The notes under the pieces: generated by a model | Databases searched by the model: none | What the model was told of the DNA's origin: nothing | What the model saw: only the letters and a program-made list of their open reading frames with translations | Part shown: positions 1 through 64,000 of the stretch, in pieces | Position numbering within the stretch: the stretch's first letter is position 1 | Layout: every line of letters starts with the position of its first letter | Sequence record: NC_027364.1 | Length of the DNA stretch: 64,000 nt | Reading direction: 5' to 3' (one strand) | Position numbers and translations under genes: made by a program

Positions 1-19
1 GAAGCGTACAATAAAGAAT

Positions 20-232
20 CTACCTTTTTATATATTTGGGTCTGCATTGTATCTCCATTTTCAAGGACCATATGAGCTTATCAACGCATTGATCCTGTGC
101 TATTGTCCCTAGATAAAATAATACATCAAAATCTGATATTTTGATATTAAAAGGATCGGTGTGTACATTTTTAATAAACTCCCTGTACTTCATTTCATAT
201 GCATTAGGTATATTCTTATATGTCAATTTCAA
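20..232 (-). CDS. Small LGT-motif family protein (outlying member of the 1.5-7.9 kb array family)
   Basis: FYLGTIAQDQCVDKLIWSLK matches the array pattern LGTxxQxxxVxxxIxxL. Confidence 0.7.
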   Translation of the reverse strand: MKLTYKNIPNAYEMKYREFIKNVHTDPFNIKISDFDVLFYLGTIAQDQCVDKLIWSLKMEIQCRPKYIKR

Positions 233-533
233 TGATCCTCCCTGACATACCTTGTATTAGCTTATCATACATATCGAGCATCACTTTTTGAATACTAATT
301 AGTACTGGCATCGTGCAAATATCAATGTCGTATACTAAGCTGTACTGGAATAATTCATCTTCCTGCATTTGTACTAAATTAGGTAAAAGATAATTGTCTG
401 CCTCTTCATCCTGGTACTTGAAATGCATAACACCATCCTTTTTGTACAAAAGAATGTCAATATCACCCAACTCTTCGGCATAACCAAATATACATATATT
501 AGATGTTTTTGCTATATTAAATTTCATCTCCAC
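216..533 (-). CDS. Hypothetical protein, EExFQYSLV-motif family
   Basis: Contains EDELFQYSLVYD; the same motif is in 831..1226, 1192..1536, 31637..32308, 46081..46743 and 60846..61442. Confidence 0.7.
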   Translation of the reverse strand: MEMKFNIAKTSNICIFGYAEELGDIDILLYKKDGVMHFKYQDEEADNYLLPNLVQMQEDELFQYSLVYDIDICTMPVLISIQKVMLDMYDKLIQGMSGRIIEIDI

Positions 534-769
534 CTCTCTCCGTCAGCACAAGAGTACTGGTACGTTGTCGTTAGGGTAGGGACCATGTTCGTAATGGGCA
601 TGTTGTTAACAATAACCGTAACAGGCATAAGAATCGTCTCTACTCTACTCTGTCCTGTCCTTGTGCAATTCATCTTCTGCATTTCATCTGAATCCATGAA
701 ATACAATACAAATGGTGCAATCCCAAGAACAATACACAAGACGATAAGGAAATTTAAAAAATTTAACAT
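524..769 (-). CDS. Small membrane-anchored protein with two Cys in the soluble part
   Basis: N-terminal hydrophobic helix FLNFLIVLCIVLGIAPFVLYF, then NCT...YSC; lies directly behind the promoter at 801-829. Confidence 0.65.
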   Translation of the reverse strand: MLNFLNFLIVLCIVLGIAPFVLYFMDSDEMQKMNCTRTGQSRVETILMPVTVIVNNMPITNMVPTLTTTYQYSCADGERWR

Positions 770-800
770 AATTTTCTACCCTAATGATTAACGTACAGGT

Positions 801-829
801 ACTATATCAGTAATGAAAAGTACTGTCAA
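801..829 (-). promoter_or_regulatory. sigma70-type promoter TTGACA-17-TATAGT
   Basis: Direct read of the minus strand; an AGTACT overlaps the -35 edge. Confidence 0.75.
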
Positions 830-830
830 G

Positions 831-1536
831 CTAGTATTGCACTGTTCTAATGAAAGTACCTTTACTCATGGATTTAAGCTTATGAACCTCTTCCTGTATA
901 CCCTTGATTAACCCTAAAGGTATAGGTACATCATGTACTAAGCTGTACTGAAAGTATTCTTCTTCAGATAAAGTACTAACATCTGGAACGCCAATTTTAG
1001 TTAGATAATCTTGATGTGTTGACCAATAAATTATATCTTCAGTACTATTGTACTCCCCATATACTGAACAATATTGATGAATATCTTTCCTGTACCCTTG
1101 AGCAATAAAGAACTTATCTACTGCATTACCAGCATTAATAGAATTCACTTCGATTGTCACAGTACTTGAGCTTGTATAACTCTTAATATTATCAGTACTC
1201 AACTGTGTGTTCTTCATAATCACCATTAGGCTCCTGTTTAGATTCTTTCATTAGTACTATCATCTTATGTACTAATGGCATAGGAAACTCTAAATCCCAT
1301 ACTAATGATTCCTGAAAGTATTCCTCTGGTGATAAAGTACTTAAATCTTTAATATCAACGTGCTTGTATATTTTATTTTCGTAATTAACAAATGATATAT
1401 ATAAATCACTAACATAAGAATCATAGGTAATTGTGAATGGCTTACCCTTGTAATCCATTACATCTCTACATAGACTACTTTTGATATATGTATGTTCAAA
1501 TGATTTATATACCTTGAGTTGTATATTAGTTTTCAT
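831..1536 (-). CDS. Two hypothetical proteins (831..1226, 1192..1536), EExFQYSLV-motif family
   Basis: STLSEEEYFQYSLVHD and STLSPEEYFQESLVWD near their C-termini. Confidence 0.7.
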
Positions 1537-4500
1537 ATTTCTCTTTATTAGCTTGTTTGGTTTTATAGTGAATTAAATCTATTAATGTAATCAAGTACAA
1601 CGTCAAATAGTACTCTTGTTGATCTGTACCTAATGATACAAAGAACTTGTGCTCATAGATTAAAACCTGTTTCTCTTCAAATGGACATTTAATCCTCTGT
1701 ATAGGCTTAAGTAAATGATAGTACTTATTAAATCTATGATACATTTCTAGTTCTGTCAGTACTTTCATATTAAACATGTACTCCATTAGCAGTAGCATCA
1801 CGTAAAGCTGTCAAATACTTCTGTACGGCTTGCTCTTGCTTATTTGTACCTAAAAGTATATACATCCATAATTCACTGTAATGTACATCTTGTGTATAAG
1901 GGTTGTTGTAACTTTTTGATAATATAGCATCAAATTCAGATGCATGAACCCTTGTGAACTTAAGAATATCTTGTTGTGTTATGATTCTCATATCTTTTCC
2001 TGAACTATCTGCATAAGAATCCCTATGTGTGAATTAACAGTTCTCTCTTGATGCTGTGTTCCTAAGAGTGTCAGTACTATCATCTCTGAACGCAAAAGAT
2101 TTTTTTCAAGTTCACTTATATCAGTTCTTGAATCAAGTGCCATATATTTGTGATTATTCTTCCTGAATAGTGCCAAGTACTCTTGATTTGATATTTCCTT
2201 CATAGTTTATTCCTGATGCCATTTAAAAGTGCTCTAATATGCTCATTGACAAATCGCTCTTGGGAATCTGTTCCTAGAGTGAGTAGCAATCTTAAATCTG
2301 AACTTTTGATGTGATATTCTAAATCATTCTTTGATTCTTGCATCAGTTTCTTAAAGGATGAGAAGTTTGCAGCCATTAGTTCAATGTATTCTGCTGTTCC
2401 TAGGGGTTTGTGTGTGTGCTGTCTGTGCATTTTAATTGTATTACCCTTTTGAGTGTATTAATGTAATTATACACATTGGCTTCTTGATAGTTTGTTCCTA
2501 GAGTAGCTTGAACGTAGATTTCATTTAACTTAATAATTTTATCAGTATCTGGAAGTTTTGATGTGTTAATGGCAAATAACTTCGAAAACAGTCCATTTAT
2601 GATTGTTAGGTATTCTACTTCGGTAATGATTCGCATTTGCATTGGATAAACCTTTTTAGTTCATTGATGTAATCATTAATATTGCATTCTTGATAGTTAG
2701 TCCCTAGTGTAGCTTGAACATAGATTTCACTTACTAGAATACTTATTTCATCATCTGGTAATTTCATGCTTTTTGTTATAAACAGCTTTAGAATTAAACT
2801 ACTTAATAGTTGGTTGTATTCTGTGGGTGAAATGATTTTCATTTGCATTTGCATTTTCTCAGTACTGATTCTTTAAGTTCATTAATGTAGCACTCTACAT
2901 ATTCTTCTTGTAGGTTTGTTCCGATATGTAACAGTACTCTTAAATCTGCTCTCAGTACTTCTTTGTCATCTTCATCTATATCAGACAGTGTTATGTTTAA
3001 GAATTTACTTGAACTCTCTATAAGTAATATTACTGAATCACCTTTGCTTAAAATTTTCATAATCTCTTTTTGCTTTCCTCGCCAAAAGGTACATATACGA
3101 TTCTTCGTATTGTGCTTGGAAGTTTGTGTTTAAGAGTCGAAACAACTTCTGTTCTGCTAGAACGAGTTGCTTATCTTCATAACAACGGTAGCGTATCAAC
3201 TTTTTGTATTCGATGTTGATTACATCCATTACTATAAGTCCATGTTCATCATCTGTCAAGTGTTTCATGCATTTTTTCTTTTTCTTATATGTTTAGTTAA
3301 AAGGTATATTAGTTTTCTGATGTATTCTTCCTGATAGTTTGTTCCTAGGAGTGCAAGAAGTTTTGCTTCAACTAAAGCTAATTGACGTTCTTCGAATGTG
3401 TGTTCCAGTATGTACTTGGGGTTTGATTTTTTAGAAATTGCACTATTAGTTTTCATTACAATCGTATGATATTCATTAACTGTTAGGATTTTTAAATTCT
3501 TGAGCATGTATCTTTTCCTTTATAGAGAATTTAAGATATCGAAGCATACTTTCAATGTAATACTCTTGTCTGTCAGTGCCAAGAAAGTACATGAGTTGAA
3601 TGTATAAAACTTCTGCACTCCTTTCGGCATGTGACTTGTTTGTGTCGTTTGGAAGTTGATTTGTAAGTTTTCTGGATTTAATTAGTCGTTCTTTTAACTC
3701 ATCGTCTGTTAAGTATTTCATTTGCATTTACTTTTTCCTTAATAGTGATTTTAAGATATCTAATCATACGTGCAACATATTCCTCTTGTCTATCAGTTCC
3801 AAGAAGGTATGGTAGTGATTGGAATAAAACTTCTGCACTCCTTTCGGCAGGGGTTTGGTTTAGGTCAATTGGACGTTTATTGGTATATCTCTTGGCACGA
3901 ACTAATCTCTCGACGTATTCATTATAGGTTAAGTATATCATTTCATTTTGCATTTACATTCTCTCATGTACATCCTGGGTTAAAAGATCAATCCAGATTT
4001 CCACATATCGTTGTTGGTGTTGCGTCCCTAATAGTACACCCAACTTAGCTTCACACTCTAATAACAATCTGGTTTTGTATGGTAGACTTTGGAATCCTAT
4101 AGTAGCATCTAATTTGGTAATTGCATAGTTGATTCGGATGAATCTTTCTTGCAATGTGATGTTGATCATTTCTTAGTACACCTCAGTGGTTGGGTCATTT
4201 GATGAAAGTACAGCTTACCTCTGATTTCCAGTAGCAACTCCGCGATTAAGCGATTTACTTCTGTATCTTGATAGTTTGTTCCTAAGAATACACCCATCTT
4301 TAACTCACGCATCATAATCATTTTCTTACTGTGTTGAATTTCTGGGTTGTGATAGATTGTATTACGTTTGTGCGTAATTTTTGTCATACGCTCGGTATAT
4401 TCATCTTTACTTAAATTGATCATTTGCATGTTAATTACCCTTACATTTATTTTCAATACTATTCTTTAGTTTGTAGATATAGTTTTCTTCCAATGTATCT

Positions 4501-7500
4501 CTTAAGTGCGATTATGTATTCATCTACATAATACTCCTGATAGTTTGTTCCTATGAATGCACCCACCTTTAACTCAAGTTTCATAATCATCTTATTTCCG
4601 TGTTTAATGACTTCTCCGTGATGGATTTCATTAAGTCCAGGTGCAATTTTTACCAGGCGTTCTTTATATTTTGCTTGAGATAATTTAATCATTTTCATGT
4701 TAATTACCCTTACATTTATTTTCAATACTATTCATGAGTTCTATAAGATAGTTTTCTACCTTACCTTCCTGATAGTTAGTCCCTAGGAAGTTGCACAACA
4801 CGGCTTCTATGATTTTGATTTTCCTGATATCAGGCTTCAATCTTTTGTTATTGAATATTTGAATCCTTATATCTCTGGATGCATTTAAACGTTTTTGATA
4901 TTCATGGTAAGTTAAATTAATCATTTTCATTTACGTTTAACCTCTCGCTGGAGGGCATCAATTAACATCAGTACAGCATTCTCTTGATAGTTTGTTCCTA
5001 AGACTGAAAGCATCTTTATCTCATTTACTAAAATCAACTTCTTTGAGGGTTCAATAATGTGACTATCATAAACGGCCTTACGTGCTGGATAAGTTTTCGC
5101 CAGTATAACATAAAATTCGTCTTTACTTAAATTAATCATTTGCATTTACTTTTAACCTCTTTCTGTAGAGCGTCAATCCATAGATCTACATACATTTGTT
5201 GATAGTTTGTGCCTAAGAGTGCACCTACATAGAGTTCAGTTACTAGTGCGTGCTTAAGGTTAGCTTGGATGCTCTTATCGCTTGATAAGATTTTCCTTCT
5301 GCTGGTGCATGTTTTCAGGAGTCTGATGTATTCAAAGCCTTGTAATTTTCTCATTCTTTTGATATCACCTTGTTACGTAAGGCACTTAACAATACGTCAG
5401 TGTAGATGTTTTGATAGTTTGTCCCTACGAAAGCACCCAACTTCATTTCAGCTATTATAACACATTTGTCCTCTTGTGCAATAGATTTGTTTAACACAAT
5501 ACTATACACTTTTGATTTGATAGTTTGTAACCTCCAATGATACTGATACTCATTAAGGATTATCATTCTCTTTCCTCCAGATTTCGGTTCTCATGTGTTG
5601 GCAGTGTGCTTCGATGAACATATCTATTGATTTGGCAATTGCGTTTTTATCAGTGCCTGTCATCAGTACAAGCATCTCTGCCTCACTATGAATTAAACGC
5701 ATGATATCATAGGGTAATATTTCAGATACAGTGTCATAGTGTTTCTGTGCCAGTGTCTGCAATAGTTTACAATACATTTTGTGATTTAGTCTTTGTCGCA
5801 TTGTTTATTCCATTCTTTTTTGGCTCTATGGGTTTTATATTGGATTTGGTTTCTCAATGCTGCCAGGTATCGTAGAATGAACAGTTCTTGATAGTTTGTT
5901 CCAATGAATTTCATAAGATAAACATCACCGTTGATAACATCCAATTCAGGTGCACCATGTAATGTATAGTTTTTTCTAAGGGTGTTAAGAATAGAGAAGA
6001 GGGCGGTTTGATACTCAGAGCTTGATAAAGTTTTCATATTTTTCCACAATTCGTTCATTTAGTTTTATCTGTATAAGATCCATTAGTTGTTCAAGATAAT
6101 CGGTACAATATTTCTCTTGATATTGGGTTCCCACAAAGTACAGCAACCATAGCTCATGAACTTTAACTTTCATCTCGTTCCATGAAAGTGCATCGTCATC
6201 GTAGATTACTCTTGCTTCTGGGGTGAGCTTTCGAATTCTAAGTGAATATTCATCGTTCGTCAAGTGTTTCATTTACATTTATCCCTTATTAGATTTGTGA
6301 GTGCAACTATGTGTTCATGGATATAAAAATTCTGATGAGAAGTTCCAAGAAAGTACAACATCCCTCCCTCACTCTGCTCGACTTCTAGTTTAGTATCGAG
6401 TTGGTCAGATATGTTAATGAAAACCATTAGTTCTTTTCCTTTCTTTCTATTTGTTTCATAAGAACATTGATATACTCACCCGCAAACCTATTCTGATACT
6501 GCGTCCCCATGAATTCCAACATCCATACTTCAGCAACCTTTTCTTCAATTTCAGTCCATTGTAAGTACATCATAGTGAAGTAAATGGTGTTCTCTTTTTT
6601 TCTGGCACTCTTAGCACGGGCCTCGTATTCAAAGTTATTAATGATGTTCATTACATTTGTCCATAATGTAATTCTTGAGTGCAACTATGTGTGCAATAAC
6701 ATACTCTTCCTGGAAGTTCGTCCCCAGTACAGCCATCATGCGTTTATCGGTGGTGTTTATCCTGTGTTCCCTTACACATAAACCTTCTTTGTGAGGAAGT
6801 GTAAAATATTTGTTTATTGCAGCAACGATAATTTTATTCTTCTCGGAGTTACTTAAATGTTTCATAGTTTACTCCTGATATAATTCTGAAGTGCAATTAA
6901 GTATTCCCCTACATAATACACCTGAAAGTCTGTATCAAGGAATGCACCCATAAGTAAATCTTTTTCTAATACCCTTGATAAGTTAAGGTCTGCATTTGAA
7001 AGGTATATAAGTAAGATTTCACCCTGTGCGGAATTGAAACGTTTCTTATATTCTTCTGGTGTTAAAAAAATCATAATTTGCTCCTGATATATTTCTCAAG
7101 AGATGACAAATACTTTTCCTCATAATACTTCTGATAGTCTGTTCCTAAGAATGCACCCAATAGTATATCATTTTCCAATACCTCGGCTAAGTTTAAATCA
7201 GAAGTCTCTTCGTATATTATGAGGATTTCAAGTTGTCTGGCAGCGATGCGTTCAGTATATTGATATGAGTTTTCTATAATAATCATAATTTACTCTTTAT
7301 ATCTTGAATTAAAAATCGAATCCATTCTTCAACATAATCTTCCTGATGGTTTGTGTTCAGTACAGCCAACATGCGGATCTCTGCTCTTGCAACTTCAATT
7401 TCAGTTTTAGGAAGGTCTTTGCTGATATCCACCATTAAGTCCATGTATTTCAAGATAAGACCGTATGATTGGGTTCGTGTTATAGTTTTCATTGTTTCCT

Positions 7501-7883
7501 CGTGGACAATATTTTATTTTTCAATGTATCCATATATTGAATCACCCATCTTTCCTGATAGTTAGTTCCCAAAGTAATCAAAAGGTATAACTCCATTCGT
7601 TCTACGTGTGTGTCTGTATTATAAATCTTTGTGAAGTTTTTACGTAACAGTGATTGATATTCTTCTTTATTTAAAATACGCATTTTCATAGTTTACTCGT
7701 TATATCTTCAATTAAATACCAAATCCAATCGTTGACATACCTTTCCTGAAAGTTAGTTCCAATGAATAGTGCCATAATTAATTCACGCTTATAGGCAATA
7801 CCACGGTCATGGGACTTATACATTATCATAGCCATGTTATTGATAAGTCTTTCGTGGTGCTGTTCTTTAGTTAAAATACGCAT
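1526..7883 (-). CDS. Tandem array of 29 paralogous 52-96 aa proteins with a (L/F/I)GT(N/D/Q)(Y/F/H)QE motif
   Basis: The motif is visible in every consecutive ORF from 1526..1801 to 7686..7883 (most divergent: 5553..5801). Many junctions are overlapping ATGA stop/starts. One promoter upstream at 7918-7946. Confidence 0.9.
6269..6427 (-). CDS. 52-aa array member missed by the ORF track
   Basis: Manual translation MVFINISDQLDTKLEVEQSEGGMLYFLGTSHQNFYIHEHIVALTNLIRDKCK; fills the gap exactly and has an ATGA overlap. Confidence 0.8.
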   Translation of the reverse strand: MVFINISDQLDTKLEVEQSEGGMLYFLGTSHQNFYIHEHIVALTNLIRDKCK

Positions 7884-7917
7884 AGGATAAAATCCATAGG
7901 TTCATATGTGAAAAAAC

Positions 7918-7946
7918 ATCATACCCCATGTGAGGCATGATGTCAA
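7918..7946 (-). promoter_or_regulatory. sigma70-type promoter TTGACA-17-TATGAT driving the LGT array
   Basis: Direct read; ~35 bp upstream of the first array ATG. Confidence 0.8.
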
Positions 7947-7969
7947 GATGTTTTGTTCATATAAATGCA

Positions 7970-8335
7970 TTATACTTCAAATGAAATATTCCCAGTAGCA
8001 CGTGAGTCTTTACAATTCTCAATAGTAGTACATCCCAATTTTTGTATTTCACGTACCAATTCAATAGGAAGTTTAAAATCCCATTTCTTCGCTTCTTTTG
8101 CGAACGCTTTCTCGGACAGTACAACTAAGTTTTTTATACGAATCAATGAATAGATATCTGCATATTGATTTTCATCAATAGAAAATACCATTTCGTTATT
8201 GTTGCTAACAACTGATACAAGGGTGTCAGGTGCTTCAGTGATATCAGCAATGAATGATTTTATAGTAGATGTAGGTTTAAAAAACAACCATTCTACATTA
8301 AAGGAAGTACCACATTTATTAGATGATGGATTCAT
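7970..8335 (-). CDS. Hypothetical protein
   Basis: 121-aa ORF with a GAGG RBS upstream; no recognisable motif. Confidence 0.6.
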   Translation of the reverse strand: MNPSSNKCGTSFNVEWLFFKPTSTIKSFIADITEAPDTLVSVVSNNNEMVFSIDENQYADIYSLIRIKNLVVLSEKAFAKEAKKWDFKLPIELVREIQKLGCTTIENCKDSRATGNISFEV

Positions 8336-8618
8336 AGTTCGGTGACCTCTAAAGTTGAGTTAATGTAACTAACATATAAAATATGAATGAAATATAATAT
8401 AGACTATATATTATCAGAATTATATAAAAAGTCAAGCCCCTATCACTCCTTTTTTCGAAGTCGCTAAGGTTACCCGCCCTTTAGCCCCCTACGCATTTTG
8501 CCATAGTCCAATCCCTTTTATTTCAAAAAAGTCAAGGGATTACCTATGCATTTTTTTAACGCATAATTTTAAAAACGCCTTGACTTTTTTCTGAATCAGT
8601 ACTAGATCCCTTTACGCA

Positions 8619-11600
8619 TTAATCCTTCGTTACGCTAACGATTATCTGTGTATCCCCGTAGTCCTGCCATACTTCCACGCCATCGGTCGCCCTGGTTAGT
8701 CGTGCTGTCATCTGCTTAATGGTCTTAGGCTTTAGTGGAACCTGTTGCAGTACTGTACGCATAGCATCATTGACGTTATCATGTACGCCTGCAATAGTAC
8801 CTAGAACGCTGTATACTGTATAGAACATATGTATGTACTCCTGATATAGTTAAGGCCGCTACAAGGCGGCCTATGATGTTTGGTGATGTGTAACGCTTAC
8901 AGTCCTAAGATAGTGCGTGCTTCGTTACGTTCCGTACACAGCTGCATGATGTGAGCAAGTAAGTCCTTGCTAATGTATCCGTTGTCCATAGCTTCACGGA
9001 TAGATACATCATAAGCACCGAACCCCGTGCGAACGATACGCACATCATTCAGGTTAGTATTATAGATACCGCCGAGATCAACGGCTTCGAATACTACATC
9101 AACAGAATATTCATTGTTGCCATCGTGGAAGTTTTCCAGTGCAATAGTATTGGATACCGCCCAACGTTTGCAGTTTCCAATGATGCGGCACTGTTCCGGT
9201 TGGATAGTGCCATTACTTACAGCGTACTCCAGTGCATCTTTACCGAAAGTCCGAGCCAGTACTAAAACGTCAGCGAAGGAATTGATTGAGAAGGTCATGA
9301 TAAAACTCCTTAATTTAGGAGGGAGAACCATTTCCCCCTCTCTATGTAAAACATTATACTTGATTCTAAGTACTATGCAAGTACTTTTTACATTTTAATT
9401 CCTGGATTCAGGTAACGGTGAGATCCATATTCTGGATAGGTTTCGTTCCAGTACTGTAAATCGATAGTACCTTTCGCGTTAATCTTGTCTACCAGCTTAT
9501 TCATCTTAGCGTATACTACGTCAGCATCGATGCGTTTAAAGCCAGTAGCTTTAGTGAAGTAGTAGTGATTTGCTTCACTATCATTAAGGATATACCGAGC
9601 ACCGTTTGCAGTCTGTGCGATAATGATTGAGTATTCTACTTCCCGATCCAGACCGTCGATGAATACAGATGAAACATTGGTACGGATGAAAGCTTTAACG
9701 ATAGCGATTGAAGTACTCATTTTGAATCTCCTAACTTTGTGGGCCGTCGCACCATTGCCGCCCTACGAGATACATTATTGCAGTACTGATATACTTTGTC
9801 AATACTTTTTTATTAATAGTTTTAGTTCCACCAGCAGATAGTTACTCACCGTTATTAACTATATATTTTGGATACACTTATGCACCCTGTGGGCTGATTT
9901 GTTTCTATGCGTATATAATAGCAAAGGGACTGACCGGAGTCAATCCCTTTTTTATTCTTTTTTGTTAGATGATTCTCCAATCATCAACGATCATGGTAAG
10001 ATACCGAACCAGTGATTCGAGTGATTCGTGTTCTCGATAGTCTGCCGCACCGCCAGCGGTACAAGTACAGCCGATTAAGCCGTTTTGCAATTCCTTAATC
10101 TGTACATCGATAAGGTTGGCTTTAGCTTCTTTCAGTACTTCAACCAGGGCGAGAGCGATAGACATAATGTTTTACTCCAAACTATTGGCGGGAGAACTAT
10201 TCCCCCGCTCTATGTAAAACATTATACATTACTGGTTAGTACTGTCAAATAGTTTTTATGAAATATCTTCGATGTAGTCGGCCCATTTCATTTTTTCAGT
10301 ACTGTCAATGGCTACCGGATTATTTGGATCAAACCATTCACCATTACCGCAATACATACCAACGGCTACGGTTTTATAGCCATCCTGGGCCGTACACCAC
10401 GACATTGCACGATAGATATGGCCTTTAACTGGTTGCAGTACTGGTAACGTTTTATGGTCTTCTACGTAGGCCATAGCTTGAGGATTTACCCGATATTGTG
10501 TGAATTGTTCCATTATGTTTCCCCTTGTAGTTAGTAAAGTTATTACATCAGTACTATCAAGCTATGTCAATAGTACTGAAATAAAACTTTTAGATTAGAT
10601 TATTGAGGCCGTCAATGGTAGACTCACTTTCTTCTTTCTCCCATTGTCGGTAGTACTTCCATGCTTCATGATAGGTGGCGATTAGTTCATCTTTTTGATC
10701 CTGGTTACATGCCAGTACTGAATCACGGTGAGCGGTGTTATAGATAGAATCGAATGATTTCTTCTCTTCTGCCAGGTTAGCTACTTCCCGCATCAGTTCA
10801 TCAAAGTTAGCCATTTTATTACTCCTTTTAGTGGGGGAGGATATCTCCCCCTATGCAAAACATTATACTTTGTTTTAGTTATTATGCAAGTACTTTTTTC
10901 ATATAAACATTAAATTCTACACCGCCGTAACCTTCCACGATGATATGTTTTGCGTTATCACGTTTGCACATAGTGAAACCATCGTTTACGTGTTTTGCAT
11001 TTTCCAGGGCGACATCACCGATAGCGGCACATACAGCACTAATAACGATATTCCGCAAAGTACTGGTATCATTAGCGGTCATAGTAGTTTGCATGATTAC
11101 GTTGTCGTATACGTGTGCATTGATAGTGATTTCGATAGTGTTCATGGTGTATCTCCTGGACTGGCGGGAGAACTATTCCCCCGCTCTATGTAAAACATTA
11201 TACGTTAATCTAACTACAATGCAAGTACTTTTTAAATTTTATTTCCGATATAGTCTGGCCTGTTCTTTTCGGTCATACGCTTAAGCATTTTTTGCATATG
11301 GCTTATTGCTTGTAGTGTATCCTCTTCCAGGGATGAATCGAGATAATCAGGATCATTCTTCACCTTGCAATGATTATGATAGCGTAGTACTGCCAGTACT
11401 TTTTTAACTTCTTCAACTGTCATAATAAGTACTCCACTTCGTTAGCTTTCAGGTTAGTATCAATCATCAATGGTTTTTTGTAGTTCACAAAACGATTAGT
11501 TTTTTCGATAGCGAATCCCATATAATCCAGCTTACTAACAGTACATTCATTCTTAAAAACTTCTTTCGCTGCATCGATGGCTGATTGCATGGATAACCGA

Positions 11601-14600
11601 CCATCTAAATTAATGTTTCCAAATGATCCACCAGCAGAAGTAGGATTACCGTTCATATCTTTAATGATCATAGTAGCGGAGTAGCTGGACATAATTTTGT
11701 TTCCTTTTAGTATCGGGGAGAACTATTCTCCCCTTGATGTAAACTATTATACAGTACTAATATACTTTGTCAATACTTAATTACGTTTAAAATGATATGT
11801 GCCTTTATCATCCTGTACGCCCCATACTGATTTACCATCAACACCAGTGAAGCCGGATTGTAATTCAATATGGAAACCATTATTATCAACTACAAAAACT
11901 TTTTTATTTTCATCCCGATAACATTGATATTCTGAATCAACATTAAAGGCCGCATCATTCAGAAGATTGGAAGCGTAAATGCAAGTCATTGTAGTCATGA
12001 TTTTATTCCTTATTGCCAGGGAGAACCGTTTCCCCCTCTCGATATAAAACATTATACTTGATTCTAAGTACAATGCAAGTACTTTTTTAAAATAGTTTTC
12101 AGTACTGAATACTTATATAATAGATACACTTCCGCACCCTATGGGTCAGTGAGTTATCTCTCAATGAATATATAATAGCAAAGGGACTGACCGGAGTCAA
12201 TCCCTTTTTTAATCTTTTTTATCGTGTTATAGTTACGGCTTTTACATCACGCTTTTTATAGTACTGATTCCAGATATTGCGGGTTAAACCGTAATCAAGT
12301 ACTTTAATAAGGCCGTTGCGATCCTGGCCGATATTCTGTTTTCTGATATCTCTTATCGTTAGTGTTGACAGTGTATCATCAACGTGTTGTAGTGCATCAG
12401 CAAAGCGGTGCTGGCGTTCAATAGCATTACGTTTAATATTGTACTTTAATTCGTTGCACGCGTTAACGTGCTTCACACTGCCTTTACTTGCAGTACTCAA
12501 CCGATCCATAACAATAAACATATTATCAGGATCGCTTAAATGCATATGCACTTTAGCGAAGAACTGTTTCAACTGAGGGCGGTCATAGTCTAAAAAATTC
12601 CATACCCTACATTCTGTTTCATTTTGTTCTACACCCGCATCACAATTCGCGACCTTGATCACTAACCGATCATTTAAAGCGAAAACTATACGGGAAGAAC
12701 CCGCACCGATGATCTCCAGACCAGCTAACCGACAAGCTGAAAGGATCTCTTTGTTGGTTTCCATTGCTGACAGGGTACGGATGAATTTAGTATAATTACG
12801 CATTGCATGTTCTCCTTGAGTTAATGAAACTATCTTACAGTACTTTACTATCAATGGCAACTACTTTTTTTACACTAACCGCGTGAATCACTTCCTTAGT
12901 GTTTTTAGTACTGAATACTTTCGCCGTGCCTTGTTCTACTGCAATACGATAACGACCGTTAACATCAACCATATTAATAAAGTCCGGTGTACTAAACCGA
13001 GTAGTTTTACATTTCAGTACTGTTAACAGTTCCACCAGCGATGTGGTTTCTTTGATACGTTTTTCTAAAGTAATCATTTTGTTTTCCCCGTGTTGGTATG
13101 TACATATAGTACTAAAACATTTGAGTACTGTCAACGTGATATTAGTTTTATTTTCTTATTATATTGTTGATGTTCATAAAGGTTTATCTTTCCTGTGTTC
13201 TCTATTACTATTCTGTTGTTAGTGTCTACATCGATTACACGCAGTTTTCCGTTGCTTAACTTCCTTGGTAATAGGTTACCATTAATAAACTCATTAGCAA
13301 GCTGTACGGCCTTTGTGATGATTCTCTGAGGTGCTTTATAGTGTACCCGCAAGATATTATCTTTAGATAGTTGTACCTTAATCATTTTAGTTTATCCTAT
13401 AAAAAAGGCGGGAACTGATCCCGCCGTGTTGTTAGTACTGCAAGTTATTAGATAACCTGTCGGCGTTTACTATATACTGTTACACGATTACCCTTACGGT
13501 CGTGTCGGATCTCTTTCTGGTTGCGTACCAGTTCACTTGGACGCTTCAGGTTTGCCAGGTGATCCGCGTGAGTCCAAGCGGTATGGTTTGTCTGTACTTT
13601 GATATCAGAATCAGCGATAAACTCATCTTGTGCATCAAGTATTGACGCCAGTAAATCCGCTCGTTTTAGTTCTGCTGCTGTTAGTACTGGCTCCGGTGAA
13701 TTCACAATATCAGAGATCTCTTTGAACTGTACGGCCCAGCGTTGACCTTTCGGTGCATCTTTGCCCATGTCTTTAAATGTTTCGCCTTCCTCGCGTGCAA
13801 CAATACGGGCAGCTTCACGGGTAGCGTAGAATTTAGTAATCATGGTATACATCCTATTAGTTGAGTTAGTACTACAAGTTAGAGTCTATTATAAAGTACT
13901 ATCTGGGCAATGTCAAATAGTACTTTAAATGGATTCTATTACATGTCTTTCTTACGTTTTACATCGTGGTAGCGAACTGTTATTTCTTTGTTGATCTCTT
14001 CCTCGATGCGGTGAATAACTGTTTCTTTCGGGTTGAAACCTATAACGGTTTCTTTAATGATCTCCAAGCCCGTGTATTCTCCTTGTGTACCGTAACCGTA
14101 AGTAAAGGTTTCATGTCCCAGGTCTTCCCAGCGGTCGCCAATTAACGCGGACACGTAGCAAGAGTGGTAAGTGTTACCGTTCCGATCAGTCCAGCGATTA
14201 ACTTTAATGTCAAAGGAGGTTACAATTTTCAGTTCTACTTTCTGGGTAAGGATCATAGCCATTTTTATTTCTCTCTCTCTTTGTTAGGAGGGGAACCGTT
14301 TCCCCTCGCTTGATGTAAACTATTATACAGTACTAAGATACTTTGTCAATACTTATTTTTTGGAAAGTTTACGCATTAATTCTACGCTTTCTTGTGAACG
14401 TTTTGCTACCTGGCAATCTGTATGGGTAGTAAACATTTTTGTATAGTCTGACGGTTTGCCACCGAACCGAGCGGCACGCTCACGGGCACTTGGAACTAAT
14501 ACGATTTCTTTCTTACAGATAGTGCACTTAGCCATTTTTATTTCTCTCTCTTTGTTAGGAGGGGAACCATTCCCCCCTTGATGTAAACTATTATACAGTA

Positions 14601-17600
14601 CTAAGATACTTTGTCAATACTTAATTATTGTAAATGCAGTGAATAGTGATAAAGTTTTTACGACCGTAAACCTGCAAATCAATATCAATGTAGTGCTTAT
14701 CAAGTACATCCTCGACGCTTAACGCGGTGTCGTGAATATCTTCGTAGAATTGAGGATCTACAATCTTGCTTAAGTCATCCGGCGTTAACTTATCGTTAAG
14801 CCATTGAACCGCCTGGATATCTGCTTCACGTTTCCAGTCTTCCAGGTTAGTAGTCAGTACTTGCTCGATTTCGTTAGCTGTCAGTAGAATCCGCATTTTT
14901 ATGTTTCCTTATCAGTAGTTGATGTAAGTATTATACTCGTTTACTTTCTATTGTCAATCTTTTTTTATCAGGGGAGTTTTTCGTATGTCTTACTCCTGGA
15001 CTACTTAACGGGGTTACTTGTTTTGTTCCCCGTCCTGATGTAAAACATTATACTTGATTCTAAGTACAATGCAAGTACTTTTTAAAAATAGTTTTACTTA
15101 CTCATATTAACAGGCTTGAACGGTGGCAATGTAAGATCATGCGGGGTTAAACTATCATGCTTTGCCCACATACCGGAATCCCTACGGAATAATACCTTAT
15201 TGTTTTTTATACGATAAAAGTTACCATTATCAGTGTTTTTGTACCATATCATTTTCATTTACTCCTGGTTATGTCGTTATTAAACATTATACGGGGTTAT
15301 AGATAGTTTTCAAGTATATTTCAGTACTAGCCACCAGCATATAATAGATACATTTATGCACCCTATGGGCTGATTTTTTTCTATGCGTATATAATAGCAA
15401 AGGGACTGACCGGAGTCAATCCCTTTTTTAATTCTTTTTAAACTTCTTTCGGGTTGCGATATGTGATAGCGTTCGGGTACATTTGTTTAATGTTATTCCA
15501 TGCCTGGTTAACATTGTAACCACTTGAGCGAATCAGTTGGTTACTACCGACACCTTGAAACACTACTTCGAATAAGAATTCTTTCATGCTTTCACCTCGC
15601 TATCTGCTTTACCTTTACGCCAGGACATTACTAATTGTTCGCGTTGCCATAAATCGAGTGATACAAAAAGTTTTGCGGTATCACTTTTAGGATACTCGCC
15701 AGTAGTACCTAACCGATAAAACAGATCTTTCAGTACTGATAATTCTACTTGAATCATTTTATTACTCCTGATTGATTTAATACTTCTACTATTGCATGAA
15801 TGATCATAAGTACAGCTAAAACAATAATCATCGGATTCATTTGCATAAGCTGTACTCCTTCTATTAATCTTTCAGCCAATGATCTTGAATGAATTTTTCA
15901 CAGAATCCCTGTTTCATGGATTCCAACAGGCGTTCGCGGTGAGCGTTTGCGAATTGCTCAGTACTATGCGTTACGCCAGGCTGATAACGTGATACCCCAT
16001 CCGGTCCGATGTATTGTACATCCCACGGTTTTTCGTTAGTATCAGACCATTTACGAACGATTAGTTGACCTTGCATTTTTCTTTCCTCTCAGTGGGGAGA
16101 ATCATTTCTCCCCTTCATGTAACTTATTATACAGTACTAGATTATCTTGTCAATAGTTTTTATTCACCTTGTTTGAATTTAGTTTTCTCCATTGATTCCA
16201 TGATTGCAACCAATACGCCGTGGATCTCGCTTAACGCGGAATCACTGAAAGCATTAATGAATAGTCGATCATTCTCGCGAATATTTTTAATGTACTTTTC
16301 AGCAGTAGTTGCGAATTCATTCAACGGTAGATCAAATGCTTTATCCCATGATGGATGGCGTAATTGTAACAGTACTGGATTATCACGATCACCAGGGGAA
16401 AACGTACCAGTGATGAAACATACGCCCGGAATACTTTCGAACTGGCAACGGACTTCCTTTGTGATAGTAGTATGAATGTACATTTATTGTTATCCTCTAT
16501 TAAATTAATATTACAGTTTATGAATCAATTCTTTATCTAAGCGATAGCGTACATTATTAATAGTAACGGCATTGTTTTTAATGCTACGCTGTACAGGTCC
16601 ACCAGCAATAACAAATGTTGCTTTATTACCCCGAACAATGATAGCACTTCCAGGATTACCGAAATCATCTTGTACTAAAATACTTGATAAGTTTTCCATT
16701 TTCATTTCCTCTTAGTAGGGGAAGATGTTTCCCCTTGATGTAAGTACTATAACACTACTGGATAGTACTGTCAATACTTTTTATCTCATAGATCTATGCC
16801 AACAATTACGCGGGGGACGTTTAAAAGTACTATCATGATCCTCCTGGCAAGTTATGCAGTACTTACATCCCTTAACGGCCTGGCGTCGTTTCTCAGGGAT
16901 TATATCGCCGCAGTCGAGGCAATGTATCAGTGATTCTATTTGTGCGTTAATTTGCTTTCTAGCGTGGTTAACGGCGGCCTGAATCACTGCGTTAATCTCG
17001 TCTTGTTCGGCCCCATCTTTCGCGAATCCTACAGCCATTATTTTAACCTCATTATAAAAATACTATAGTACTGTAATGCGACAATAATATTACTTGTTCT
17101 TACTTTTTCCAATCCACATGATACCACATATTCATCCCCATATGTGCGGAACGATACACCATGAAAATTTTTATACACTTGCACTACTAATCATAACCTT
17201 TCGTCTAACCAACTGCATAGAATTATACTACTTTACGCAAATTGATCAAGTATTGATCAGATCATTTTTTGATCAATATTATACAGTTACATTTGTGCAC
17301 CCTATGGGTTAGTGACGTTCTCGTCTTGATGTAAGTATTATGCCAGTACTTGATGATATTGTCAATAGTTTATTTTAATTTTTTTCTGTCATTGATTAAT
17401 GCTTTCAGTACTATACTAATGATTTGCAATGATTCATCAATGACTATAAAATTATTCTCTTTCATTAGATGATAGTTACCATTGATTGTATATTCTAAGG
17501 AGTACTGTTTACGTTTAATTTTTGATAATGTTTCTATTTGTTTTTGTACTGATTTCATGCTAATCATTGTTAAACGTCCTGTAACGCATTCTAACGAGAT

Positions 17601-20600
17601 AAACGGTTTAGTACTGGCATTGTATAGGGTAATGAATTAAAGCCCACCAGCGTTAACCAGTGGGCTATAATCTTACATCTTGCGGATAATCTTAACAGTA
17701 TCTTTCACCGATTTACCGTCTTGCTGGCATTGCTCGATCATTGCGTATTGTTCTGCTGTAAGATCCTCGCCAGTTTTTGCCAGTACTGCGTCGATGAATG
17801 AATCCAGTGCGATCATTTTGTTTCTCTCTTAGGTTAAGTTAACTACTGTTTATAAAACTTATTATACAGTACTATCAAACGTTGTCAATATCTTTAATAG
17901 TACTGGTAATATATTTTAGCGGTAATCGTCGTATGCTTTATTCACCTGGCGAATGTAACTTTCAAAGGCTTCGTCTACCGTTTCATACTCCCGAACATAA
18001 TCACCATAGGAAACTACATACATACCTTTTTGATCTTCAAACGACATGATGATAGAATCCAGGCCGATGATTTCAGTTTTTGCGATGATAGCCATTTTTA
18101 ATTCCTTAGTAGTGTAGTTGATAAAAGTTATTATGCCAGTACTATCAATCAGTGTCAATAGTACTGTGATAATATTTTTTAGTTAATAATAGTCAGTGTA
18201 AAATTGTAATCCCCTGCCTGGTATAGTACTTTATCGCCGAACGTTCCAACACGTTTCATATTGCAATAGATACCCATAACACTTTTTACATCTTTGATAT
18301 TCCGAACGCCAGTAATATCCTTGTTTAAATGATCGTGATCAGAAAATAAAACTTGTTTTGCATTTTTCAGTACAGTGCAGATATTAGCCATTTTGTTTTC
18401 TCTCTGTTAGTGGGGAGAATCATTTCTCCCCTTCATGTAACTTATTATACAGTACTATAATCTATTGTCAAACTATTTTTTTATATTATTCGAAATCTTC
18501 TGGACCGGACTGATAATCATCTTCACCGTATGCACTTTCTAACTTCTCGCCAGTGTGATCATCAGTTAGTGAATCATCCTCATAATTCACGTCTACGCCT
18601 ACAATGTAAAACTGGCTATCGTCTGGATCATTGAAATTAATTTTCTGAATGTTTACAATAACTGTATTGATGCCCAGGACACAGCCATCAGCCGTTACAA
18701 AGTACTGATAGTTTTCACAACCGCCTGAATTGAAACCGTAATTGATTTCGGCCCGACCATCATTTAAACGCAGTGCCTGGGCGATGATTTCGTTTTCAAA
18801 GTTAGATTGAGCAATTGAGATAGTCATGATTCGTTTCCTTATTACTAGGGGAAACCGTTTCCCCTTTCGATGTAAAACATTATACGCTTATTGAGATAGT
18901 TTGCAAGTACTTTTTATCAAATACTTTAAAATAGTTTTCAGTACTCAAACATTATACAATAGATACACTCCTGCACCCTGTGGGCTAGTGAGCTATCTCT
19001 CAATGATTATATAATAACAAAATGGCTGACCGAAGTCAACCACTTTTTTCATTTATTTTTTAGCTTTAAGTACTGCGGCCTTTCGTGTCATGCCTTGCTT
19101 GATGTATTCCTGTACTTTCGCTTTACGTGCTTTAGCTTTATCTGCTTTAGTTTTAGGAGTACTGTAAACTATACCGTTAGGATTCATTTAAATCACCATA
19201 AAGAATAGATAGGTTACTAACAACGCCGCGATCAATGCACCGACCAGGGCCGAACTGTAATAAGCTAAGGATCTCATTTTTTAGCCTGAAAATAATGTTT
19301 AATTTGTGCGGCGGTCAGTGCACAATTACGCAGGAAGTTTTCTGTATAACTGCGGCGAGTATTAAAAGAGAATTGACCTTTACCGTTACCGATAGTTACA
19401 TCCATCCGAGCGTTGTATTGTTTCATTTTGTATCTCCTGTTATCGGGGAGAATCATTTCTCCCCTTCATGTAAAACATTATACAGTACTAAAAACTAATT
19501 GCAAGTATTATTTTAAACTTTGTGCGACTAATTTCGCACGGTCAATCATATACTGCCATTTTTGGATCTCTTCTGGCAGAAAACGATATTCACCAATAAC
19601 AATAGTGATACACTTTTCAGCTTGGTCAATGTATGTAGTATCAATCTCGACTTGAACGGGTACACGTTCGCCGTATTCAGTCCCTGGGATAATGCAATCA
19701 TTATCATAAGTTACAGTAGTAGTAGTGTCTTTGATTAAAATTGTTTCCATTATACTTTCCTCGTTAGGTGTAAGGGGAACGTTTTCCCCTTCATGTAAAA
19801 CATTATACAGTACTGAAAACTAATTGCAAGTACTTTCCGAAAGTAAATGCTCATACGCTGCATTAACTACATTTTCAATAACCGACTGTACAGAAAGATC
19901 CCCCACGTCCTGGCTATAGTAGAAATTGCTTACAGTGGTGTCATCGTATGCAAATACTTTACCAGGTACTGCATCAATCACATACATATTAACCTTTAAG
20001 ATGTCGATCTTATCCTGTACAGTAAGCATATTAATTAACCTTTTAAGTACTGGCTTAAGTAGTCTTTTTGATCTTCGGTGATTGCAGTCATCTTCCCTAG
20101 TACTGGATTGATGATATAATCCCCTGTAACGTCCTGTAACGCATTCTCAGGCGGTTTAACGGCTGGGGTAGCCATAGCCATTGCCTGGACTTGTTCGACG
20201 CTGTAACGCTCATAAAGGCGGCATTCTTCCGGTGTTAACATAGCATCAGTACGCTTCATCGGTTTAATGATGCTTTCGATCTCATTCAGTACTTGATTAA
20301 CGTTCATGGTATAATCCCCAATATAAGCGGCCTAAATCGACCGCTAACGATGTTTTGATTAATAGGTGTAAGGTTGACGCTCAAACAATGATTGTACGCT
20401 GTACGCCCCGCTAATGGGCTTCGCTGGCAAATCAATTTTATATTGTTCACGCTTAAAGATAATAAAACGGCAATTGTTTTTAACATCAAAATTGATTGAA
20501 CGTTCCAGGAGTTTTCCATCGTGCACAAATACAAGATAACCGCTTGGTACTTGTTTTGTAGAACTGGTTGCAACCATAGACCGACGAACATGTGTACCTG

Positions 20601-23600
20601 CATCGATTAAAGTACTGATATTTTTCATTTTACTATCCTCTTAAGTTGATTTAATTTCTTTCCCCTATGCAGACACTGTATCAAAGTATCTGCATAAAGT
20701 AAAGCTAATTAAAGATCTTTTTTACGTTTTACATCCTGTACAGTACAATGCAACGGGATAGACAAATCATTACACAAACGAGTAAGGGAGGTTTCAACAG
20801 TATCAAGCCCGTCTACTGATTCCTTTAAGAGATCAAACGCCGTTTGTTGATATGCATCTTCATAGCCATAAGTAAATGATTCAACCGCCAGATCATTCAA
20901 ACCGTTATCCAGTTCAACGCTTACATGACAAGAATGATAAGTATTGCCATATGAATCAGTCCAACGTTTACCGTCAACATTGATTGCATGGATTGCAGCC
21001 AGGGAAACGGTATTGATGATAGTTTTAGCCATTTTAGTATTCCTTAAATTAATATGTGTCGTCTTGATAAAATCTATTATGCCAGTACTATCAAACTATG
21101 TCAATAGTACTGTGATAATATTTTTACTTACTTTCTTTCGCTGCTTTATATGTTGCCACTGCCATAACCACATCAGCACGAACAAAGTTTTTAACCGTGT
21201 CACTGTAATAATTGATCGCATCATCTATATCTGCGAACGTCCGATACATACCGCACCAAGATACTTTATAACCTTCTTTCACTTCTGCCAGTTTAACGAT
21301 AGTCTTGTTAACTTTGATTTTAGTAATGATAGCCATTTTAGTTTCCTCATTATCAGGGAGAACCATTTCTCCCCTTGATGTAATGTATTATACTTTATTC
21401 GATTTACTTTGCAAGTACTTTTTTTAATTTAATTCATCCAGGCAAAGGATACGCTCAACGCCCAAATCAGTTAAACTAATCGACGGCACTTGATAGGTTT
21501 CAATGTATGCTACACTTGCCCACTGACCGAACTCATTAACGGCCCAGGTATTCATTGCATTTTGCAATTCCGCACCTGCCTTGTTAGTAATGACTGCAAC
21601 TACTTGTTCGTTGCCAGTAGTACCAGATACGCGAGTAATGATAATAGCCATTGTTTTGATTCCTTTGATTTGGAAGGAGAACCGTTTCCCCCTCTCGATG
21701 TAAAACATTATACGCTAATCTCTTAATCGTGCAAGTACTTTTTATTACTTTTTGCAAAATACTTTAAACGCTCTCAATCGCATTCTAACGACCTTAACGC
21801 CACCAGCTAGGGCGATGTATCAGATAATCAGTTTAATGCGTTAGAATCGATTCTAGGCGGTGCTGGTGGACTGGAATACTACAGACACAAAAAAGCCCAC
21901 TGTTTAAGGTGGGCTAGTGATTCAGTACTTTAATTGTTATGCTTCAACTTTGCGATGAGCTTCGATCCATTCCTCGCGAGTCATACCGCTTTCTTTGATA
22001 GCGTCCAGTACTACCGCAATGCAGTTACCGCGTACAGGAATCATATGTTCTTCCCCGTTATCAAGTACTACAGTAACACGTTCTTGAATCCATTTTTTAG
22101 GTTTAGATTCTGGCTTATCTTCACCATACTTAACCGCCAGGGCTTTATGTGCCATTTCTACAACTACTTCCAGATCCAATCCAGCCACCGCCGCCTGGAT
22201 ACTTTCGATTGTTGCTTGCAGTTCGGCTTCACGGGCTTTTTTCTGTTCTTCCAGTTCTGCTACCTTTTTGGCTTGCAGTTCTTTAGCTTCACTGTACGCA
22301 ATGTTAAAATTGTTGCGTACTGCTTTCATGGTATCGTTATCCAGGTCAGCCAACAATTCAGCAGCAATAACAGTATCGTTTGAAATCAGTGCTTTCAGGA
22401 ATGATTTTACATTAGCCATTTTATAAATCCTCAATTAAAGTTTAGTTTACGTTTATTAGTGTATCAAAGTTTTATCGACGTGTCCAGTTTTTCGTTCGAC
22501 TTACTGGCGGTCTACTTAGTGCTCCCCGTCTTGATGTAATACATTCTACGCCTTTTTGTGGTAATGTCAACTACTATTTTAAAACTATTTTTAAAGTATG
22601 CAGTACTACGATAATACAAAAACAAAAAAGCCCACTGTTTAAGGTGGGCTAGTGATTCAGTACTATATTATAAACAGTTAATTACTCCGGTGTGCGTTAC
22701 TTTCTCAGTATCCATAACCGTGACCGATCCACGCTTAGTACTTACATCGTAATAAATTGTCGTGCTACCTTTTTCGTCTTCTTCATGGAACGGGCCGCTT
22801 TTAAATGCTTCTGGCTGGATCTCTAAATCCTTTAAAACAATCTCGCCAGTACTTTCATCTGTCATCGCAACAGTGCACTGAATGAATTTTTCACTACTTA
22901 CATCTAACGACGCATTAACAGCGAAAGAGGAAACAGATAAAGCCAGGGCGATGATTGCAATTTTCATTTGATTATCCTTAGTTACCAGGGGGAACCGCTC
23001 CCCCGTGCGATGTAAAATATTGTACAGTACTAAAAACTAATTGCAAGTACTTTATGATTTTTTATAAAACATTTCGGCAGTAATATTTTTACCCGTTGGT
23101 TGTACTTTATCCAGAATTTTTTGATGCCCTGGCCGTCCAAATGAATATGATCCGTAAACCGTAAACCAGTAGTTACCCTCAGTGTTTACATGTACAGCAC
23201 AATAGGGAACGCCCCGCGATTCATCACCAATAAAGTGTGATACCGTTCCCGTTACATTAGCAGACGTTGATTTGATTTGTTCAAGCATTTTCTTATTCCT
23301 TAGTTACCAGGGGGAACCGCTCCCCCTATGCAAAACATTATACGCGTTTAAAAACTAATAGCAAGTATTTTAATAAAAAGTATTTGAAAAATAATTGTTG
23401 ACAACTGCATCCAGTACTGGCATAATTACTACATCAAGACGAAACAGTCACTAACCCACCGGGTGCCGAGATCCGTCTATTAAATGATTCAGTACTTAAC
23501 AATAAAGGGGATCAATCGATCCCCTATGTATTACTTAGTAAGGTATAAACAGAAGTCACCTTTATTTGCTACGCCGCCAGTGTAACGCGATGAATAGTTA

Positions 23601-26600
23601 GAAACGTCCTGGACTTCTGCTATTACCAGTGTATCATCATTCAATTCGTCGCAGAAGCAAACGGCTGGATCTTTTACGCCGATCTTGTCGGCATGTTCCC
23701 GCATAGATTTAACCAGTGCTTCCAGTTGAGAAAGAGTAGTGATATTAGCCATTGTATTTTCCTCATTACCAGGGAGAACCATTTCTCCCCTCTATGTAAA
23801 CTATTATACAGTACTGAAAACTAATTGCAAGTACTTTTAATTAAATTCCATAAAATCATTCTCAACGTGCACAACAATTTGATTGTTTTTAAAGTCCGCA
23901 GCGAACTCGATGCAATCATAAACCGCTTTTTGTGTTACAATGCTATGAGTACCAATCGGATTAATAGGGGATTGAATTGTTTCAATCTCGTTCCCTTGCT
24001 CATTAACAATTAAAATATTAAACATCGCTGTTACTCCTGGGTAGTGTTAACTCGATATAAAGTATTATACGCCTTTATTGCTTAGTGTCCAGTACTTTTT
24101 AAAACATATTCATAAACACTACGCACATCATTGATCATCGCCTGGCGGTTAGCAGGTAACGCACCAGGATCGCCACTATCCCAGGCATTGATAAAACTCC
24201 CCAAATCATGAAAGATTTTATTCTGTAAGCCGATTAACTGCAATTCTTTTTCTTCAAGCTCTTTGATACGGTCAATTAAAAGACTCATTAGATAATCCTC
24301 AGTACTTAATTGTAAGATCCGCAACGGTTACAATAGTGCCCGTCTTCCTCGTCATCGTCAACGAATTGACCGACGAAATTATCTACTTTCTCTTTGAGAT
24401 TCTGATAATTGTTTTCAACTTCCTTTAGACGTTCCTGGTAGTATTCCAGGGCTTGCACATACGCCGCCTCAGCCGTTTTCGCTCTTAAGGCTAAATTCAT
24501 GCCACGCGTTTCATCGTACATCCAAAAGCCATCGGTGCACTCACTGATTGACAATGATTTGGTTAACACTTTATAGTCAATTACTTTGCTCATTAGATAA
24601 TCCTCAGTAAAGGCGGGAACCACACCCGCCATTGATTCAGTACTGAATGTTACATTCCAACCATTGCAGCACGGATCGCCGTAGTGCTATACTTGAATCC
24701 GTCCGGTGTTGTAGTAGTACCGTTGGCTTTTAATCTGCGGTACATACATTGGGCCGCAATATCTTTAGTTTTACATTGTGCGATGCAACTTTGAGCAAGC
24801 CGATATAATGACTCACCGTTATTAATCCACAATGAAACATTCCAATGAGTTTTGTTTTTGTGCCCGTTGTAAGTTTTAGTAGTAGCCATTTTTAAATCCT
24901 CGTTTAATTGAGCGGGAGAACCATTCCCCCGCCTCGATATAAAGTATTATACGCTTTTAAACTTAGTTTGCAAGTACTTTTTAAATTAATATGCGATTGA
25001 TTCTACTACGTCATCAATAACATTGAATTGATACTCGTTACCCTCGATCAGTGCCGTGATGTTCTCAGTAGTGAATTGATCCTCATATGCATTCTCTAAA
25101 TCACGGTACAACTTGCGGGACAATTCACGAATAGTATCAGTGAGTAGTTCCTCAAGCTCATTAACTAACGTTTCTTGTTTTGCGGTTAAATCAGTGTAAG
25201 CCGATTCAATGTACCCGCTTACAGTATTCTCATGCGAGTAGTGGGAGTGCGAACGCTTTACACTCATCGCCAAATCATCTTCATTCAGCAAGTGACGGAT
25301 TGAGCGATACTTAGTTAATGCTCTTACCTTGCGTAAAAACTTCACTGCGTCAACGTGGTCAGTACTGATTGATGCACCGTCACCCTGGGACCAAAAACCA
25401 CTGAATTGTATTTCAGCTTCATTAATGCCATATTCCGGTAGTACTGTTTCTTTATAGTATTCAATTTCACTTTCAGAAAAATAATTGTCGTTTGAGTTTT
25501 TTTCACGTTCCCGAACCAGTTCGATAGCTGACGTTTGTTGTTCTGCGTTCAATTCAGAAAAATCCATAACGAAAGTAGTAGTAGTGATAGTTTTCATTTT
25601 GTAACCCTCATTCAGTAGTTGATGTAAGTATTATACGCTTTTAAAAACATTTGTCAAACTATTTTATCAGGGGAGTTTTTCGTGTGCCTTACTCCTGGGC
25701 TACTTAACGGGAAGTTACTTATTTCGTTCCCCGTCCTGATGTAAAACATTATACGCCTTTAAACATAGTTTGCAAGTACTTTTTAAAAATAGTTTTCAGT
25801 ACTGAATATTAAAAAAGTATTGACAGCATTATCAAGTACTGGCATAATATACCACATGACAACAGCTAACCCACCGGGTGCACAATTGTAACTATACTAA
25901 ACTAATTTTTCTATAGATACACTCCCGCACCCTATGGGCTACGGCTTATCTGCCAATGAATACATTATGCCAGTACTGACAAAATAAGTCAATACCGGCA
26001 ATTGTAAAGATTTGTAAACTACTTATACTGCAATCGCGTCCAGGCTATAATAATAATAAGTGCCGTATTGGTGTACTTTATTACCTTTTATTTCAGTACT
26101 GAATGAATCCGAACGATTTGCATATGATGTTAATTTAAAGTACTTTGATTTGCTGATACGTTGCCATACACCACAGATCCGCTGTAAGTAAGTAGTTTTA
26201 TTCGTGGTAGTATCTTTTACGGTTTTAACTTCAGTCATATACATATTAGTCATTTTTATTACTCCAGGTTATAGGCGGGAAGAGTTCCCGCTCTCGATGT
26301 AAAACATTATACGCCTTTAAACATAGTTTGCAAGTACTTTTTATTCAAGTACTGCAATCTTTTTAGTACGGTACACGGTCACGCGGTTGCCCTTTCGGTC
26401 GAGCTTTATTTCTACCACTCGACGCGATACACTATCGGGACTTTTTAAGGCCGCTAACCAGTACTGTAATGATCTGGCTGTACTACGCTTTACAATGGCC
26501 CAACGTTTACCACGTTCCGATTGTACGCCCATATCTTTAAACGTTGCCCCGTCCTGGCGTGCGGCGATCCGAGCTTGTTCACGCGTCGCAAAATACTTAA

Positions 26601-27710
26601 TATTCATGCTGTTGCCCTTATCGTTGGTGTATGAATAAAACACTATTATAAAGTACTATCGCAAAAAATGATAGTACTTTAAATAAATTCTATTCTATTA
26701 CATTCCAACCATCGCCGCACGGATCGCAGTAGTGCTATACTTAAAGCCGTCCGGTGTTTTATCTTGTCCAGTCTGTTCTAAAAATAGCATCATATGACGG
26801 GCCGCATCATTACGATTAGTATTGGCGGCAATAAAGTCCTGGGCCAACCGATACAATCCCTCATCGTTATTAATCCAAAGGCTTACATTCCAATGAGTTT
26901 TGTTTTTGTGACCTAAGAACATTTTTGATTTAGCCATTTTTTTAATCCTCTTATATAGTGGGGAACTATTCCCCACCTGATGTAAAGTATTATACGCTTT
27001 TAAATTTAGTTTGCAAGTACTATTTTTTCAGTACTGGTAAACCTTTGATCTCACCTGGCTGTACTTCCTCAAAGGCGACCGCCATCATACGGCTATCATC
27101 TTCCTTACATTCTTCCATCGCATCACAAAAATGATTAATAACGTCCGGTGCAACGTCAACCACATCAAACAAGCCAACCTCAGTGCAACGGCTTAAAGCG
27201 TTTAATAGGTCAGTCAGTGCAACGGATTGAGAAACAGTTAAAATAGTACTCATACAATTAATCTCTTAATTATAGTGGGGAACTATTCCCCACCTGATGT
27301 AAAACATTATACGCTTTTAAACTTAGTTTGCAAGTACTTTATTAAACTTATTTGTAAATTTTGCCACTGTCAGCCCATACCAGGAAACGAGGCATATTAT
27401 CCCATGCATCTTGTTTTAAATTTAAACCGTGCAATTCCTCAGTAGTTGCCATCCCTGGTACTGGCTTACTACACACCGCGAAATTTTCGCCCATATACTG
27501 ATAAACCATCGTCAAATCATTTGAGATCATCTTATGGATCATCGCATCAAGCATCACGGTAGCGGCGTATTGTTCACGCTTAAGCGGCAGCATTTTAATC
27601 AGTTCGCGGTATGCGTCAATGTGAGTTTTAACCGTTGCCGCCGGAAGATCTTTCATCTCGTCGCGGAAGTTAACCAGGTTAGCAATAATTTTGGTGATTT
27701 GAGTTGCCAT
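8619..27710 (-). CDS. Cluster of about 60 small, mostly monocistronic early hypothetical genes
   Basis: ORF track plus extra short ORFs (e.g. 15094..15258, MKMIWYKNTD..., 54 aa). Most follow a promoter/hairpin/RBS cassette. True starts are often downstream of the track start (9298, 11998, 19426, 21336, 21651, 23752, 24288, 24593, 26607, 26937, 27710). Confidence 0.8.
12219..12803 (-). CDS. Protein-kinase-like protein (minimal ePK/APH-like fold)
   Basis: Gly loop IGAGSSRIVF, VIKVA lysine, QNETE glutamate, DIRKQNIG catalytic loop, VLDYG; AAGGAG RBS supports the start at 12803. Confidence 0.75.
   Translation of the reverse strand: MRNYTKFIRTLSAMETNKEILSACRLAGLEIIGAGSSRIVFALNDRLVIKVANCDAGVEQNETECRVWNFLDYDRPQLKQFFAKVHMHLSDPDNMFIVMDRLSTASKGSVKHVNACNELKYNIKRNAIERQHRFADALQHVDDTLSTLTIRDIRKQNIGQDRNGLIKVLDYGLTRNIWNQYYKKRDVKAVTITR
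13448..13852 (-). CDS. Hypothetical protein, paralogue of 26341..26607
   Basis: Both share (F/Y)ATRExAR..FKDMG..GxRWA and C-terminal DRKGNRVTVY. Confidence 0.75.
   Translation of the reverse strand: MYTMITKFYATREAARIVAREEGETFKDMGKDAPKGQRWAVQFKEISDIVNSPEPVLTAAELKRADLLASILDAQDEFIADSDIKVQTNHTAWTHADHLANLKRPSELVRNQKEIRHDRKGNRVTVYSKRRQVI
13939..14262 (-). CDS. Hypothetical protein, paralogue of 20709..21032
   Basis: Both share RWTDxxGNTYHSC, FTYGY and C-terminal DVKRKKD(M/L). Confidence 0.75.
   Translation of the reverse strand: MAMILTQKVELKIVTSFDIKVNRWTDRNGNTYHSCYVSALIGDRWEDLGHETFTYGYGTQGEYTGLEIIKETVIGFNPKETVIHRIEEEINKEITVRYHDVKRKKDM
14967..15039 (-). ncRNA. Candidate structured leader/small RNA, copy 1
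   Basis: Directly after a TTGCAT-16-TATAAT promoter, no ORF. Outer stem ATCAGG/CCTGAT, hairpin ACGGGG/CCCCGT, linker TAAGTAG, hairpin GGAGT/ACTCC. Confidence 0.55.
16781..17038 (-). CDS. TraR/DksA C4-type zinc finger protein (YbiI-like)
   Basis: MAVGFAKDGAEQDEIN... and CLDCGDIIPEKRRQAVKGCKYCITCQE match the family pattern. Confidence 0.9.
   Translation of the reverse strand: MAVGFAKDGAEQDEINAVIQAAVNHARKQINAQIESLIHCLDCGDIIPEKRRQAVKGCKYCITCQEDHDSTFKRPPRNCWHRSMR
20709..21032 (-). CDS. Hypothetical protein, paralogue of 13939..14262
   Basis: RWTDSYGNTYHSC, FTYGY, DVKRKKDL. Confidence 0.75.
   Translation of the reverse strand: MAKTIINTVSLAAIHAINVDGKRWTDSYGNTYHSCHVSVELDNGLNDLAVESFTYGYEDAYQQTAFDLLKESVDGLDTVETSLTRLCNDLSIPLHCTVQDVKRKKDL
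21937..22419 (-). CDS. H-NS/StpA-like nucleoid-associated protein
   Basis: N-terminal coiled coil (AKELQAKKVAELEEQKKAREAELQ), charged linker, C-terminal VVLDNGEEHMIPVRGNCIAVVLDAIKESGMTREEWI resembling H-NS [36 protein letters not shown]. Confidence 0.55.
   Translation of the reverse strand: MANVKSFLKALISNDTVIAAELLADLDNDTMKAVRNNFNIAYSEAKELQAKKVAELEEQKKAREAELQATIESIQAAVAGLDLEVVVEMAHKALAVKYGEDKPESKPKKWIQERVTVVLDNGEEHMIPVRGNCIAVVLDAIKESGMTREEWIEAHRKVEA
22474..22535 (-). ncRNA. Candidate structured leader RNA, copy 3 (5' UTR of the H-NS-like gene)
   Basis: Keeps GACGGGGA, TAAGTAG and GTAAG..ACGAAAAAC; the stem is CCAGT/ACTGG instead of GGAGT/ACTCC. Confidence 0.5.
22668..22967 (-). CDS. Small exported protein (signal peptide, Cys near both ends of the mature chain)
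   Basis: MKIAIIALALSVSSFAVNA signal; QC...NCL. Confidence 0.7.
   Translation of the reverse strand: MKIAIIALALSVSSFAVNASLDVSSEKFIQCTVAMTDESTGEIVLKDLEIQPEAFKSGPFHEEDEKGSTTIYYDVSTKRGSVTVMDTEKVTHTGVINCL
24650..24889 (-). CDS. Hypothetical protein, near-identical paralogue of 26698..26937
   Basis: GHKNKTHWNVSLWINN and TPDGFKYSTTAIRAAMVGM are identical in both. Confidence 0.8.
   Translation of the reverse strand: MATTKTYNGHKNKTHWNVSLWINNGESLYRLAQSCIAQCKTKDIAAQCMYRRLKANGTTTTPDGFKYSTTAIRAAMVGM
24986..25597 (-). CDS. Acidic hypothetical protein with an FSGFWSQGDGAS motif
   Basis: 203 aa, many E/D residues; own promoter-hairpin absent but a sigma70 promoter lies directly upstream. Function not assigned. 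Confidence 0.6.
   Translation of the reverse strand: MKTITTTTFVMDFSELNAEQQTSAIELVREREKNSNDNYFSESEIEYYKETVLPEYGINEAEIQFSGFWSQGDGASISTDHVDAVKFLRKVRALTKYRSIRHLLNEDDLAMSVKRSHSHYSHENTVSGYIESAYTDLTAKQETLVNELEELLTDTIRELSRKLYRDLENAYEDQFTTENITALIEGNEYQFNVIDDVVESIAY
25666..25740 (-). ncRNA. Candidate structured leader/small RNA, copy 2
   Basis: Same architecture as 14967-15039; substitutions fall mainly in loops and stems are retained. Confidence 0.55.
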
Positions 27711-27824
27711 CGTTTTAATCTCTCTTAAAGTGTAGCGGGAACACTTCCCGCTCTCGATGTAAAACATTATACGCTTTTATCAGTACGGTGCAAGTACTTT
27801 CTACAAATACTTTTAAAATAGTTT

Positions 27825-27917
27825 TCTTTCTATATAGGAGTACTATTATTCAGTACTGAATCAATCCAGGGGAACTATCTTTCTATATAGGAGTACTATT
27901 ATTCAGTACTGAATCAA
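27825..27917. repeat. Two 40-bp direct repeats separated by 13 bp
   Basis: TCTTTCTATATAGGAGTACTATTATTCAGTACTGAATCAA at 27825-27864 and 27878-27917; each holds two AGTACT. Confidence 0.9.
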
Positions 27918-28535
27918 CCAAATCACTACTACACCCCATAAAACGGCCTCAGACGCATTCTAACGCATTAATACACCTAAGCTATACATTTGCACCACTC
28001 CCAACAATCCAGGGCGTTACGGGCCGTTTAAACGCGTTAAATTATTTTCAATTATTTTGTTTTTAGGTATTGACTTGATCCTGAAAAAGCGTATAATTAC
28101 TACATAGACGCGAGAAAGCGGAAACCCCAGAGGGTGCGGAATTACGCCCAAAATTCAAGATATAAAAAAAGGATACACTCCCGCACCCTAGCAGGTAAAC
28201 GCACTTTCTCAGTACTGAATTATAGTACCATAGTCCGGCCCAGGATGGCAAGCAAATTAATTAAAACTTTTTTCATCCAGGGTATTGCTTTATTTTTCCA
28301 GTACTGTATAATAGTTCCATCAAGTCGAGAAAGACTCAAGCCCACCGGGTGCATAGTTACGCCCAAAATTCAGTACTGAAAAAATTTTTAAAAATATCCG
28401 TCCAGGCCGTTGACATTGCCCCCAGTTTATAAGATAATGATTCCAGATTCAGAAAAATCTAACTCCAGATACTGCGGGGAAACTATCCCCACGCGGTAGG
28501 GGAACTATTGGAAAAAACAAAATAAAATTTTGATT

Positions 28536-28647
28536 TAGCCGTCTATACTTCCAGACGTGTAACCATCTAGCCGTTTAGCCGTCCAAACGTCTAGCCATCC
28601 AGCCATCCAGAAATCTAGCCGTTTAGCCGTCTAGATGGATAGCCATC
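28536..28647. repeat. Eight copies of the octamer (T/C)AGCC(G/A)T(C/T) in an ORF-free region
   Basis: Copies at 28536, 28568, 28576, 28592, 28600, 28616, 28624, 28640. Confidence 0.9.
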
Positions 28648-29705
28648 TTTACTTCCAGACTTCTGGAGGGCTAGACATATCTACGTCCAAAATCCACCCA
28701 GGGTAACTACGCCCAAAATCCGTCAGTACTATACCATAGATCTATCTTTTGAAAGGGAGTATTCAGTACTGCCACAATAGCCCTCACTATGTTACCCTAG
28801 GAGGATGAAGACTATCATGTAGTACTGAATACTGTTAGAGGGAATCCACCAGCTTGTGCTGGTGGCATAATGCTTTAGATTAAAATCAGTACTGACACCA
28901 TTCTGTTAATATCAGTACTGTTATTACGATTTTCATATGAGGTTCAAAAAGATGTACCACCACAGGAGGAACTATCTTTTCTGTACTGTCTCACGACAGG
29001 AGGTAGAGTAAATGAATTGTTCGCAGCAACTCATCACCCTATGTAGAACATTATACAGTACTGAATCATAATGTCAATAGCTTTCTTTCATTATTCAGTA
29101 CTGATATTCTTGAGAACTACCCGACTACAAACATCATTATATCCCACAAATCATAAACGTCCCAACGTAAATTTCAACTTTCGAAGATCCAACTTTTATT
29201 TCATAGGTACTCCAAAATTTTTAGGATCGAGATTTAGGATGGAGTACTAACCAACTTTTTGCTGGAGCCTCAAGGGGTAATGGAATTTTACCCCGAAGGG
29301 TAAAGGGGTAATTGAAATTAAGGTGAAAGTAATAATTCAGTACTAATCATTGCGTGATTACTTTTGATTACATTTGATGTAATTTGAAAAATGGAAAAGG
29401 AGCTTGGAAACTACAAAGTACGGCAGACTTCCTCTGCCTACTTAGTGGCATATCAGTACTGAATCCTTCCCGTGCATTCTTGAGCATTCTTGTCTATACT
29501 AATCAGTACTGAATCATATATAATCATTCTGTGATTCTACGGTGCTCATATAAATGTTTATATATGATTACTTATGACTACCTATGATTACGGGGTTTAG
29601 CCTGGGGAGAATCCTAGTGATCGCATTTGTCCAGGCTGAATTTTAACAATTCGCCTGTACATAAAGGTTGTTCACTAGGAGCTTCCCCTGTCTACTTGTG
29701 TTTAA

Positions 29706-32700
29706 TTACTTCCTATATATAAGCATTAAGATATAGTAGTACTGATTATACTGTACATTCTCTTTAATATTATAAGGGTCTATAGCAATCTCGGTACATC
29801 TGTTAAATGCATATCTATTAAATGCCAGTGGAATTATAGATCTAATCCATACTTGTTCATTTTCTTTTAGTTTACTTATATAGAAGTTTTTATACATAGT
29901 ATTCTCTATTAATTAATATGATAGTACTAGTGTTAGTACTGAGCACAATTGTTCTTTGTAGTTCTTAGGGTATATAGAATCTTTTATGCACTCATTGAAG
30001 TGCCATAGGTATAATCTTGGGTCGCATTCTTTATATATTCTTACGGGGACGAATGTTAGTTTTCGTATATAGAATTCTTTATGTTCTTTATTCATATTAG
30101 TACCTGAATATAAGTAGGATTATGTTATAGTACTGGTTAGTACTGCAATGATTCTCTATACATCGATTAACAGTTATGGAATAGCTATATCTGGCGTAAG
30201 CATTATCCAGCGGGATTTTACATTGAGCACTTAGAGAAAGTACAGTAGGTAGTGTATTCAAATAGAAGTCTTTGTAATTATTCATACAGGAATAGTATAC
30301 CTATGATACCTGAGTACAGGTTAGTACTGTTACCATCTTCGTTTGCGTTTAAAGTCATTTGAATACAATTATTGTAGCATACTCTGCCGAAAAATGTATT
30401 AGTACTTAAAGGTGGAGTAGTCCTTAGAAACATTTGTTCTGAGGGGCTTATGTATTTGGAGTAGAATTCTTTATGTTCTTTATTCATATTAGTTAGTGTC
30501 TGTATATAAGTAATAGTAAGAATACGTACTGCACATCTTCATCTTTAGTATTGAGTACTGTACGTATTGCGTCATTAAACAAGAATATAGTACTTGGGTC
30601 ATGAAAATTTAAAGGGGTTCTGGGTACGGCATGTTTGTAGTTCCCTTTAACAAATTGTGTGTAGTATTCTCTATGCATATTAGTACCTATATATTAGGGC
30701 GAGAATGTAGTACAATTCATATGGAATGTAATTTGGGGTGATCGCACACTGTGTATGGTAAATGAATTGTTCGGTATTTTTCTTATCCTTGATATCTATT
30801 GGGATTTGTGGTATAAGCATTTTGGAGTTTAGATCGAGATGGCTTAAGTAGAATTCTTTATGCATATTGTTCTCTTAGAATACGAAAGCTAGGTACAGGG
30901 TATGATACAGTACTCGATGATAGCTGTCAAAATCTAGTATACATGCTTTAGTGCACATAGTAAAGTACACTTTATCGTTTTGTGCATTGATACCGCGAGG
31001 TTTATCTAATAGATTAGTTCTGAGGTACATTGGGAAATATTTTGTGTAGTATTCTTTATGCATATTAGTACCTGAATATAAGTAGGATAGTGTTATATAG
31101 CTGGTCATAACTACTACTATTTTCTATACTTCGTTCTATGCAGTTATTGAATCCCAGTACTGCCAAATCGTTATCCAGGGGGACTTTGTATCTGGTGTAG
31201 TGTTCAAAAATGCTGGGGAGAAATTGTGTGTAGTATTCTTTGTGCATATTAGTACTTATATATTAGTAAAAGGATGTGATACAGTACTCGATTATAGTCT
31301 TCAATATATATCGAGGATTTAGTGCACTGAATGAAGTAGTCTTTTTCGTAGTTTTTTTCTATACCCAATGCAACGTTTGGTACAAGGTGTTGGAGATACA
31401 TTGGGAGTTTCTCTATGTAGTATTCTTTATACATATATTATCCTTAGTACTGGAACGCAAGGTACAGGGTGTGGTACAGTTGTACTTGATAATTGTTTTC
31501 ATTAGCTTCTTCATTAAGTACTTGTTCAGTACATGTACGGAAGTAATCAGCTTCATATATACAGTCAATACCGCGAGGTTCATCTTCTAATAGATTTCCT
31601 TGTAGAAACTTTGGTAGTTCTTTTATGTAGAATTCTTTATACATAGTTTGTAATATACGTAATGAGGTGATGCATTTTCTTATTAGTACTGATAATTTCC
31701 TGTACATGTTTTGTCAGATTGTACGCGTTTTTATAGAGTGCTGGATTATCGATTACAGTACTGTACATGAATAGTTCTTCCTCGGATAATTCTTTGCCTT
31801 GTAATTCTTTGAGGAATTGTAGTACTGTATCAGTTTCTTCTGTACGTTGTGCTTGCCAGAAGTGCATATTCTCGTGTACTTTTTCTGCATCAGTAGAGTA
31901 TATGCCACCCATTTGGAATTGTGCTGTATTGACATCGTGGGAGGTGTTACAATTCCCGAAGAAGTATGTATTCCCGAAGTATAGCATTAAAGTGCACGGG
32001 GTATTATCCAACTGCATATTGATGATGAAGGATGCGTTCTTTAGTACCTTTGTGCTCGTATTAGTACTCAATACTTTTAAATCAGTATTATAGATATTCA
32101 TATAATGAACAGCTATATTATTTTTCTTCATGTACAATTCAAGGTTCTTTGATACGTTAACTCCATTTGTACTGGATTTTTCCTTTTTATTTCGTTTCTT
32201 TAGTACATTCGGGTGATACGTATATGCAGATGTAACTGATTCTGCCTGAATACTATTGAGGTACTTAAAGTGCTTAAGGTATTGTTTGCTGTGTGCATTA
32301 AGTTTCATTTGGTTTCCTTTATATAGATGCCAGGGCGAGGATTTCCCTGTAGGGATTATCTTGTGTTAGTACAGCATAAATGCAGCTATTGAGATTAATA
32401 TTTTTAGTACTTTTTGTTCCTAGTTTGTAGTACTTCACGAAGGTGTCGTACATGAAACGGTCTTTTATGGTTATACGTTCTCTATAGAATTGTTGCATAG
32501 TATTCCTTAAATAGCGATTAGTTTCATTACTTCTCTGTATGTGTACTTTTCGTTTTGTGCATCTCTTGTGACGACATATAGGAAGGTGTGTTTATCTTTT
32601 TTGTTCCCGCAATTGTAGAAAATATTGAACTTATTGAAGTTGAATCTTTCGGCGTGTTGTAGTTTAGTTAAATAGAATTCTATGTTCATTTTCTTCCTTA

Positions 32701-33756
32701 CATTTCAATAAGTTTCAGTACTGCTCGGTACGTGTACTTAGTTGTCAGTGCTTCTTTAATAGAAATACAGAAGTAATGTTGTTTGTCTCTTATACTGCCG
32801 CGTTTGTAGTACCACACATGGGAGTTGTGACTGTACTTGTCTCTGTCGGATAGTTGTTGGTAGTAGTAGCTTATATGATTCATTGTAATTAGCCTTACTA
32901 TGTTAAAGTACTCGGTCCCTGGTGTACCTTTTAGAACTTAAAGATGAGGTTCAGGATAGAGCGGTACTTAGTTGCAGGGAACGTATGTTCTATTGCATAA
33001 CGTGTCACCATCCTGAAATCGTAATTATAATACAGATTATCCTTTCTCATAGGTGGTGCTAAAGAGAATGATAGCTGTTCTTGTTTGGGTAGTTTACTAC
33101 AATAGAAATCTTTATGATTATTCATAGAAATATATTAGTCCTATTAAACCTGAGTACATAATATTTTTGTTATTACATTCGATTGCTTCTATAGTACTAC
33201 GTATACAATTATTAAAGCAATCTCTGGCGTGTGGTGTATCTATACTTAAAGGTGATACACTCCTTAGAAACAATTGTTCTTCGTTGCTAAGGTATTTGGT
33301 GTAGAATTCTTTATGTTCAGTATTCATATTAGTACTCGATTAAAAGGGCAAGGATATAATAGTATTGCATACTTTCTGCCCCTTGTAAAGCATTTCTTAT
33401 GATATTACTCCTGTACGAGTTCAGGAGTTTAGGACAACGTTTGTAGTGTATAAAAGTATTTTGTGTATACAGTAGGCTTTCTCGTAGACCTTTTGTTGGT
33501 AGTGCATCGATGTAGTACTGTTCAATGTTCATATAGATAGCAGTACTAAGATTTTTGATAATTGTTTATTGCTATCCCCGCAGATGTTGCTGTGTAAAAT
33601 ACTCACAATGAGGGTATCAATTGCATTGTTCATCATAAGGGTGCATCCTGGACTATTATAATTTTTTAGCTCAATTAGCCACGAACTATCCGCGAGAAAT
33701 TCCCCGTACTCTAGTTCATTTAGAGTATTGAGGTAGTACTTAAGAGTATTTGTCAT
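29706..33756 (-). CDS. Tandem array of 17 paralogous ~60-75 aa proteins with N-terminal (H/Y)K(E/D)(F/Y)Y and C-terminal YxxLxLI(Y/F)xY
   Basis: Ten members at 29706-31641, an unrelated 223-aa gene, then seven members at 32319-33756. One of these is a 59-aa ORF at 32319..32498 missed by the track. Promoter at 33782-33810. Confidence 0.85.
31637..32308 (-). CDS. Hypothetical protein, EExFQYSLV-motif family, inserted in the HKEFY array
   Basis: ELSEEELFMYSTVID near the C-terminus. Confidence 0.65.
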   Translation of the reverse strand: MKLNAHSKQYLKHFKYLNSIQAESVTSAYTYHPNVLKKRNKKEKSSTNGVNVSKNLELYMKKNNIAVHYMNIYNTDLKVLSTNTSTKVLKNASFIINMQLDNTPCTLMLYFGNTYFFGNCNTSHDVNTAQFQMGGIYSTDAEKVHENMHFWQAQRTEETDTVLQFLKELQGKELSEEELFMYSTVIDNPALYKNAYNLTKHVQEIISTNKKMHHLITYITNYV

Positions 33757-33781
33757 GTGTAGTTCTCCTTATATTCCTTCT

Positions 33782-33810
33782 ATAGTACACCAGTACTGAA
33801 AGGATGTCAA
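33782..33810 (-). promoter_or_regulatory. sigma70-type promoter TTGACA-17-TACTAT for the HKEFY array
   Basis: Direct read; AGTACT lies in the spacer; divergent from the propeller array. Confidence 0.75.
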
Positions 33811-33858
33811 GGGTTTTCTTTATGGGGTAAATATGATATAATGAATAAGGAGGGAAAT

Positions 33859-35061
33859 ATGTTACCTTTTGGAAGAATGGTTAAGTACGCAAATATTGCA
33901 CCAGGTCCAGAACCTGTAGAGTTCTCAGATGTTTTACAACAACATTATACAAACTGTATGTATCTACATAACCCAACTAATACTTTATATGGTTATGGTA
34001 GTAATAACATGTATCAATTTGGTCTTGGGAATTCAGCAGCAGTTTCGTCATTTACAGTACTTGCAAGGAACTGTGCAGCCTTTTGGCTTGGTGTTCAAGG
34101 TTCGTTGATGATTGATTTGGATAATAAAATATACTACACTGGGTCTGTGGCTGCATTTTCTGATTATGGAGATGCAACACCTGTTAATGGTTATTTGACA
34201 ACATGGACTGATGTTACTGTTGCATTTAATAAAATAGGTGTTATGGCTAATATGATCAAGAGTGTATATATAGGTGAAAGTACTAGAATATTATTAACCG
34301 ATGGTAGAGTAATTGCGTGTGGAAGAAATACCAATGGTGAATGTGGCTCTGGTAATAAAAATTCCATCCCTACACTCACAGTTATGACTAATATGGGTGA
34401 AGTTACACATATGGCATGTTCATTACAAGGAACGCACTATATCAAATCAAATAAAGATGCATGGTTTTGTGGTAAGGATAACTTTGGTGAAAGTGGATGT
34501 GGTGGTAGTTCTGTTGTATATTTGAACAAATTCGTGATTAGTAATGTAGAACATATTAGTACTACATACGATGTTACTTGGTGGTTTACTACTGGTGGGT
34601 CTGTATATTATAGCGGGGCTAACAGTACTGGACAAGCGGGTAATGGTACGACTACATCGGTAAATCAGCTAACACCAATTAGGAACACATCGGTCACGGT
34701 TGATGTAAGTAAGTACAGTACTTTTATTTGTCCAAGTAATATGGGAAATGCATCAATTGGTGCACCTATGGCACAATACGCACCATATGTTAGAAGTAGT
34801 GGTGCTAACTCATATGGTCAAGAAGGTAATGGAACTAATACATTAGTTAGAACTTGGAATATTTTTAATCTTAGTGCAATAAGTGGTGGTTATGAAAATG
34901 TTCTTATGGCATCTAAAGATTGGAGCAGAACCATAATAATTACTAAAGATTATAAATTATATGCATGTGGTGGCTGGAATGGAAATGGTGGTAGATTGCC
35001 AGATGGCACTTATAGTATTACTACACTAACATTAATGCCAACGCAGTTATGGCAACAATAG
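33859..35061 (+). CDS. RCC1/BLIP-II-like beta-propeller protein 1 (MLPF family)
   Basis: Repeats GSNNMYQFGLG, GRNTNGECGSG, GKDNFGESGCG, GANSTGQAGNG, GANSYGQEGNG. Confidence 0.8.
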   Translation: MLPFGRMVKYANIAPGPEPVEFSDVLQQHYTNCMYLHNPTNTLYGYGSNNMYQFGLGNSAAVSSFTVLARNCAAFWLGVQGSLMIDLDNKIYYTGSVAAFSDYGDATPVNGYLTTWTDVTVAFNKIGVMANMIKSVYIGESTRILLTDGRVIACGRNTNGECGSGNKNSIPTLTVMTNMGEVTHMACSLQGTHYIKSNKDAWFCGKDNFGESGCGGSSVVYLNKFVISNVEHISTTYDVTWWFTTGGSVYYSGANSTGQAGNGTTTSVNQLTPIRNTSVTVDVSKYSTFICPSNMGNASIGAPMAQYAPYVRSSGANSYGQEGNGTNTLVRTWNIFNLSAISGGYENVLMASKDWSRTIIITKDYKLYACGGWNGNGGRLPDGTYSITTLTLMPTQLWQQ

Positions 35062-35069
35062 GAGGGAAT

Positions 35070-36179
35070 ATGTTACCTTTTGGAAGAATAATTAGGTATG
35101 GAAATATTGTCCCTGGTCCTAAAAAAATAATTAAAGTTGGTGCTTCTACACAAGGTCAATTCTTATTGACTGATTCACATGATTTATATTACATAGGTAG
35201 AAATCAAGGTGGTGAATCTGGAAATGGTAATACCAACACGGTGTCTTCGTGGACATTAGTAAGTGCAGATGTTTCTAATTTTTTCGTGGGTGATCGTACA
35301 CTTGTTATTATTAAAAATGATAATACTATATGGACATCAGGTCAAACGTACTGGTTCTCATCTTCTACAACTACTTCTTACAGTACTGTATTAGTTGAAA
35401 GGACTAGTTGGTTTACCAATGCTATACCAGTCAGTGAAATTGCTAATATTGTATGCACAAATGGTTTAATATTTGTACTTAGCACTAATTCAGTACTCTA
35501 TGGTGCAGGAGATAATGGATATCGTGGTTCTTTGGGTATTGGTTCATCATCAATTTACACATTAACTCAATGTGCTACGAACGTTCGTAAAGTAATGACC
35601 AATGCGAATGATAGTATGTATCTTACATTAGATAATAAGCTATATAGTTCTGGATGGAATAGTAGTGGGCAGCATGGTACGGGGAACCAAACACAAATTA
35701 ACACTTGGGGATTGCGTAGTTCTGGTGTAATCGATGCAGCCATTGGTGGTAATGCATTAAATTACTATAATGGTACATCATATTTCGTATGTGGTCAAAC
35801 TCCAAACTTTCTTAGTTCAGGTACGACTACATTCCGTGCAGTTCCTTTAAGTACTTTGCCTAATAGTTCTCCGTTGTTTATGACGAATTCACCTGCCTTA
35901 AATACTGCTACACAAATGGTAATTACTAGTACATATCAGAAGGGTGTTGGGGCGAACCGTGGTTTGGGATTAAACAATTCTCAAACTGGTGCTATATATA
36001 GTGCTACCAATTTACAATTACCCGTTGAAGTTAGTGAGATTAGGGATGTTCTTTTTAGTGATGGTTTGACATCGATATTAACCAAAAATGGAGACGTGTA
36101 TAGTACTGGATCGTATTACGCCATTCCAGGTGCAATCGAGGATGTTGCAGTCTTTACTAAAATTGATTTACCAAAATAA
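35070..36179 (+). CDS. RCC1/BLIP-II-like beta-propeller protein 2
   Basis: MLPFGRIIRYGN start after GGAGG; GRNQGGESGNG, GWNSSGQHGTG. Confidence 0.8.
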   Translation: MLPFGRIIRYGNIVPGPKKIIKVGASTQGQFLLTDSHDLYYIGRNQGGESGNGNTNTVSSWTLVSADVSNFFVGDRTLVIIKNDNTIWTSGQTYWFSSSTTTSYSTVLVERTSWFTNAIPVSEIANIVCTNGLIFVLSTNSVLYGAGDNGYRGSLGIGSSSIYTLTQCATNVRKVMTNANDSMYLTLDNKLYSSGWNSSGQHGTGNQTQINTWGLRSSGVIDAAIGGNALNYYNGTSYFVCGQTPNFLSSGTTTFRAVPLSTLPNSSPLFMTNSPALNTATQMVITSTYQKGVGANRGLGLNNSQTGAIYSATNLQLPVEVSEIRDVLFSDGLTSILTKNGDVYSTGSYYAIPGAIEDVAVFTKIDLPK

Positions 36180-36249
36180 CATAATGCCAGTACTCTGTAC
36201 TGGCTTTCTTATTTGTATTAAATATAGTATAACAAATAAAGGAGGGAAT

Positions 36250-37389
36250 ATGTTACCTTTTGCAAGAATGGTTAAGTACGGGAATATCGCACCTGAACTG
36301 ATTCTACCTAAAAACAGGTTACAATGTTCTGCTGATGCCAAATTTTATTTACACACAAATGGTAATCTATATTGGTTTGGTTCTTCAGCATATGGACAAA
36401 GTGGTAATGGTTCATTGGACTCTTCAACTGAATGGACTCTTGTCAACTCAAATGTTACACGATATTGGGGTGGGGTACAAGGAACAATTGCTATAAAGAA
36501 AGATGGTACTATTTGGTACACTGGTAGACGTACTGTTATTCCAATACTATCTTCAAACACTAACGGCGTTTGGGTTGATATAACACAGAACTTTACTGAT
36601 TTCGGTGTCAGTGCAGATGATATTGATAGTGTTGTGATATCTTCGTGTATGCGTGTATTTTTAAAAAATGGAAAGTGGTTCTACTGTGGTGCTGGTACTG
36701 GTGGTGTTTTTGGGAATGGATCAACTTCAAGCGTTTCACGATTCACCTATAGTACAATAGAAAATGTTATCAGTGCTGGTTGTGCAATATATAGTACTGG
36801 ATTAGTACTAAATGATGGTTCATATTGGTATGCAGGTAGAACGTTTGTATCAGGAACGACGACACAAAACTTGCTCACATTTACACAAGATACTTCGATT
36901 AGTAATGCAATTAAAGCAGTCAATACAAATGAAACTTCTTATATATTTCTTAATGATGGTAATGTTAAAGTTGCATCTATTAACGACTATGGACAAGCAG
37001 GTACAGGAAATAGGTCAGTAGCCCCAATGAGTACATTAATTCCAAATTTATCATTCCAAGGAGAAGTGGAGTTGGTGGGTGAGCTTGGGACAAACCTTAC
37101 CGGACCATCCTGTATAATTAATAATAATAATAAGTTATTTTCATGTGGCCTTAATTCAAATGGTCAATGTGGTATTGGTACAACTGATATGTATATAACA
37201 TCATTCGCTGAAATGGATCTTACTGCATTAGAAGGTAGTAATCTTAGTAGTTTTTGTAAGAGCTATTCTTATACGATGTTAGTTGACGAATATAATAATT
37301 TATACACATGTGGTGTACCCAATCTTACTGGAATGTCTTCAACTACTGTACCAACAAGGGTTCCTGATTCACTTCTACCGTGGAAATAA
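36250..37389 (+). CDS. RCC1/BLIP-II-like beta-propeller protein 3
   Basis: MLPFARMVKYGN; GSSAYGQSGNG, GLNSNGQCGIG. Confidence 0.8.
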   Translation: MLPFARMVKYGNIAPELILPKNRLQCSADAKFYLHTNGNLYWFGSSAYGQSGNGSLDSSTEWTLVNSNVTRYWGGVQGTIAIKKDGTIWYTGRRTVIPILSSNTNGVWVDITQNFTDFGVSADDIDSVVISSCMRVFLKNGKWFYCGAGTGGVFGNGSTSSVSRFTYSTIENVISAGCAIYSTGLVLNDGSYWYAGRTFVSGTTTQNLLTFTQDTSISNAIKAVNTNETSYIFLNDGNVKVASINDYGQAGTGNRSVAPMSTLIPNLSFQGEVELVGELGTNLTGPSCIINNNNKLFSCGLNSNGQCGIGTTDMYITSFAEMDLTALEGSNLSSFCKSYSYTMLVDEYNNLYTCGVPNLTGMSSTTVPTRVPDSLLPWK

Positions 37390-37460
37390 TATAATGCCAG
37401 TACACTGTACTGGCTTTCTTATTTGTATTAAATATAGTATAATGAATAAAGGAGGGAAAT

Positions 37461-38609
37461 ATGTTACCTTTTGCAAGAATGATGAATTATGGGAATATTG
37501 CCCCTGGTAAGGATAGGCGTTTTAAAATATATTCAAGTGATTCTATGTATCTTCATGATACTTATACTAATAAGTTGTATGCATCTTCTGCGACGAATTG
37601 GGGTACTGGAACAGGTGTAGCATCGAGTAAATTTATTCTTTGTGCGGAGAATGTTAAACGAGTTCTATTGGAAGATAACAGTAGTAGTTGTCAATTGTAT
37701 GAAGAGAAAGGTACTGGAAAAGTTTTTATCACTGGTAACACGAAGGCATTCACTGGTGTAACTGATACAAAAACTTTGTGGACGGACTGTACTACGTGGA
37801 TAACATCAGGTGGTATTAATGTTTCTGATATAAAATACATGAGTAGTTTTAATGATATGAAGGTGAATTTGATAACAAACGATGGTACGTTGTATTGTTG
37901 TGGAGTTAACAATAACTCGAACCTATCATCATTTGGTGATGGTACAAACATTAATTCTTTTAACACATTCAAAAGGGTAGATACTATAACTTCGGTCAAA
38001 AAGGCAGTTGGTAACATATACCTAAAAGAAGATAATACTTTATGGGGTTGTGGTTTTAACTATTACTATCAGTTAGGTACAGGTAATCAAACTTCTATTA
38101 CTGGGGTGACGATGATTTCTTCAGATGTTATAGATTTTGATGTAAGTTATCAGAGTACATTTTTTATTAAATCGGATAATAATTTGTACGCTTGTGGTAA
38201 ACAGTTCGGTGCACAATACGGGAACGAATTTGGCACAGGTGGTACTTCTTCATCTACCGATATACAATACAAAACTCCGACATTATTGAGTTCAGGAGTT
38301 TATACTCTATATACTTGTGTTAGTAACATGGCATCACATATAGTTAAAGGTGATGAAGTTCTATACGCATCTGGGTCGAATGGATTTGGTCAATTAGGTG
38401 TTGGTAATAATATTAATCAGTACTCATATACTCCTTCGTATACTTCGTTTAATAGTTCGTGTAATTTGGTACGCACTCCATCTGGTTCACTTATACTTAC
38501 GGACACTGAGAAATTATATTATTGTGGGTATGCTATGGTAGTAATGGGGGGAATTGCTGGACAAAACATTCTTAGTTATACAGAAGTTGATATGTCATTT
38601 ATACAATGA
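37461..38609 (+). CDS. RCC1/BLIP-II-like beta-propeller protein 4
   Basis: MLPFARMMNYGN; GFNYYYQLGTG, GSNGFGQLGVG. Confidence 0.8.
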   Translation: MLPFARMMNYGNIAPGKDRRFKIYSSDSMYLHDTYTNKLYASSATNWGTGTGVASSKFILCAENVKRVLLEDNSSSCQLYEEKGTGKVFITGNTKAFTGVTDTKTLWTDCTTWITSGGINVSDIKYMSSFNDMKVNLITNDGTLYCCGVNNNSNLSSFGDGTNINSFNTFKRVDTITSVKKAVGNIYLKEDNTLWGCGFNYYYQLGTGNQTSITGVTMISSDVIDFDVSYQSTFFIKSDNNLYACGKQFGAQYGNEFGTGGTSSSTDIQYKTPTLLSSGVYTLYTCVSNMASHIVKGDEVLYASGSNGFGQLGVGNNINQYSYTPSYTSFNSSCNLVRTPSGSLILTDTEKLYYCGYAMVVMGGIAGQNILSYTEVDMSFIQ

Positions 38610-38680
38610 TTTAATGCCAGTACACTGTACTGGCTTTCTTATTTGTATTAAATATAGTATAATGAATAAAGGAGGAATTT

Positions 38681-39871
38681 ATGTTACCTTTTGCAAGAAT
38701 GATGAATTATGGGAATATTGTCCCAGTACCACTTCAAATTAAGAAAATAATCCCAACTGATTTAGATGTTGTGGTTCTGTATACGGATGGTCAACTATAT
38801 GCACGTGGGAATAATAGTTTTGGGAAATTCGGTAGAGGAAACAACACTGCATTAAAATCATGGACATTAATTAGAGAAAACGTTAACGATTGCTGGCTTA
38901 CACAAGGAACTTTATTAGTAAAAGATAATGACTCAAATTATTTTTATTGTGGATATGGTGATCATCTTGGTTTACCAACTAGTACTACTACGTTTTTAAG
39001 TTATAACCAATATATTGAAAATTTGTACACGCAAAGTTCAAGTACTTCAATTAAACAGATGTATGGAGGTACTACGTGGTTTACGGTATTAATGGATAAT
39101 AATACAATATGGAGTACTGGTTGGAGTGGGGCTAGACAATTCGCTGATGGTACTGGTAGTACTCAACAAATAACAGATGGATCATTTGTAAAAGCTGTCA
39201 CGCCTAATGTTGATATTGCACAAATACAGTCAACAAATAACTGTGTAATGTTTTTTGATACACAAAATAATTTATATATTGGTGGTGGTACGTCAGGTAT
39301 AAGTACCAGTACCACATGGACACCATTTAATGAATATACTTTATATAAACCAAGTACAACATACACAAAAACGTTACAATACACTGGATGCTCAAGTGGT
39401 GCAGTCAGTGCTTTGGTTGAGAATCCAAGTTCTGGTGCACGTCAGTTTCTAGTTGGTGGTTTAGCGAGTAATGGTGCATGGGGTAACAATACCACAACCA
39501 GTTCGGCACTTGCTGTATTAGGGAGCAATAGTACGACATTACCAACTGGAACTTTGTATTCAATTCATACAGGATACCCAACACAATCTAGTATACTAGT
39601 TACGAGTACTGGTGTATATGCAACTGGTTTAAATGCCAGTAGTTATGCTGGTTCATTGGGTATTGGTACTAGTGCAACTGTTGGTAAGTTTACTGCATGT
39701 CCAATGCCTACACAAATAACATATTCTATGTATGATAAAATAAAAATATATCGCGGTTCGTATCGTACTTTTCTAACTGCTGATATGAAAAATATATATT
39801 CAACCGGAACTTATGATGATGGTGGTCCTAGTACAACTAGATATGTTCTGGATACACCTAGACAATTGTAA
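38681..39871 (+). CDS. RCC1/BLIP-II-like beta-propeller protein 5
   Basis: MLPFARMMNYGN; GNNSFGKFGRG, GWSGARQFADG. Confidence 0.8.
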   Translation: MLPFARMMNYGNIVPVPLQIKKIIPTDLDVVVLYTDGQLYARGNNSFGKFGRGNNTALKSWTLIRENVNDCWLTQGTLLVKDNDSNYFYCGYGDHLGLPTSTTTFLSYNQYIENLYTQSSSTSIKQMYGGTTWFTVLMDNNTIWSTGWSGARQFADGTGSTQQITDGSFVKAVTPNVDIAQIQSTNNCVMFFDTQNNLYIGGGTSGISTSTTWTPFNEYTLYKPSTTYTKTLQYTGCSSGAVSALVENPSSGARQFLVGGLASNGAWGNNTTTSSALAVLGSNSTTLPTGTLYSIHTGYPTQSSILVTSTGVYATGLNASSYAGSLGIGTSATVGKFTACPMPTQITYSMYDKIKIYRGSYRTFLTADMKNIYSTGTYDDGGPSTTRYVLDTPRQL

Positions 39872-39945
39872 TAATTTCGCCAGTACTTCAGTACTGGCTT
39901 TTCTTTTTTGTATTAAATATATTATAATGAATAAAGGAGGGAATT

Positions 39946-41125
39946 ATGTTACCTTTTGGAAGAATGATGAATTATGGGAATATTGCCCCTGGCAAAGATA
40001 CTGTTGTTAAAATTAATAGTGATGAAAATTCAATAAGCGTATTATACAGTGATGGGTCATTATATATGCGTGGACGGAAACCAATTATCAAAAATGGGAG
40101 TTACTGGTTCATCTTTTTTAGATAGATGGGTTTTATGTCCTTATAGTGTTGATGATTTCTGGAGTTCTTTATATTGTACTATAATTAGAACAAAACAAGG
40201 GGAATTGTACTATAGTGGAACTAACTCAGTTTTTGGTATATCATCTTCTGTTTCAACATGGACTCGTTGTGAATCATATTTTGGATCTATTTCTCCGAGT
40301 TCAATAAAAGATATAAAAATAACATCATCAACCAGTACTAACAATTCCATGTTAATACTAACAAGTGACGGTCAGTTATATGGTATAGGCATGAATGGTG
40401 CAAGTGAATTGGGTACAGCAACTACACCAATTACATCTCCACTCTTAATAGACACTAGTGTATCTGCAATTGCATCTAGTGAAATGAGCAGAAACTTTCA
40501 CTATATAAAAGATGGTATATATTATCGTTGTGGTGAGAATACTTTTTATCAATTAGGAACCGGTGATAATAATCCTATTACTACTTTTACTGCATTGAAT
40601 CTTGGTAGTTCTCATGTAATTGCAGTACAAGCTACACGATGGGTAACACGTTTGATTGTTCAAAGTAGTACATCTGCTTTGTCTTTAATGGTGGCTGGTT
40701 GGAACACACAGTTGACTATAGGTGGTTCTGAAAATACTGCTATAATAAGGTCATCATTTACTACAAATCCCTATACCGATATAACAGCAAATTCATTCGA
40801 TAAACTTTCACCAGTATCCTATGTTAATGCAATAAAATCCAGTACTAACATTATTAATACGAATGGTAAGGGATATAATTCTAATGGTGCTGGATTAGGC
40901 CGCAACGCATTCTCTGGGAATTATGGTTCAATATTACCAATAGAATTCTTTGATGATAGTGTTGACTTATCATATGTTGAGTGGTTTGGTACGATTGGTA
41001 ATGGTTCAGTATCGGTAGTTAGTATAGGTGAGGATTTATACTGGACTGGAAACCCTGGGTATTTTACTGAACAAGGTGAGACTGGATATATATATAAATT
41101 CAAAAAGTGCATTCCTTTTAGATAA
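39946..41125 (+). pseudogene. Beta-propeller protein 6, split by a +1 frameshift near 40075 (real or sequencing error)
   Basis: MLPFGRMMNYGN..LYMRG frame stops at codon 60; the +1 frame continues NQLSKMG..GENTFYQLGTG. Confidence 0.7.
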
Positions 41126-41196
41126 ACACAATGCCAGTACTCTGTACTGGCTTTCTTATTTGTATTAAATATAGTATAATGAATAAGGAGGGAATT

Positions 41197-42348
41197 ATGT
41201 TACCTTTTGCAAGAATGATTCAGTACGGGAATATTAAACCTGTTCCTGTAACACCAACGATAAAAGATTTTAAGATTGGTTTTTCCCATGAAGTGTTATT
41301 GGACAGTGCAGGTGATGTGTGGGGTATTGGATATAATACCGCTGGTCAGTTGGGATTTCTGGATGCTAACACAAATTCAATAGGAATGTGGTCTAAGATA
41401 TATGAGAATGTTAGATTAATTGGCGTTACTGCCAATTATACAGTTGTAGTTACAAATAATAATAGAATACTTTACGCTGGAAATAACTTAATTTCTAATA
41501 CTACAACGTTTGGGTGGAACGATATAACGTCTAGTATGGGAGCGGTTGTAGTGGATAGCATCGATGCATTATATTGCACAGATGGCATGATGCATATTAA
41601 AACTGCTGATGGTTCTTTATACGCATATGGACGTAATATGAACGCAAACGCTGGAGTTACTGGCGTTTCTGGAGTTATTAGTGTTGCAACTAAAGTTAGT
41701 GGTTTACCATCGGCTGTGAAAGATATACGATATACGTTTAGTTATGGTACAGTACTATGTCAATTAGATACCACCTCGGTATATGGATGGGGAAGAAATG
41801 TCAATGGTGAATTAGGTCAGGGGAACGCAGCCGCAGTTCCTACCCCATCCCAAAGGGCGGGTGCTTCTATTGCTATAGGTACTTCGTATAATGCTACTGC
41901 AATTGTTTCCGGTACTGCATCGTTGGTTACATGTGGTGGACAAAATGATGGTCAGTTAGGTAATGGTATTACTACTGCTGGTAATGTATACACATATGGT
42001 GCTAGAGCATACCCAAGCGATCTTAATAATATAAGAAGTCCAGTGGATTGCAGTACAACTTATACATCTGCATTTATGAGTCCAGATGGCATATATTACA
42101 CGGGTTCGAACCGAAGTGTGTTTGGTGGTCCGAGCGGGACTGCCACGGTTGCAGTATATACCAAATGTAGTGATTTACCAATATTATATTCTAATATAAC
42201 ACAGTGGTGTAGTGGTACTATTGGTGGTGCGATATGTAGCAGTACTGAATTATATCAGTGTGGGACCGGTAGATACATTGCCGGAGATGGGCAGAACGCA
42301 ACTAGGTATGGGTTTAGAAAGACACCATTACCTTGGGATGCTTATTGA
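41197..42348 (+). CDS. RCC1/BLIP-II-like beta-propeller protein 7
   Basis: MLPFARMIQYGN; GYNTAGQLG, GRNVNGELGQG, GGQNDGQLGNG. Confidence 0.8.
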   Translation: MLPFARMIQYGNIKPVPVTPTIKDFKIGFSHEVLLDSAGDVWGIGYNTAGQLGFLDANTNSIGMWSKIYENVRLIGVTANYTVVVTNNNRILYAGNNLISNTTTFGWNDITSSMGAVVVDSIDALYCTDGMMHIKTADGSLYAYGRNMNANAGVTGVSGVISVATKVSGLPSAVKDIRYTFSYGTVLCQLDTTSVYGWGRNVNGELGQGNAAAVPTPSQRAGASIAIGTSYNATAIVSGTASLVTCGGQNDGQLGNGITTAGNVYTYGARAYPSDLNNIRSPVDCSTTYTSAFMSPDGIYYTGSNRSVFGGPSGTATVAVYTKCSDLPILYSNITQWCSGTIGGAICSSTELYQCGTGRYIAGDGQNATRYGFRKTPLPWDAY

Positions 42349-42419
42349 CATTATGCCAGTACTCTGTACTGGCTTTCTTATTTGTATTAAATATAGTATA
42401 ATGAATAAAGGAGGAATTT

Positions 42420-43595
42420 ATGTTACCTTTTGTAAGAATGTTGGATTATGGAAATAAAGTTTTACCATATATTCCCAATTTTGTTAAATTAGTTACCCCG
42501 TCATGTGGTTATTCATATACATGCACGATGATGCTTGACAAAAATGGTTCAATATGGGCTATTGGTCTTCAGAATGGTGGAATTTTTGGTTTAGGTCATA
42601 CTAATCAAGTAACTGAATGGACACAAATATACAGCAATGTTAAAGATTTTTGGTGCAGTACAATGAACTCTTTTTGTCTAATACGCACAAATGATGATAG
42701 ATTCTTTTATAGTGGTTTAGATAAATGGCTAGGTAATAACACAACAAATACAGTGACAACATTCACTGAATGTACAAGCTATTTCGCACAATTTGGTATT
42801 TCAAAAATTAAAGAGATATACGTGGGTTATGATTATGCTTTGATTTTAGATACAGATAATAGTTTATATTTGTTAGGTGATAATACTGGTGCTAAGTTTG
42901 GAATAAACACTGCATCATATTATAATAAATTTACATTTTTAGTGGATAATGTTAAAAAATTCTGTTCATCGATAACGCCAGCTAACTGGATTATTAAACT
43001 TGATGATACAATGTGGCGTACAGGAACAACAACTTCCGGTACTTTGGGAAATAGTAAGCAACAAACGTATGTATTCCCTTGGGTTCAATATAAGGGTACA
43101 CCTATTACAGAAGCAATAGATATTTTTTGTAGTTCGAATTATATTGGTATTATAACAAAAGGTACACCAGAATCATGTCCAATGTACACTCTAGGCTTTC
43201 AAGGTTATGGTCAATTGGGTAATAATAATGTAACATCTGCTTATAAGTTAAACCCAGTACTATCAACTACAGTTCCAGATGATAGTGAATTCATTCGAAT
43301 AGAAAACACTAGTACTCGTGGACTCGTATATTATAGTTCAGGTAAAATTTATAGTACTGGTTATAATAACAATGGTCAATTGGCAAATAATACTACAAGA
43401 GAATCAGGTTCATTTGTTGAAGCAATTTTACCTAGTGGTGTTCAATTTAAGAAAAGTGAATCACTAGTTGCAGGAAATGATGCAACATTGTATATGTTCA
43501 TTAATAATAAATTATACTACGCAGGGAAATCACCAGATAATGTATCTGCAAGCAGTTCATCTGTTATGAAAGAATTCCTACTTCCTACAATTTGA
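42420..43595 (+). CDS. RCC1/BLIP-II-like beta-propeller protein 8
   Basis: MLPFVRMLDYGN; GFQGYGQLGNN, GYNNNGQLANN. Confidence 0.8.
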   Translation: MLPFVRMLDYGNKVLPYIPNFVKLVTPSCGYSYTCTMMLDKNGSIWAIGLQNGGIFGLGHTNQVTEWTQIYSNVKDFWCSTMNSFCLIRTNDDRFFYSGLDKWLGNNTTNTVTTFTECTSYFAQFGISKIKEIYVGYDYALILDTDNSLYLLGDNTGAKFGINTASYYNKFTFLVDNVKKFCSSITPANWIIKLDDTMWRTGTTTSGTLGNSKQQTYVFPWVQYKGTPITEAIDIFCSSNYIGIITKGTPESCPMYTLGFQGYGQLGNNNVTSAYKLNPVLSTTVPDDSEFIRIENTSTRGLVYYSSGKIYSTGYNNNGQLANNTTRESGSFVEAILPSGVQFKKSESLVAGNDATLYMFINNKLYYAGKSPDNVSASSSSVMKEFLLPTI

Positions 43596-43670
43596 TTATT
43601 TTAAATGCCAGTACAGAGTGCTGGCTTTTCTTTTTGATTAAATATAGTATAATGAATAAAGGAGGGATTT

Positions 43671-44876
43671 ATGTTACCTTTTCCAAGGATGATAAAATAC
43701 GCAAATAAAATGAAAGTTCCTGAAGTGAAAGAAATCTTTATTTACAATGGTTATAGTGCGTCAGTTATTCCAGCAACAGCACTCTTACTATTATATAAAA
43801 ATGGAGACTTAATGGGTATAGGTGGAACTAGTTCACAAAACTATGGATTCGGAAATGGTGTACCTAATGCGAAAGTAAAAGAGTGGGCTTTAATATACCA
43901 AAATGTAAAACGTTTTAGAACAGCCCAAGGTTCTTTTAATTTAATCCAAACCGAAGATAATAAATTTTATTACAGTGGCGTAGGTAGAGCTATTGGTACA
44001 GGATTAAGTACTGTCAGTACTTATACTGATTGTACTTCATATTTTACATCAGTATTCAATGCAACACAATTGTCGCAAATTAAGGACATTCAAATTGTAG
44101 GGGAGGGTATTTTTGTTTTACTTCAAAATGGTACGCTATATGGAATGGGGGCCAATACACAGGGATATTTTGGTAATAACACAACCACAAGATTATCAAC
44201 ATTTACTTCAATTAATACGAATGTGGATAGTGTAAAAACAGGTTCAAGTGCAGTGATTGTGCAGAAAATTGATAAAACACTTTGGGTCACTGGTCAAAAC
44301 ACATGGGGTTCACTTGGTATAAGTAATGGTGAAACTAACGTTAAAGTATGGACACAAATGGGTGCATTAGCCAACAATACTGTTATACATTATGAACTTG
44401 GTGGGAGTGCATCATGGGTTGTATCTAAACACAACACGAATAATACATATACAGTTCGTGCAAGTGGGATTCAATCGGAAGGTAACTTGGGTAATGGTTC
44501 AGCCGCTTCATCAGGGACAGTATTATCTACAATCTCCACTCTACCAATATCAGATAATATGGAAATGAAATCAAATTCATTAACATATGGTGGGCTTACG
44601 GTTAAAACTAACAATTCACTTTATATGTGTGGTATAAACACATATGGTAGGCTCGGTCGCGGTAATACCACATCAAGTACTACATTTGTAGTTCCAGTTG
44701 ATGCACCTAAAGTTGGCAGCATCGAGTTATTCTGTCCAAGTGAATGTACAAATGTGTATATGGATAATCAAGGGGATGTGTATTTGAGTGGCTATATCCC
44801 ACAAGCGACAGGTACAACAGTTTCTGATTATTACACTAAATTTCAATTATATAAAATACCCAGTCGTGGTATATAA
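43671..44876 (+). CDS. RCC1/BLIP-II-like beta-propeller protein 9
   Basis: MLPFPRMIKYAN; GQNTWGSLGIS, GINTYGRLGRG. Confidence 0.8.
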   Translation: MLPFPRMIKYANKMKVPEVKEIFIYNGYSASVIPATALLLLYKNGDLMGIGGTSSQNYGFGNGVPNAKVKEWALIYQNVKRFRTAQGSFNLIQTEDNKFYYSGVGRAIGTGLSTVSTYTDCTSYFTSVFNATQLSQIKDIQIVGEGIFVLLQNGTLYGMGANTQGYFGNNTTTRLSTFTSINTNVDSVKTGSSAVIVQKIDKTLWVTGQNTWGSLGISNGETNVKVWTQMGALANNTVIHYELGGSASWVVSKHNTNNTYTVRASGIQSEGNLGNGSAASSGTVLSTISTLPISDNMEMKSNSLTYGGLTVKTNNSLYMCGINTYGRLGRGNTTSSTTFVVPVDAPKVGSIELFCPSECTNVYMDNQGDVYLSGYIPQATGTTVSDYYTKFQLYKIPSRGI

Positions 44877-44947
44877 AATAAAGCCAGTATTTTGTACTGG
44901 CATTTTTTTGTCCTAAATATAATAACGATTTACATTTGGAGGATACA

Positions 44948-46100
44948 ATGCTACCCTTTGGAAGAATTATCACATCATCAAAAAAGAACATACAACCTTC
45001 TGTTACAAAAATAGCTTCATCTGATACGACAGTTTTTGCCCTTATGTCAGATGGTACGTTGTACAGTAGAGGCTCTCAAGAGTTTGGGCAAATGGGTATA
45101 GGTAATATTATAACACAAACGAAATGGGTTTTATGCAATACAAACGTAGAAGATCTATGGGTGCGGGTATGAGTCAACCTTAATAAAAAAGAAAGATAAT
45201 ACGATGTGGTACGCTGGAAATGGTGCATCATTCGGTTTATCAACTGATAAGTCAACAACGTGGTCTTCTGCAAAGATAGTGTTTGATAGAATAACAGCCC
45301 TAGGCAAAACAATAAAACAAATTGTAGTTAGTGCAGGAGCACTGAGCGTATTATGCACAGACAACACTATATGGAATACAGGCTATGGTAGTTATGGTCA
45401 ACTAGGAAATGGTAGAAGTACTGATTCACTTTCATCATTTGTACAAGGAACAGTACCTACTGGAGTTACACCATCCAAAATATTGGCAAATTTTCTTATG
45501 CAAGGTTTTATTGGAACCGATGGAAGATTGTATTATACTGGTGCAATATCAGGCGTAGGTACAACCGACATGACGTTATATTCAAAGTACACGTTATGTT
45601 CTCAAATAACTAATACCTATACAGTAAAAGATTATACAACAAACTCAAGTTACTTTGCTTTTGCTATAGCAAATAATAATAGTACTAATAAATTATTTGC
45701 ATATCATGGTGGTGGTCAATACTTTGGTCAGTTAGCAAATGGTTCTACATCACAAACATATATTTCGTTAAGACAAACAACACAAGCACCTGGCGATATA
45801 ATAAGAAGCAGTGTAGGTTATTCATATTTTTCTAATCATATTATAACTTCATTGGGTGTTTACGCAACTGGTAATAACACAGGCGATAACGCAGGACAAT
45901 TAGGTATAGGTACACAAACCGATGTGTCGGCCTATACCAAATGTGTACTACCAACAGAGATGAATATGAATAACGTATATGTTACAGCAACTTTATACAG
46001 AACTTACTTAACCGATGGTATACAAATTTACAGTACTGGACAAAATATTACAGACGGTGGAGTTGCCAGTACTGTATTTGTCAAAGATTCACCATTTTAG
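44948..46100 (+). pseudogene. Beta-propeller protein 10, split by a +1 frameshift near 45160 (real or sequencing error)
   Basis: Removing one G from CTATGGGTGCGGG restores LWCGYESTLIKKKDNTMWYAG and joins 44948.. to 45204..46100. Confidence 0.7.
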
Positions 46101-46743
46101 GAATATTGTACAAAGTGTATGCAGTTATTTTAGAACTCTTTTTAAATTCATCATAGAGAAAATTCAAAATTCTGGAGCATTCAATATACTTTTCAATATC
46201 TTTATGGATTAATGAGTACTGAAACATTAAATCAGATGATATATTGTAGGTACTACCTTTTAAACTGTTTAAAATATCACAGATTTCAGGGTTTACGGGT
46301 ACTTCGTCAAAATTATCATCTAAAACATTTATTTCAAAATCAAAGCCATCTTTGTTTTTGATTAATTTGATAATAGAATCACCATAAACATTATATTGTT
46401 TTAATGGATTTACTACAATGTTAAAAAGATTGGATGTATTACAATCAATATCCATAAAGTATGTATTATCATTGTACTTAATATTGAAACATCCGTACTC
46501 AATAAAATCACCCGGAGTTATTGATGAGTTTCTTCTCGTTTCAACATAAGAAGCTTTAATGTTGTTTTTATGTAAAAGAGTAATAAATTTCTTAGACTGT
46601 TTAGCACCAGCTAAGTAAGTATTATAACTTGGTCTTTTAAAGATTATAGGACTAGACTTCTCTCCAGAGAAATATTTTTTTATAAATTTACGTTGTTTAA
46701 CAAAATAATTTTTATAAAACAAACCTAATTTTGATTTCATCAT
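46081..46743 (-). CDS. Hypothetical protein, EExFQYSLV-motif family
   Basis: SSDLMFQYSLIH near the C-terminus; convergent with the propeller array. Confidence 0.65.
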   Translation of the reverse strand: MMKSKLGLFYKNYFVKQRKFIKKYFSGEKSSPIIFKRPSYNTYLAGAKQSKKFITLLHKNNIKASYVETRRNSSITPGDFIEYGCFNIKYNDNTYFMDIDCNTSNLFNIVVNPLKQYNVYGDSIIKLIKNKDGFDFEINVLDDNFDEVPVNPEICDILNSLKGSTYNISSDLMFQYSLIHKDIEKYIECSRILNFLYDEFKKSSKITAYTLYNIPKMVNL

Positions 46744-46785
46744 AACTCCTTATACATCCAGTACTTAATAGTACTGGATTTTTTA

Positions 46786-49225
46786 TTATGACATACGCTT
46801 ATTATGAATGGAATTATGAATGGATTTTAAATAATTATATAATTTTATCAATCCACTACCAGTAGCTACAAACAGTAGTGCTGTTGGTATCATACATCCA
46901 AACATGGTTATTAATTCATGTATTTCCATACCATCACTATTTGGTCCCACATCAAATATAACAACCAAAACAACACCTAAAATGCTTAGACAATAATATC
47001 CCATAAAGACCATAAAAGTGATATATCCGGCACTTGATTTAATATTACATAACATATTATACACTGGATTAATACAGAAGAAGTATAATAACCATACCAG
47101 TGTTCCAGTACTGAACATAATAATTGAAATAATGGAAAATATCTCACGGTAACTCATATTATTTCCTCATACCCAAACGTTGGTGGATTTCAGAGATCTT
47201 TATATACAATAGTACCACAAGGTGCAGTACTAAACAACATATAATTACGGCTAATACCAATGAACATATCATAAGACCAAAGGTTATTGTATTCAAAGAG
47301 GATGTGAACAGTCCAATTATTAATACAATAAAACCAAAATTGAATACTGTACCCAACACAGTATATGCTGGACTATATCTCTTTTGGATTACATCATATA
47401 TATTTGATAATGGTCGCTTATGGAAGTACTTCCCAATGCACACGAATGCATTCAGTGAGAAGATAAATGTATACGCCATTACTAGTAATTGACCAACGAA
47501 AGATAATTCTATCCCGTTCATACTAACCTCGTTTACGTTTTTTAATTGTACTGTGCATCTTTTCGAAATAGGGAACCAAAACATATTGAACAGTTTGCCA
47601 GATAACCATTAGATTATGCACTGCACCACCAAGGATACCAAACACTAGAACAATAATTGCCATAATAGGATCACCGTCTACCATACCCCATTTAAAGATA
47701 TGTAAAATCCAAGCAATGACTAGACAAAATAAACTAAGCCAATACGTAATGAAAAATCCGGCTTGTAATTCATAATCATCAGCAATTTCATCGTATACCG
47801 TTTCTAAAAATGATACACAAAAGAATTTACCAATTATAACCACAGTACTAATAAACAGCATAGCAGTTAAGATAATAAGAGCAATTTCCATTACATCCCT
47901 CGTTTACGCTTTTGATTGCGTCTAAATTCTGTTAGTCTACGGCTAATCGGCGGCATCAGACTACATAAAAAAGTAACAGTTGTTGGTAGTAACATCAAGT
48001 CAATCATTGCAGTGTTATTTGGTGGATCAAACACCAAAAAATACACACAAGAAACACTAATAATGGTTGAACCGATAAAAGGAATACAAAATTCTTTTAT
48101 CTGTTTTTCAACATAATCAAACATCTTGAGTACAAATAAAAATCCAACCCAACACATAATGAAATAGAATGAATACAACGTGTAAATCAATGTTACTATA
48201 TCCATTAGTACCTCGCATCAGGAACTTTAGCACGTAACTTATGAACGACTGGGAACAACAACAAACTTACATATGCAATAGTTGAACCCCAATAGAATAC
48301 TAATACAATTGGTTCACCATTAGAACGGAAACCTCTACTAATCATTGAGTAGTGAATAATAGGCATAATCATCGCCATACCAAACCATGCGTGTAATTTT
48401 AATTGCAGCATGTTATCAGCGATGAATACTGAAATTGGTCGTTTAAAGAACCACATCAGAAAGTAGAATCCAGCACTAATAATATAGTACATGGTACTAA
48501 CTTTCATATACCACGGCAGTAAATCAATAAAGTACTCCATCATTCCTCCGGTATCTTGTTTCGAAGTTCAATCATAACACAACATAGTTTAATGAACAAG
48601 TAAAAAACTACACATATCATACCCAATGTACCGTAAACTGCGGAAAATGCGGGTAGTACCTTTCCTGTGAGTGTTGCCACAATACATGCCATCAATGTTG
48701 ATGCAAACATCGATTGATTAATGACAGAATTCATAAAATCTTCACCTTTACGTTTATAGAATTGTCTTTTAAAATACCATCCTAGAAACATAACTACCCA
48801 AAATGTTACATAAGTTGTTAAAATAATCCCTGCAAGTGAATGTGCAACTGGACTACTCCTTAAAAACTCAAGATAAGCTTCAAACATTAGAAGTCTCCGC
48901 GAATTTTATCTCTACCATGAATAATGAGATGGATTAAGTATACACCTAACCAAATGAACAACCCCAAGAATACAATATATTGTGAGATTGAGTTCAAGTG
49001 AGGATTAGCACAATAAATTAAGTGTGCCATAAGACCAACAATTGCAAACAAACCTTGAACAAGTGTGTAAAGAATTAGTGATGAATTCCTTACTGGATAC
49101 AGTTTAAAAACAATTTTCTTTTTAAAATACCATAGTACTACAACTAGTGCATGATAAAAGAAAAAACCAAAAAGATAAATCAAAGTAATACTAATCATTG
49201 TATCTGATTTAAAAAATTCTAACAT
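46786..49225 (-). CDS. Array of seven ~105-125 aa multi-pass (about 3 TM) membrane proteins
   Basis: 46786..47157, 47159..47521, 47523..47891, 47891..48205, 48205..48543, 48540..48887, 48887..49225; three hydrophobic stretches and basic C-tails; coupled stops/starts. Confidence 0.8.
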
Positions 49226-49254
49226 TGGAAATCCTCTGATATTAAACTTCTGTT

Positions 49255-49283
49255 ATAGTACTACACGTTGTTAGTACTGTCAA
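49255..49283 (-). promoter_or_regulatory. sigma70-type promoter TTGACA-17-TACTAT with AGTACT overlapping both hexamers
   Basis: Minus strand TTGACAGTACTAACAACGTGTAGTACTAT. Confidence 0.8.
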
Positions 49284-49290
49284 TATTGAA

Positions 49291-50061
49291 TTAAATTTTT
49301 TCAAGGAACAAGTTTTCGCACTGTTCTTCCCAATCGTATGGGTTGTTGTTATATACTGCCGAAATCAACAGTGGCATACGCAGTGAAGGTGAACGAAGAG
49401 AATCTTCGTGCTTCAACATCCAGTTCAGAATTGCTTTACTACCATTACGGTTAATACCCTTAGATTCTAAAATGTTAGTCTTATTCATCACGTTCTCAAT
49501 GTGAATCATGATATCGCTTTTGGTCTGAATCTGTAAGTCAACGTATACAGAACGAGACATAAGAGCAGCATAGTGAGCAGACATTTTCGTTTTAGCTTTA
49601 GAATCTAATGCTAAATCTTTGTTAGTAATGAATACAATACGACCGTTGAAATCAAAGCTGTTAGGGATACCGTTGGTGCTCAGGTACTTAGAGCTAGTCA
49701 TATAAGACACGGTACGCTTACCACTATCTAGTACTGCTTTGAGCAGGTTCATACCGTCTTCTGAATCAAAGATGCTGTCCATATCATCCAGTACTAATAC
49801 GTTGGTGCTATGACGATTCTTGTACAGAACTTCGTACAGAGCCAGAGTAGTCATTTTACCACTGATGGTAGCTACGTTCCATTCTGCTGCGTCATGAGCT
49901 TTCTGGAGGCGTTTAGACAGGGTGTAAGTCTTACCAACACCAGGAGCACCACTGACAACCATACTTTTTACAGTACTGCTATCGTCGAGCAAACACTCAA
50001 GAGCAACCATCATGGAGTTGAAGTTTTTCTGAATTTGAATGCTACGTGCTTCTCTGGTCAT
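49291..50061 (-). CDS. AAA+/P-loop ATPase
   Basis: Walker A VSGAPGVGKT, Walker B VLVLDDMD, sensor-like VFITN, ALMSRS. Confidence 0.85.
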   Translation of the reverse strand: MTREARSIQIQKNFNSMMVALECLLDDSSTVKSMVVSGAPGVGKTYTLSKRLQKAHDAAEWNVATISGKMTTLALYEVLYKNRHSTNVLVLDDMDSIFDSEDGMNLLKAVLDSGKRTVSYMTSSKYLSTNGIPNSFDFNGRIVFITNKDLALDSKAKTKMSAHYAALMSRSVYVDLQIQTKSDIMIHIENVMNKTNILESKGINRNGSKAILNWMLKHEDSLRSPSLRMPLLISAVYNNNPYDWEEQCENLFLEKI

Positions 50062-50137
50062 TTCGTTATCCTCATCAGTTGATGAAATAATTATAGCAAA
50101 AAGGGCTGACCGAAGTCAACCCTTTTTATAAACATAT

Positions 50138-50464
50138 TTAATACACACAATTACCCATATCAATATTTTTACCATTATAGGTAATAATATATTTTATCTT
50201 ATTAGGTTTAATAACAAAAACTTTTAATTTTTGTATTCAATTTATCATTTGAAAAATAGTATACGAACCACTTCCATCTTTAAATACTTCTTGACTTTCA
50301 AACATAAACTTCTTTCCATCTATTTTTGCTGTTTGTGTTGTTACATCCAAATACAAATTGTAGATAGTGTCAGTTTTTGTGGATTTACATGTTGTTGATG
50401 CTTCAGTTTTTGCATTCACTGTTGTTGATAAACACATTAACAAAACTAACATTAACTTTTTCAT
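50138..50464 (-). CDS. Small exported protein, probably truncated in the track by homopolymer frameshifts
   Basis: Signal MKKLMLVLLMCLSTTVNA; a downstream frame continues ..KVFVIKPNKIKYIITYNGKNIDMGNCVY to a stop at 50138. Confidence 0.5.
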
Positions 50465-50484
50465 TTTAATTAACCTCTTTTGTT

Positions 50485-51624
50485 TTACAAAATTACTTCA
50501 CCAAAAATACCATTGATATCACGTTCAATGATGTATTCACCTTCATGTTCAGCTAAGAACTTTTTAATGGCTTCGTTAACTTTAGGACGATGAATGTTGT
50601 TGAATGTTTCAGTGCAACCATCTCCCTTTTCATAATAACCTTTATTATATAGTTTACCACATAACGCAATTGTATGTATTATTATTTCCAATTCTCTAGC
50701 AAGTTTCCCACCCACATTCTTATGAAATAAAATGGAAATTTCATTACTCCAAAAATTATCTACTTTATATATTTTTTTATAAGATAAGTTTTGTGGACTT
50801 AATCTTGCTTTAATAGTTTTGTTTGTAATACCAGCTTTATCCGAATTTTTTGCATAATCATTGTGAATATAAAATCTTCCAGGCTTGGAAGTTTTAAATC
50901 CTTTTACTGCACACGTGGGACAACCAGAACCAGACAGATGTGAATTTGGTGTTTGTTGAAATTCACCATGTTCTTTGCATATTATAATAGAGGTTACTTG
51001 GTTGTTAATGTAGTCATATAAAGAATAATCATACTTATTTCCGTGTATAAGATGTGATTTTTTTATAAATTCACCTAAAGTTTGTTTTAAAGTTTGTTTC
51101 GTGCATTCTTGACAACCAATTTTACCAGTAGCTAAGTCAGTAATTGTGGGTTTTTTTATATCACCACAATCATTACATACTACTTCAATTTTAGTTCTAC
51201 TAGGAAGTGTAGAGTTAAACGAAGTTATTCCACTATAAGTAAATTTATCATAACCATATTTTTTGTTGATGACACTAATATGATTAATGGTGTAATATGG
51301 AATATTAATAATATTGTAAAAAATCTTCCCATTAAATCCCTGCCTAATAAAATTCGTGCAGGTGGCTCCAATAACTAACATACCATCGTTATTCACTACA
51401 AGTTTGGTTTTTGATTTAGATATATAATCTTGTGATCTATTGATATAGAATCCAAGAACTCTTGGATCATTTATTTCACCCATAATACTAATAGGATCTT
51501 GAGCAATGTTGGATTTTTTTACAAAATTTATATCTTCGGCTTTCATCCACTCAAAAAGCATTCCATGCTCTTCATAAAAATAAACTTTTTCACCATCTTC
51601 ATTAAAATAGTACTGTTCAAACAT
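50485..51624 (-). CDS. Putative homing endonuclease (Zn-ribbon/DUF723-like repeats plus a GIY-YIG-like C-terminal segment)
   Basis: YGYDKFTY..VVCNDCG..GCQEC; KYDYS..IICKEHGEF..HLSGSGCPTC; then FYI..KAGITN..KARL. Confidence 0.55.
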   Translation of the reverse strand: MFEQYYFNEDGEKVYFYEEHGMLFEWMKAEDINFVKKSNIAQDPISIMGEINDPRVLGFYINRSQDYISKSKTKLVVNNDGMLVIGATCTNFIRQGFNGKIFYNIINIPYYTINHISVINKKYGYDKFTYSGITSFNSTLPSRTKIEVVCNDCGDIKKPTITDLATGKIGCQECTKQTLKQTLGEFIKKSHLIHGNKYDYSLYDYINNQVTSIIICKEHGEFQQTPNSHLSGSGCPTCAVKGFKTSKPGRFYIHNDYAKNSDKAGITNKTIKARLSPQNLSYKKIYKVDNFWSNEISILFHKNVGGKLARELEIIIHTIALCGKLYNKGYYEKGDGCTETFNNIHRPKVNEAIKKFLAEHEGEYIIERDINGIFGEVIL

Positions 51625-52278
51625 TACTTAAAACTCCTTTCCAGTACTGAACCCGTCCAGCACCATTAATCTTAGCTTGAATCTTATCTTTTTCGACAAG
51701 ACCTTCTTTGAAATCTATGGACGTATTATCGCACTTAATTACATCTAAGTCAAGTACTTCTTGTGTACTTAATGAAGTATTATCTGCAATTTGTTGTAAA
51801 GTAATTACATCAGTACCGAAGAATTCAGCTAATCGTATAAAAGATAGTTTCATTTGTTACCTCTTGTGTTGATGAAATAATTATAGCAAAAAGGGCTGAC
51901 CGAAGTCAACCCTTTATGTTATTCTAATTCACTCATAGTACTAATAGTTAATCCCATTTCTTCTGCAATGTTGCATAACAGACCAACTGCATTGCGAAGA
52001 ATATCAGTGTTATCCACCGAGAATGATGAGTTTTCATTTACCGTTGAAGACTCAATGTAGTACTCAAAATAACGAGAAGTTGAACGCACAACTTTAACAC
52101 CTTCATACTTCTGTAGTTCAGAGTTGATACGCTCGATGAGCGAATCTTCCAGTACTCGATAGTCACCATTCATTCCACGTTTCCATCCATCAGCAGGACG
52201 GAAATAAAAAGTTTTTGTACGTTGAATTGTTGAGATTGTTAGTGGGTTGTATTCCGCGATTTCACTTAAAGATGCCAT
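51617..52278 (-). CDS. Two hypothetical proteins (51617..51853, 51919..52278)
   Basis: ORFs with GAGG RBS, each behind its own promoter. Confidence 0.65.
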
Positions 52279-52340
52279 ATTGTATTCCTCATTTTCTTTG
52301 TTACATGATACTGAAAGATAAAACTGGTGTCAATGTTTTT

Positions 52341-52775
52341 TTAGATCATAGAACGATAATACTCAGGTAACTCAACATCAGTAAATTTATACCACTTAGG
52401 CTTCATCTGGAGCTTCTCAATCAAACGCTCACGAGAGGTTTTAATTTCTGATTCAGATGGTACGTAATCATTACAAAACTCAGCAGGGAAGCTGCTAATG
52501 TCGTTTACTTCAGTGTTTTGAATCTTCATACCACGACGCAAACATTCGTTGACAATATCGATATGACGCTTCTGTAAGTACAGCAACTTGTCGTAAAAGA
52601 ATGTCACATGACCTGAACCCAACAGATAAGTACTGTTAATTTTGAAATCACGTACACGCTTACGTGCTTGAACGTGTTTTTGTACAGCACCAAATACACG
52701 TGGGAGTTCACGATATTCAGCCATCAGGTGTTGGTCAGCAAGTTCTTTAACGTGTACTAAGTTAATGCGTGTCAT
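52341..52775 (-). CDS. denV: Pyrimidine dimer DNA glycosylase / endonuclease V
   Basis: [55 protein letters not shown] match T4 DenV. Confidence 0.95.
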
Positions 52776-52842
52776 GTATTCATCCTCTCGTTTCGATGAA
52801 ATGATTATAGCAAAAAGGGCTGACCGAAGTCAACCCTTTTCT

Positions 52843-53130
52843 TTATTCAATGATCCCCAACTTCACAATCTCATACCCGTCCAGATAGCCATATGAACAC
52901 TCAGGAGTTTCATAGGATGAACCATCATGGATACCCTGGCATTGACTTTTAGAATTCTCAAGAAGTCGTTGCAGTACTGATACGTCCTCAAGAACGTAAC
53001 ACAAGGATACATCTGGGTCTTCCACGATACAGTACTCCAACATATCAAACGTATCAATCGAAATTTCAACCTTGGCAAATCGTTTCTTTTCTTTATTATA
53101 CAGTGCGTACATATTAATCTCCATAATCAA
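52843..53130 (-). CDS. Hypothetical protein, probable paralogue of 54686..54940
   Basis: Both begin M(Y/F)ALxNKxxK and end with YEIxxL. Confidence 0.55.
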   Translation of the reverse strand: MIMEINMYALYNKEKKRFAKVEISIDTFDMLEYCIVEDPDVSLCYVLEDVSVLQRLLENSKSQCQGIHDGSSYETPECSYGYLDGYEIVKLGIIE

Positions 53131-53485
53131 GTTTAACTAACTTACCACCCAGATACCCAAAGTTTTCTGGCTTCACATCTGAATAGAAGAAGTCAGTACT
53201 TAACTCTGAATTTAATGCTAAAGCACACAACTCCACCCAAAATAAACCCCTATGTTGCACTGGCTTACAACGTTTCTGTACTGTTATTAAACCAGTGCAT
53301 GATGACCACAAAGTAGGGCAGATACCACTATCACTACGATTGGAGTACTGCATCCATGAACGTTCATTGAGGTTAGCTATCATTCCAGTTAGGAATAACT
53401 TCCAGCTTTTGAAGGTTGGAATCTTAATAGCGTATTCCCCAATGAGGATAACAGTTCGGGTTGCACCTTTCAAGTCTATGTTCAT
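53114..53485 (-). CDS. Minimal kinase-like protein (123 aa)
   Basis: KGATRTV, YAIKIP, ANLNE, DVKPENFG, KLDYG. Confidence 0.65.
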   Translation of the reverse strand: MNIDLKGATRTVILIGEYAIKIPTFKSWKLFLTGMIANLNERSWMQYSNRSDSGICPTLWSSCTGLITVQKRCKPVQHRGLFWVELCALALNSELSTDFFYSDVKPENFGYLGGKLVKLDYGD

Positions 53486-53674
53486 ATTAATAAGAATCAG
53501 ATTCCCAGTACTCGATTGCTTCTTTCAGCAATTCTTTAGCACGTTGTTTTGCAATGCGAGCGGGAAACTGATATGTGTACATTAACTGACGCTTCACTTC
53601 ATTCAGTGAAAGCTGTTCATGGTACAGTGCATCCATCAGTCGATTACGAGTACGTAGTTTCATATAAGTTATCC

Positions 53675-54940
53675 TTATTTCAAAGAATCATAGTAAGCAG
53701 TGTCAAAGATTGGAGTCATAATAACATAGTCAATACGGTCAATGTAAGTTGAACTCCACATTTCTGGTTTGTCATATAACTGACGCTCGCGTTCATTCAT
53801 ACGAGTCAGTACTTCTTCCAATTTACTACGTGAATCCATCAATGTATTACTCGAACCATAAGTGAAGTACTCAGTCCAATGATATTCATATTCAGTACTG
53901 ATAGATTGAATAGTACCATCTTTGAAATGAGCTAAGGCATAACCTTTCTCTACAAAGTTATCAGGTGGAAGAACACCATCTGGATTAGTTTTCAATGCTT
54001 GTGCTAACTTTTCTTTAATTTCAGTTAACGTGCATACTGAACGAATGTTCTTCAGGTTTGATACTTGAAAATCACTGTACTTTCCAAAGAAAAATACACG
54101 CCAATCTTTAGGTTCATTATCAGATACGGTAGCATCAGGGTGATGGGCGAGTAAACGAAGAAGGCCAGCTTTGTGACCGTTAATGTAGATTTCATGGATG
54201 TGGTTAGCAGTTTTCTTAAAAGTAATCATGGTAGTTCCTCGATTGTAGGGATGAGAAGTTCATCCCCTTGATAAGCATTATACAGTACTGAATGTGTTTG
54301 TCAACTCAAAATAAATTCATTTCATGTGCGTATTGTGGTTCAAGATAAGATAAGTTTTTGAAACTGTCTTTCAATTCTGCATCATCTACGTACACAGTAC
54401 CAGGTACATTCCCCATAGTGAAGCCAACCCAAACAGTCATGTTTCCAGTTCCTAAGCGGGGCATTGATAGCGTCCCGTCAGGTGAAACATCAAACGCTAC
54501 ACTAAAGTCATCCGTTACAACTTCCGAACCATTTTCCAGAATAATACAACCACGTTCTTTAAGCTTCTGAATGTGGATAGCAGCCTCTACAGCACGTTTA
54601 AAGTTATAATAAGACTCTTTATCCTCGAACATTGATTGTTTAACCAGACGCTTGTTTAGCTCGGTTACTTTGTGCATTTGACGCATTACTTCAACTCCCA
54701 CAGTTGTAGAATTTCATAAGAGCCTGGTGGTGCTGGATTGATAATCTCAGGGTATTCAGTACTGTTAGGATTACCACCAGCATTGAACTCAGCAAGTAAT
54801 AATTCGAGTTCATTCCTATCATGTACAACAAACACGCAATATCCAGTTCCTTCTTCAAGAACTGTAGTTGACCCCGCACAATCCCATACGGTATCAATAC
54901 ATAATAATTCTTTAGTGTTTTTATTACGCAACGCAAACAT
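53675..54940 (-). CDS. Three hypothetical proteins (53675..54229, 54306..54701, 54686..54940)
   Basis: Consecutive ORFs on the coding strand; no motif recognised. Confidence 0.6.
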
Positions 54941-54949
54941 ATATGTCTC

Positions 54950-55985
54950 CTATCGATTCGGCATATTCTTTCGTAGTCGCAAGAGAAATTCAACCACTGA
55001 CCATGTTGTAATGAAGGCTATATAAGTTGCAAGGAATCCAGTAAGAATAAATGCAACCAGCGTACTACCATTTGGGGAATCAGTTTTAATGCCGATGACA
55101 CCATCGGCTACAGTGAAACATGTAGCCATTAATGTGTAACCTACGTACAACACAAAGAAAAACTCATTCTCCATTGAAGGATAGAAACGGTTAAACACTT
55201 TATAAAATTTAAAGTACAGTAGGATTATACCAACAAAGGCATAGAATGTAAACAGTGTTGTTATAATATATGAGATTAGGTTCAAATTATACATATCAAC
55301 GCTCCGGTAGATTATCACGTAATGTTTTAATTCGATGATACATTTTCATACCAATATTACCAAAGATACCATATCCAAGTACTAAAATGTATGCAATAAG
55401 CATAGTAATAATTACTATAGTGCCAAAACTATAATGTACACTACTGATACCCATTGTAGTTTCAACGATTATTTGAGAAACTGAAAGAATCAAAAGTACA
55501 ACTACAATTGGATGATTTGGGTACATTCGGTTGAACAACGTTTTGTACTTAAAGAAGCACAGTACTCCACCGAATAAGAAGTAAACAATGTAAATGCAAG
55601 CAACAGCATAGGCAAACATGTTAGTGTAATAAATCATTACCAATCCTTACTTTTCAGGGATATTAGAACGCCATATATCAATGCGATGAACTAGTCCAAA
55701 GAACAACCATACTGGAACGGCAGCTATCATAACAACAAATGAAAACCCAGTCAAGACCGATACCAGATTTAATTCATCAGTACTATACCCACATATCAGT
55801 ACTTCTAATATTCCCCACGTACATGCACAAAACATCAAGAATGAAATTGGGGCATCATAGTAGATACGTTCATATAAAGTAGTGTATCGGAAGAATGCAA
55901 TAATGTAGCAAAACATATAATACACCCAAACCAAAGATACTACATAAAATGATACTTTGTTTATTAATTCAAAATATTGTTCCAT
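54950..55985 (-). CDS. Three more ~3-TM membrane paralogues (54950..55294, 55296..55643, 55647..55985)
   Basis: Shared YxxxxxRxYP/Y after TM1 and C-terminal RxN(M/L/I)P(N/E)(R/K), similar to 48540..48887 (LRNKIPEE). Confidence 0.75.
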
Positions 55986-56331
55986 TTTTACCCCAATATA
56001 TATTCAGAGAGTAATGTATTAGCTTCATCTTTGTTCTTAAGGTAATACATGTAATATAGATTCGGTTCACCATCTTTAGCACTCAAATCGAAGTACTTTA
56101 AACTATGTACTTTCATAGTAAAAACAAATAATGACTTAAAACCAATCTCACCGTACTTAATAAACAGTTCATCCAAATGAATGTAACTTTTTGATTTGGA
56201 TAATTCTTTAACGTCTGCATCAATTTCAGATAAAAGATGCTTACCTATTAAGTTTTCAAATGAACGCATGATTTTTATCCTTTACCGCAATTTTTATGGT
56301 TTATTAAGAATACACCAGAATATCAGTTCTG

Positions 56332-56973
56332 TCAATAAAAAACTGGATCTTCTTCAGTAATTGGTATTTCTCTACGTACATCACACGAAAGAGGATCAGT
56401 AATGAATACATTCCCATCTTTATCCATCATCACATTACTTGAATGAATGTCTGGTACAAAACGCCCGTGAAACTCTTTCATGATGTTAGCAGCGACCGTC
56501 GCAATAGCAATCTCTTCAGAATTTCCACGCATATCATTCACTGAAGTAGCGTACTGACCAGCATGTGCATAAGAATATAAATCTCCAATTTTAGTACTAA
56601 CAAAGTCATCATAATTATTTTTTTGTTTAATTATAGGATAGTACTTGTCCATCTCATACCATCCAAAGTTTCCTTGTTCGTTTGCACTGTAGATCACTGG
56701 AAGAAACTTGGTTCCTGCGTTTTCAATGCAGTACTTTGCATAAGCACGAAAACCATCCCAGCGTGAAGTGGTTACTTTAAATGCACGCCCAGGATAGTTT
56801 TTATGTTCAACTACTACAGAGTACATCCCCATTCCAAGCAAAGTAAGTCCAGCAGCTTTAACTTGTGGAAAGATTACGCGTTCAGCATAAGGAATATCAA
56901 ACTCCATCGCACAACGAGTTTTTGATGGACGCAAAATGTCAATTAAAGTTTTGAATATTTCTTGCTTAGTCAT
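56332..56973 (-). CDS. T7 gp0.7-like Ser/Thr protein kinase
   Basis: GLTLLGMGMYSVVVEHKNYPGRAFKV, AYAKYC, DIHSSNVMM, FITDPLS parallel T7 0.7 ([42 protein letters not shown]). Confidence 0.8.
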   Translation of the reverse strand: MTKQEIFKTLIDILRPSKTRCAMEFDIPYAERVIFPQVKAAGLTLLGMGMYSVVVEHKNYPGRAFKVTTSRWDGFRAYAKYCIENAGTKFLPVIYSANEQGNFGWYEMDKYYPIIKQKNNYDDFVSTKIGDLYSYAHAGQYATSVNDMRGNSEEIAIATVAANIMKEFHGRFVPDIHSSNVMMDKDGNVFITDPLSCDVRREIPITEEDPVFY

Positions 56974-57042
56974 TACTTTATCCTCTGTAGTTAATATCAA
57001 CATCATAACAAAAAAGGCTGACCGAAGTCAACCCTTTTATTA

Positions 57043-58061
57043 TCATTTACAGTTTTCTATAACTATTGCACGTTTTAGTATTTTACTTTCATAAACATAC
57101 TTAAGATGACCTTCTTCACGAATACGATTGAACACATATCCTAGTTTATCTTTTAGTACTGAAGCGGTATCAATGTCAAGATTAACTTCAACCCCTCCTG
57201 TTAATTTAACTTTATATGTAAAGCTAAAAGCATCACCAGATTCAACCAATGGGACTACTTGTTCATACGTATTCAACATAACTCGTTCATCATTAACTAA
57301 ATTATATATTACTATATCACAAGTTTTTACCCCAATTTCCTCTAATGTAGGAGCATTATCTACTATAACATCTTTTACTGTATTTGCAACCTGTTTAGCA
57401 TCTGCTGCATATACATTAAAACTAAAAAGTACTAAAATAATACTTAAAAAAATACTTTTTCTATTATATATCCTTATTTTATTTTACATGTCATATCGGG
57501 TTGTGCTGGTTTATTATTTTTAAACGGATTAGGTTTTTTATTCTTTCTTTTTATCTTTTAAAGGTTTTTTGTCTTCTTTTTTATTCTTTATCTTTGTCTT
57601 TTTTATTTTTATCAGGTTCAGAGGGAGTATTACATTGTGCTGGGGGTTGATTAGTTGGAGTACAGCTATTGTCTGATGGGAGTATTACTTCTTTACAATT
57701 GTAAAATAGTAAACTTTTATTTGTGGTTAAATTATGAAAACGATAGTTACGTTCATTATTATAATAAATTGTTTTAGTACTTTCAATGTCATTGCACATT
57801 GCTACTGAATCACCGGAACTCTTTTTCTATTCCCATTACATCAGTCTTACGCTCAGATAGTATACCTGAAGTATATGAATCTTTGTTGTCAAACGCATTA
57901 AATCCAATAGTTCTGTCGGTGTCGTGTATTATTCCTTTTGTGTATGAGGTAGTATAGAACTCCCCATTTCTGAAATCCTGCCTTGCTACTGAGCAATGAT
58001 AATCTGCACCATAAGCAGTACTGGAAAATAATACAATTCCAAATATAATATATTTTTTCAT
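57043..58061 (-). CDS. Two exported proteins, apparently broken by frameshifts or an uncertain start
   Basis: 57810..58061 has a signal peptide and continues in another frame into 57581..57799. The frame of 57043..57279 is open upstream to ~57460 with a signal-like ILVLFSFNVYA. Confidence 0.45.
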
Positions 58062-58132
58062 TGTAATCCCTCTTCTTAATTCCTCTTTTGTATTTACAAA
58101 AAAAGGCTGACCGAAGTCAACCTTTTAAATGT

Positions 58133-59644
58133 TTATTTTTTATCCTTTCCAACACCACTGTCGTACTCTTTGAATGAGTTATCAAGTGTAGTTAGTGCAT
58201 ACTCATATGCTTCTGGTGATTCAATGTCAACATCATCTGCACCATTTACTAAATCAGCCCACGCCTTTTGAAGTTTACGAGCATTGTTACCAACATTATC
58301 TTTAATCCAACTAATGTTTTTGTTGATACTTTTACGATCAGCACCTGCTTTTTTGCCAATCTCGGATATCCACATCATTAGCTTTTGAAGTTCATGAATT
58401 GATTTATCGGTCATTTCAAGATGTTCTTCTTCCATACCTTCGGAATCAGATGAACCAACGTCAATTCCATGTTTAGCTAATAGTTTACCAAGTTCAAAGA
58501 ATGCAGCTTCAGCAGGGAAGTCATAACCTTTCTCTTTGTAGTTATTCCATGCACTATCAAACTCGTCAACAAAACGGTTAGCATAATCTGGATTTTTAAC
58601 TAATGCTTTATATACTGCAATTGCATGTTCAAAACCTTCTTTATCTGACCCAAACTCTTCCATCTCAGGACGATGAATGTATCCATCCATATCAACGGTA
58701 TCAGGTAGTTCTTCTTGCTCAGGCTCAACATCTTTCTGTTCAACTGCACCCTCTTCATCTGCACGCTTTAGATAACCATCTGGTGTTACCTTCTCACCAT
58801 GTTCTGCTTCATACTTTTTCATAGTGTTGAATGCAGCATCCATAGCTGTTACGAAGCGACTTTTCTCACCTTGTACATAAGATTTAAGTGCACTGTTAAC
58901 TGCATCTGATACGAGCTTAACCTTATCGTCTTTACCTTCTAAACGGTTTTCAAGTTTAGCCAGTACATTCTTGACTTGCTGGGCATTAGCACGGTCCGCT
59001 TTACCAATATTATCAAAAGTTTTAAGAATACCATCAAGACTTGCTTCACCCTGTTCAGGTTCTTTGGAATCTTCTTTGTGTGTACCTTCAAGTGCACGCA
59101 TGATAGTACTGAATACTTCAGTTGGTTCAGTGCTCTTATTACCTTTCATTACATCAAGTACAGCTTGTGCTTTACCTTTGAGTTCTTCTTTAGGAACTGC
59201 CTGTAGTGCTTTGACAATACCCTGAATCAACTGTGGTTTGTTAGCAAAGATCTTACCTAAGTTATCTGATAACTCTTTAACAGGGTTAGCAGCTTTAGGT
59301 ACTTCTGCTTTTGGTTCTTCTTTAGGAACTGCTTGTTCTTTCTCAGCACGTTCCATATCAGCTAGGCGTTGTTTTTGTGTAGCATTAAGAAGTCCCAATG
59401 AATTAACATAACGTAGCTTTTCTAGCTCAGTCATGTTCTCAGTACTCTTAACTTCACCTGCTTCTGCGTTTGCTTTACCAGCTAGACCAGTTCCTTGGTT
59501 ACGTGACCCACGTGAACCTTGACCTGCTTGATAACTATTTGGACGGCGGTTGCGTTCACTCCATTTATCAGAGTGACCAGCCATGTTACCACCATTTTTA
59601 TCAGTAAAATTACTTGGCATTTGATTTCTCTCCATAGATTTCAT
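58133..59644 (-). CDS. Large acidic/charged late protein, candidate virion internal protein
   Basis: TATAAATA late promoter at 59662-59669; E/D/K-rich and helical; likely start at 59620 or 59584. Confidence 0.6.
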   Translation of the reverse strand: MKSMERNQMPSNFTDKNGGNMAGHSDKWSERNRRPNSYQAGQGSRGSRNQGTGLAGKANAEAGEVKSTENMTELEKLRYVNSLGLLNATQKQRLADMERAEKEQAVPKEEPKAEVPKAANPVKELSDNLGKIFANKPQLIQGIVKALQAVPKEELKGKAQAVLDVMKGNKSTEPTEVFSTIMRALEGTHKEDSKEPEQGEASLDGILKTFDNIGKADRANAQQVKNVLAKLENRLEGKDDKVKLVSDAVNSALKSYVQGEKSRFVTAMDAAFNTMKKYEAEHGEKVTPDGYLKRADEEGAVEQKDVEPEQEELPDTVDMDGYIHRPEMEEFGSDKEGFEHAIAVYKALVKNPDYANRFVDEFDSAWNNYKEKGYDFPAEAAFFELGKLLAKHGIDVGSSDSEGMEEEHLEMTDKSIHELQKLMMWISEIGKKAGADRKSINKNISWIKDNVGNNARKLQKAWADLVNGADDVDIESPEAYEYALTTLDNSFKEYDSGVGKDKK

Positions 59645-59889
59645 TTTTTTCTCTATGTCTATATTTATAGTATAAAGAAAAGGCTGACCGAAGTCAACCT
59701 TATTTTGTTACTTAGATTGTTCTTGTGCAGGTGGATTTACTTTTTGATCCACTACATAGAATACACCACCAACCAGTACTGCGGCGATGAGTGCAGCAAC
59801 TACAAATTTTAAACCTTGCATATATGATACCTCAGTTATATTGAGAAGTTATGATACAACAAAGGGCTGACCTTAGTCAACCCTTTTTA

Positions 59890-60273
59890 TTACTTCTTGA
59901 ACTTATGTTTTTCACTTTCGATTGCATTCACGATTTCATCATGAATTTTACGAAGATTGTGAGTTTTCTTGAGAGAATCATGCAATGCACGGAATGCAGA
60001 GTGTACAGTTGCTTTAAAGTGCTCTTTAGGAGTTACTTTAAGTTTCTCGATAATATCACGTACATAGATTGGGTGATCCTCAAACACACGATTAAGCTCA
60101 TGACCTAGTGATTCTAGGCTAAATGCTTTTTCACGGGATGGACGATCATGTGCAAGACTTTGGTCTGGTTTTAGAAGACCTAGTGAATCTAGATACTTGT
60201 GCTTATGTGCATTGTCTAGACCAGAAATATCAACATCATGTGATGGATCTTTCTTATTCCATTTATCAACCAT
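59890..60273 (-). CDS. Late protein, candidate virion internal protein
   Basis: TATAAATA at 60310-60317; shares DKW and Y(L/V)xSLGLL with 58133..59644. Confidence 0.6.
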   Translation of the reverse strand: MVDKWNKKDPSHDVDISGLDNAHKHKYLDSLGLLKPDQSLAHDRPSREKAFSLESLGHELNRVFEDHPIYVRDIIEKLKVTPKEHFKATVHSAFRALHDSLKKTHNLRKIHDEIVNAIESEKHKFKK

Positions 60274-60388
60274 TTTTATAACTCCTATAAGAGATAAATT
60301 TTACTATAATATTTATAGTTCCGTTGTCATTTATATCGAATGACATAAAACATTATATCATAATAAGAATGGTTGTCCCAAAGTTAAA

Positions 60389-62631
60389 TTAGTACTGACC
60401 AAGTTCAGATGTAAAAATAAATGCATCCATGTCTTCCAACGTAAGTTTTAAGTCTGGTACATACTTAAGAATAACGCACTCTGGCTTCTTAATAGCAGCT
60501 TGATAAGCAGCAATGGCAAGGGATTCCAATTGCTGTGCTGTATAATTTTTACGTTCTGCATTAAAAACTTTGTTTTTGATATCACCACCTGGGAGTTTTT
60601 CAAACTCACGCATAACTGCGGTAAGAACATCGTCAGCAGTGTTACTATATACCCATTGGGGTAATTGCATTACATTATAAATCACACCACTATCATCCAT
60701 CAAAGAGATCCATTTGTACCCATCACTAGCACTGAACAAACGCCCTTTTAGTACTGTGTTATTAGTTAAATTTACAAATGCAAAAATATCTTGTTCGTTA
60801 AGTTCAATACTATTAACATTTACCCAACTCATTACGATTCCCCATTCATAAATCACGAACAATATTCATTAAACACAATTTAGGTTTTATAGCATTCAAC
60901 ACCCATATGCATTCTTTGTAAGTAGCTATTATATCATCTAAATGCTCAGTTACAATGCTTTCTTGAAAATATTCTTCATCATTGAGCTTTGCTAATTTAG
61001 TAACATCACACGTAGGCACTATAGGTCTGGATTGTACACCCATTCCATTATTGATATTAGTGAAATGTACAAAATGGTACTTCACTACACCTTTATCTAG
61101 ATTTATTATACATGACAAATTTTCCAACTCAGTTAGTTTTTTATTACAAGTAACATTAATGAAACCAGCATTATAGGCTCTATAATCATCTACTGATATC
61201 TCAAAATCATTACGTTCAAATATAAGTGAAATGAGTTGGTCCAGTGGTTTGACATTCATATATTTTAATGAATTTACGTATGATACTTCAATCTTAGATG
61301 AAATTATCTTTTTACTAAGTGCAGTTAAATCTTTGTTAGATTTAACTGTTAAAACAATAGGTTTAAACCTAGAACTTTTGTTCTTTTTTGATACTTTAAA
61401 ACGACCTTTACGATTCATAATTTCCTCAATTAATAATTTCACATTTAACGTGTGGTTTATATAGCATAATTAACCCATTTTTAAGTACAATGATTGTTGC
61501 TCTGTTAGTAATCGAAACGTTTTTAATTATACTTTTTTTATATGTTTCAACATATTTCTCTTCATAATTTATACATTTAACATATTCTTTTTGTTTAGCA
61601 CTTACAACAGTACTGAATAATATCAGTACAAGTACTATATATTTCATTACTATACCTTATAAACAAAAAGGAATTCATTTAAGAATTCCTATTTTACAAT
61701 CATTTATCTAACATACCATTGTGCAAACGTTCATATACTTCAGTTCGACGCAAATTAACAATATCTTCTGCGTATTTTAATGTAAATGCCCATGCTTTTG
61801 GATGTACGTTAAGCTTCATACGAATTCGATTTTTCATCAACTCTCCACTTAAACGAATAAATTCGTGTACACCACGACTACCGTATTCAGTAATTAAATC
61901 ATTAATGTACATATCACGAAGAGTTTCATCTGCACATTCTTTAACCATTTCTACGTCAGCGACGATGCTTTCATTAACTGAAGTACTGATCATTTTTAAT
62001 TTACCTTATTTAAATTCGACTGTAATTTTATCACCTTCAACTACGAACTTACAGTTGTAGCGACGTGCCATATCCATGTACATATGCTCAGAGTACCAAG
62101 GAACATCAATAATCGGATGCTCTGCATATTGTAAAACTTCACGGTCGCCCACTGTAGTAATGATGAAAGGAATGTTCATCTCTCGTAAAAACAGTTCAGC
62201 ACCAGGAGAACGATTAATAAATTCAGTATCATTACGTAAAGTAAATCCATTATATTGTAATTTAAGCTTCATATGTTATCCTCTATTCAATACCATTCTT
62301 TAAAACCATTAAGTTCGGCTACGTGAGTGATTATAACACATATAACATTCAGGTCAAGTATAATTTGATCATAATTTAATTTTATACGATCATCATTATA
62401 TGCTCTAAAAACTACATCGTAATCAAAGAAATTTGCGTTTTCATCATTCATTGAAACGATTCGGTATCTACGTCTTCCATCTGTATTGAATATAGTTAAA
62501 CACTGTTGAAACTTTCTCATTAACTGTTTAGATAGGATATTATAATATTCAATATCTTTTTGTGAATTACGTGGGTCATCAGGAAGATAGAATGAAACAA
62601 ATTTCTTTAATTCTATTTGAGTTTTATCCAT
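60389..62631 (-). CDS. Run of hypothetical proteins (60389..60832, 60846..61442, 61426..61647, 61700..61993, 62006..62272, 62287..62631)
   Basis: Consecutive ORFs. 60846..61442 has LNDEEYFQESIV; 61426..61647 has a signal peptide and two Cys. Confidence 0.65.
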
Positions 62632-63064
62632 ATATTACCTCATTTGTTTCTCTTTTACTTTGTCGGAACTCATCCTTTGCTTCCTTAACTGACATGATAC
62701 GAACTAATTTAGCACTACCGCAATAGTACTGAACCTGATTACGACCAATGTCTACATGGTGGTCTGGAACTTCATATACAGATATAGCAAACCCAGCACG
62801 ATGCAATTTACCTAAGTCCATAGTGAAGAATCTGAACAAATCTTTCAAACTTTGACAGCCAAATACCCATCCACTTTTGATTGAATAAATCCCATCCTCA
62901 GTTGGTTCAGGTTGGAATTGAGAAGGTGTAGTCATGAGCAAACGGTCAAATCCATTTTTAGTACTGTATCTGGTTGAATACCGTGCAAACGGACCTACAG
63001 TTCGTGCAGGATCTAAGTTAGGTTCAATGTAACTAAATTTAAGTTCAAAACGATATACATACAT
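62624..63064 (-). CDS. Conserved-type phage hypothetical protein (YRxE..GP..PEP..D..FGxxS..F..GF..YEV)
   Basis: Motif order resembles a widespread phage family; function not established. Confidence 0.55.
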   Translation of the reverse strand: MYVYRFELKFSYIEPNLDPARTVGPFARYSTRYSTKNGFDRLLMTTPSQFQPEPTEDGIYSIKSGWVFGCQSLKDLFRFFTMDLGKLHRAGFAISVYEVPDHHVDIGRNQVQYYCGSAKLVRIMSVKEAKDEFRQSKRETNEVIYG

Positions 63065-63118
63065 AATTAAAATCCTCTAATTTATTAAGAGAATTATAAC
63101 AAAAAAGGCTGACCGAAG

Positions 63119-63976
63119 TCAACCTTTGTTTTGAAGTTCTTGAACTAATTGTCGTACTTCGTTAATATTTTTACACTGCTTTACAGTGAAGTAATCATAC
63201 TTACGACCATAGGTTCTTGGGTCATCACCTTCCATATACTGCTGCACATCAAAGATTTGTAAGTAGGGATGCTGCATAACACGAATATTATCACTTTGAT
63301 AAATCAACATAATATCAATCCTTATATTTACACAAGCCACCAAAACTAGTTTCTTTAGCACCACGACGCATCATAACTAATTTAGCATATTGTGTGCCAT
63401 TACTATCTTCATATACATCTACTTCAATAAACGCTAAGAAGTTAGGGTCTGTGTCGTTAGAAAACTCAGTGAAGCTAATGTCGCCTACTGTATGCTCTTT
63501 AACAAACGTATATGATTGTCCATCAATATATACAATATCTCGATCGTCACTATCACCTTGATAGATATGTTTAATATTACCATCTGTACAAACTAAACCT
63601 TCCAATGGTTCAGCATATGACAATCCACACATTAACATACATACAAAAAATAAAATAATTTTCATGATTATTTTCCTCCAACGTTAAGTGATTTCTTGTA
63701 CTGATATTCTTTATAAGTACTATACCATATATCACCAACGTAAATCAAGTACCACGTAGCAGGATAAAGAGCCAATCCAGTACTGATGTATACGAACTTT
63801 TGGTCAAGGACATCAAATACATACAGAAGGAAAGTTACTCCCATAATGCAAGAACAAATTAACCACAAGTTATAAGCAATCGAATCGCAAGCAAAAATAG
63901 AATCAAGCTTAGAAATTAGGACATATTTGTTTGTTAAAATGAAATGAATTACTGCAACTAAACAATATCCTGCCAT
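63119..63976 (-). CDS. Three small genes: 63119..~63310 hypothetical, 63315..63665 exported protein, 63668..63976 membrane protein (likely starting beyond the window)
   Basis: Signal MKIILFFVCMLMCGLSYA with terminal Cys pair; hydrophobic stretches in the last ORF. Confidence 0.6.
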
Positions 63977-64000
63977 AAAAATAGAAATTAAAAAAGACAG

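Follow-up and report, generated by a model that had tools for sequence, protein, structure and literature searches.

The hexameric palindrome AGTACT occurs 269 times, between positions 301 and 63784, in a 64-kb stretch of Escherichia phage PBECO4 (positions 124001-188000, hereafter the window), where 22 copies would be expected, a 12.4-fold excess. One hundred dinucleotide-preserving shuffles of the window yielded 22.1 +/- 4.5 copies, with a maximum of 35. Across the whole 348-kb genome, 891 copies stand against 100 expected (9-fold), a spacing of one per approximately 0.4 kb. The word appears to be an iterated palindrome maintained by selection and specific to the RaK2/GAP32/121Q jumbo phages (~350 kb), and its likeliest explanation is a phage-encoded, twofold-symmetric DNA reader, either a binding protein or a methylase, that would mark phage DNA and control early promoters. 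No earlier description of AGTACT hyper-abundance was found in the literature. A first-pass annotation, made from the sequence alone, had reported the over-representation in weaker form; its twelve copies at 301-1758 and its eight in 10201-11000 (10238, 10298, 10437, 10550, 10572, 10652, 10714 and 10889) are all correctly placed, and its expected rate of one per 2.9 kb agrees with the shuffle mean. Markov expectations of orders 2 to 4 for the window (48, 102 and 216) climb because the sub-words AGTAC and GTACT come with the motif itself.

The core hexamer is sharply defined. None of its one-mismatch neighbors exceeds 2.2 times expectation (observed/expected, or O/E, 0.56-2.2), and the deamination-type neighbors AGTATT and AATACT show no depletion (O/E 1.22). 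The best extended form, and probably the optimum, is CAGTACTG, with 55 copies in the window (62-fold); in non-coding DNA the preference seems to lengthen to TTCAGTACTGAA, of which the window holds seven copies. Flanks are symmetric, as expected from dyad recognition of duplex DNA. Terminator stems built from the motif, which the first-pass annotation had proposed, turn out to be incidental: pairs 8-16 bp apart number 21 against 20.3 expected, and two-copy hairpins, such as that at 46760/46770, are only occasional. As the ScaI site, AGTACT belongs to the classical type II targets, and the rest of the PBECO4 genome shows textbook avoidance of such targets, with 24 other palindromic hexamers absent from the window and GCGC found 0 times against 180 expected in the whole genome. 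AGTACT has thus been selected in the direction opposite to the usual phage avoidance of palindromes, much as had been suggested by analogy to cyanobacterial HIP1 (Highly Iterated Palindrome 1, GCGATCGC), and its enrichment amid purged palindromes points to a putative phage-encoded system reading this word.

Of the genome's copies, 81% are intragenic. The signal resides in DNA rather than protein, as the first-pass annotation had argued from the use of different frames. All three reading frames are used, and the 171 in-gene copies in the window compare with 54 +/- 6 (maximum 71) under synonymous-codon shuffling and 24 +/- 5 under codon-order shuffling, so that the codon-aware correction the annotation had suggested leaves a 3- to 7-fold excess. 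PBECO4 proteins are bent to carry the word. Ser-Thr dipeptides, at 672, exceed the expected 467 by 44%, while the reverse dipeptide Thr-Ser numbers 470; 52% of Ser-Thr dipeptides are spelled AGT-ACT, a codon pair found 351 times against 101 expected. Val-Leu is similarly inflated and its reverse is not, and Tyr is encoded by TAC in 79% of cases in the context AG-TAC-T, compared with 27% elsewhere. An artefact of codon or dipeptide usage is excluded.

Density differs greatly among blocks of the window, as follows.

2960..8597, minus strand: AGTACT-free island, 0 copies
8475..29442: equivalent of the direct terminal repeat (DTR), with early genes, 130 copies (6.2 per kb), the densest large block of the genome
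27768..29442, minus strand: non-coding stretch of ~1.7 kb located at the left physical genome end, 17 copies (10 per kb)
29443..36809: right-end unique block of tiny genes, 43 copies (5.8 per kb)
33841..46100, plus strand: array of ten RCC1-repeat paralogues, 36 purely coding copies (2.9 per kb)
46101..64000, minus strand: minus-strand genes, 55 copies (3.1 per kb)

The DTR equivalent was placed by mapping onto the DTR of fEgEco12 (1-20993), which has been confirmed experimentally (PMC13070987). Exactly at its boundary, density drops from 4-10 per kb to 0; the island, ~25 tightly packed paralogous genes of ~70 aa lying immediately within the inner DTR boundary, acts as a built-in negative control. 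Many copies in the non-coding left end carry longer symmetric flanks (TTC-AGTACT-GAA). The same stretch also holds iterons and an inverted Chi pair, and the ~75 tiny genes of the DTR are orphans. The right-end unique block adjoins the other DTR copy in the real genome. Because copies in the RCC1 array are purely coding, enrichment holds also in long plus-strand genes. Genes in the last block include the HNH endonuclease gp306, DenV-like gp309, the kinase gp319 and virion proteins, and their promoters are mostly of a hairpin-embedded type that lacks AGTACT. Outside the DTR, spacing is slightly more even than random (CV 0.87-0.89), and outside both DTR and island no gap exceeds 2.1 kb.

Within the sigma70-type early promoters of the DTR, AGTACT occupies two fixed registers, starting either 7-8 nt or 27 nt upstream of the -10 hexamer; the two are 20 bp apart, on the same helix face. 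Representative promoters, together with one promoter-like spacer outside the DTR, are given below.

11746..11773, minus strand: class A early promoter (TTGACA, 9 nt, AGTACT, G, TATAAT), with AGTACT at 11753-11758, or -19 to -14 from the start
26306..26338, minus strand: class B early promoter (A-tract, AGTAC, TTGCAA, TATAAT)
18130..18165, minus strand: two-site early promoter, with AGTACT at 18160-18165 and 18138-18143
49250..49283, minus strand: promoter-like spacer, with AGTACT at 49257 and 49273

The window contains about 20 class A promoters and about 17 of class B, in which AGTAC shares one base with the TTGCAA -35 hexamer and TATAAT lies 27 nt downstream of the site start. In the two-site promoter, copies 22 bp apart bracket the -35 hexamer. 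The first-pass annotation had described AGTACT as overlapping or abutting -35 and -10 hexamers, citing two copies in 49255-49283; these do overlap a TTGACA -35 and abut the -10 region, and the general observation is now sharpened by the fixed registers. The registers are confined to early-type promoters, being absent from late, middle and hairpin-embedded types; the promoters that show them have diverse spacer sequences, and the registers are conserved in TH47 and fEgEco12 (a comparison within the genus Asteriusvirus). Duplicated promoter cassettes make up part of this signal. The embedding in promoters agrees with the annotation's suggestion of a global promoter switch, but such a switch would account for only ~15% of window copies.

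Counts in relatives, another of the annotation's suggestions, show the signature at 5- to 9-fold in every RaK2/GAP32/121Q-type lineage sampled, eight in all, from hosts in Escherichia, Klebsiella, Salmonella, Yersinia, Cronobacter, Pectobacterium and Xanthomonas, and it is present within the single-copy core genes of all eight. The outgroups PA5oct (O/E 0.2) and Phosso (0 copies) lack it. Presence whatever the host, with absence from outgroups, favors a phage factor rather than one from the host. When lineages of ~70% nucleotide identity are compared, the retained fraction of sites is 0.38, and that of nearby hexamers 0.17; within the genus the fractions are 0.87-0.92 and 0.64-0.70, and the within-genus excess extends to non-coding copies (p <= 1e-4). 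AGTACT sites are under purifying selection accompanied by turnover: at either evolutionary depth, they are retained approximately twice as often as the local background, whether the DNA is coding or not. Host-independent distribution across the clade and conservation above background together argue for a phage-encoded reader.

The clade may keep AGTACT because a phage-encoded reader with twofold symmetry recognizes it in double-stranded DNA. We tentatively prefer, as a favorite among several candidates, a reader that is a phage-encoded dimeric binder with roles both at early promoters and in marking the chromosome, most likely an abundant small protein. In the first role, the putative reader would occupy strong sigma70-type DTR early promoters at the two registers, from which it could switch them, most simply off after the early phase. 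In the second, it would decorate the entire chromosome at intervals of approximately 0.4 kb. Since AGTACT is 12-30 times denser in phage than in sampled host DNA (0.22 per kb), phage DNA should be biochemically distinguishable from that of the host, a distinction that would serve protection, compaction or replication and recombination. Two features of the word count against a binder: an uninterrupted core of 6 bp whose flanks add little information is seen more typically with restriction-modification enzymes than with helix-turn-helix repressors, and the intragenic majority of copies has no obvious job for a promoter regulator. Palindromes of 8 bp are nevertheless read by ribbon-helix-helix proteins, MetJ being an example. 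The first-pass annotation had proposed a binding or modification site for a nucleoid, packaging or methylase protein, and the case for a phage-encoded putative reader upholds that idea in part, but the H-NS-like domain it invoked was not detected: Pfam searches found no H-NS-like or other DNA-binding domain in 20 mid-sized window proteins, nor any DNA-binding domain in the ten genes beside the phage sigma factor. That these scans yielded no candidate, that the tiny DTR genes are orphans, and that duplicated cassettes contribute to the promoter signal also weigh against a binder.

A possible though less probable reading makes AGTACT an epigenetic mark, the target of a phage orphan methyltransferase, such that the methylated site itself matters rather than a bound protein, although a reader protein would be compatible with it; the mark might tune early promoters, or it might distinguish parental from new DNA or the DNA of the phage from that of the host. 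Methylases and restriction enzymes typically recognize a sharply defined, uninterrupted palindrome of 6 bp, 891 ScaI sites would leave the genome very exposed unless protected, and methylation-dependent function is documented for HIP1, with its orphan methylases (PMC4390886, PMC13756078). A candidate, though no more than compatible, is gp148, a Dam-family N6-adenine methylase (PF05869) with syntenic orthologues in Asteriusvirus, EJP2, 7t3/PHA46, K64-1, Yersinia, Erwinia, CBB and XbC2, that is, in every AGTACT-rich lineage listed, and with Pseudomonas absent from the organisms listed as hits, though the database has 11 PA5oct-like records; yet it is small (173 aa), has no evident target-recognition domain, and has homologues spread among many unrelated small phages. 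The C5-methylase gp416, closest structurally to DNMT3, M.HaeIII and M.HhaI, is a poor candidate, with homologues 51% identical in rV5/phi92-like phages but none from the Erwinia Eneladusviruses, an AGTACT-rich genus, among the matches listed. No cognate AGTACT restriction enzyme is recognizable, and fEgEco12 DNA is cut normally by ten enzymes, none of which reads AGTACT (PMC13070987). Protection, moreover, lifts only counter-selection, leaving the 9- to 12-fold excess and the per-site purifying selection unexplained. We consider it unlikely that AGTACT is instead the place where an enzyme of the phage acts to cut or nick DNA or to begin its synthesis (a nickase or endonuclease seeding recombination-dependent replication and concatemers via the terminal repeats, clamp-loading, or a primase start), with selection keeping at least one site per 1-2 kb on either strand. 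The even genome-wide spread fits, a palindrome works on both strands, density is highest in the terminal repeats, which must recombine, and the phage has T4-like recombination and replication genes plus several HNH and GIY-YIG nucleases. Homology blocks with intergenic ends finish within 10 bp of AGTACT in 54% of 13 cases, compared with 26% for random intergenic positions, but this breakpoint signal is weak, confounded with promoters, and only 29% overall. No nuclease of this specificity is identifiable, gp306 resembling the usual HNH enzymes of homing type; the words read by known primases are 3-5 nt long, not hexameric palindromes; and the fixed promoter registers are left unexplained.

The remaining explanations have very little probability. 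A host factor that the phage recruits or titrates, such as a component of RNA polymerase or the nucleoid-occlusion factor SlmA, whose consensus GTGAGTACTCAC contains AGTACT as its core, would suit the many copies inside sigma70 promoters, where the 3' T plus a flanking G can give an extended -10 TG. The flanks preferred by SlmA are avoided, however, 12 of the 269 copies having G at -1; for GAGTACTC, 4 occurrences compare with 2.7 expected, and for the full SlmA 12-mer there are 0; most copies are intragenic; and phages of Xanthomonas, Yersinia, Pectobacterium and Escherichia bear the same signature. Least credible is a functionless neutral by-product of codon or dinucleotide bias, repair drive of the Dcm/Vsr type, cassette amplification, or squeeze from palindrome avoidance. 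Some promoter copies are indeed paralogous duplicates, word avoidance is extreme, and a C5-methylase is encoded, but the neutral reading is largely refuted by codon-aware shuffles, site retention, the neighbor words and the one-directional dipeptide inflation, and enrichment in single-copy core genes of eight lineages also opposes it. In E. coli, Dcm/Vsr very-short-patch repair produces a methylase-linked rise of its own target, but that rise is small and depletes the T-for-C neighbor, whereas here the neighbor is kept and the excess is 9- to 12-fold.

Among known systems, Noc with its NBS, SlmA with SBS, MatP with matS and ParB with parS all use dispersed palindromes at which a dimeric protein marks or organizes a replicon, and TF1 of SPO1 is an abundant phage DNA-binding protein with preferred sites overlapping strong early promoters in the terminal redundancy. 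These systems have tens of sites of 12-16 bp, compared with ~900 AGTACT sites of 6-bp core. PeSLs (promoter-early stem-loops) of T4-type phages are composite promoter-terminator modules that flank orphan genes in hyperplastic regions (PMC2839356, PMC4122927). The window has a similar arrangement, each tiny early gene being preceded by a conserved sigma70 promoter and a GC stem-loop, and a second PeSL-like class in which the -35 hexamer is embedded in a terminator hairpin; PeSLs account for the repeated promoter modules, but not for 7-fold in-gene, genome-wide enrichment that includes single-copy core genes. The closest analogue is HIP1. The two differ in sequence and length (8 bp, compared with a 6-bp core), in carrier (a cellular phylum, compared with a virulent phage clade) and in enrichment (15- to 300-fold, compared with 9- to 12-fold for AGTACT and 62-fold for its 8-mer); AGTACT peaks in the DTR early region with fixed promoter registers, whereas no gene-regulatory role has been found for HIP1, and the HIP1 periodicity of 10-90 kb is hardly applicable to a 348-kb phage genome. 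Proposed HIP1 roles are nucleoid structure and DNA recognition. Both are short, hyper-abundant palindromes that occur outside genes as well as within them and use every reading frame, and HIP1 genomes, like PBECO4, encode orphan methyltransferases, which in the case of HIP1 methylate its internal sequences (PMC4390886, PMC13756078). Both words are also conserved between genomes above background (for HIP1, PMC5861425), which indicates that they are kept by selection rather than by neutral replenishment.

The palindromic hexamer AGTACT, the ScaI site, occurs 269 times in the window, against 22.1 +/- 4.5 (maximum 35) in dinucleotide-preserving shuffles, and 891 times in the whole genome against 100 expected, an enrichment of about 12-fold in the window and 9-fold in the genome. 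The over-representation claimed by the first-pass annotation survives composition-corrected counting and extends to relatives (observed/expected ratio, O/E, 5.4-9.1), and all the positions it quoted for the word were correct on recount. Every 5-kb bin of the genome holds at least four copies. AGTACT is the sole enriched palindromic hexamer in the window, the excess of GTAC lies almost wholly within the AGTACT context, and all nine classes of one-mismatch neighbor show O/E of 0.56-2.2, compared with 8.9 for the exact word genome-wide. The flanks extend the word weakly and symmetrically, with C preferred and G avoided at -1, and T preferred at -3/-4. An extended form, CAGTACTG, has 55 copies in the window (62-fold) and 191 in the genome, where 4.4 are expected; a longer form, TTCAGTACTGAA, is mainly non-coding and occurs 15 times in the genome against 0.05 expected. 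Orientations are balanced (CAGTACT 127, AGTACTG 115), and motif and flanks alike are symmetric. The palindromic core and symmetric flanks point to twofold-symmetric recognition of duplex DNA.

Avoidance of other words is extreme. In the window, 24 palindromic hexamers that contain G or C do not occur at all. Across the 348 kb genome GCGC is absent (180 expected), as is GGTACC (32 expected), and GGCC, CCGG and GATC are depleted (O/E 0.43, 0.49 and 0.61, respectively).

The enrichment is not a by-product of protein coding. By our own ORF calls for the window, 171 copies lie within genes, using all three reading frames, where 54 +/- 6 are expected from shuffling synonymous codons within each gene and 24 +/- 5 from shuffling codon order; the excess remains, therefore, after the codon-aware correction called for in the first-pass annotation. 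Across the genome, 672 Ser-Thr dipeptides occur where 467 are expected, compared with 470 of the reverse, Thr-Ser; the spelling AGT-ACT accounts for 52% of Ser-Thr (351 against 101 expected). Val-Leu dipeptides number 744 against 542 expected, and the Tyr codon is TAC in 79% of AG|TAC|T contexts versus 27% elsewhere. The shuffles, together with this context-specific codon choice, rule out a codon, dipeptide or dinucleotide artefact: proteins are bent, genome-wide, to carry AGTACT. Although 723 of the 891 genomic copies fall within ORFs, density is higher in intergenic than in coding DNA, at 8.2 versus 3.3 per kb in the window and 4.2 versus 2.3 per kb (1.8-fold) genome-wide.

The same terminase-centered stretch, ~25 kb long except in the Klebsiella phage (about 43 kb), was compared across lineages of the clade of RaK2/GAP32/121Q-type jumbo phages, and AGTACT is the top palindrome in each of the eight lineages sampled.

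AGTACT O/E in the terminase-centered stretch
PBECO4: 5.5
EJP2: 7.7
Klebsiella RaK2-type phage: 9.1
Salmonella Munch: 5.4
Yersinia fHe-Yen9-04: 6.9
Cronobacter GAP32: 8.4
Pectobacterium CBB: 7.0
Xanthomonas XaC1: 7.7

The signature is absent from the outgroups, Pseudomonas PA5oct (O/E 0.2) and Sinorhizobium Phosso (0 copies). Palindromes absent from the sampled stretch number 19-30 in all AGTACT-rich relatives versus 11 in the outgroups. That one word recurs in phages of such varied hosts speaks in favor of a phage-encoded cause.

In codon alignments of 19 core-gene families from the eight lineages (18 kb, 63-71% nucleotide identity to PBECO4), AGTACT occupies 144 alignment positions, 78 of them unique to one lineage and four common to all eight. 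Retention at the same position between lineages is 38%; nearby hexamers, at a distance of 9-30 nt, reach 17%, and control words range from 6 to 33%. In lineages lacking a site, the amino acids usually differ as well (689 versus 115). Within the genus, at ~90-92% identity, window sites are kept in 87-92% of cases versus 64-70% for other hexamers, an excess that holds for coding and non-coding DNA separately (p <= 4e-4). Retention above background, combined with lineage-unique sites, indicates purifying selection on individual sites and continual creation of new ones. The same pattern of site selection and turnover has been reported for HIP1, the hyper-abundant cyanobacterial palindrome (PMC5861425).

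Base for base, the window matches positions 124001-188000 of Escherichia phage PBECO4 (NC_027364 / KC295538). PBECO4 is an Asteriusvirus, a jumbo myovirus of ~348 kb in the RaK2/121Q/GAP32 group. The window is organized as follows.

Gene blocks and arrays in the window
First ~33 kb, minus strand: about 75 tiny genes with sizeable spacers
2960-8597: AGTACT-free island adjoining the inner repeat boundary on its inner side; ~25 paralogous genes of ~70 aa, closely packed and in many cases overlapping
29706-31434, minus strand: nine ~60-aa paralogous genes in tandem ~190-bp units, several beginning MHKEYY, with AGTACT near unit junctions
33841-46100, plus strand: ten RCC1-repeat (beta-propeller) paralogues in a row; the window has no other long plus-strand block
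After 46.1 kb, minus strand: remaining genes, including an HNH-type endonuclease, a DenV-like glycosylase, a protein kinase and virion proteins

The related phage fEgEco12 has a direct terminal repeat of 20,993 bp, confirmed by PhageTerm and restriction digests (PMC13070987). When the window is aligned with the left end of fEgEco12, the physical left genome end falls at ~29,442 and the inner boundary of the repeat at ~8,475. The PBECO4 record is permuted, with its repeat collapsed, and window positions 8475-29442 correspond to the ~21 kb repeat of fEgEco12. This terminal-repeat equivalent carries 130 AGTACT copies (6.2 per kb), and its non-coding terminal 1.7 kb (27768-29442), with no ORFs of at least 60 aa on the gene strand, carries 17 (10 per kb). 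Genome density peaks at 5-8 per kb at genome positions 135-160 kb, inside the window, and falls to 1-2 per kb in late and structural regions. For E. coli K-12, 50 kb of sampled sequence gave 0.22 per kb, making the phage 12-30 times denser.

In fEgEco12, AGTACT runs at 4-10 per kb across the repeat and then at zero for 5 kb from the boundary on, a stretch equivalent to the AGTACT-free island of the window. All 34 Asteriusvirus records that match carry this island (34/34), so recent import of foreign DNA is ruled out; most simply, the island is an amplified array of one site-free gene unit.

Other repeated words mark the terminal region. On the minus strand of 27768-29442, direct repeats (GGCTARAYG at 28572-28628, GGATGGCT at 28600 and 28608) look like iterons of a putative origin or packaging site. 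For the E. coli Chi octamer, GCTGGTGG, 22 genomic copies compare with an expectation of 2.5, and window copies lie at 9835, 11635, 13039, 15338, 16606, 17651, 21807, 21862, 28853, 28858 and 54781. Ten fall within the terminal-repeat equivalent, where one orientation predominates, with an inverted pair ~0.6 kb from the physical end; these Chi copies may protect against RecBCD.

Spacers in the window, read by eye, contain sigma70-type promoters with near-consensus hexamers and AGTACT at fixed places. Class A, as at 11746-11773, consists of TTGACA, 9 nt, AGTACT, G or GG, and then (T/C)ATAAT, an arrangement in which the final T of AGTACT and the flanking G can double as the TG of a predicted extended -10 element. 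Class B, as at 26306-26338, consists of an A-tract followed by AGTAC sharing one base with a TTGCAA -35 hexamer. AGTACT starts cluster at -7/-8 and at -27 from the first base of the -10 hexamer, 20 bp apart, and both registers are kept in TH47 and fEgEco12, within the Asteriusvirus comparison. Some promoter cassettes are duplicates, but the spacer sequence surrounding the site varies from promoter to promoter, and paralogy is therefore not the whole explanation of the register. About 40 of the 269 window copies are promoter-borne. The first-pass annotation had noted that the word overlaps or abuts promoter hexamers; this stands, and the registers are fixed in early-type promoters only. Near hairpin-embedded promoters there is no fixed register, nor is there one near the T4-like late motif TATAAATA or near promoters of the TGAAACG type, which have been described for CBB and GAP32 (PMC5259590).

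Spacing between copies shows a single excess, at 20-23 bp (25 versus 13.5), which arises because some promoters carry both sites; the local spacing CV is 0.87-0.89, and beyond this modest excess from two-site promoters the local spacing gave no sign of helical or long-range periodicity. The proposal that AGTACT forms terminator stems was rejected, close pairs being at no excess. Ends of intergenic homology blocks lie near AGTACT in 54% of cases (n = 13) versus 26% for random positions, a signal both weak and confounded for a role as recombination junctions or for promoter cassettes lying where shuffled modules meet.

The window also contains 12 hairpin-embedded promoters. Their TTGACT -35 sits within the hairpin stem of a GC-rich terminator, a -10 hexamer comes after it, and AGTACT is absent. 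This class is a composite terminator-promoter resembling the PeSLs of T4-type phages. Considered by themselves, the promoter-borne AGTACT copies follow the PeSL arrangement on inspection of 61 spacers: small orphan genes of a plastic region are flanked by a conserved early promoter with its stem-loop.

Hairpin-embedded promoters (first base of the -35 hexamer) and other elements
9943, 12200, 15419, 19039, 50119, 51909, minus strand: hairpin-embedded promoters
52833, 57031, 58120, 59697, 59880, 63122, minus strand: hairpin-embedded promoters
9893, 12145, 18984, 25938, minus strand: ~30-nt conserved element (CCCAYAGGGTGC...GTATC) with no ORF, directly 3' of some hairpin-embedded promoters
23398, 25820, 28070, 28410, plus strand: strong promoter-like sites opposing all neighboring genes, two of them AGTACT class A

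The ~30-nt element may represent a small RNA family; it has no match in Rfam, and no known RNA families or tRNAs were found in the window. Transcription from the opposed plus-strand sites may yield antisense or small RNAs within the terminal repeat. About 18 early transcripts (~10833-27291) share a conserved initiation box, TTTACAT, followed by a 5' GC hairpin (GGGGRR...YYCCCC; about 18 in the window) and then a ribosome-binding site, which looks like a common 5' leader structure as judged from sequence.

The genome has 551 genes and encodes a sigma70-family factor and a late sigma. In the search for a protein that reads AGTACT, 30 of its proteins, 20 from the window and 10 from genes beside the phage sigma factor, were scanned against Pfam; no DNA-binding domain was found in them, and the H-NS-like protein mentioned in the first-pass annotation was not seen among them. 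The HNH endonuclease gp306, the only endonuclease in the window, matches HNH homing-type families, has no PDB sequence match and was rejected as a restriction enzyme. Two methylases are encoded: gp148, a Dam-family N6-adenine methylase (PF05869), and gp416, a compact C5-cytosine methylase (PF00145). Among the matches listed, gp148 has syntenic orthologues in all AGTACT-rich lineages, and Pseudomonas is not among the listed match organisms. This phyletic pattern is compatible with but not specific to a putative AGTACT methylase, and the enzyme is small. By contrast, gp416 is missing for Erwinia Eneladusviruses among the matches listed, though that genus is AGTACT-rich, and unrelated rV5/phi92-like phages carry close homologues of it; among solved structures the nearest to it are DNMT3, M.HaeIII and M.HhaI. 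Phyletic pattern and relatives alike disfavor it as the cause. Virion DNA of fEgEco12 is cut as predicted by ten ordinary restriction enzymes, AGTACT not being among their targets (PMC13070987), which rules out global hypermodification. Published mentions of AGTACT methylation that we found concern the ScaI test site only.

Stated generically, AGTACT is very probably a selected recognition site for a phage-encoded factor. Our best reading, a tentative one, is that an abundant phage-encoded dimeric DNA-binding protein reads the word, both switching promoters and marking the chromosome. Such a protein would sit on early promoters of the terminal repeat at two same-face registers, switching them, and, bound every ~0.4 kb along the whole chromosome, would also label the DNA as that of the phage. 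In the main rival, a methylase would be the reader that matters and its mark would be epigenetic, as for HIP1. Such a rival would be compatible with a binding protein; the distribution of gp148 allows it, and on our analysis it seems unlikely. Less probable again is a nicking, cutting or priming site serving recombination-dependent replication: it accounts for the even spread and the terminal-repeat peak and draws its sole direct support from the weak association with homology-block ends, but the promoter registers do not fit.

Explanations lying outside the phage, or outside selection, fare worse. Reading by a host factor is largely excluded. The site of the E. coli protein SlmA (GTGAGTACTCAC) contains an AGTACT core but needs GTG/CAC around it, whereas G occurs at -1 in 12 of the 269 window copies; the SlmA-type GAGTACTC occurs four times against 2.7 expected, and the full SlmA 12-mer not at all. 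With wrong flanks and a host-independent signature, SlmA or another E. coli factor was rejected. A neutral origin is likewise largely excluded. Inflation by Dcm/Vsr-type repair predicts a depleted deamination neighbor, but AGTATT/AATACT shows no depletion (O/E 1.22); since individual sites are also conserved, repair or mutation drive was rejected.

A broader proposal, possible though doubtful, is that the clade marks its own DNA against that of the host with a genome-wide AGTACT barcode read by a dedicated phage protein, possibly joined by an orphan methylase. About 900-1000 copies per chromosome would serve a clade that has neither a phage nucleus nor global base hypermodification, and they might protect or compact the DNA or serve recombination-dependent replication, in addition to timing early transcription from the terminal repeats. 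If true, this would be a third self-marking strategy in large phages, and a requirement strong enough to have remodeled the amino-acid sequences of hundreds of proteins.

Conservation of the excess throughout the existence of the clade, at a cost in protein sequence, argues for a sequence-reading system of real fitness value. Among the clade and genus papers listed, all from outside the subscription-only literature, no mention of AGTACT or of such a palindrome was found, which suggests that the system is previously undescribed. The reader, if found, could explain discrimination of self from host DNA in jumbo phages that form no nucleus, could explain the switching of terminal-repeat early genes, and could show whether elements like HIP1 are a solution of general use and not just a peculiarity of cyanobacteria. 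In practice, digestion with ScaI or RsaI would be a one-tube diagnostic for the clade if sites are unmodified, and the motif offers a handle for pull-downs and for engineering of therapeutically used phages.

Phages are known for purging restriction-type palindromes; here the purge is extreme, yet one word is raised 9-12-fold clade-wide. A type II restriction target under avoidance should be depleted, and AGTACT is instead enriched while 24 other hexamers stand at zero. Chi and DNA-uptake sequences are asymmetric, orientation-biased words, and AGTACT has no such asymmetry. Transcription-factor operators share with it a fixed promoter position but concentrate in regulatory DNA, as AGTACT does not. 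The closest known phenomenon is HIP1, and the likeness drawn in the first-pass annotation is borne out by the many-fold excess, occurrence in all frames and in non-coding DNA, independence of codon usage and conservation of sites above background. AGTACT shares with HIP1 its hyper-abundance, its presence in coding and non-coding DNA, and its selected sites; it differs in sequence, in its carrier, a clade of virulent phages, in its promoter registers and in its terminal-repeat peak.

Follow-up and report, generated by a model that had tools for sequence, protein, structure and literature searches.

An ancient tandem family of about 30 small, predicted three-helix-bundle proteins beside the terminal repeat of Escherichia phage PBECO4, with a putative host-directed role

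Analysis of a 64-kb window (the whole stretch examined, 64,000 nucleotides) of the Escherichia phage PBECO4 genome (Asteriusvirus, 348 kb; NC_027364) revealed 29 back-to-back minus-strand ORFs of 52–96 aa, spanning positions 1526–7883, that together form one multigene family corresponding to PHROG 4148. The family arose via ancient tandem duplications, after which the copies were kept as distinct genes by purifying selection. We consider it about an even chance (probability ∼0.5) that these ∼30 apparently lineage-restricted, small cytoplasmic proteins, each a predicted three-helix bundle, are expressed early and directed at the host as putative binders or inhibitors. The layout of the array, its predicted fold, and its evolutionary pattern are new here, the PHROG 4148 entry giving no function, structure, or genomic organisation.

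Extent and membership of the array

An earlier note, made from the letters of the window alone, had described the 29 consecutive ORFs and an outlier at 20..232 as a single family, and both the block and the 70-aa outlying ORF are present in the ORF listing. A profile built from the 29 array members scored each of them at E values of 1e-16 to 1e-27 and, in the rest of the window, matched only the outlier (E 1e-5) and a further copy that straddles the window start (NC_027364 123787–124077, E 3.5e-7). Independently, PHROG 4148 was matched by all 10 members tested and by the outlier (E 1e-6 to 1e-27). The alignments of the 10 members run end to end (positions 1–72 of 74), a significant full-length profile match being taken as the mark of membership, with PHROG 28039 and PHROG 5058 appearing as fringe matches. 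Approximately 5% of PBECO4 genes belong to the family, and its proteins are mostly 64–85 aa long once the starts are set nearest the profile start. In the PBECO4 reference record, 12 of the 29 copies are without annotation.

The reading frames of all copies are intact in each of the genomes examined. In the codons of the L-G-T-N-Y-Q-E motif, hardly any variation is seen at positions 1 and 2, and position 3 varies; the conservation is therefore at the protein level, and an RNA or DNA element was ruled out. The individual members and the associated features are collected in Table 1.

Table 1. Array members, promoter-like sites, and terminal-repeat equivalent, in window coordinates
Feature	Position	Strand	Length (aa)	Family profile E	PHROG 4148 E	Remarks
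Member 1	7686..7883	-	65	4e-20	7e-20	AF2 pLDDT 97.5, three helices
Member 2	7489..7689	-	64-66	8e-20	1e-19	ATGA overlap with member 1
Member 3	7283..7492	-	69	9e-23		N-T-N-H-Q variant
Member 4	7071..7286	-	71	3e-20		mutual best paralog member 5, 51% identity
Member 5	6862..7074	-	70	4e-23	4e-22	D-T-D-F-Q variant
Member 6	6638..6865	-	75	3e-26		no close ortholog in 121Q (best 28% identity)
Member 7	6427..6684	-	probably 74	2e-23		from internal ATG of MNIINN
Member 8	6269..6427	-	52 from ATG	2e-16		shortest; helix 1 largely absent
Member 9	6015..6272	-	85	3e-27	7e-24	
Member 10	5786..6058	-	83-90	1e-20	1e-20	
Member 11	5553..5801	-	82	4e-19		divergent; T-G-T-D-K-N plus insertion, without Q
Member 12	5351..5566	-	71	3e-24		
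Member 13	5136..5354	-	72	8e-26		
Member 14	4927..5145	-	70-72	4e-23	3e-21	
Member 15	4700..4930	-	74-76	6e-26		
Member 16	4459..4725	-	probably 77	1e-26	1e-26	mutual best paralog member 17, 45%
Member 17	4166..4456	-	probably 85	1e-25		
Member 18	3954..4169	-	71	2e-21		
Member 19	3699..3953	-	80-84	4e-22		mutual best paralog member 20, 54% identity
Member 20	3476..3727	-	81-83	5e-24		
Member 21	3265..3507	-	80	5e-21	2e-11	
Member 22	3038..3268	-	76	9e-19		N-T-N-F-Q variant
Member 23	2839..3060	-	73	6e-23		
Member 24	2615..2854	-	75-79	9e-26		mutual best paralog member 25, 54% identity
Member 25	2400..2642	-	78-80	1e-24	2e-18	
Member 26	2200..2430	-	76	8e-22		
Member 27	1988..2203	-	71	2e-22		
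Member 28	1770..1991	-	73	4e-22		
Member 29	1526..1801	-	probably 80	8e-22	6e-22	
Outlying member 30	20..232	-	70	1e-5	2e-6	L-G-T-I-A-Q
Sigma-70-type promoter-like site	7918..7946	-				TTGACA-17-TATGAT; 35 nt upstream of first ATG of array
Internal promoter-like site	3231..3259	-				TTGACA-17-TATAGT, 11/12; inside member 22
Terminal-repeat equivalent	8476..29442					equivalent of ∼21-kb direct terminal repeat of relatives; aligned with annotated repeat ends of vB_Ec-M-J

Predicted fold and conserved residues

The AF2 model of member 1, a monomer prediction of the kind proposed in the earlier note, is a three-helix bundle (pLDDT 97.5, pTM 0.81) with helices at residues 6–24, 28–39, and 46–64, in which the G-T-x-x-Q motif forms the turn linking helices 2 and 3 and residue 2 is bridged to the motif Thr. 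A Foldseek search of the PDB with a member model returned generic helical bundles only (E > 4, TM ≤ ∼0.5), and the matches in a Foldseek-type search of BFVD were to the same family in relatives only. Nothing meaningful was matched in sequence searches of Pfam (E up to 1), NCBIfam, and PDB sequences, in keeping with the previous statement that no named family applies, and no homolog of known function, including anti-defence proteins, was found in Pfam, NCBIfam, the PDB, or BFVD. Reading the sequences by eye revealed neither a signal peptide nor a membrane segment.

Conservation is highest in the C-terminal part (1.82 bits per column) and is also pronounced in the N-terminal motif M-K-x-L-T-x-x-E-Y-x-x-R-L (mean of 1.65 bits per column, columns 1–13), with 0.91 bits per column in the middle. 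The assertion that only a C-terminal core is kept was too narrow because the N-terminal M-K-x-L-T-x-x-E-Y is conserved as well; that the N-terminal halves vary freely is contradicted both by this motif and by an ortholog dN/dS that is equal in the two halves. Across 330 copies from 12 genomes, the motif Thr, Gln, and Gly are conserved in 97, 95, and 89%, respectively. The other conserved positions are for the most part hydrophobic and recur at intervals of three to four residues, a pattern suggestive of a core. Judged from the model, the N-terminal motif, the spaced hydrophobic positions, and the L-G-T-N-Y-Q-E turn with the start of helix 3 most likely build the fold, and G-T-x-x-Q may simply hold it together rather than dock. 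The near-invariance of Thr, Gln, and Gly in paralogs that, within PBECO4, are ∼24% identical may also exceed what folding needs, which would allow for a common ligand or partner.

Such a partner is the premise of an adaptor library, an idea of the earlier note and a possible but unlikely explanation, in which a conserved pole (the N-terminal strand and G-T-x-x-Q) would dock all copies on one putative hub (for instance a host protease, RNA polymerase, or a phage protein) and the variable helices would recruit different targets. The three motif residues exceed most of the hydrophobic positions in conservation, the Thr is replaced by Ser in just 1% of copies, and Glu does not rank among the top three residues at the Gln position, where a simple helix cap would usually be expected to tolerate both substitutions. 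The N-terminal motif and the turn are predicted to meet at one end of the bundle, and natural variants with extra C-terminal domains (P0076, 269 aa; P0072, 122 aa; P0080, 121 aa) point to modular use of the unit. However, conservation at a helix–helix turn is expected for folding, the Gly is replaced by Asn or Asp in three PBECO4 members, and member 11 lacks the Gln, yet has orthologs of 63–91% identity in the nine PBECO4-clade genomes compared.

Three helices in a protein of suitable size, with a hydrophobic-Gly-Thr-x-x-Gln turn bearing a superficial likeness to the classic signature, would also suit small helix-turn-helix-like DNA-binding regulators, with L-G-T-x-x-Q as a Cro/Xre turn and recognition helix and an operator for each copy. 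The Cro/Xre reading was rejected on fold and profile evidence: the Foldseek matches in the PDB included no helix-turn-helix protein, and no helix-turn-helix Pfam family was found at E values up to 1. Moreover, helices 2 and 3 (12 and 19 residues, respectively) exceed the classic motif, and the net charge, at -6 to +8, leaves many members acidic or neutral. A role as DNA-binding regulators is, on balance, very improbable.

Duplication history, selection, and variation between strains

The nearest paralog is an adjacent gene for 12 of the 29 members, against ∼2 expected (p < 1e-4; none of 10,000 permutations reached 12), and the four adjacent pairs singled out beforehand as closest relatives (2400/2615, 3476/3699, 4166/4459, and 6862/7071) are all mutual best paralogs with 45–54% identity. 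The proposed growth by tandem duplication is thereby borne out, and the array is a tandem multigene family in the usual sense of head-to-tail homologs whose nearest relatives are preferentially adjacent. The label "accordion" of the earlier note does not apply as a description of ongoing amplification. An accordion would consist of near-identical copies whose number shifts among very close relatives, whereas the PBECO4 paralogs have a median identity of 24% and a maximum of 54%, and just 5 of 60 ortholog clusters are represented twice in any one genome; recent gene amplification was excluded on these grounds. Instead, the copies are old, and ∼20 members have single-copy orthologs in ten relatives, under purifying selection.

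The dN/dS of orthologs is ∼0.35 overall (143–147 pairs; 0.15–0.96 per gene), approximately twice that of the neighboring repeat-side small genes (0.35 vs. 0.17). When calculated by region, as had been recommended, it revealed equal constraint in the two halves (0.37 and 0.35). The idea that tandem duplicates are functionless filler, which merely took up space in an enlarging capsid (in line with the ratchet proposed by Hua et al. 2017) and are drifting, is already disfavoured by these selection values and is barely credible: the reading frames are intact throughout, most members have orthologs at 60–100% identity across the PBECO4 clade even though paralogs are 24% identical, and a far more distant relative retains both the family and its arrangement.

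That relative is uncultured and is represented by the contigs of the metagenomic members P0072, P0081, and P0065, which have the same array layout and for which tblastn found no match in cultured phages. With member 15 as the tblastn query, only 36 records, all Escherichia or Salmonella Asteriusvirus-like, were matched, and only 84 clusters of the family occur among 1.84 billion representative proteins. A search for the locus with one member gave no occurrence in GTDB species genomes and 121Q alone in IMG/VR. From these searches, the family appears confined to this phage lineage.

A profile search for copy-number variation, likewise proposed at the outset, found 20–33 copies per related genome, including 25 at the same position in 121Q, a close relative of PBECO4. 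A one-sentence mention of such a tandem array in 121Q (2017 mBio paper, PMC5646251) probably concerns the same array; it is without coordinates, family definition, or function, and its "very similar" is contradicted by the 24% median in PBECO4. The sentence could also mean another paralog block of 121Q, e.g. the RCC1-like genes. The 60 ortholog clusters were defined in 12 genomes, and ∼20 are common to the PBECO4 clade; the distant Turkey5/JNE01 clade has only 2 in common with it, and member 26 is the best conserved there (ortholog of 78% identity). The adjacent repeat-side genes served as the yardstick for variability; positions 30–54 kb of the window, considered as a conserved core for this purpose, were dropped, being themselves a block of variable paralogs. 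Between PBECO4 and Turkey5, adjacent repeat genes have a median identity of 95%, compared with 36% for the best matches of array members. Between clades, the gene set is almost wholly replaced beside 95%-identical terminal-repeat genes. Such hypervariability is also compatible with other accessory roles.

Genomic position, putative role, and known systems

The array consists of tightly packed, co-oriented genes behind a sigma-70-type promoter-like site, as the single-block description had it. Spacing at the 28 junctions ranges from -49 to +35 nt, with ATGA overlaps at 12; at the array head, a site scoring ≥10/12 is found in 11 of 12 genomes (PBECO4 and 10 of 11 relatives). The single promoter and translational coupling proposed in the earlier note are consistent with the sequence. 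The internal site in member 22 may be a chance match, such matches occurring at ∼0.6 per 6.4 kb on the non-coding strand of the window. The 3′ end of member 29 overlaps the next gene (1192..1536), and therefore the transcription unit probably continues.

The distance from the start of the array to the inner edge of the terminal-repeat equivalent is ∼0.6 kb. The coding (minus) strand carries 20 near-consensus sigma-70 sites from 7.9 to 29 kb, 19 in the repeat and one at the array head, and the repeat is dense in 11–12/12 consensus sites. The GC skew flips at ∼30 kb. Annotation of the neighboring repeat region in relatives includes a Ser/Thr kinase, a DksA-like protein, and an acetyltransferase. 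From this arrangement, with the timing based on the consensus promoter matches, we infer probable early expression by the host RNA polymerase. Three genes of a second family, with the motif E-E-Y-F-Q-x-S-L-V-x-D, stand between the outlier and the 29-gene block; no relation to the array family was detected by hhalign (probability of 0.3%), and the second family adds no functional context because no PDB neighbor was found for its AF2 model (pLDDT 72).

With detection in purified particles as the mark of a virion protein, the virion proteome of the relative phAPEC6 (62 proteins; Table 1 of PMC7247149) contains no protein of 7–10 kDa, a size that mass spectrometry can easily miss. This result bears on the possibility, also raised in the earlier note, that the paralogs assemble into a single hetero-oligomer, whether in the virion or inside infected cells. 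The retention of ∼20 single copies together across the PBECO4 clade would suit co-assembly, as would tight translational coupling, which would favour balanced amounts. A fixed assembly is, however, difficult to reconcile with 20–33 copies per genome and an almost completely different set in Turkey5/JNE01, and the array lies near host-type promoters, not in a late structural gene block. Together with the phAPEC6 proteome, these observations make co-assembly improbable.

As genuine, selected genes that vary to an unusual degree among strains, the copies point to a host-directed role, and an inhibitor or adaptor library against host factors, as suggested in the earlier note, would fit the putative early region, the virion proteome, and the hypervariability between clades. 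The host RNA polymerase would transcribe the array early, as a single long operon with translational coupling, from the promoter-like site immediately inside the left terminal repeat. The bundle surface outside the conserved residues varies among the copies. Each protein would most likely bind, and then block or redirect, a different host protein during takeover, defence proteins included, and the gene set of a strain would reflect the hosts encountered. Protein binding and the host targets are what we infer from this pattern; a literature search found no expression, interaction, or phenotype study of any member. A confidently predicted fold without known neighbors, a position in the putative early region, purifying selection on each copy, and near-total replacement between clades beside a 95%-conserved repeat are marks of host-interaction genes in other large viruses.

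A more specific version of this proposal, which we put forward tentatively and hold to be doubtful as it stands, is a repertoire of ∼30 miniature binders on a previously unseen three-helix scaffold, each against a different host defence or regulatory protein and maybe held on a common hub by the invariant pole (N-terminal strand and G-T-x-x-Q). If so, the ∼84 sequence types would be an exchangeable pool setting which E. coli and Salmonella strains each jumbo phage can infect. As inhibitors or adaptors, the proteins would offer new small binders of E. coli proteins from a compact source and could help to explain host-range differences among Asteriusvirus phages; otherwise, the array would still be a clean case of 30 old paralogs kept distinct in one operon. 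Several Asteriusvirus phages were isolated with phage therapy in view.

Among known systems, the orphan immunity arrays of colicins, CDI, and type VI secretion are tandem sets of small, helical, diverged paralogs, each directed at one toxin variant. They have no homology to the PBECO4 array and adjoin a toxin gene in bacterial genomes, in contrast to the PBECO4 genes, which have no evident toxin partner. In the poxvirus genomic accordion (K3L), recent, near-identical copies expand and collapse within passages. Tandem duplication is common to both and the K3L gene is host-directed, but the PBECO4 copies are ancient, with few clusters ever duplicated in a genome. The SPO1 terminal-redundancy module, the T5 pre-early region, and the T4 hyperplastic regions are host-directed blocks with strong host-type promoters and, like the PBECO4 array, comprise many very small genes by a terminal repeat that vary between relatives; these blocks are mixtures of unrelated genes, whereas the array consists of 30 paralogs of one predicted fold.

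Finally, the MGF110/360/505 families of African swine fever virus and the ankyrin and BTB-kelch families of poxviruses are diverged tandem paralogs by terminal repeats, with copy content that varies between strains and roles in host range or immune evasion. The PBECO4 array resembles them in its diverged, strain-variable tandem paralogs near a terminal repeat, and a shared logic may be supposed; it differs in that their proteins are larger, without sequence or fold relationship to the PBECO4 family, and in that the PBECO4 host is bacterial and the role putative. Should the PBECO4 proteins prove to be a repertoire of binders, the array would be a bacterial-virus counterpart of these host-range multigene families.

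Family membership, conservation and predicted fold

The first 12 kb of the window are 100% identical to positions 124001-136000 of PBECO4 (KC295538 / NC_027364), a jumbo myovirus of 348 kb in the genus Asteriusvirus. Listing of the ORFs revealed 29 in an unbroken run on the minus strand at 1526-7883, with one further at 20..232. A profile built from the 29 scored each of them at E values of 1e-16 to 1e-27, which are circular because the scored members themselves built the profile; in the other 56 kb of the window it matched only 20..232 (E 1e-5), and it also matched an extra copy lying across the start of the window (NC_027364 positions 123787-124077, E 3.5e-7). Independently of this profile, ten members and the outlier at 20..232 match PHROG 4148 over its whole length, so that the array family belongs to PHROG 4148, an entry listed with function unknown. 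Of the 29 genes in the array, the RefSeq annotation of NC_027364 includes only 17, several of which have a truncated start; the other 12 are missing from it. In the codons for L-G-T-N-Y-Q-E, positions 1 and 2 are nearly fixed and position 3 uses all synonymous choices, indicating conservation at the protein level. The 29-gene family described in the earlier note is real and well beyond chance.

An alignment of 330 family copies, drawn from 12 genomes, showed the strongest conservation at Thr (97%), Gln (95%), Leu (93%), and Gly (89%), at an acidic residue (Glu or Asp, 92%) located eight residues ahead of the Gly, and at hydrophobic positions that recur every three to four residues along the last helix. 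The N terminus is also conserved, with the pattern M-K-x-L-T-x-x-E-Y-x-x-R-L averaging 1.65 bits/column, compared with 0.91 in the middle and 1.82 in the C-terminal part. Consequently, the description of the members as keeping only a C-terminal core was too narrow, and that of a freely varying N terminus was wrong. The net charge of the members ranges from -6 to +8, and no signal peptide or membrane segment was seen when the sequences were read by eye.

The AlphaFold2 model of member 1, the first array gene product, was calculated with the 29 paralogs as the alignment (pLDDT 97.5, pTM 0.81) and consists of three helices (residues 6-24, 28-39, and 46-64) with a short bridge from residue 2 to the motif Thr. 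In this model, G-T-x-x-Q is predicted to form the turn between helices 2 and 3 together with the start of helix 3, and to pack on the conserved N terminus at one pole of the helical bundle. Within the motif, N/D-x-x-E would fit the pattern of a helix N-capping box. A Foldseek search of the PDB with the model found no neighbor (best E 4, TM at most ~0.5, to generic bundles), a search of BFVD returned only the same family in the relatives 121Q, UB, and slurp01, and the family has no match in Pfam, NCBIfam, or the PDB sequences. A helix-turn-helix reading of the motif was rejected on these structure and sequence searches. The three-helix scaffold is one not seen before. Conservation of Thr, Gln, and Gly is stricter than that of many hydrophobic positions, which would favor an adaptor model with docking of the invariant pole onto one shared hub; this model is considered rather unlikely.

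Operon layout and the terminal repeat

The array is preceded by a sigma-70-type promoter-like site (see the table), and in 11 of 12 genomes the first array gene has a site of at least 10/12 immediately upstream of it. The promoter of phage A4 is of the same type as that of PBECO4, and most other relatives have TTGACT-16-TA(A/T)(A/T)AT in its place. When each gene start was placed as close as possible to the profile start, ATGA overlaps occurred at 12 of the 28 junctions, and every junction fell between -49 and +35 nt. Shine-Dalgarno-like strings are contained in the 3'-terminal parts of the genes that precede, and no convincing terminator was found inside the array. The final array gene overlaps the one that follows it, and the transcription unit therefore probably runs past the array end.

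Features in the window and in loci (L) of relatives; P0076 and P0072 are natural variants of the array family
Feature	Location	Strand	Remark
Promoter-like site, TTGACA-17-TATGAT	window 7946..7918	-	sigma-70 type; 35 nt before first array ATG
Second promoter-like match, 11/12	window 3259..3231	-	inside array; may be chance
Second-family gene	window 7970..8335	-	
Second-family gene	window 1192..1536	-	overlapped by last array member
Second-family gene	window 831..1226	-	
Second-family gene	window 216..533	-	
Second-family stretch	L001 279-3077		
Second-family stretch	L002 1206-20347		
RCC1-like paralog block	window ~30000..54000		
Segment shared with other coliphages	window 11232..11426		~190 bp; repeat region
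P0076	L003 10001-10810		three-helix unit then extra domain, 269 aa total
P0072	L014 8470-8838		three-helix unit then extra domain, 122 aa total
ParE-like toxin-family protein (PF24732)	L015 5375-5626		

The array is flanked on both sides by a second multigene family of 100-210 aa proteins (PHROG 13866 and relatives) with the motif L-S-x-E-E-Y-F-Q-x-S-L-V-x-D, for which no relation to the array family was detected. The second family runs on over ~20 kb of downstream sequence and numbers at least 23 copies in vB_Ec-M-J; its AF2 model, moderate in quality (pLDDT 72), has no PDB neighbor. A third paralog block consists of about ten genes annotated as RCC1-like 'regulator of chromosome condensation / DNA condensation protein'; the region is highly variable among relatives, and the annotation also occurs among the phAPEC6 virion proteins.

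The chromosome ends of vB_Ec-M-J are annotated, with a direct terminal repeat of 21,525 bp, and its array starts ~100 bp inside the inner edge of this repeat, on the same strand as 53 small repeat genes. In PBECO4, the first array gene is separated from the repeat edge by ~500 bp more than in vB_Ec-M-J (7887..8386), and this additional DNA carries one second-family gene and the array promoter. Aligning the vB_Ec-M-J landmarks places the repeat equivalent at ~8476-29442, in agreement with a GC-skew flip near 30 kb, and the physical left chromosome end would consequently lie at ~29442 within the record. Terminal repeats of ~21 kb are reported in Sharanji and fEgEco12, with that of fEgEco12 checked by restriction digests (PMC11895373, PMC13070987).

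The repeat equivalent contains dozens of small, individually spaced genes and, on its minus strand, 19 near-consensus sigma-70 sites, eleven of them 12/12. Over 7.9-29 kb the minus strand has 20 matches at 11-12/12 (eleven perfect), and the plus strand has six at 11-12/12 in the whole window. A Ser/Thr kinase, a DksA-like protein, and an acetyltransferase are annotated in the repeat of relatives. The repeat and array context is predicted to be the signature of an early region read by the host polymerase; no Asteriusvirus transcript data were found in the literature searched. Within the repeat region, one short segment shares 84-89% identity with coliphages of 131-141 kb (e.g. EduardKellenberger, AlexBoehm, and phiWec196) and matches records of similar size labeled 'Campylobacter phage D#' and 'A140', where the Campylobacter labels look doubtful. 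The segment looks like a small gene exchanged among unrelated coliphage groups.

Duplication, selection and range

The PBECO4 paralogs have a median identity of 24% and a maximum of 54%. The nearest paralog is adjacent for 12 of the 29 genes compared with 2 expected (p<1e-4), and the four adjacent pairs singled out in the earlier note are all mutual best hits, supporting its inference of growth by tandem duplication. Clustering at 60% identity or more across the 12 genomes gave 60 ortholog groups, ~20 of them present once in almost every one of the ten PBECO4-clade genomes and about a dozen patchy, with only five ever present twice in one genome. Copy number ranges from 20 to 33 per genome. 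Given the low paralog identity and rare within-genome duplicates, the array is not a recent accordion, and the accordion label in the earlier note is wrong. The copies are old; for most of them, relatives carry an ortholog that is 60-100% identical.

The distant Turkey5/JNE01 clade has only two groups in common with the other genomes. Between PBECO4 and Turkey5, the adjacent repeat proteins have a median identity of 95%, whereas the best matches of array members reach only 36%, a sharp divergence boundary at the repeat edge. Ortholog dN/dS (147 pairs) is 0.37 for the portion preceding the motif and 0.35 for the remainder, motif included, so that within an ortholog line both halves are constrained. 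With values of 0.35 for the array, 0.17 for repeat-side small genes, and 0.35 for downstream genes, the array block evolves faster than its conserved repeat-side neighbor, and its own value indicates that the genes are real and selected. These selection data contradict an origin as neutral "filler" from duplication, which Hua et al. (PMC5646251) brought up for 121Q, and array members without function are very improbable.

Among 1.84 billion representative proteins, the profile found only 84 clusters (50% identity), nearly all of 52-122 aa and most mapping to the relatives' loci compared here. Single-member tblastn returned only 36 Asteriusvirus-like records, from Escherichia or Salmonella; the family was not found in GTDB species genomes, and in IMG/VR 121Q itself was the only match. 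The metagenomic contigs L014-L016 keep the array layout with 12-17 copies and come from one or more relatives at a much greater evolutionary distance, with L015 having ~3% of its DNA in common with cultured phages at ~77% identity. The small genes of the repeat-like early region of L015 include a ParE-like protein. Variants with extra C-terminal domains are P0076, P0072, and P0080 (121 aa), and the added parts of the first two match no Pfam or PHROG family. L003, L004, and L005 (GCA_036253055, GCA_036253035, and GCA_036254115) are Asteriusvirus-like contigs of 347-352 kb in NCBI genome assemblies that look like complete phage genomes, suggesting carry-over or a carrier state of lytic jumbo phage in the sequenced cultures.

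Putative function and comparison with known systems

The virion proteome of phAPEC6, a close relative (62 proteins), contains no 7-10 kDa protein (PMC7247149 Table 1), although small proteins are easily missed by such analysis, and a structural role for the array members is unlikely. The best-supported reading, to which we give a probability of roughly 0.5, is that the members would be early cytoplasmic mini-proteins whose conserved residues serve as a scaffold, each binding a different host factor in counter-defence or takeover. The inhibitor or adaptor library proposed from the sequence alone is plausible as a putative function. Ranked below host binding and hub docking are co-assembly of the members, which is improbable, DNA binding, which is more so, and the absence of function.

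Terminal multigene families are known from large eukaryotic DNA viruses, and host-takeover blocks from phages. The array would resemble both in working logic, not by homology, and is unlike a recent accordion; by this analogy, it may be placed with the multigene families of viruses.

Follow-up and report, generated by a model that had tools for sequence, protein, structure and literature searches.

In silico analysis of a 64,000-nt window from sequence record NC_027364.1, which derives from Escherichia phage PBECO4, a Rak2-like jumbo myovirus with a 348 kb genome, has revealed a short promoter-proximal element that, judged from its sequence, appears to represent a family of immediate-early phage RNAs not described before. 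At the center of the element lies an invariant 12-base core, CCCANMGGGTGC, with exactly 10 copies in the window vs. 0.01 expected from dinucleotide shuffles (0/100 shuffles reached 10); allowing one mismatch yielded zero extra copies. The initial annotation had reported at least 10 promoter-linked copies, and its positions and strands proved correct for all 10 exact copies. A covariance model of the element, built from 12 copies, regained the same 10 window copies at 30.7-58.3 bits and added one partial copy, while nothing in the rest of the window scored >12.5 bits and the remaining 290 kb of the PBECO4 genome contained no scoring site. The copies and their surroundings, with promoters and terminators as predicted, are as follows.

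9915..9943, minus: promoter of copy 1, TTGACT-17-TATTAT with TG extension, -35 box within a 12-bp terminator-like hairpin
9866..9910, minus: copy 1, core 9882-9893, no first hairpin, sense to genes, 33.3 bits
9802-9774, minus: promoter after copy 1, then a gene
12172..12200, minus: promoter of copy 2, -35 box within a terminator-like hairpin
12118..12167, minus: copy 2, core 12134-12145, first hairpin UGAG-AGAUAA-CUCA, 58.3 bits; followed by promoter TTGCAT-16-TATAAT, then a gene
15391..15419, minus: promoter of copy 3, -35 box within a terminator-like hairpin
15342..15386, minus: copy 3, core 15358-15369, no first hairpin
15331-15338: Chi site after copy 3
15313-15286, minus: promoter after copy 3 and the Chi site
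17337..17365, minus: promoter of copy 4, TTGACA-17-CATAAT with TG extension, AGTACT in spacer
17281..17330, minus: copy 4, core 17297-17308, first hairpin GAC-GAGAAC-GUC
17249-17222, minus: promoter after copy 4, then a DksA/TraR zinc-finger gene (16781-17038)
19011..19039, minus: promoter of copy 5, -35 box within a terminator-like hairpin
18957..19006, minus: copy 5, core 18973-18984, covariance model match
18906-18879, minus: promoter after copy 5, TTGCAA-16-TATAAT
23398..23426, plus: promoter of copy 6, TTGACA-17-CATAAT with TG extension, against gene direction
23433..23482, plus: copy 6, core 23455-23466, stand-alone unit, 55.8 bits
23506..23525, unstranded: two-way terminator-like hairpin AGGGGATCAATCGATCCCCT, 27 nt past copy 6
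25820..25848, plus: promoter of copy 7
25859..25897, plus: copy 7, core 25870-25881, no first hairpin, head-on to copy 8
25911..25959, minus: copy 8, core 25927-25938, head-on to copy 7
25964..25992, minus: promoter of copy 8, TTGACT-17-CATAAT with TG extension
28070..28097, plus: promoter of copy 9, TTGACT-16-TATAAT, in an ORF-free stretch by the genome end, firing endward
28104..28153, plus: copy 9, core 28126-28137, second hairpin with partner strand ACGCCC
28171..28190, minus: partial copy, second hairpin only (AGGGUGCGGGAGUGUAUCCU) plus seven U, without the CCCA arm, 16.1 bits
28285..28312, plus: promoter of copy 10, TTGCTT-16-TATAAT
28319..28368, plus: copy 10, core 28341-28352, firing towards the genome end
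28410-28438: further outward promoter beyond copy 10

All PBECO4 copies fall within a region whose homologue in vB_Ec-M-J is annotated as a 21,525-bp terminal repeat, and relatives with mapped ends show, by homology, that the copy-bearing stretch of PBECO4 is a ~21-kb direct terminal repeat; the terminal repeat of fEgEco12 has been verified via restriction digests (PMC13070987). Matches in other phages likewise lie inside annotated terminal repeats. The element is present in 56 phage records, comprising Escherichia, Klebsiella, Salmonella, Cronobacter, Pectobacterium and Erwinia phages, as well as in the Yersinia phage contig L007, with ~10 copies per terminal repeat (103 covariance-model matches, 87 distinct); that of fENko-Kae01, for instance, also carries 10 copies, 6 sense and 4 antisense. 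Conservation in related genomes had been proposed as a check, and the element was found to be kept across the 56 records, with the first hairpin, where present, covarying. Neither the terminal-repeat location nor the clade-wide conservation had been remarked on in the initial annotation. No Rfam family matches the element and the literature searched does not mention it. Since a strict pattern scan of the genomes of 185,579 species gave only 12 scattered single matches in unrelated taxa, with none in Enterobacterales, the element does not appear to be a copy of a cellular one.

A sigma70-like promoter precedes the element in 76/76 unique copies from PBECO4 and its relatives, with 20-29 nt between the end of the -10 box and C1 in every case; the promoter linkage noticed earlier is thus borne out, but the distance of ~25-35 nt given for it was slightly too long. 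At least 10 of the 12 consensus positions are matched by 67/76 of these promoters and 53/76 have a TG-extended -10. Promoter types and the first hairpin vary among copies while the distance stays constant within this range, placing the element always in the first 15-50 transcribed nt of a predicted host-type promoter, although this linkage could partly stem from descent. Four window copies directly follow terminator hairpins containing the -35 box, so they would mark starts of new transcription units. For all element-bearing phages, transcription, promoters, start sites and RNA ends are predictions from sequence.

The element opens with a predicted purine-rich transcript start, usually forming a covarying 3-5 bp stem-loop. 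The purine-loop hairpin that had been described for most copies is present in 7/10 window copies, but those with cores at 9882, 15358 and 25870 have only an A-rich stretch in its place, and it is absent in about 28% of the 76 unique copies. In this first hairpin all 4 pairs display both-sided changes (121 cells), with 89% of cells paired and 0/500 shuffles matching, albeit that cell counts overstate the number of independent events because the copies are paralogues. The core itself can fold in two ways that have GGGU in common, namely a mini-hairpin (RCCC-loop-GGGU) or a G.U-rich hairpin (GGGUGCR/UGYRYCY), with nearly equal mean energies (-3.2 vs. -3.4 kcal/mol). In the mini-hairpin, pairing holds in 98.6% of cells, A (43) or G (38) stands at position -1 opposite U10, C3 to U and G7 to A changed together on two independent occasions, a single genome contains both 3-nt and 4-nt loops, and RNAalifold predicts the helix unaided. 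As for the second hairpin, 89% of cells are paired in a model-fitted alignment that leans towards the model's own structure; variation at the partner positions is confined to Y, R, Y, C, Y, which is the pairing demand of GGGUG, and the positions opposite the invariant GGGUG undergo almost only transitions that preserve G.U or G-C (270 G.U vs. 11 A.C cells). In 4/5 G12 variants, C12-G19 has become G12-C19. Because GGGUGC is nearly invariant, support for this hairpin is mostly one-sided. The tail NNNANTGTA(T/A)C that had been noted after many copies follows 7/10, the others having CCGTC or ACGCCC. The partial copy is, by its sequence, of the shape of an intrinsic terminator. The initial annotation had overlooked both the alternative second fold of the core and the additional promoter after most sense copies. 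Overall folding energy is unremarkable (mean z-score -0.8; no difference between sense and antisense strands, p = 0.25), a U-tract is lacking in full copies (3.25 U in the 8 nt past the hairpin), and two further features, the near-palindromic core and the -10-like TATAAT consensus that comes after it, also fit a role as DNA. The earlier interpretation is partly supported: its general inference of an RNA-level element, here predicted to be transcribed, holds, since the first hairpin covaries strongly, the partners of GGGUG keep pairing and the element is always promoter-proximal.

A survey of what comes after 86 distinct copies gave 24 with an opposing partner, 18 with a terminator-like hairpin no more than about 55 nt away, 30 in which another sigma70-like promoter precedes any gene, and 14 with nothing detected. 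Stand-alone units, for which a terminator or head-on partner comes next, make up more than half of copies, and most others have a second promoter before the gene. The hairpin AGGGGATCAATCGATCCCCT would give copy 6 an RNA of about 95-100 nt. As had been observed, four window copies are on the plus strand against the gene direction, copies 25870 and 25927 converge head-on (inferred start sites ~100 bp apart) and no window copy leads straight into a start codon, with a promoter, a terminator-like hairpin or a partner copy coming next. Almost all of the genomes retain head-on pairs, with the spacing fixed at 33, 44 or 51 nt; most copies are unpaired. Two copies and a third promoter point to the physical genome end. 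The same 20 kb harbors 10 Chi sites, and the intergenic DNA around the copies is packed with AGTACT, Chi and promoters. In a Pfam scan of the 20 proteins encoded at 7970-27710 of the window, nearly all inside the terminal repeat, no RNA-binding domain was found.

The best reading of these data, which we hold tentatively and at somewhat less than even confidence, is that the copies specify small RNAs made in abundance at the immediate-early stage, with a conserved putative partner as their target in trans. In Rak2-like jumbo phages, unmodified host sigma70 RNA polymerase would read short units from the direct terminal repeat, each RNA beginning at the A of a conserved CAT with a purine-rich stretch, usually a 3-5 bp stem-loop, that probably serves as 5' stabilizer and good promoter-escape sequence. 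After a 4-nt linker, the invariant core would adopt either the 4-bp mini-hairpin R(-1)CCC/GGGU with its 3-4 nt loop or, on capture of GGGUGCR by the downstream UGYRYCY, a 7-bp G.U-rich hairpin that excludes the first fold. A nearby terminator, a head-on partner unit or an A/U-rich tail would end the RNA at about 50-110 nt, unless the next promoter is read through, and there may be about 10 such strong promoters per repeat, hence about 20 per packaged genome. We surmise that the core is displayed in trans to a clade-conserved host or phage protein, and that the second hairpin acts as a built-in switch or as a 3' structure hiding or exposing the core; the transcription, the RNA ends, the trans action and the existence and identity of the partner are what we infer here, and what the sequences show directly are the copies with promoter-like sites, their restriction to the repeat, conservation, pairing patterns and stand-alone arrangement. 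Of the functions raised earlier, that of an abundant early RNA family, its transcription being a prediction, agrees best with the data, as over half of the copies stand alone and lack any gene that they could control. Against this reading, convergent pairs would make complementary, possibly mutually neutralizing RNAs, folding energy is ordinary, full copies lack a U-tract, and the 20 scanned proteins have no RNA-binding domain. Titrating or decoy sRNAs (CsrB/CsrC, 6S RNA, CrcZ and prophage anti-sRNAs such as AgvB) resemble the element in high output of a repeated short motif in small hairpins and in presumed stoichiometric action, but they carry many motifs per RNA, whereas the element has one motif per RNA from many genes; GGA, the CsrA-target motif, occurs in only 31/76 second-hairpin loops.

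A cis-acting leader altering its own RNA polymerase, either by nut- or put-like antitermination or as an attenuator under protein control whose anti-terminator, the mini-hairpin, would compete with a pause or terminator formed by the second hairpin, seems to us unlikely. The constant place in the first 15-50 transcribed nt, the four copies just past -35-containing terminator hairpins, two mutually exclusive helices of similar energy in a standard attenuator layout, the terminator-shaped partial copy (second hairpin and seven U without the CCC arm) and purine-rich first-hairpin loops reminiscent of boxB would all suit it. However, more than half of copies have no gene to benefit, or a terminator or head-on partner within 8-55 nt, window sense copies meet another strong promoter before the gene, no boxA-like sequence is present, about 28% of copies do without the first hairpin, full copies have no U-tract and no antiterminator-like protein was seen among the 20 scanned. 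The nut/put-like antitermination suggested earlier may apply to sense copies, with the missing boxA, the dispensable hairpin and the terminators and head-on partners against it. Lambda-type nut (boxA + boxB) and the rrn leader (boxB-boxA-boxC) are also short RNA signals just below early promoters, with a small purine-loop hairpin of variable stem beside a conserved linear or short motif, and in rrn leaders too the hairpin is dispensable in some copies. Unlike them, the element has no boxA, its loops span 6-8 nt and are not GNRA-like pentaloops, its conserved motif is the switchable hairpin itself, most copies have no operon to antiterminate and no N-like protein was identified. HK022 put RNA, cis-encoded with two stem-loops near early promoters, in principle requires no protein either, but is set apart by description: it measures about 65-70 nt, has longer stems and precedes long operons at two sites per genome, whereas the element spans roughly 45 nt and comes in about 10 copies, many stand-alone.

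Improbable as well, in our estimate, is that the core works as DNA, be it a near-palindromic operator or roadblock below a subset of early promoters for shut-off, a small non-template-strand hairpin at which RNA polymerase stops and a factor is recruited, as RfaH is at ops, or the -30 box of a phage-specific promoter that, in the manner of T4 middle promoters, is paired with a TATAAT-like hexamer 11 bp further down. The near-palindrome RCCC-N3/4-GGGT, with ACCCTATAGGGT and ACCTTATAAGGT perfect palindromes, is consistent with this, as are the survival of dyad symmetry in the C3/G7 double change, the consensus T24 A25 T26 A A T after the element (TANNNT from position 24 or 26 in 44/76 copies), the dense AGTACT, Chi and promoters around it, the unexceptional RNA folding energy, and the sigma factors that phages of this kind encode (our analysis; PMC7824862). 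On the other hand, 3-nt and 4-nt spacers in one genome suit a hairpin loop and not a dimeric double-stranded DNA site; A or G at -1 opposite T10 implies G-T pairs, which form only as wobble in single-stranded nucleic acid; transition-only variation at 20-24 with the G.U over A.C excess is one-strand-specific; a promoter box would need no host promoter 20-29 nt upstream in 76/76; and a usable -10-like hexamer is found in only 58% of copies. The ops consensus, GGCGGTAGNNTG, is absent. Both ops and the element are 12-nt, orientation-specific leader signals of which part can form a tiny non-template-strand hairpin, but their sequences are unrelated, the element's downstream pairing partner has no ops counterpart and no NusG-like phage protein was identified. 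We regard as very unlikely that the act of transcription matters and not the RNA, with dsRNA, R-loops or supercoiling in the terminal repeat serving replication priming, recombination between repeats, DNA entry or end protection. The fixed spacings of head-on pairs, confinement to the repeat, the part that goes in first and has to recombine, the Chi sites in the same 20 kb and the units firing towards the physical end speak for it; it leaves an invariant 12-mer with pairing constraints unexplained, and most copies are unpaired. The R-loop origins and DNA-entry sites envisaged earlier gained no specific support; against them, pairs are convergent rather than divergent, the wrong geometry for two-way priming, and outward-firing units would oppose transcription-driven entry.

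The setting of the proposed small RNAs has precedents in the terminal repeats of SPO1 and T5, which, like that of PBECO4, are long direct repeats densely filled with short early genes and with numerous host-type promoters of very high strength. In its CAT start and purine-rich initial transcribed sequence, the element resembles T5 N25 and T7 A1. To our knowledge, no conserved multi-copy RNA motif below promoters has been described for these SPO1, T5 or T7 regions. In Pseudomonas phage PA5oct, the terminal repeat specifies two highly expressed non-coding RNAs, ncRNA001/002, which, unlike the element, are single-copy and 236 and 451 nt long (PMC7318152). The covariance model detected no element copy in that repeat (best 11.4 bits), and we view these ORF-free terminal-repeat loci of a related jumbo phage as a distant parallel.

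PBECO4, a 348-kb Rak2-like jumbo myovirus of the genus Asteriusvirus, has window coordinates equal to those of NC_027364.1 minus 124,000 (region 9000-29000, 100% identity to PBECO4). The initial annotation had reported at least 10 promoter-linked copies of a short element, and both number and positions were borne out, with the motif CCCANMGGGTGC occurring exactly 10 times against 0.01 expected; tolerating one mismatch yielded no further copy in the window. Run with filters off, a covariance model built from 12 copies recovered the 10 full copies of the window plus a partial copy (28171-28190, - strand), and gave zero matches in the other 290 kb of the PBECO4 genome. In relatives with determined ends, the DNA homologous to the element region forms the left genome end; in vB_Ec-M-J this DNA carries the annotation 'Direct Terminal Repeats' (21,525 bp) and its genes point inward from the end, and fEgEco12 has a repeat of 20,993 bp, which restriction digests confirmed (PMC13070987). 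Judged by homology, the physical end of PBECO4 would lie at about window position 29,450 and the repeat would extend over ~7,900-29,450; the element span (9,882-28,352) falls entirely within this inferred repeat. Since the matches are confined to it, we consider the element to be repeat-specific rather than a genome-wide word.

The motif also holds up beyond PBECO4, being present in 56 phage records matched by blastn with a single element as query, with matches falling repeatedly within annotated terminal repeats; these are phages of Escherichia, Klebsiella, Salmonella, Cronobacter, Pectobacterium and Erwinia. Scanning viral contigs for the pattern also picked up RaK2, 121Q, GAP32, CBB and several more contigs of 350-380 kb, in all of which the copies are promoter-linked, together with a few isolated chance matches, and the covariance model gave 103 matches (87 distinct) across 20 sources. 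The 19.7-kb repeat of fENko-Kae01 carries 10 copies, 6 sense and 4 antisense, which is the PBECO4 split. With the same model, no copy was found in the terminal repeat of PA5oct, a distantly related Pseudomonas jumbo phage, both of its non-coding RNA loci included. Cellular genomes searched with a strict pattern (one genome per species) gave scattered chance-level matches of 14-26 bits, none in Enterobacterales. Rfam at gathering thresholds returned no match over the whole window; at E<=5, there were 6 weak matches in 9500-29500, 5 of them away from the copies and none resembling the element. The match to RT-6 (19.4 bits vs. a threshold of 46.7) at 25788-25856 (-) overlaps the copy 7 promoter from the other strand, and ARAGORN found no tRNA-like genes. 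Literature searches with the 12-mer core and its complement retrieved unrelated papers only, the motif is undescribed in papers on CBB, RaK2, fEgEco12, PA5oct and jumbo-phage genomics, and no transcriptome was found for any element-carrying phage. The motif is real: a structured feature of the early terminal repeat, strongly non-random, shared across the clade and apparently undescribed so far; its kind is familiar (phage non-coding RNA or leader), and its architecture and copy pattern are new.

Numbering from C1, the first base of the core, a sigma70-like promoter ends 20-29 nt upstream in 76/76 unique copies; 67 of these promoters match at least 10 of 12 consensus positions and 53 have a TG extension. 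Promoter types vary among copies, with four window copies having the -35 box within a terminator-like hairpin and others carrying AGTACT in the spacer, and the same types elsewhere run directly into genes without the element. The transcript probably starts at the A of a conserved CAT, and the first 15-20 nt of this predicted RNA are rich in purines, as are the starts of T5 N25 and T7 A1 transcripts.

Visual reading of the alignments of the 87 distinct copies gives CCCAYAGGGTGC as the conserved linear part. A linker of 4 nt separates the core from a first hairpin, a 3-5 bp stem-loop with loops of 6-8 nt (GAGAAA, GCGAAA, AGAUAA, AGAACAA), found in ~72% of copies and absent from ~28%. The initial annotation had taken variation of this stem as favoring an RNA-level function; in an alignment fitted to the covariance model, with copies that are paralogues, the hairpin does covary among related phages, showing two-sided changes at all four pairs and 89% of cells paired, a level reached by 0/500 shuffles. 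In addition, positions 7-13 (GGGUGCR) can pair in fixed register with 18-24 (UGYRYCY) as a second hairpin, the only part present in the partial copy. Its partner positions change nearly only by transitions (T57/C17, A52/G23, T62/C5, C71, T57/C16), with pairs that are G.U or G-C, plus U-A or U.G, and C12->G is accompanied by C19 in 4/5 cases. The 270 G.U cells vs. 11 A.C cells indicate that this second helix exists on the transcribed strand only. An alternative mini-hairpin pairs R(-1)CCC with GGGU10 in 98.6% of cells; at position -1, opposite U10, 43 copies have A and 38 have G, and C3->U occurs together with G7->A twice independently (L007:4521, in a Yersinia phage contig, and L021:7801). Its loop is 3 nt (AYA) or 4 nt (UAGA, UAUA, UCAA, UUUA), with both lengths within one genome, and RNAalifold, unaided, predicts its helix. 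Because GGGU is common to both structures and their mean energies are nearly equal (-3.2 kcal/mol for the mini-hairpin, -3.4 for the second hairpin), the core is a candidate two-state element. The overall folding energy is ordinary and does not differ between sense and antisense, leaving the strand test uninformative.

For 24 of 86 distinct copies, a partner copy lies opposite, head-on, with a spacing of 33, 44 or 51 nt; 18 run into a terminator-like hairpin within 8-55 nt, 30 have a further sigma70-like promoter 17-98 nt downstream, and for 14 no downstream promoter, terminator or partner was detected; it is a terminator or partner copy, not an operon, that lies ahead of 42/86. In the window, a second promoter precedes the gene for all sense copies, and four copies are antisense or within the ORF-free 1.7 kb adjoining the genome end. 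These second promoters and antisense or ORF-free copies argue that the element is not mainly the leader of a downstream gene.

That the element is transcribed and acts at the RNA level is well supported and, in our judgment, highly probable. As for the best single mechanism, the copy number, promoter strength, stand-alone layout and invariant core lead us to favor, tentatively and on sequence grounds, abundant small RNAs acting in trans, with the invariant core pointing to a single conserved partner. CsrA-titrating RNAs carry GGA in every binding-hairpin loop, whereas here GGA is found at positions 12-18 in 31/76 copies. The position of the element and its two-helix design would also fit antitermination or attenuation in cis, but the numerous copies without a gene fit this poorly, and we regard such a role as unlikely. 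The lambda-type nut boxA consensus is CGCTCTTA / TGCTCTTTAACAA, and no boxA-like sequence was seen on visual inspection of the 87 aligned copies; boxB is a required hairpin with a 5-nt GNRA-like loop, and the first hairpin of the element covaries but has loops of 6-8 nt and is missing in ~28% of copies. A nut-type system also has its own N-like protein and, downstream, an operon whose terminators are read through. Among 20 proteins of the 7970-27710 region of the window, Pfam gave no RNA-binding domain and no N-like domain was found, N-like proteins being tiny and easily missed; only a DksA/TraR zinc finger and DUF7247 scored above cut-off, with weak kinase-like, DUF7217 and DUF3846 matches below it. 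Full copies differ from intrinsic terminators in their G.U-rich stem and A/U-mixed tail (3.25 U in 8 nt) and were not called by a terminator scan; only the partial copy has the defining G+C-rich hairpin with a U-tract directly after it. The ops consensus on the non-template strand is GGCGGTAGNNTG, and the core is unrelated in sequence to this RfaH-type pause signal.

Acting as DNA, the element could be an operator, a non-template-strand hairpin or a phage-specific promoter using the TATAAT-like consensus at positions 24-29, and its 11-bp gap fits the T4-type middle promoter, which lies upstream of middle genes and has an activator box at -30, 11-13 bp 5' of a TAnnnT -10 hexamer. However, TANNNT is present in only 44/76 copies; every copy is preceded by a host promoter, and all are confined to the terminal repeat. 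The DNA-level readings are weakened by: 1) the mixed 3/4-nt spacers; 2) the wobble-only variation; 3) the obligatory upstream promoter, and appear improbable to us. Functions depending on transcription itself (double-stranded RNA, R-loops, DNA entry) seem more remote still; the element does have an A/T-rich tail, to be set beside the promoter, downstream unwinding element, persistent RNA-DNA hybrid and priming of a T4-type R-loop origin, but the conserved core would be left unexplained. Returning to the trans-acting small RNAs, we postulate, as a speculative possibility, a new phage RNA class, a two-state immediate-early sRNA binding a host factor, or else the RNA half of a new antitermination/attenuation system. 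The sRNA would be encoded ~20 times per packaged genome, and, within minutes of the start of infection, its invariant mini-hairpin would capture a key host factor, perhaps one belonging to the transcription, RNA-decay or defence machinery; the alternative system would be specific to Rak2-like jumbo phages.

Other candidates were rejected. As to a leader peptide, only 43/76 copies have a start-like codon (positions 17-19) after the SD-like GGGUG, and the reading frames of 1-22 codons are not conserved on visual inspection. For a tertiary contact, in which the AGAUA loop of the first hairpin would pair with UAUCU in the second, the classes of loop and of partner show no association. Core motifs of hammerhead, pistol and HDV-like ribozymes are absent, and conservation ends at about position 26. 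Judged by eye, there was no fit to CRISPR repeats of types I-E and I-F, nor to the EcoKI site (AAC N6 GTGC), the element having a gap of N7 and a variable flank. In E. coli K-12 ssrA (L039), bases 321-339 of tmRNA read GCGAAACCCAAGGUGCAUG, resembling the GCGAAA loop followed by the core CCCAYAGGGUGCAU; the covariance-model score is not significant, and the likeness is probably coincidence.

Rak2-like jumbo phages, common among coliphages and phages of Klebsiella, are in development for therapy, and their terminal-repeat 'takeover' region is nearly all unannotated. With a 12-nt core almost unchanged in phages of seven host genera, and ~ten copies retained downstream of the strongest promoters of host type, on the DNA that should be first into the cell, the element stands out as a prime candidate for some function required within minutes of the onset of infection. 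Should the RNAs titrate a host factor, they would constitute an RNA-based takeover mechanism beside the known protein-based ones; should they modify RNA polymerase, a new antitermination signal. Confirmation of the structure alone would provide a new phage RNA family for Rfam and an annotation marker for the terminal repeat and early region of the clade.

The terminal repeat and window hold further features.

Features of the terminal repeat and window
9923-9950, 12180-12207, 15399-15426, 19019-19046, - strand: 12-bp terminator-like hairpin AAAGGGATTGACTCCGGTCAGTCCCTTT and variants
~50119, 51909, 52833, 63122, - strand: further copies of the 12-bp hairpin cassette
11746-11773, 18879-18906, 25748-25775 and ~20 more, - strand: second promoter class
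12219-12662, - strand: weak protein-kinase match, below Pfam cut-off
16781-17038, - strand: DksA/TraR C4 zinc finger protein (Pfam E = 1.6e-10)
28536-28634: 8-nt array TAGCCGTC with variants TAGCCATC and TAGACGTC, ~12 copies
33841-46100, + strand: ~ten ORFs in a row (298-433 aa), running against the surrounding genes

Within the 12-bp stem lies the -35 box (TTGACT) belonging to the promoter that follows, so that a single cassette would end one transcript and start the next; outside the terminal repeat, it leads straight into genes. The second promoter class comprises TTGACA or TTGCAA, a 16-nt spacer and TATAAT, with an A/T-rich tract upstream, and gives eleven perfect 12/12 matches in 20 kb; in several, the leader begins AUCGAGAGGGGGAAACGG, resembling the T7 A1 initial transcribed sequence, and folds its own hairpin. 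The palindrome AGTACT, possibly linked to SlmA as the middle of that protein's E. coli consensus site, is found 269 times in the window vs. 21.6 expected (12-fold; the next palindromic hexamer reaches 2.7-fold), most densely in the terminal repeat (130 vs. 7 expected, 7900-29450) and at 1.5-3.1 per kb elsewhere in the genome; its sites lie in promoter spacers (CAGTACTGGCATAAT), overlapping -35 boxes and 20-30 nt 3' of the element. E. coli Chi, GCTGGTGG, occurs 11 times vs. 0.5 expected, with 10 sites in the terminal repeat (9828-28865; eight - and two +, one + site ~600 bp from the inferred genome end) and the other at 54774; near that end, two sites make up an inverted repeat (28846-28865). 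Under the usual Chi orientation rule, such a layout would attenuate RecBCD whichever physical end it came in from. The 8-nt array, in an ORF-free stretch ~0.8-0.9 kb from the inferred genome end and 3' of three outward-firing promoters, could serve packaging, replication or DNA entry as a set of protein-binding sites. Nearly all terminal-repeat proteins scanned were without any match; the DksA/TraR protein is, from its sequence, a candidate for binding in the secondary channel of RNA polymerase. The ORFs of 33841-46100 are possibly paralogues, and the block coincides with the GC skew turning positive at ~30-46 kb.

Follow-up and report, generated by a model that had tools for sequence, protein, structure and literature searches.

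Chi sites cluster in the predicted terminal repeat of jumbo phage PBECO4 and may let RecBCD spare the genome ends

Introduction

The ends of linear phage DNA are substrates of RecBCD, and a number of protein-based strategies against this enzyme have been described, including lambda Gam, T7 gp5.9, P22 Abc and the T4 gp2 end protector. Chi sites also have a place at phage ends, as their clustering there is already known from P1 and from LLS-type lambdoid phages. For P1, clustered Chi sites are proposed to let RecBCD and RecA recombine the terminal repeats after injection. The rule "no Rec module, abundant Chi" has been put forward for the LLS-class lambdoid phages (Genome Res 2025, PMC12315714). 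The Chi sites of this class cluster terminally and are strongly biased in orientation (20 of 23 in LLS), and growth is aided by RecBCD (PMC12315714). For the Asteriusvirus genus, or jumbo phages in general, a search of the available literature found no earlier report of a Chi cluster. Long direct terminal repeats (DTRs) have, in turn, been mapped in several relatives of the jumbo phage PBECO4: fEgEco12 (20,993 bp, PhageTerm and restriction digests), vB_Ec-M-J (21,525 bp, record annotation and PhageTerm), Sharanji (20,668 bp, PhageTerm), G17 (~20 kb, coverage) and CBB (22,456 bp, read depth and PFGE). Here, we describe a cluster of Chi sites in PBECO4, its orientation, the match of the surrounding block to homologues of mapped termini, and the conservation of the cluster across genera.

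Results

The Chi-rich block aligns with the mapped termini of related phages

The window analyzed is a 64,000-nt stretch of NC_027364.1, Escherichia phage PBECO4, corresponding to record positions 124,001–188,000. The PBECO4 record (348,113 bp) is a collapsed assembly in which the repeat block is deposited once, in the middle. When aligned, position 1 of fEgEco12 falls on window position 29442 and its last base on window position 8467. The terminal 60 nt on either side are nearly identical among PBECO4, fEgEco12 and vB_Ec-M-J. By homology, the block is predicted to be one assembled copy of an exact direct terminal repeat of ~21 kb that would be found at both virion ends:

8467–29442, minus strand: direct terminal repeat, single collapsed copy, 20,976 bp, placed by alignment to the relatives' mapped termini

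Relative to the window, the virion DNA reads as the reverse complement, with the left terminus at 29442 and the right terminus at 8467. A preliminary description of this DNA had proposed a DTR with ends near 8.5 and 29.2 kb, a proposal that the homology to mapped termini supports and refines to 8467 and 29442. With respect to termini elsewhere or circular permutation, the fixed, mapped ends of the relatives align to the block edges, which suggests that the ends of PBECO4 are likewise fixed there. Because the ~21-kb repeat was assembled once, the true genome would measure ~369 kb and not 348 kb.

Taken at face value, the deposited record, with the block present once and in the middle, would make this a unique internal early region in which Chi sites guard against internal breaks, such as those made by restriction enzymes. 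This reading is very improbable. The sequences at the block boundaries, when compared, match the mapped termini of the close relatives fEgEco12 and vB_Ec-M-J, a kinase-like marker gene of the repeat is present twice in 10 related records, and collapsed and full records differ in size by ~21 kb. In Logan contigs of relatives, depth is also roughly doubled on the repeat side, 1.7–2.7x higher (X7, 405 versus 241; X10, 179 versus 81 and 67), although contig depth is a poor measure of copy number.

Chi is concentrated in the repeat block

The exact Chi octamer, GCTGGTGG, occurs 11 times in the window, against 0.50 expected from the mean of 100 shuffles; the maximum among the shuffles was 3, and 0 of 100 reached 11. 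In agreement with the preliminary description, which had reported at least 10 Chi sites in ~19 kb, 10 were counted at 9828–28865, and a recount of the window's other ~44 kb again gave one (54774, minus strand). The density is far from uniform genome-wide. Of the 22 Chi sites in the whole PBECO4 record, the 20,976-bp block holds 10 (0.48 per kb) and the remaining 327 kb hold 12 (0.037 per kb), a 13-fold difference in density (binomial P = 2e-7 for 10 of 22 sites inside 6% of the genome).

Such a cluster might be a by-product of the GC content, strand skew or codon use of the block, or of DNA acquired from the host. The block does have a higher GC content than the remaining genome (38.4% versus 33.8%) and a G-rich sense strand. 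Moreover, the 12 Chi sites outside the block look codon-driven, and look-alike words are about as frequent there (GGTGCTGG, 17; GGTGGTGC, 11). Inside the PBECO4 block, however, 168 same-letter permutations of Chi average 0.36 occurrences on both strands, close to the ~0.2 first estimated, and the next best reaches 4, versus 10 for Chi. Across all tested blocks, the permutations average 0.23–0.39 per block and Chi occurs 9–14 times, ranking 1 of 168 in each. On this test, an artefact of composition or codons was rejected. Based on the minimum observed/expected ratio over five repeat blocks, Chi is the second of all octamers, the first being the phages' own CAGTACTG. Also at odds with a by-product, 7 of the 10 sites lie outside coding sequence, a number from the preliminary description that the PBECO4 annotation reproduces, in a block that is itself 39% non-coding.

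Minus- and plus-strand sites face opposite ends

RecBCD must reach Chi from its 3' side (PMC12315714). Based on this orientation rule, the sites of the block are arranged as follows:

9828–9835, minus strand: Chi, faces the 8467 end and is the first met from it (1,361 bp in); non-coding, with a −35 box ~26 nt downstream
11628–11635, minus strand: Chi, faces the 8467 end; within the gp239 coding sequence
13032–13039, minus strand: Chi, faces the 8467 end; within the gp242 coding sequence
15331–15338, minus strand: Chi, faces the 8467 end; non-coding, with a −35 box 17 nt downstream
16599–16606, minus strand: Chi, faces the 8467 end; within the gp252 coding sequence
17644–17651, minus strand: Chi, faces the 8467 end; non-coding, 3' arm of a terminator-like hairpin
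21800–21807, minus strand, and 21862–21869, plus strand: inverted Chi pair, 54 nt apart; intergenic, gp266/gp267
28846–28865, no single strand: palindromic double Chi, CCACCAGC-TTGT-GCTGGTGG

With the ends placed by homology, eight minus-strand sites would be correctly oriented for RecBCD entry at 8467 (1.4, 3.2, 4.6, 6.9, 8.1, 9.2, 13.3 and 20.4 kb in) and two plus-strand sites for entry at 29442 (0.58 and 7.6 kb in). The guard is thereby strongly asymmetric (8 versus 2), and the assignment made in the preliminary description, of minus-strand sites to the end near 8.5 kb and plus-strand sites to that near 29.2 kb, appears to be correct. Both inverted pairs noted there, the perfect one separated by TTGT at 28846–28865 and that at 21800/21862, agree with the sequence. 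In the palindrome, an enzyme coming from the virion left end first meets the plus-strand Chi (28858–28865), after 577 bp, and one entering at the opposite, 8467, end meets the minus-strand Chi (28846) last. The plus-strand Chi at 21862 is the second and last to face the 29442 end, 7.57 kb in.

The hairpin at Chi 17644 has a folding energy of −9.2 kcal/mol (z = −4.4), and a Chi-bearing hairpin in fENko-Kae01 keeps its stem by means of a compensatory change. A general role of Chi sites as terminator stems was considered and rejected: only the site at 17644 and the palindrome form stems, and the palindrome has no T-run.

The cluster is conserved across genera

The inverted pair at 21800/21862 is kept in fEgEco12 (6619/6681) and vB_Ec-M-J (7402/7464). 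The Chi palindrome is found 0.48–0.59 kb from the left terminus in these two phages and in the distant fENko-Kae01, with a variable 4-nt loop (ACAA, TTGT or TTAA). The pattern of the cluster as a whole, with 7–12 Chi sites one way and 1–2 the other, recurs in six relatives. Two of these are Asteriusvirus members (fEgEco12 and vB_Ec-M-J), and vB_PcaM_CBB, Xanthomonas phage XbC2, fENko-Kae01 and RaK2 represent three other lineages. Counts in the repeats are given as top/bottom strand in virion orientation:

fEgEco12: Chi 10/2; 0 in the 6.7 kb of flank examined
vB_Ec-M-J: Chi 9/2; 0 in 28.5 kb of flank
CBB: Chi 7/2; 3 in 27.5 kb of flank
fENko-Kae01: Chi 12/2; 2 in 30 kb of flank
XbC2: Chi 7/2; 3 in 27.4 kb of flank
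RaK2: Chi 8/1; 1 in 27.6 kb of flank

Xanthomonas, on which XbC2 was isolated, was considered as a host whose Chi might differ and which could provide a natural control. Although no Chi sequence is established for this host, the phage has the enteric octamer, which makes it uninformative as a control and counts against the RecBCD reading.

Across lineages, the Chi positions are non-homologous and share no flanking motif, and DNA similarity between genera is confined to short promoter and terminator modules. The contexts of the sites vary and include coding sequence, promoter spacers (four in fENko-Kae01), the terminator hairpin and plain intergenic DNA. Membership of Chi in a longer repeated element was likewise rejected, as an alignment of 60+ site contexts contained no conserved flank. 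Among the three Asteriusvirus phages, the Chi letters show 0/160 mismatches and the ±25-nt flanks 67/1000, and the octamer itself is, on this comparison, apparently kept under selection in the repeat. Octamers that are kept as their flanks drift, in clusters at non-homologous positions in four genera, make the by-product explanation raised above extremely unlikely.

It could also be argued that the octamer is a signal for a phage protein acting in packaging, at a replication origin or in transcription control, and that its match to host Chi is a coincidence. A second conserved family of words in the repeats, AGTACT/CAGTACTG, does belong to the phages themselves, and in two lineages the distance between the palindrome and the left terminus is fixed, as might be expected of a protein-binding site. 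However, the exact enteric Chi word is present in four genera, mostly at non-homologous positions, in any context and with flanks that are not conserved, and its strand bias is set by the DNA ends. We consider a phage-protein signal improbable. The exact word, its varied positions and contexts and its strand bias relative to the ends are a better fit to a signal that a translocating enzyme reads than to a positioned operator.

The repeat block is an early-gene module

The block carries ~50 small, spaced minus-strand genes, and 11 perfect TTGACA-16/17-TATAAT promoters are found on its gene strand. It is an early module for host RNA polymerase. The same layout of small spaced genes, host-type promoters and raised GC content is seen in vB_Ec-M-J, CBB and fENko-Kae01. 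At the left terminus, the genes give way to a distinct region:

28380–29442, no strand assigned: gene-free left-terminal region of the repeat; contains the Chi palindrome and many TCAGTACTGA motifs

Within this region, 8-bp tandem units are arrayed at 28540–28660, and the first 1.7 kb of fEgEco12 and vB_Ec-M-J are likewise without CDS. A search of the repeat block against Rfam gave no structured-RNA match at the gathering score. In a Pfam search of 20 larger ORFs of the repeat, no known RecBCD inhibitor, whether Gam-like or another anti-RecBCD protein, was found. According to its annotation, PBECO4 encodes an SSB, the mediator UvsY, a UvsX-like protein named "recombination and repair protein", and a pair formed by an AAA ATPase and a metallophosphoesterase (Mre11/Rad50-like).

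Discussion

The Chi-rich repeat of PBECO4 probably lets RecBCD spare the phage ends and recombine the repeats. RecBCD entering an end would meet Chi and change from degradation to RecA loading while still within the repeat. The resulting 3' tail could then pair with the second copy of the repeat, either in cis or on a sister molecule. This would spare the ends and favour circularisation, the formation of concatemers or replication primed by recombination. We infer from this scheme that end protection and RecA loading for repeat-to-repeat recombination may both proceed through RecBCD, and that a reduced capture of CRISPR spacers from the phage ends would be a side effect. RecBCD recognises ~30% of Chi sites per site. 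As only two sites face the left end, protection there would be expected in no more than about half of cases at this recognition, which counts against the end-protection reading. End-protecting proteins carried in the virion, or small inhibitors encoded outside the repeat, might also shield the ends.

Alternatively, the chief benefit of the cluster could lie in that side effect, namely in limiting CRISPR spacer acquisition or another defence that depends on RecBCD degradation, and not in repeat recombination. The RecBCD–Chi interaction and the logic of orientation would be identical, and sites 0.6 and 1.4 kb from the ends would cut short the degraded tract that feeds adaptation, an effect that Chi reportedly has. 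One or two sites per end would suffice for this purpose, whereas 8–12 are spread across the whole repeat and stop just inside its inner boundary; such a distribution is therefore a better fit to a RecA-loaded tail that stays within DNA having a homologous partner. In addition, CRISPR adaptation is silent in many enteric hosts. We regard the defence-limiting explanation as unlikely, if less so than a phage-protein signal, and retain repeat recombination through RecBCD as the preferred reading. The view of Chi as "self-signal mimicry", put forward in the preliminary description, is contested (bioRxiv 10.1101/2021.07.08.451572).

More tentatively, all Rak2-like jumbo phages might possess such a "Chi-armoured" repeat, with a bidirectional palindrome ~0.5 kb in from the left terminus and, facing the right one, a ladder of 7–12 Chi sites. 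In this speculative extension, these phages would depend early on RecBCD and RecA for end joining or replication priming despite having UvsX, and the length of the repeat and the spacing of its sites would be tuned to the ~30% recognition. The arrangement in PBECO4 offers a testable hypothesis for how a linear genome of ~370 kb survives and begins replication in a RecBCD-proficient cell. A Chi ladder combined with conserved end motifs may also be used to locate the physical ends in Rak2-like records that are collapsed or arbitrarily opened.

These findings extend the idea that phages exploit Chi, described for temperate P1 and for lambdoid phages deficient in recombination, to jumbo phages that are virulent and have recombinases of their own. 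Like PBECO4, P1 and its relatives (P7 and D6) carry many Chi sites where the packaged ends fall, oriented toward those ends. P1, however, is temperate and packaged by the headful from a pac site, with a variable redundancy of 5–10 kb, whereas PBECO4 is a virulent jumbo myovirus whose repeats, as mapped in relatives, are exact and ~21 kb long. The termini of these relatives are fixed, as seen with PhageTerm and restriction digests, and their end sequences are conserved, a pattern that differs from pac-type variable ends. PBECO4 further differs from P1 in that UvsX-type recombination genes are annotated in its genome and a palindromic double Chi lies beside one terminus.

With the LLS-class phages, in some of which Chi is the top-ranking octamer (PMC12315714), PBECO4 shares a terminal, orientation-biased cluster. 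Those phages have cos ends, neither a terminal repeat nor recombination genes, and a single guarded end; in PBECO4, the cluster would lie at both ends by virtue of the repeat. Because UvsX, UvsY, SSB and Mre11/Rad50-like proteins of its own are annotated, PBECO4 falls outside the "no Rec module, many Chi" rule and contradicts it in its simple form. T5, like the PBECO4 block, places its earliest genes, transcribed by the host polymerase, in a long exact direct terminal repeat, the first-step-transfer DNA. As a negative control, T5 has no Chi cluster; its 10-kb repeat holds 2 of the 6 sites counted in 111.6 kb, and long repeats in general therefore do not hoard Chi. Finally, Gam, gp5.9, Abc and gp2 are proteins that block or shield RecBCD, whereas the signal in PBECO4 is carried by the DNA and would redirect RecBCD before any phage gene is expressed.

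Identification of the terminal repeat

Window 9000-30000 is 100% identical (megablast) to Escherichia phage PBECO4 (NC_027364 / KC295538), a Rak2-like jumbo myovirus of the genus Asteriusvirus with a 348,113-bp record, position 124,001 of which is window position 1. From homology to the mapped termini of relatives, window 8467-29442 (20,976 bp) is concluded to be the collapsed terminal repeat of PBECO4; the preliminary description had proposed a direct terminal repeat here, and its ends fall at the predicted places. Terminal repeats have been reported for fEgEco12 (20,993 bp, PhageTerm, confirmed with restriction digests; PMC13070987), Sharanji (20,668 bp, PhageTerm; PMC11895373), G17 (about 20 kb, coverage; PMC6563267) and CBB, a phage of another genus (22,456 bp, read depth and PFGE; PMC5259590), and a 21,525-bp repeat is annotated in the vB_Ec-M-J record. 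When both ends of fEgEco12 are aligned to the window, they match in reverse orientation, with the start of that genome at window 29442 and its final base at 8467. The outermost 60 nt on each side of the block are almost identical in the termini of PBECO4, fEgEco12 and vB_Ec-M-J. The right-end motif (GGACTATG ... TAAAGG ... CT; window 8467-8530) is conserved in Asteriusvirus and recognisable also in CBB, fENko-Kae01 and XbC2, and the XbC2 repeat was placed at 1 to about 17,581 by end motifs. Among the end regions compared (window 8467-8530, window 29380-29442, and the ends of the relatives' sequences L011, L012 and L016, the last being XbC2), a left-terminal start is common to CBB and XbC2. With the conserved end motifs, Rak2-like records deposited in collapsed form can be opened anew where the genomes truly end.

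The block has a GC content of 38.4%, versus 33.8% elsewhere, and carries about 50 small minus-strand genes set apart from one another, together with 11 perfect TTGACA-16/17-TATAAT promoters; elsewhere in the genome the genes are tightly packed. A kinase-like gene (window 12219-12860) is duplicated in ten related records, with one gene per repeat copy. In Logan contigs of relatives over window 26500-32400, the repeat side is 1.7-2.7 times deeper, which is suggestive only. The relatives' records form two size groups: collapsed ones of about 345-358 kb, and ones of about 366-384 kb that hold both copies; the newer records of close relatives are ~21 kb longer than that of PBECO4, which itself shows no repeat. 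The deposited record lacks one repeat copy and has an arbitrary start point; the packaged genome should be ~369 kb (about 369,089 bp).

Chi density and orientation

The host RecBCD octamer Chi (5'-GCTGGTGG-3') occurs 11 times in the window, whereas its mean count in dinucleotide-preserving shuffles is 0.50 and its highest 3.

Chi sites in the window
9828, 11628, 13032, 15331, 16599, 17644, 21800, 28846, 54774: window minus strand
21862, 28858: window plus strand

The cluster noted in the preliminary description is borne out by the octamer count, with 10 of the 11 sites inside the block and 54774 the sole outsider. That description was also right about the palindrome CCACCAGC-TTGT-GCTGGTGG at 28846-28865 and about the inverted pair at 21800/21862, and the record annotation gives the same figure of seven non-coding sites in ten, non-coding DNA making up 39% of the block. 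The outside site (54774-54781, minus strand) lies within overlapping minus-strand ORFs (54686-54940 and 54691-54993) and looks like an ordinary coding occurrence. In the whole PBECO4 record, reassembled from its parts, Chi is present 22 times; the block accounts for 10 of these and the other 327 kb for 12. Density is thus not similar across the genome: the block is 13-fold denser (binomial P = 2e-7) and the rest is Chi-poor, its 12 sites being no commoner than codon-driven look-alikes (GGTGCTGG, n = 17; GGTGGTGC, n = 11). Inside the block, the 10 Chi sites compare with a mean of 0.36 over 168 letter permutations and with 4 for the next-best permutation.

RecBCD answers Chi solely on arrival from the 3' side of 5'-GCTGGTGG-3' (PMC12315714). 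The virion orientation is the window's reverse complement, which puts the eight window-minus sites of the block on the top strand, where they face the right end (window 8467) at distances of 1.36, 3.16, 4.57, 6.86, 8.13, 9.18, 13.3 and 20.4 kb. Facing the left end (window 29442) are the two window-plus sites, 0.58 and 7.57 kb from it. The earlier orientation model, in which minus copies face the 8467 end and plus copies the 29442 end, fits this arrangement, with a marked 8:2 split.

The palindromic double Chi

Because it is palindromic, the double Chi reads as Chi from both directions; an enzyme starting at the left end meets it before any other Chi, and one from the right end meets it as the final Chi before the repeat exit. 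It is predicted to fold into an 8-bp stem. Its distance from the left terminus is 577-599 bp in the three Asteriusvirus phages and 484-503 bp in fENko-Kae01; the arms are kept and the loop varies (ACAA, TTGT, TTAA). On the virion strand, the 4-nt loop (window 28854-28857; L001:586-589 and L010:596-599 in relatives' sequences) is ACAA in PBECO4 and vB_Ec-M-J and TTGT in fEgEco12. These are mutual reverse complements, as if the loop had been flipped by recombination within the palindrome. The left-terminal 1.06 kb of the repeat is gene-free and also contains, about 0.8 kb inward of the terminus, an array of about 15 degenerate 8-bp units in tandem (CGTCTAGC / CATCCAGC type; window 28540-28660), to which a protein might bind in packaging or in recognising the end.

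Conservation and recurrence of Chi in relatives

All ten block sites are intact in fEgEco12 and vB_Ec-M-J, with 0/160 mismatches versus 67/1000 in the +/-25-nt flanks. An extra fEgEco12 Chi is GCTGGCGG in PBECO4, and therefore Chi sites turn over. Comparison of site contexts found no flanking motif common to the sites, which lie in coding sequence, plain intergenic DNA and a terminator-like hairpin (window 17644); in fENko-Kae01, four Chi fall within the free spacer that separates a -35 from a -10 box. The repeats of other lineages have only short promoter/terminator modules in common with PBECO4, yet the Chi pattern recurs.

Chi sites in the repeats of relatives (top/bottom strand) and in flanking DNA
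fEgEco12, mapped repeat: 10/2; flank, 0 in 6.7 kb
vB_Ec-M-J, annotated repeat: 9/2; flank, 0 in 28.5 kb
CBB, mapped repeat: 7/2; flank, 3 in 27.5 kb
fENko-Kae01, mapped repeat: 12/2; flank, 2 in 30 kb
XbC2, inferred 17.6-kb block: 7/2; flank, 3 in 27.4 kb
RaK2, inferred ~20-kb block: 8/1; flank, 1 in 27.6 kb

Chi is the top-ranking of 168 same-letter permutations in each of the six blocks compared, RaK2 being outside this test. In a ranking of all octamers by lowest observed/expected ratio over five blocks from four genera, Chi is second to CAGTACTG, and the remaining top words all belong to the AGTACT/promoter family. The enteric octamer in XbC2 (L016, 1-17581), a Mimasvirus reported from Xanthomonas vesicatoria, does not fit neatly, given isolation on a host without an established Chi sequence; either Xanthomonas RecBCD reads this octamer or the usual XbC2 host is an enterobacterium.

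Other features of the repeat

No octamer is more consistently over-represented than the palindrome CAGTACTG across the repeat blocks of all four genera, which hold 13-63 copies each; the PBECO4 record has 191, including 31 in the repeat. The 348-kb record has 891 copies of AGTACT (e.g. window 28370-29462), versus about 120 expected on a rough estimate from base composition. This over-representation comes partly from the early-promoter upstream word AAAAAGTACTTGCA/TTGACA, beyond which free-standing TCAGTACTGA palindromes remain. Three identical 28-nt minus-strand hairpins (window 9923-9950, 12180-12207 and 15399-15426; variant at 19019-19046) have a 12-bp stem, AAAGGGATTGACT CCGG TCAGTCCCTTT, with a TTGACT -35 box in the stem followed by TATTAT, and look like a terminator and promoter fused in a single module. 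Two products of the repeat are probably early host-takeover factors: that of the weak protein-kinase-like ORF at window 12219-12860 (minus strand), which is retained in the repeat by 54 Rak2-like records of different genera, and a protein with a DksA/TraR C4 zinc finger at window 16781-17038 (minus strand; Pfam E = 1.6e-10).

Proposed role of the cluster

Linear DNA ends are substrates of RecBCD, which Chi in the correct orientation switches from nuclease to RecA loader. A RecBCD/RecA function of the cluster is plausible in this phage group. Because all outward-facing Chi sites lie within the repeat, degradation would stop inside duplicated sequence, and therefore no unique DNA would be lost. 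The RecA-coated 3' tail would find the other repeat copy as its homologous partner, and this pairing would favour circularisation, concatemer formation or recombination-primed replication. The shorter degraded tract may also restrict CRISPR spacer capture. RecBCD recognises Chi at about 30% per site, at which rate eight sites would give >90% capture and two about 50%; the 8:2 asymmetry between the ends does not fit neatly with the proposed role.

Comparison with known systems

Terminal, oriented Chi clusters have been described in P1 and its relatives (bioRxiv 10.1101/2021.07.08.451572) and in LLS-class lambdoid phages (PMC12315714). PBECO4 does not follow the 'no Rec module, many Chi' rule put forward for the lambdoid group (PMC12315714), in that it encodes, by annotation, UvsX/UvsY/SSB-type recombination proteins. 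T5 has a long exact repeat like that of PBECO4 but is without a Chi cluster (6 Chi in 111.6 kb, 2 in the repeat), so terminal repeats do not in general carry such a cluster. No earlier report of a Chi cluster in Asteriusvirus, Rak2-like or jumbo phages was found in the literature searched. Relative to P1 and the LLS class, the PBECO4 cluster is distinctive in its exact 21-kb repeats, the coverage of both ends via inverted Chi pairs, the conserved palindromic Chi close to one terminus, and its occurrence in a virulent jumbo phage with its own recombinases.

Follow-up and report, generated by a model that had tools for sequence, protein, structure and literature searches.

Location of the three copies in phage PBECO4

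The window, which is the whole 64 kb stretch of DNA that was analyzed, was found to derive from the Escherichia jumbo phage PBECO4 (Asteriusvirus). It contains three copies of an element of 60-75 nt, all of them on the minus strand (3/3): copy A at 15039-14967, copy B at 22535-22474 and copy C at 25740-25666, in agreement with the positions given in the first-pass annotation. A degenerate core pattern of 33 nt matched the window exactly three times, at these copies, versus no match in 100 shuffles. The claim that the copies start right at a promoter was also borne out, as the 5' end of each copy lies 3-8 nt past a strong sigma70-type promoter (P1) on the same strand. P1 of copy A (TTGCAT-N16-TATAAT; 15074-15047), with an inferred start at A15041, belongs to a promoter family common to at least nine other promoters in the window; P1 is TTGACA-N16-TAGAAT (22570-22543) in copy B and TTGCAA-N16-TATAAT (25775-25748) in copy C. 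We infer that the PBECO4 element is transcribed from this adjacent promoter.

Copy A is followed on the minus strand by a consensus second promoter, P2 (TTGACA-N16-TATAAT; 14929-14957), and by the gene for gp246 (91 aa, phrog_14947; 14621-14896, ATG at 14896); phage muut carries both the copy A cassette and the gp246 gene. The arrangement after copy C is the same, with P2 (TTGACA-N16-TATAAT; 25629-25657, minus strand) preceding the gene for gp274 (203 aa, phrog_5162; 24986-25597, minus strand, ATG at 25597). Copy B is followed by a weak promoter-like site (TTGATA-N17-TAAACT; 22467-22444, minus strand; 9/12 consensus) and by the gene for gp267 (160 aa, phrog_27871; 21937-22419, minus strand, ATG at 22419), and this unit is bounded on both sides by identical intrinsic terminators (22650-22629 and 21915-21894). 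In Salmonella 7t3, Klebsiella fENko-Kae01 and Erwinia Hallingskeid, too, the element precedes a gp267 homologue. Two copies had initially been described as lacking an ORF of their own and the third as the 5' UTR of an H-NS-like gene. Copy B does lead gp267, but all three copies are 5' leaders, since A and C, too, each precede a gene, with a second promoter in between. The H-NS assignment was not upheld: Pfam (E up to 0.01) gave no H-NS match, its one hit, to DUF3846, being below threshold, and the PDB sequences gave nothing meaningful.

Taking all phages together, the 5' end of the element lies 3-40 nt past a sigma70-type promoter in every copy, and the element is always in the sense orientation relative to that promoter. 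Spacing between the core and the following -35 hexamer ranges from 5 to 39 nt, and locus L025 has no second promoter after the element. Since no terminator or defined 3' end follows in any of the ~45 distinct examples and a second promoter follows at varying distance, the element is probably a leader and not a stand-alone RNA. The downstream genes belong to unrelated PHROGs and differ among phages with the same cassette; judged from these sequences, the promoter-element module is therefore gene-independent. The element is absent from the T7 A2 and A3 transcripts, the PBECO4 P2 transcripts and ~40 other early promoters of the region, and only the upstream promoter of each tandem pair is predicted to make element-bearing transcripts. 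For at least nine sister promoters in the window, a simple hairpin occupies +3 to +25 instead, and a Shine-Dalgarno sequence and ATG come after it.

Pseudoknot fold and covariation

In the core of the element, GUAG-N-C pairs with G-N'-C-(A)-UAC in the 14-nt loop of a 5-bp hairpin, P3. Stem 1 has 6 bp and stem 2 has 5-6 bp, and the loops comprise 1-2 nt (L1), AA (2 nt; L2) and the A-rich GAAAA (5 nt; L3). Since the pairing between GUAGNC and the hairpin loop covaries, the invariant core is, on comparative grounds, a classical H-type pseudoknot with an A-rich loop 3; support for the pseudoknot stem is moderate because a single pair of it (N/N') covaries. The TAAGTAG segment that had been described as unpaired is thus probably not so, as its GUAG, together with the two bases after it, can pair with the hairpin loop, and this pairing covaries.

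Copies A and C are of a three-way-junction type. In copy A (MFE -20.2, z -3.4; covariance model E 3.3e-5), helix P1 is formed by 15039-15034 with 14972-14967, helix P2 by 15033-15028 with 15013-15008 and P3 by 14996-14992 with 14977-14973, while GUAGUC (15004-14999) pairs with the loop sequence GAC-A-UAC (14989-14983) and L3 occupies 14982-14978. The corresponding parts of copy C (z -2.1; E 9.5e-4) are P1 (25740-25735 with 25671-25666), P2 (25734-25727 with 25713-25707), P3 (25695-25691 with 25676-25672), GUAGCC (25703-25698) pairing with loop GGC in the segment 25688-25682, and L3 (25681-25677). Copy B (E 3.9e-5) represents a type without the P2 helix; its outer helix lies within 22535-22527 and 22480-22474, P3 is formed by 22507-22503 with 22488-22484, and L3 is at 22493-22489. 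Here, GUAGAC (22515-22510) pairs with loop GUC in the segment 22500-22494 through 3 bp, and the extension is only partly complementary. All of these helices read on the minus strand. The P3 stems were as first noted, GGAGT/ACTCC in copies A and C versus CCAGT/ACTGG in copy B, and the outer stem said to close all three copies was likewise found, as AUCAGG/CCUGAU in A and C and as GACG/CGUC plus AUC/GAU in B.

The 3' flank of P3 also pairs with upstream sequence, which gives an additional helix, a/a'. This helix closes the three-way junction of PBECO4 copies A and C and an internal loop in copy B. In T7-like phages, the partner strand lies in the loop of an upstream hairpin, and a/a' is then a second pseudoknot; in T7, transcription of the A2 -35 hexamer yields the 3' strand of this helix.

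In the alignment of T7-like sequences, 91.6% of cells were paired versus 79.7% in shuffles, and slid controls gave 19-39%; 10 pairs changed on both sides, and none of 500 shuffles reached the observed values. Three pairs of P3 covaried (CG31/GC9; CG29/GC9/UA2; UA24/AU15), and this hairpin was fully paired in the 40 distinct sequences. Five of the six a/a' pairs covaried, and they continued to do so where a' is not a -35 hexamer (K1F, L003 and L006). The N/N' pair of the pseudoknot was AU in 29, UA in six, CG in four and another combination in one of the 40 distinct sequences, with a G-C pair in locus L179 besides, and the other five pairs of this stem were invariant and complementary. G-U pairs were confined to the sense strand (at one pair, GU in 11/37). 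Compensatory changes thus preserve pairing in three helices and one tertiary pair, and the nucleotides outside the helices are near-invariant, even between Autographiviridae and jumbo myoviruses.

Distribution among phages

Exact matches to the core pattern were found in T7 and many T7-like contigs. The T7 homologue of the core lies at nt 536-594, between A1 and the A2 -35 hexamer, that is, in the A1 transcript and immediately 5' of the A2 promoter. The T7-like type was present in 487 phage records, with one copy in each, and copy number overall was 1-3 per genome. Of the PBECO4-like types, that of copies A and C was found in 45 records and that of copy B in 51; these records include Stephanstirmvirinae, Vequintavirinae and jumbo phages of Salmonella, Klebsiella and Erwinia. 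A covariance model built from the T7-like sequences alone matched the 64 kb window at exactly three places, the PBECO4 copies (E 3e-5 to 1e-3). The motif was absent from the 5,426 E. coli genomes and the 185,579 species-representative genomes searched. Because it is absent from bacterial genomes and the hosts of element-bearing phages span Enterobacterales and Aeromonas, its distribution points to a putative host partner that is conserved.

Searches of Rfam 15 gave no match at the gathering threshold for the 64 kb window and none at E up to 5 for the T7, L025 and muut loci; around copy A, the sole match was a chance hit to a PutA thermometer (14.5 bits versus a threshold of 51; E 5.9). The motif was not described in the RNA databases and literature that we searched. 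The original proposal, a previously undescribed RNA motif of several stems, one of them covarying, was strengthened, because homologues that retain the pairing occur in hundreds of phages, compensatory changes support it, and an Infernal-type search found no Rfam family. The three copies are very probably members of an uncatalogued, widespread structured RNA module of virulent Enterobacterales phages, located at the 5' end of the immediate-early transcripts that the host's sigma70 RNA polymerase synthesizes, with T7 nt 536-594 as its archetype.

Few genomes have been studied as thoroughly as that of T7, whose A1 promoter region serves as a standard template for transcription; the A1-A2 stretch had no annotated function in the records examined. 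The RNA encoded there is a compact pseudoknot whose structure is under strong selection, and T7 has it in common with 350-kb jumbo phages and 140-kb myoviruses otherwise almost unrelated to it. This suggests that promoter-plus-leader modules move horizontally among coliphages. The element provides a new family for RNA databases and a concrete entry point for asking how host transcription or RNA metabolism is conditioned by virulent phages during the first minute after infection, and synthetic constructs with the natural sequence downstream of T7 A1 may be affected by it.

Comparison with known RNAs and possible functions

One of the closest known systems is put of phage HK022, which suppresses pausing and termination in cis, without other factors, via the beta-prime zinc-binding domain. 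Put RNA (~70 nt) folds into two long stem-loops arranged as a V, stem I of which contains a triplex; it acts as RNA, without phage protein, on the polymerase making it (PMC9378689). The element resembles putL and putR as a short RNA just past early host-polymerase coliphage promoters, with comparable position and module logic, but its H-type pseudoknot is built of 4-6 bp helices and was found only in virulent phages. Identity with put RNA was not supported: the fold differs from that published, and model R1 run over the whole HK022 genome gave a best E of 1. The list of functions in the first-pass annotation (riboregulator, processing site, put-like antiterminator, sponge) was not decisively narrowed beyond this mismatch. 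Efficient termination at TE of the T7 early transcripts, those from A1 included, speaks against intrinsic terminators being suppressed in the manner of put.

The element also recalls the boxB-boxA leaders of rrn operons and lambda: its hairpin has a large loop rich in A and is located in the leader of transcription units with tandem promoters. T7-like loci resemble rrn operons in their tandem promoters, leader and RNase III site, and a perfect rrn-type boxA was found 22-380 nt downstream in 20 of the 32 loci checked (30 of 32 Autographiviridae-sized). However, the loop of the element is engaged in the pseudoknot, and boxA was absent near the PBECO4 copies and from all myovirus loci checked. 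With boxA missing or at such distances, the element does not correspond to an antiterminator with boxA adjoining the hairpin, and the rrnB leader did not match its model. In the window, boxA (GCTCTTTAACAA, up to 2 mismatches) gave seven matches, all on the plus strand, versus 8.35 by chance. Topology and loop lengths fit other H-type pseudoknots (T4 gene 32 leader, preQ1-I, SAM-II and frameshift elements), with the A-rich loop 3 placed for the minor groove of stem 1; there was no sequence or covariance-model similarity to these families, and the element differs by the extra a/a' and the optional P2 helix, from frameshift pseudoknots by having no ORF and from aptamers by having no expression platform.

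Several other roles were weighed against these features. In one rather unlikely reading, the element acts in trans: the strong upstream promoter would mainly make pseudoknot RNA, and a stable 5' fragment, arising by RNase III cleavage in T7-like phages or by mRNA decay, would titrate or inhibit a conserved host protein, for example Hfq, S1, Rho, an RNase or a defence nuclease that is RNA-guided or cleaves RNA. Promoter and element do form a self-contained add-on ahead of complete promoter-leader-gene units, in 1-3 copies independent of the following gene; moreover, the non-helix nucleotides are invariant across very different phages, a compact pseudoknot would resist exonucleases, and the T7 leader is known to be severed at R0.3. 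The ~45 examples with neither terminator nor defined 3' end speak against it, as does the lack of a CsrB- or ToxI-style repeat array. The CAGGACG/CAGGAG segments that had been likened to CsrA-binding repeats do place two AGGA motifs in copies A and C, as in CsrB/CsrC; GGA lies there inside the P1 and P3 helices and not in hairpin loops, is absent from copy B and is not conserved in T7-type homologues, and the likeness to a CsrB-type sponge was not supported. It is unlikely that the element is a cis-acting 5' stabilizer of the ompA type or a barrier to RNase E, elaborated from the simple 5' hairpins of the region. The sister hairpins at the same place, the start of the PBECO4 element at ~+3, a few nt from the inferred 5' end, and the covariance-model alignment of its P2 helix with the T7-type upstream hairpin are in line with this role, but the element is far more conserved and complex than such a role needs, and the near-invariant loop and junction nucleotides would be unexplained. 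In T7-like phages, furthermore, another hairpin holds the 5' end and two promoters and an RNase III site part the element from the genes, and the transcripts from second promoters do without it.

A riboswitch-like aptamer that reads a host metabolite or alarmone at infection is very unlikely. A small pseudoknot that combines a closing helix with an A-rich loop 3 and invariant junctions is typical of the preQ1-I and SAM-II classes, and the element has all of these, but no terminator, anti-terminator or sequestered Shine-Dalgarno sequence follows it in any lineage, where a promoter follows instead, and no Rfam riboswitch family matched at E up to 10. Still more improbable is a signal in the DNA alone, such as an UP element, a spacer or a protein site for the downstream tandem promoter. 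A second promoter with an A-tract upstream follows the element (L025 excepted), and a' coincides with the T7 A2 -35 hexamer; against this stand the variable spacing, the compensatory pairing in three helices, the strand-specific G-U pairs and the covariation of a' with a where a' is no such hexamer. The compact nested-pseudoknot architecture in phage DNA would suit a self-cleaving ribozyme or dedicated processing site, yet this has hardly any likelihood: no Rfam ribozyme family matched, and we know of no report of self-cleavage in decades of in vitro transcription from T7 A1 templates with natural downstream sequence.

The best explanation, to which we assign a probability of roughly one in three, is that this uncatalogued pseudoknot leader module acts in cis on the host transcription machinery. 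With low confidence, we propose that the RNA would fold while leaving the polymerase and would engage a conserved host component as an early-leader module, the likeliest partner being the transcribing polymerase or its elongation or termination partners. The first early transcription complexes might thereby be shielded from pausing or Rho-type premature termination before the incoming DNA is translated. A general antiterminator role would be odd because only upstream-promoter transcripts carry the element; T7 deletions entering the A1-A2 region (D111) are viable, and RNase III severs the T7 leader from the mRNA at R0.3. The identical intrinsic terminators on both sides of the copy B unit and the lack of boxA near the PBECO4 copies also count against the proposal. 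Put more broadly, and with somewhat less than an even chance, an unrecognized class of functional RNA may start the first early transcript of T7 and many unrelated virulent enterobacterial phages, as a double-pseudoknot module swapped horizontally with its promoter. Its target would be a central part of the host machinery (the elongation complex of RNA polymerase, Rho/Nus factors or some other conserved protein that binds RNA), and the binding would safeguard the earliest minutes of infection.

We also observed the element in the terminal-repeat region of relatives with mapped termini. In vB_Ec-M-J, all three copies lie inside the 21.5 kb direct terminal repeat, at distances of ~3.7, 6.7 and 14.2 kb to its left end, and read inward.

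Distribution of the element and database searches

The element is a leader RNA that is conserved, folds and lies close to its promoter. Its three copies in PBECO4 lie on the minus strand at 15039-14967 (copy A), 22535-22474 (copy B) and 25740-25666 (copy C), exactly where the first-pass annotation had placed them, and the stems and double compensatory change described there were also correct. A degenerate 33-nt core gave three matches in the window and none in 100 shuffles. An exact-pattern scan of viral contigs revealed the core in T7-like contigs of about 40 kb, including T7 itself (39,937 bp), in which the element occupies nt 536-594 within the A1 transcript (start at 498, ATCGAGAGGGA) and ends in the -35 hexamer of the A2 promoter. 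When the whole window was scanned, filters off, with a covariance model trained on 20 T7-like sequences only, the three PBECO4 copies were recovered with E-values of 3.3e-5, 3.9e-5 and 9.5e-4, and the next match had an E-value of 0.48. Because this T7-only model found all three copies, their homology to the T7-type element is statistical as well as visual. A covariance model search found no second, degenerate copy between A2 and A3 of T7.

Using blastn, we found the T7-type element once per record in 487 phage records, with hosts in Escherichia, Klebsiella, Salmonella, Yersinia, Citrobacter, Serratia, Aeromonas, Cronobacter, Pectobacterium, Morganella and others. The type represented by copies A and C occurred in 45 records, including Stephanstirmvirinae (muut, EmilieFrey, outra) and Vequintavirinae (A73, A7_1), and the copy B type in 51, including Salmonella 7t3, Klebsiella fENko-Kae01, Erwinia Hallingskeid and LTH01. 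The search of phage genomes proposed in the first-pass annotation yielded homologues with preserved pairing; 40 distinct sequences were compared. We also observed an A-type copy at about 345-360 of CMSTMSU (an UNVERIFIED record) with a shortened 5' arm of P3, the hairpin of the earlier description (TCCAGGAGT to TCGAGT); a 4-bp stem remains, and the copy is either naturally degenerate or an assembly error.

The element was absent from 5,426 complete E. coli genomes (blastn), and a pattern scan of bacteria and archaea, one representative genome for each of 185,579 species, gave 111 matches, all chance occurrences lacking the hairpin save one mis-binned T7-like fragment. A host origin was accordingly rejected; the element belongs to virulent phages and not to hosts or prophages. 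The proposal of an undescribed RNA motif was borne out, as no Rfam 15 family matched at gathering or permissive thresholds and the motif is absent from the searchable open literature. Searches of the open literature by sequence and topic gave no paper describing the motif; where the T7 segment appears, it serves solely as a template sequence. As a fold and family, the motif is new with respect to Rfam 15 and this literature, and an earlier mention may exist in older subscription papers; structured RNAs in early phage leaders are not new as a kind, with precedents such as put and nut. Homology to HK022 put was rejected, since the element model found nothing in the HK022 genome; the published put fold is also unlike that of the element. 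The suggested analogy to CsrA-binding CsrB repeats failed, as the GGA motifs sit in helices and are unconserved. Mimicry of 16S rRNA was likewise unsupported: the best rrnB match of the model was 16S nt 850-921 (9.6 bits, E-value of 0.42), and the 23 of 30 identities with 16S 856-885 gave an ungapped score of 12.5, within the chance range (shuffled-query mean of 10.0, maximum of 13). A supposedly similar rrnB leader segment was not matched by the element model.

Fold and covariation

In P3, three variable pairs were paired throughout the 40 distinct sequences (C-G in 31 and G-C in 9; C-G in 29, G-C in 9 and U-A in 2; U-A in 24, A-U in 15 and U-G in 1), together with one invariant G-C pair and a closing U-A pair present in 32 of the 40. 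The outer pair was G-C in 15, G-U in 11, A-U in 2 and U-A in 1. The TAAGTAG sequence, previously regarded as unpaired, is complementary to the P3 loop: GUAG and the next two bases (N and C) match G-N'-C-(A)-UAC, with N and N' covarying (A-U in 29, U-A in 6 and C-G in 4 of the 40 sequences, with one exception). An additional T7-like metagenomic contig has G-C at this position, and the U-A form is present in both a T7-like lineage (L003) and the jumbo A type, which indicates that the change arose more than once. The core thus appears to be a textbook H-type pseudoknot with a loop 1 of 1-2 nt, a loop 2 of AA and a loop 3 of GAAAA; support for the pseudoknot stem is moderate, as a single pair varies in it.

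A further helix, a/a', ties the 3' flank of P3 to upstream sequence. Its two strands in T7-like phages are the loop of a 4-bp hairpin just upstream and the sequence 1-2 nt 3' of P3. Five of the six pairs covary, as in GUCAA/UUGAC, GAUUAG/CUAAUC, GUCGGU/ACCGAC, GUCAUC/GAUGAC and UCAAC/GUUGA. In T7 itself, a' coincides with the A2 -35 hexamer; in K1F and two other T7-like loci (L003 and L006) it is another sequence, still covarying with a. A swapped-partner duplex-energy test (cognate mean of -7.4 versus -5.2 kcal/mol) was discarded as noisy, because the G-rich flanks pair anywhere, and a column-based test was used. Over the complete T7-type structure, pairing was present in 91.6% of cells versus 79.7% in shuffles, with none of 500 shuffles matching the observed measures and pairing falling to 19-39% in a slid-partner control. 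The alignment derived from the covariance model is biased towards the model structure.

The counterpart of a/a' in copies A and C, AUCAGG/CCUGAU, lies outside an extra hairpin, helix P2, and so forms a three-way junction; this junction was predicted by RNAfold (z = -3.4 and -2.1), and members of this type are closely related and hence vary little. In B-type copies, the equivalent closes an internal loop, and in relatives this helix is remodelled yet retained (GACG/CGUC, GACGG/CCGUC, CAGG-CG/CG-CCUG and AUCAA/UUGAU). It is the sense strand, and hence the RNA, that folds, as shown by the G-U pairs and by an orientation that is always the same with respect to the promoter. We also observed that the loop of helix P2 (15026-15014 and 25726-25714) carries AAGUAAC, conserved across A/C-type members, and that its AAGUA is complementary to UACUU in the start region of the downstream promoter, invariant among these members.

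Promoter context and proposed role

Each PBECO4 copy starts 3-8 nt past a promoter of the family AAAAAGTACTTGCA-N16-TATAATGTTTTACATC, which occurs at least 12 times in the window; the starts of the leaders are assigned from these promoters and are accordingly putative. At the remaining family promoters, the transcript opens with a simple hairpin followed by a Shine-Dalgarno sequence and ATG, and the element takes that hairpin's place at the three copies. Downstream of copies A and C lie a second promoter, of consensus sequence, and then a gene; copy B has a weak promoter-like site and then gp267 after it. The mobile unit is the promoter plus the element. A homologue of gp246, the gene after copy A, stands behind the same cassette in muut, and in A73 and EmilieFrey the cassette is placed before complete, differing promoter-hairpin-gene units. 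No H-NS domain was detected in gp267, despite its earlier H-NS-like label; the element precedes gp267 homologues in jumbo phages of Salmonella, Klebsiella and Erwinia. The three PBECO4 downstream genes belong to unrelated PHROGs; because the cassette precedes unrelated genes, autoregulation by the downstream protein is disfavoured.

No terminator follows the element in any example. A second promoter lies 5-39 nt after it (boxA follows directly in the T7-like locus L025), and the element is carried only by transcripts from the upstream promoter, which read on. Among 32 T7-like loci checked (L002-L049), 20 carry a perfect rrn-type boxA ([TC]GCTCTTTAACAA) 22-380 nt downstream of the element; none was found in the jumbo or 140-kb myovirus loci checked. 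In having tandem promoters, boxA and an RNase III site, the early control region of T7-like phages looks like an rrn operon leader. The A1-type transcript start of K1F-like phages (K1F 350-410; L003) also resembles the rrnB P1 leader (GACACGG-AACAAC-GG ... GCC-GGGTCA), with a local alignment score of 25-27 against a null of 15.5 (sd 2.1).

Transcription by E. coli polymerase from A1-A3 draws the T7 genome into the cell; RNase III cutting at R0.3 splits the leader from the messages, and the early transcripts end at TE. We favour a role in which the element would act in cis on the transcription complex producing it, possibly by anti-pausing or by shielding pioneer early complexes from Rho-type termination. 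This is favoured because the element is always promoter-proximal and never a stand-alone gene, because boxA co-occurs in one large lineage, and because the host polymerase is the only obvious denominator common to the phage families. Real weaknesses stand against it: sister promoters lack the element, terminators bracket the copy B unit, and T7 TE is efficient. T7 deletions extending into the element segment are viable in the laboratory. Two serious, if rather unlikely, rivals are a fragment acting in trans as a decoy and, slightly less probable, a stabiliser or RNase E barrier at the 5' end. Less probable still are a riboswitch, a DNA-level signal or a ribozyme.

Terminal repeats and neighbouring features

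The window comes from Escherichia phage PBECO4, a 348-kb Asteriusvirus (window 14000 is record 138000). Small minus-strand genes, nearly every one with its own sigma70-type promoter, stand in a row between about 8 and 29 kb of the window. The matching stretch in vB_Ec-M-J, whose ends are mapped, is a 21.5-kb direct terminal repeat with spaced genes oriented inward from the left end, past which gene packing is tight. Where the termini of relatives have been mapped, the copies fall inside the terminal repeat, close to the left end, and the T7 copy is 0.5 kb from the T7 left end. Judging from T7, the element-bearing DNA would be expected to enter and be transcribed first in the jumbo phages as well. 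As the copies of PBECO4 lie in a region that matches the long direct terminal repeat in relatives (vB_Ec-M-J 1-21525; fENko-Kae01), the deposited coordinates are probably permuted with respect to the physical ends; reckoned from copy C, the left end would fall near window 29,400.

Early promoters of the form AAAAAGTACTTGCA-N16-TATAATGTTT-TACATC lie on the minus strand at 9348, 12046, 14585, 21702, 26301, 26984, 27301 and 27761; after each of them, a short G-rich hairpin at the 5' end precedes a Shine-Dalgarno sequence and ATG. Several of their transcripts open with ATCGAGAGGGGGA, almost the same as the first nucleotides transcribed from T7 A1 (ATCGAGAGGGA). Two identical intrinsic-terminator-like hairpins (AGCCCACC...GGGCT and a T run; minus strand, 22650-22629 and 21915-21894) flank the promoter, element and gp267 of copy B, which makes this unit a self-contained cassette. 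A second repeat family, CCCAYAGGGTGCA-N2-A-N-TGTAWC, was present in six copies versus 0.55 expected by chance (9887, 12139, 15363, 17302 and 18978, minus strand; 25876-25892, plus strand) and may be a further small RNA or regulatory site. Three or four of its copies are preceded by a promoter with the -35 (TTGACT) inside a 12-bp hairpin (AAAGGGATTGACTCCGGTCAGTCCCTTT), with no ORF after them, and one copy lies under a plus-strand promoter at 25820-25848, divergent from copy C.
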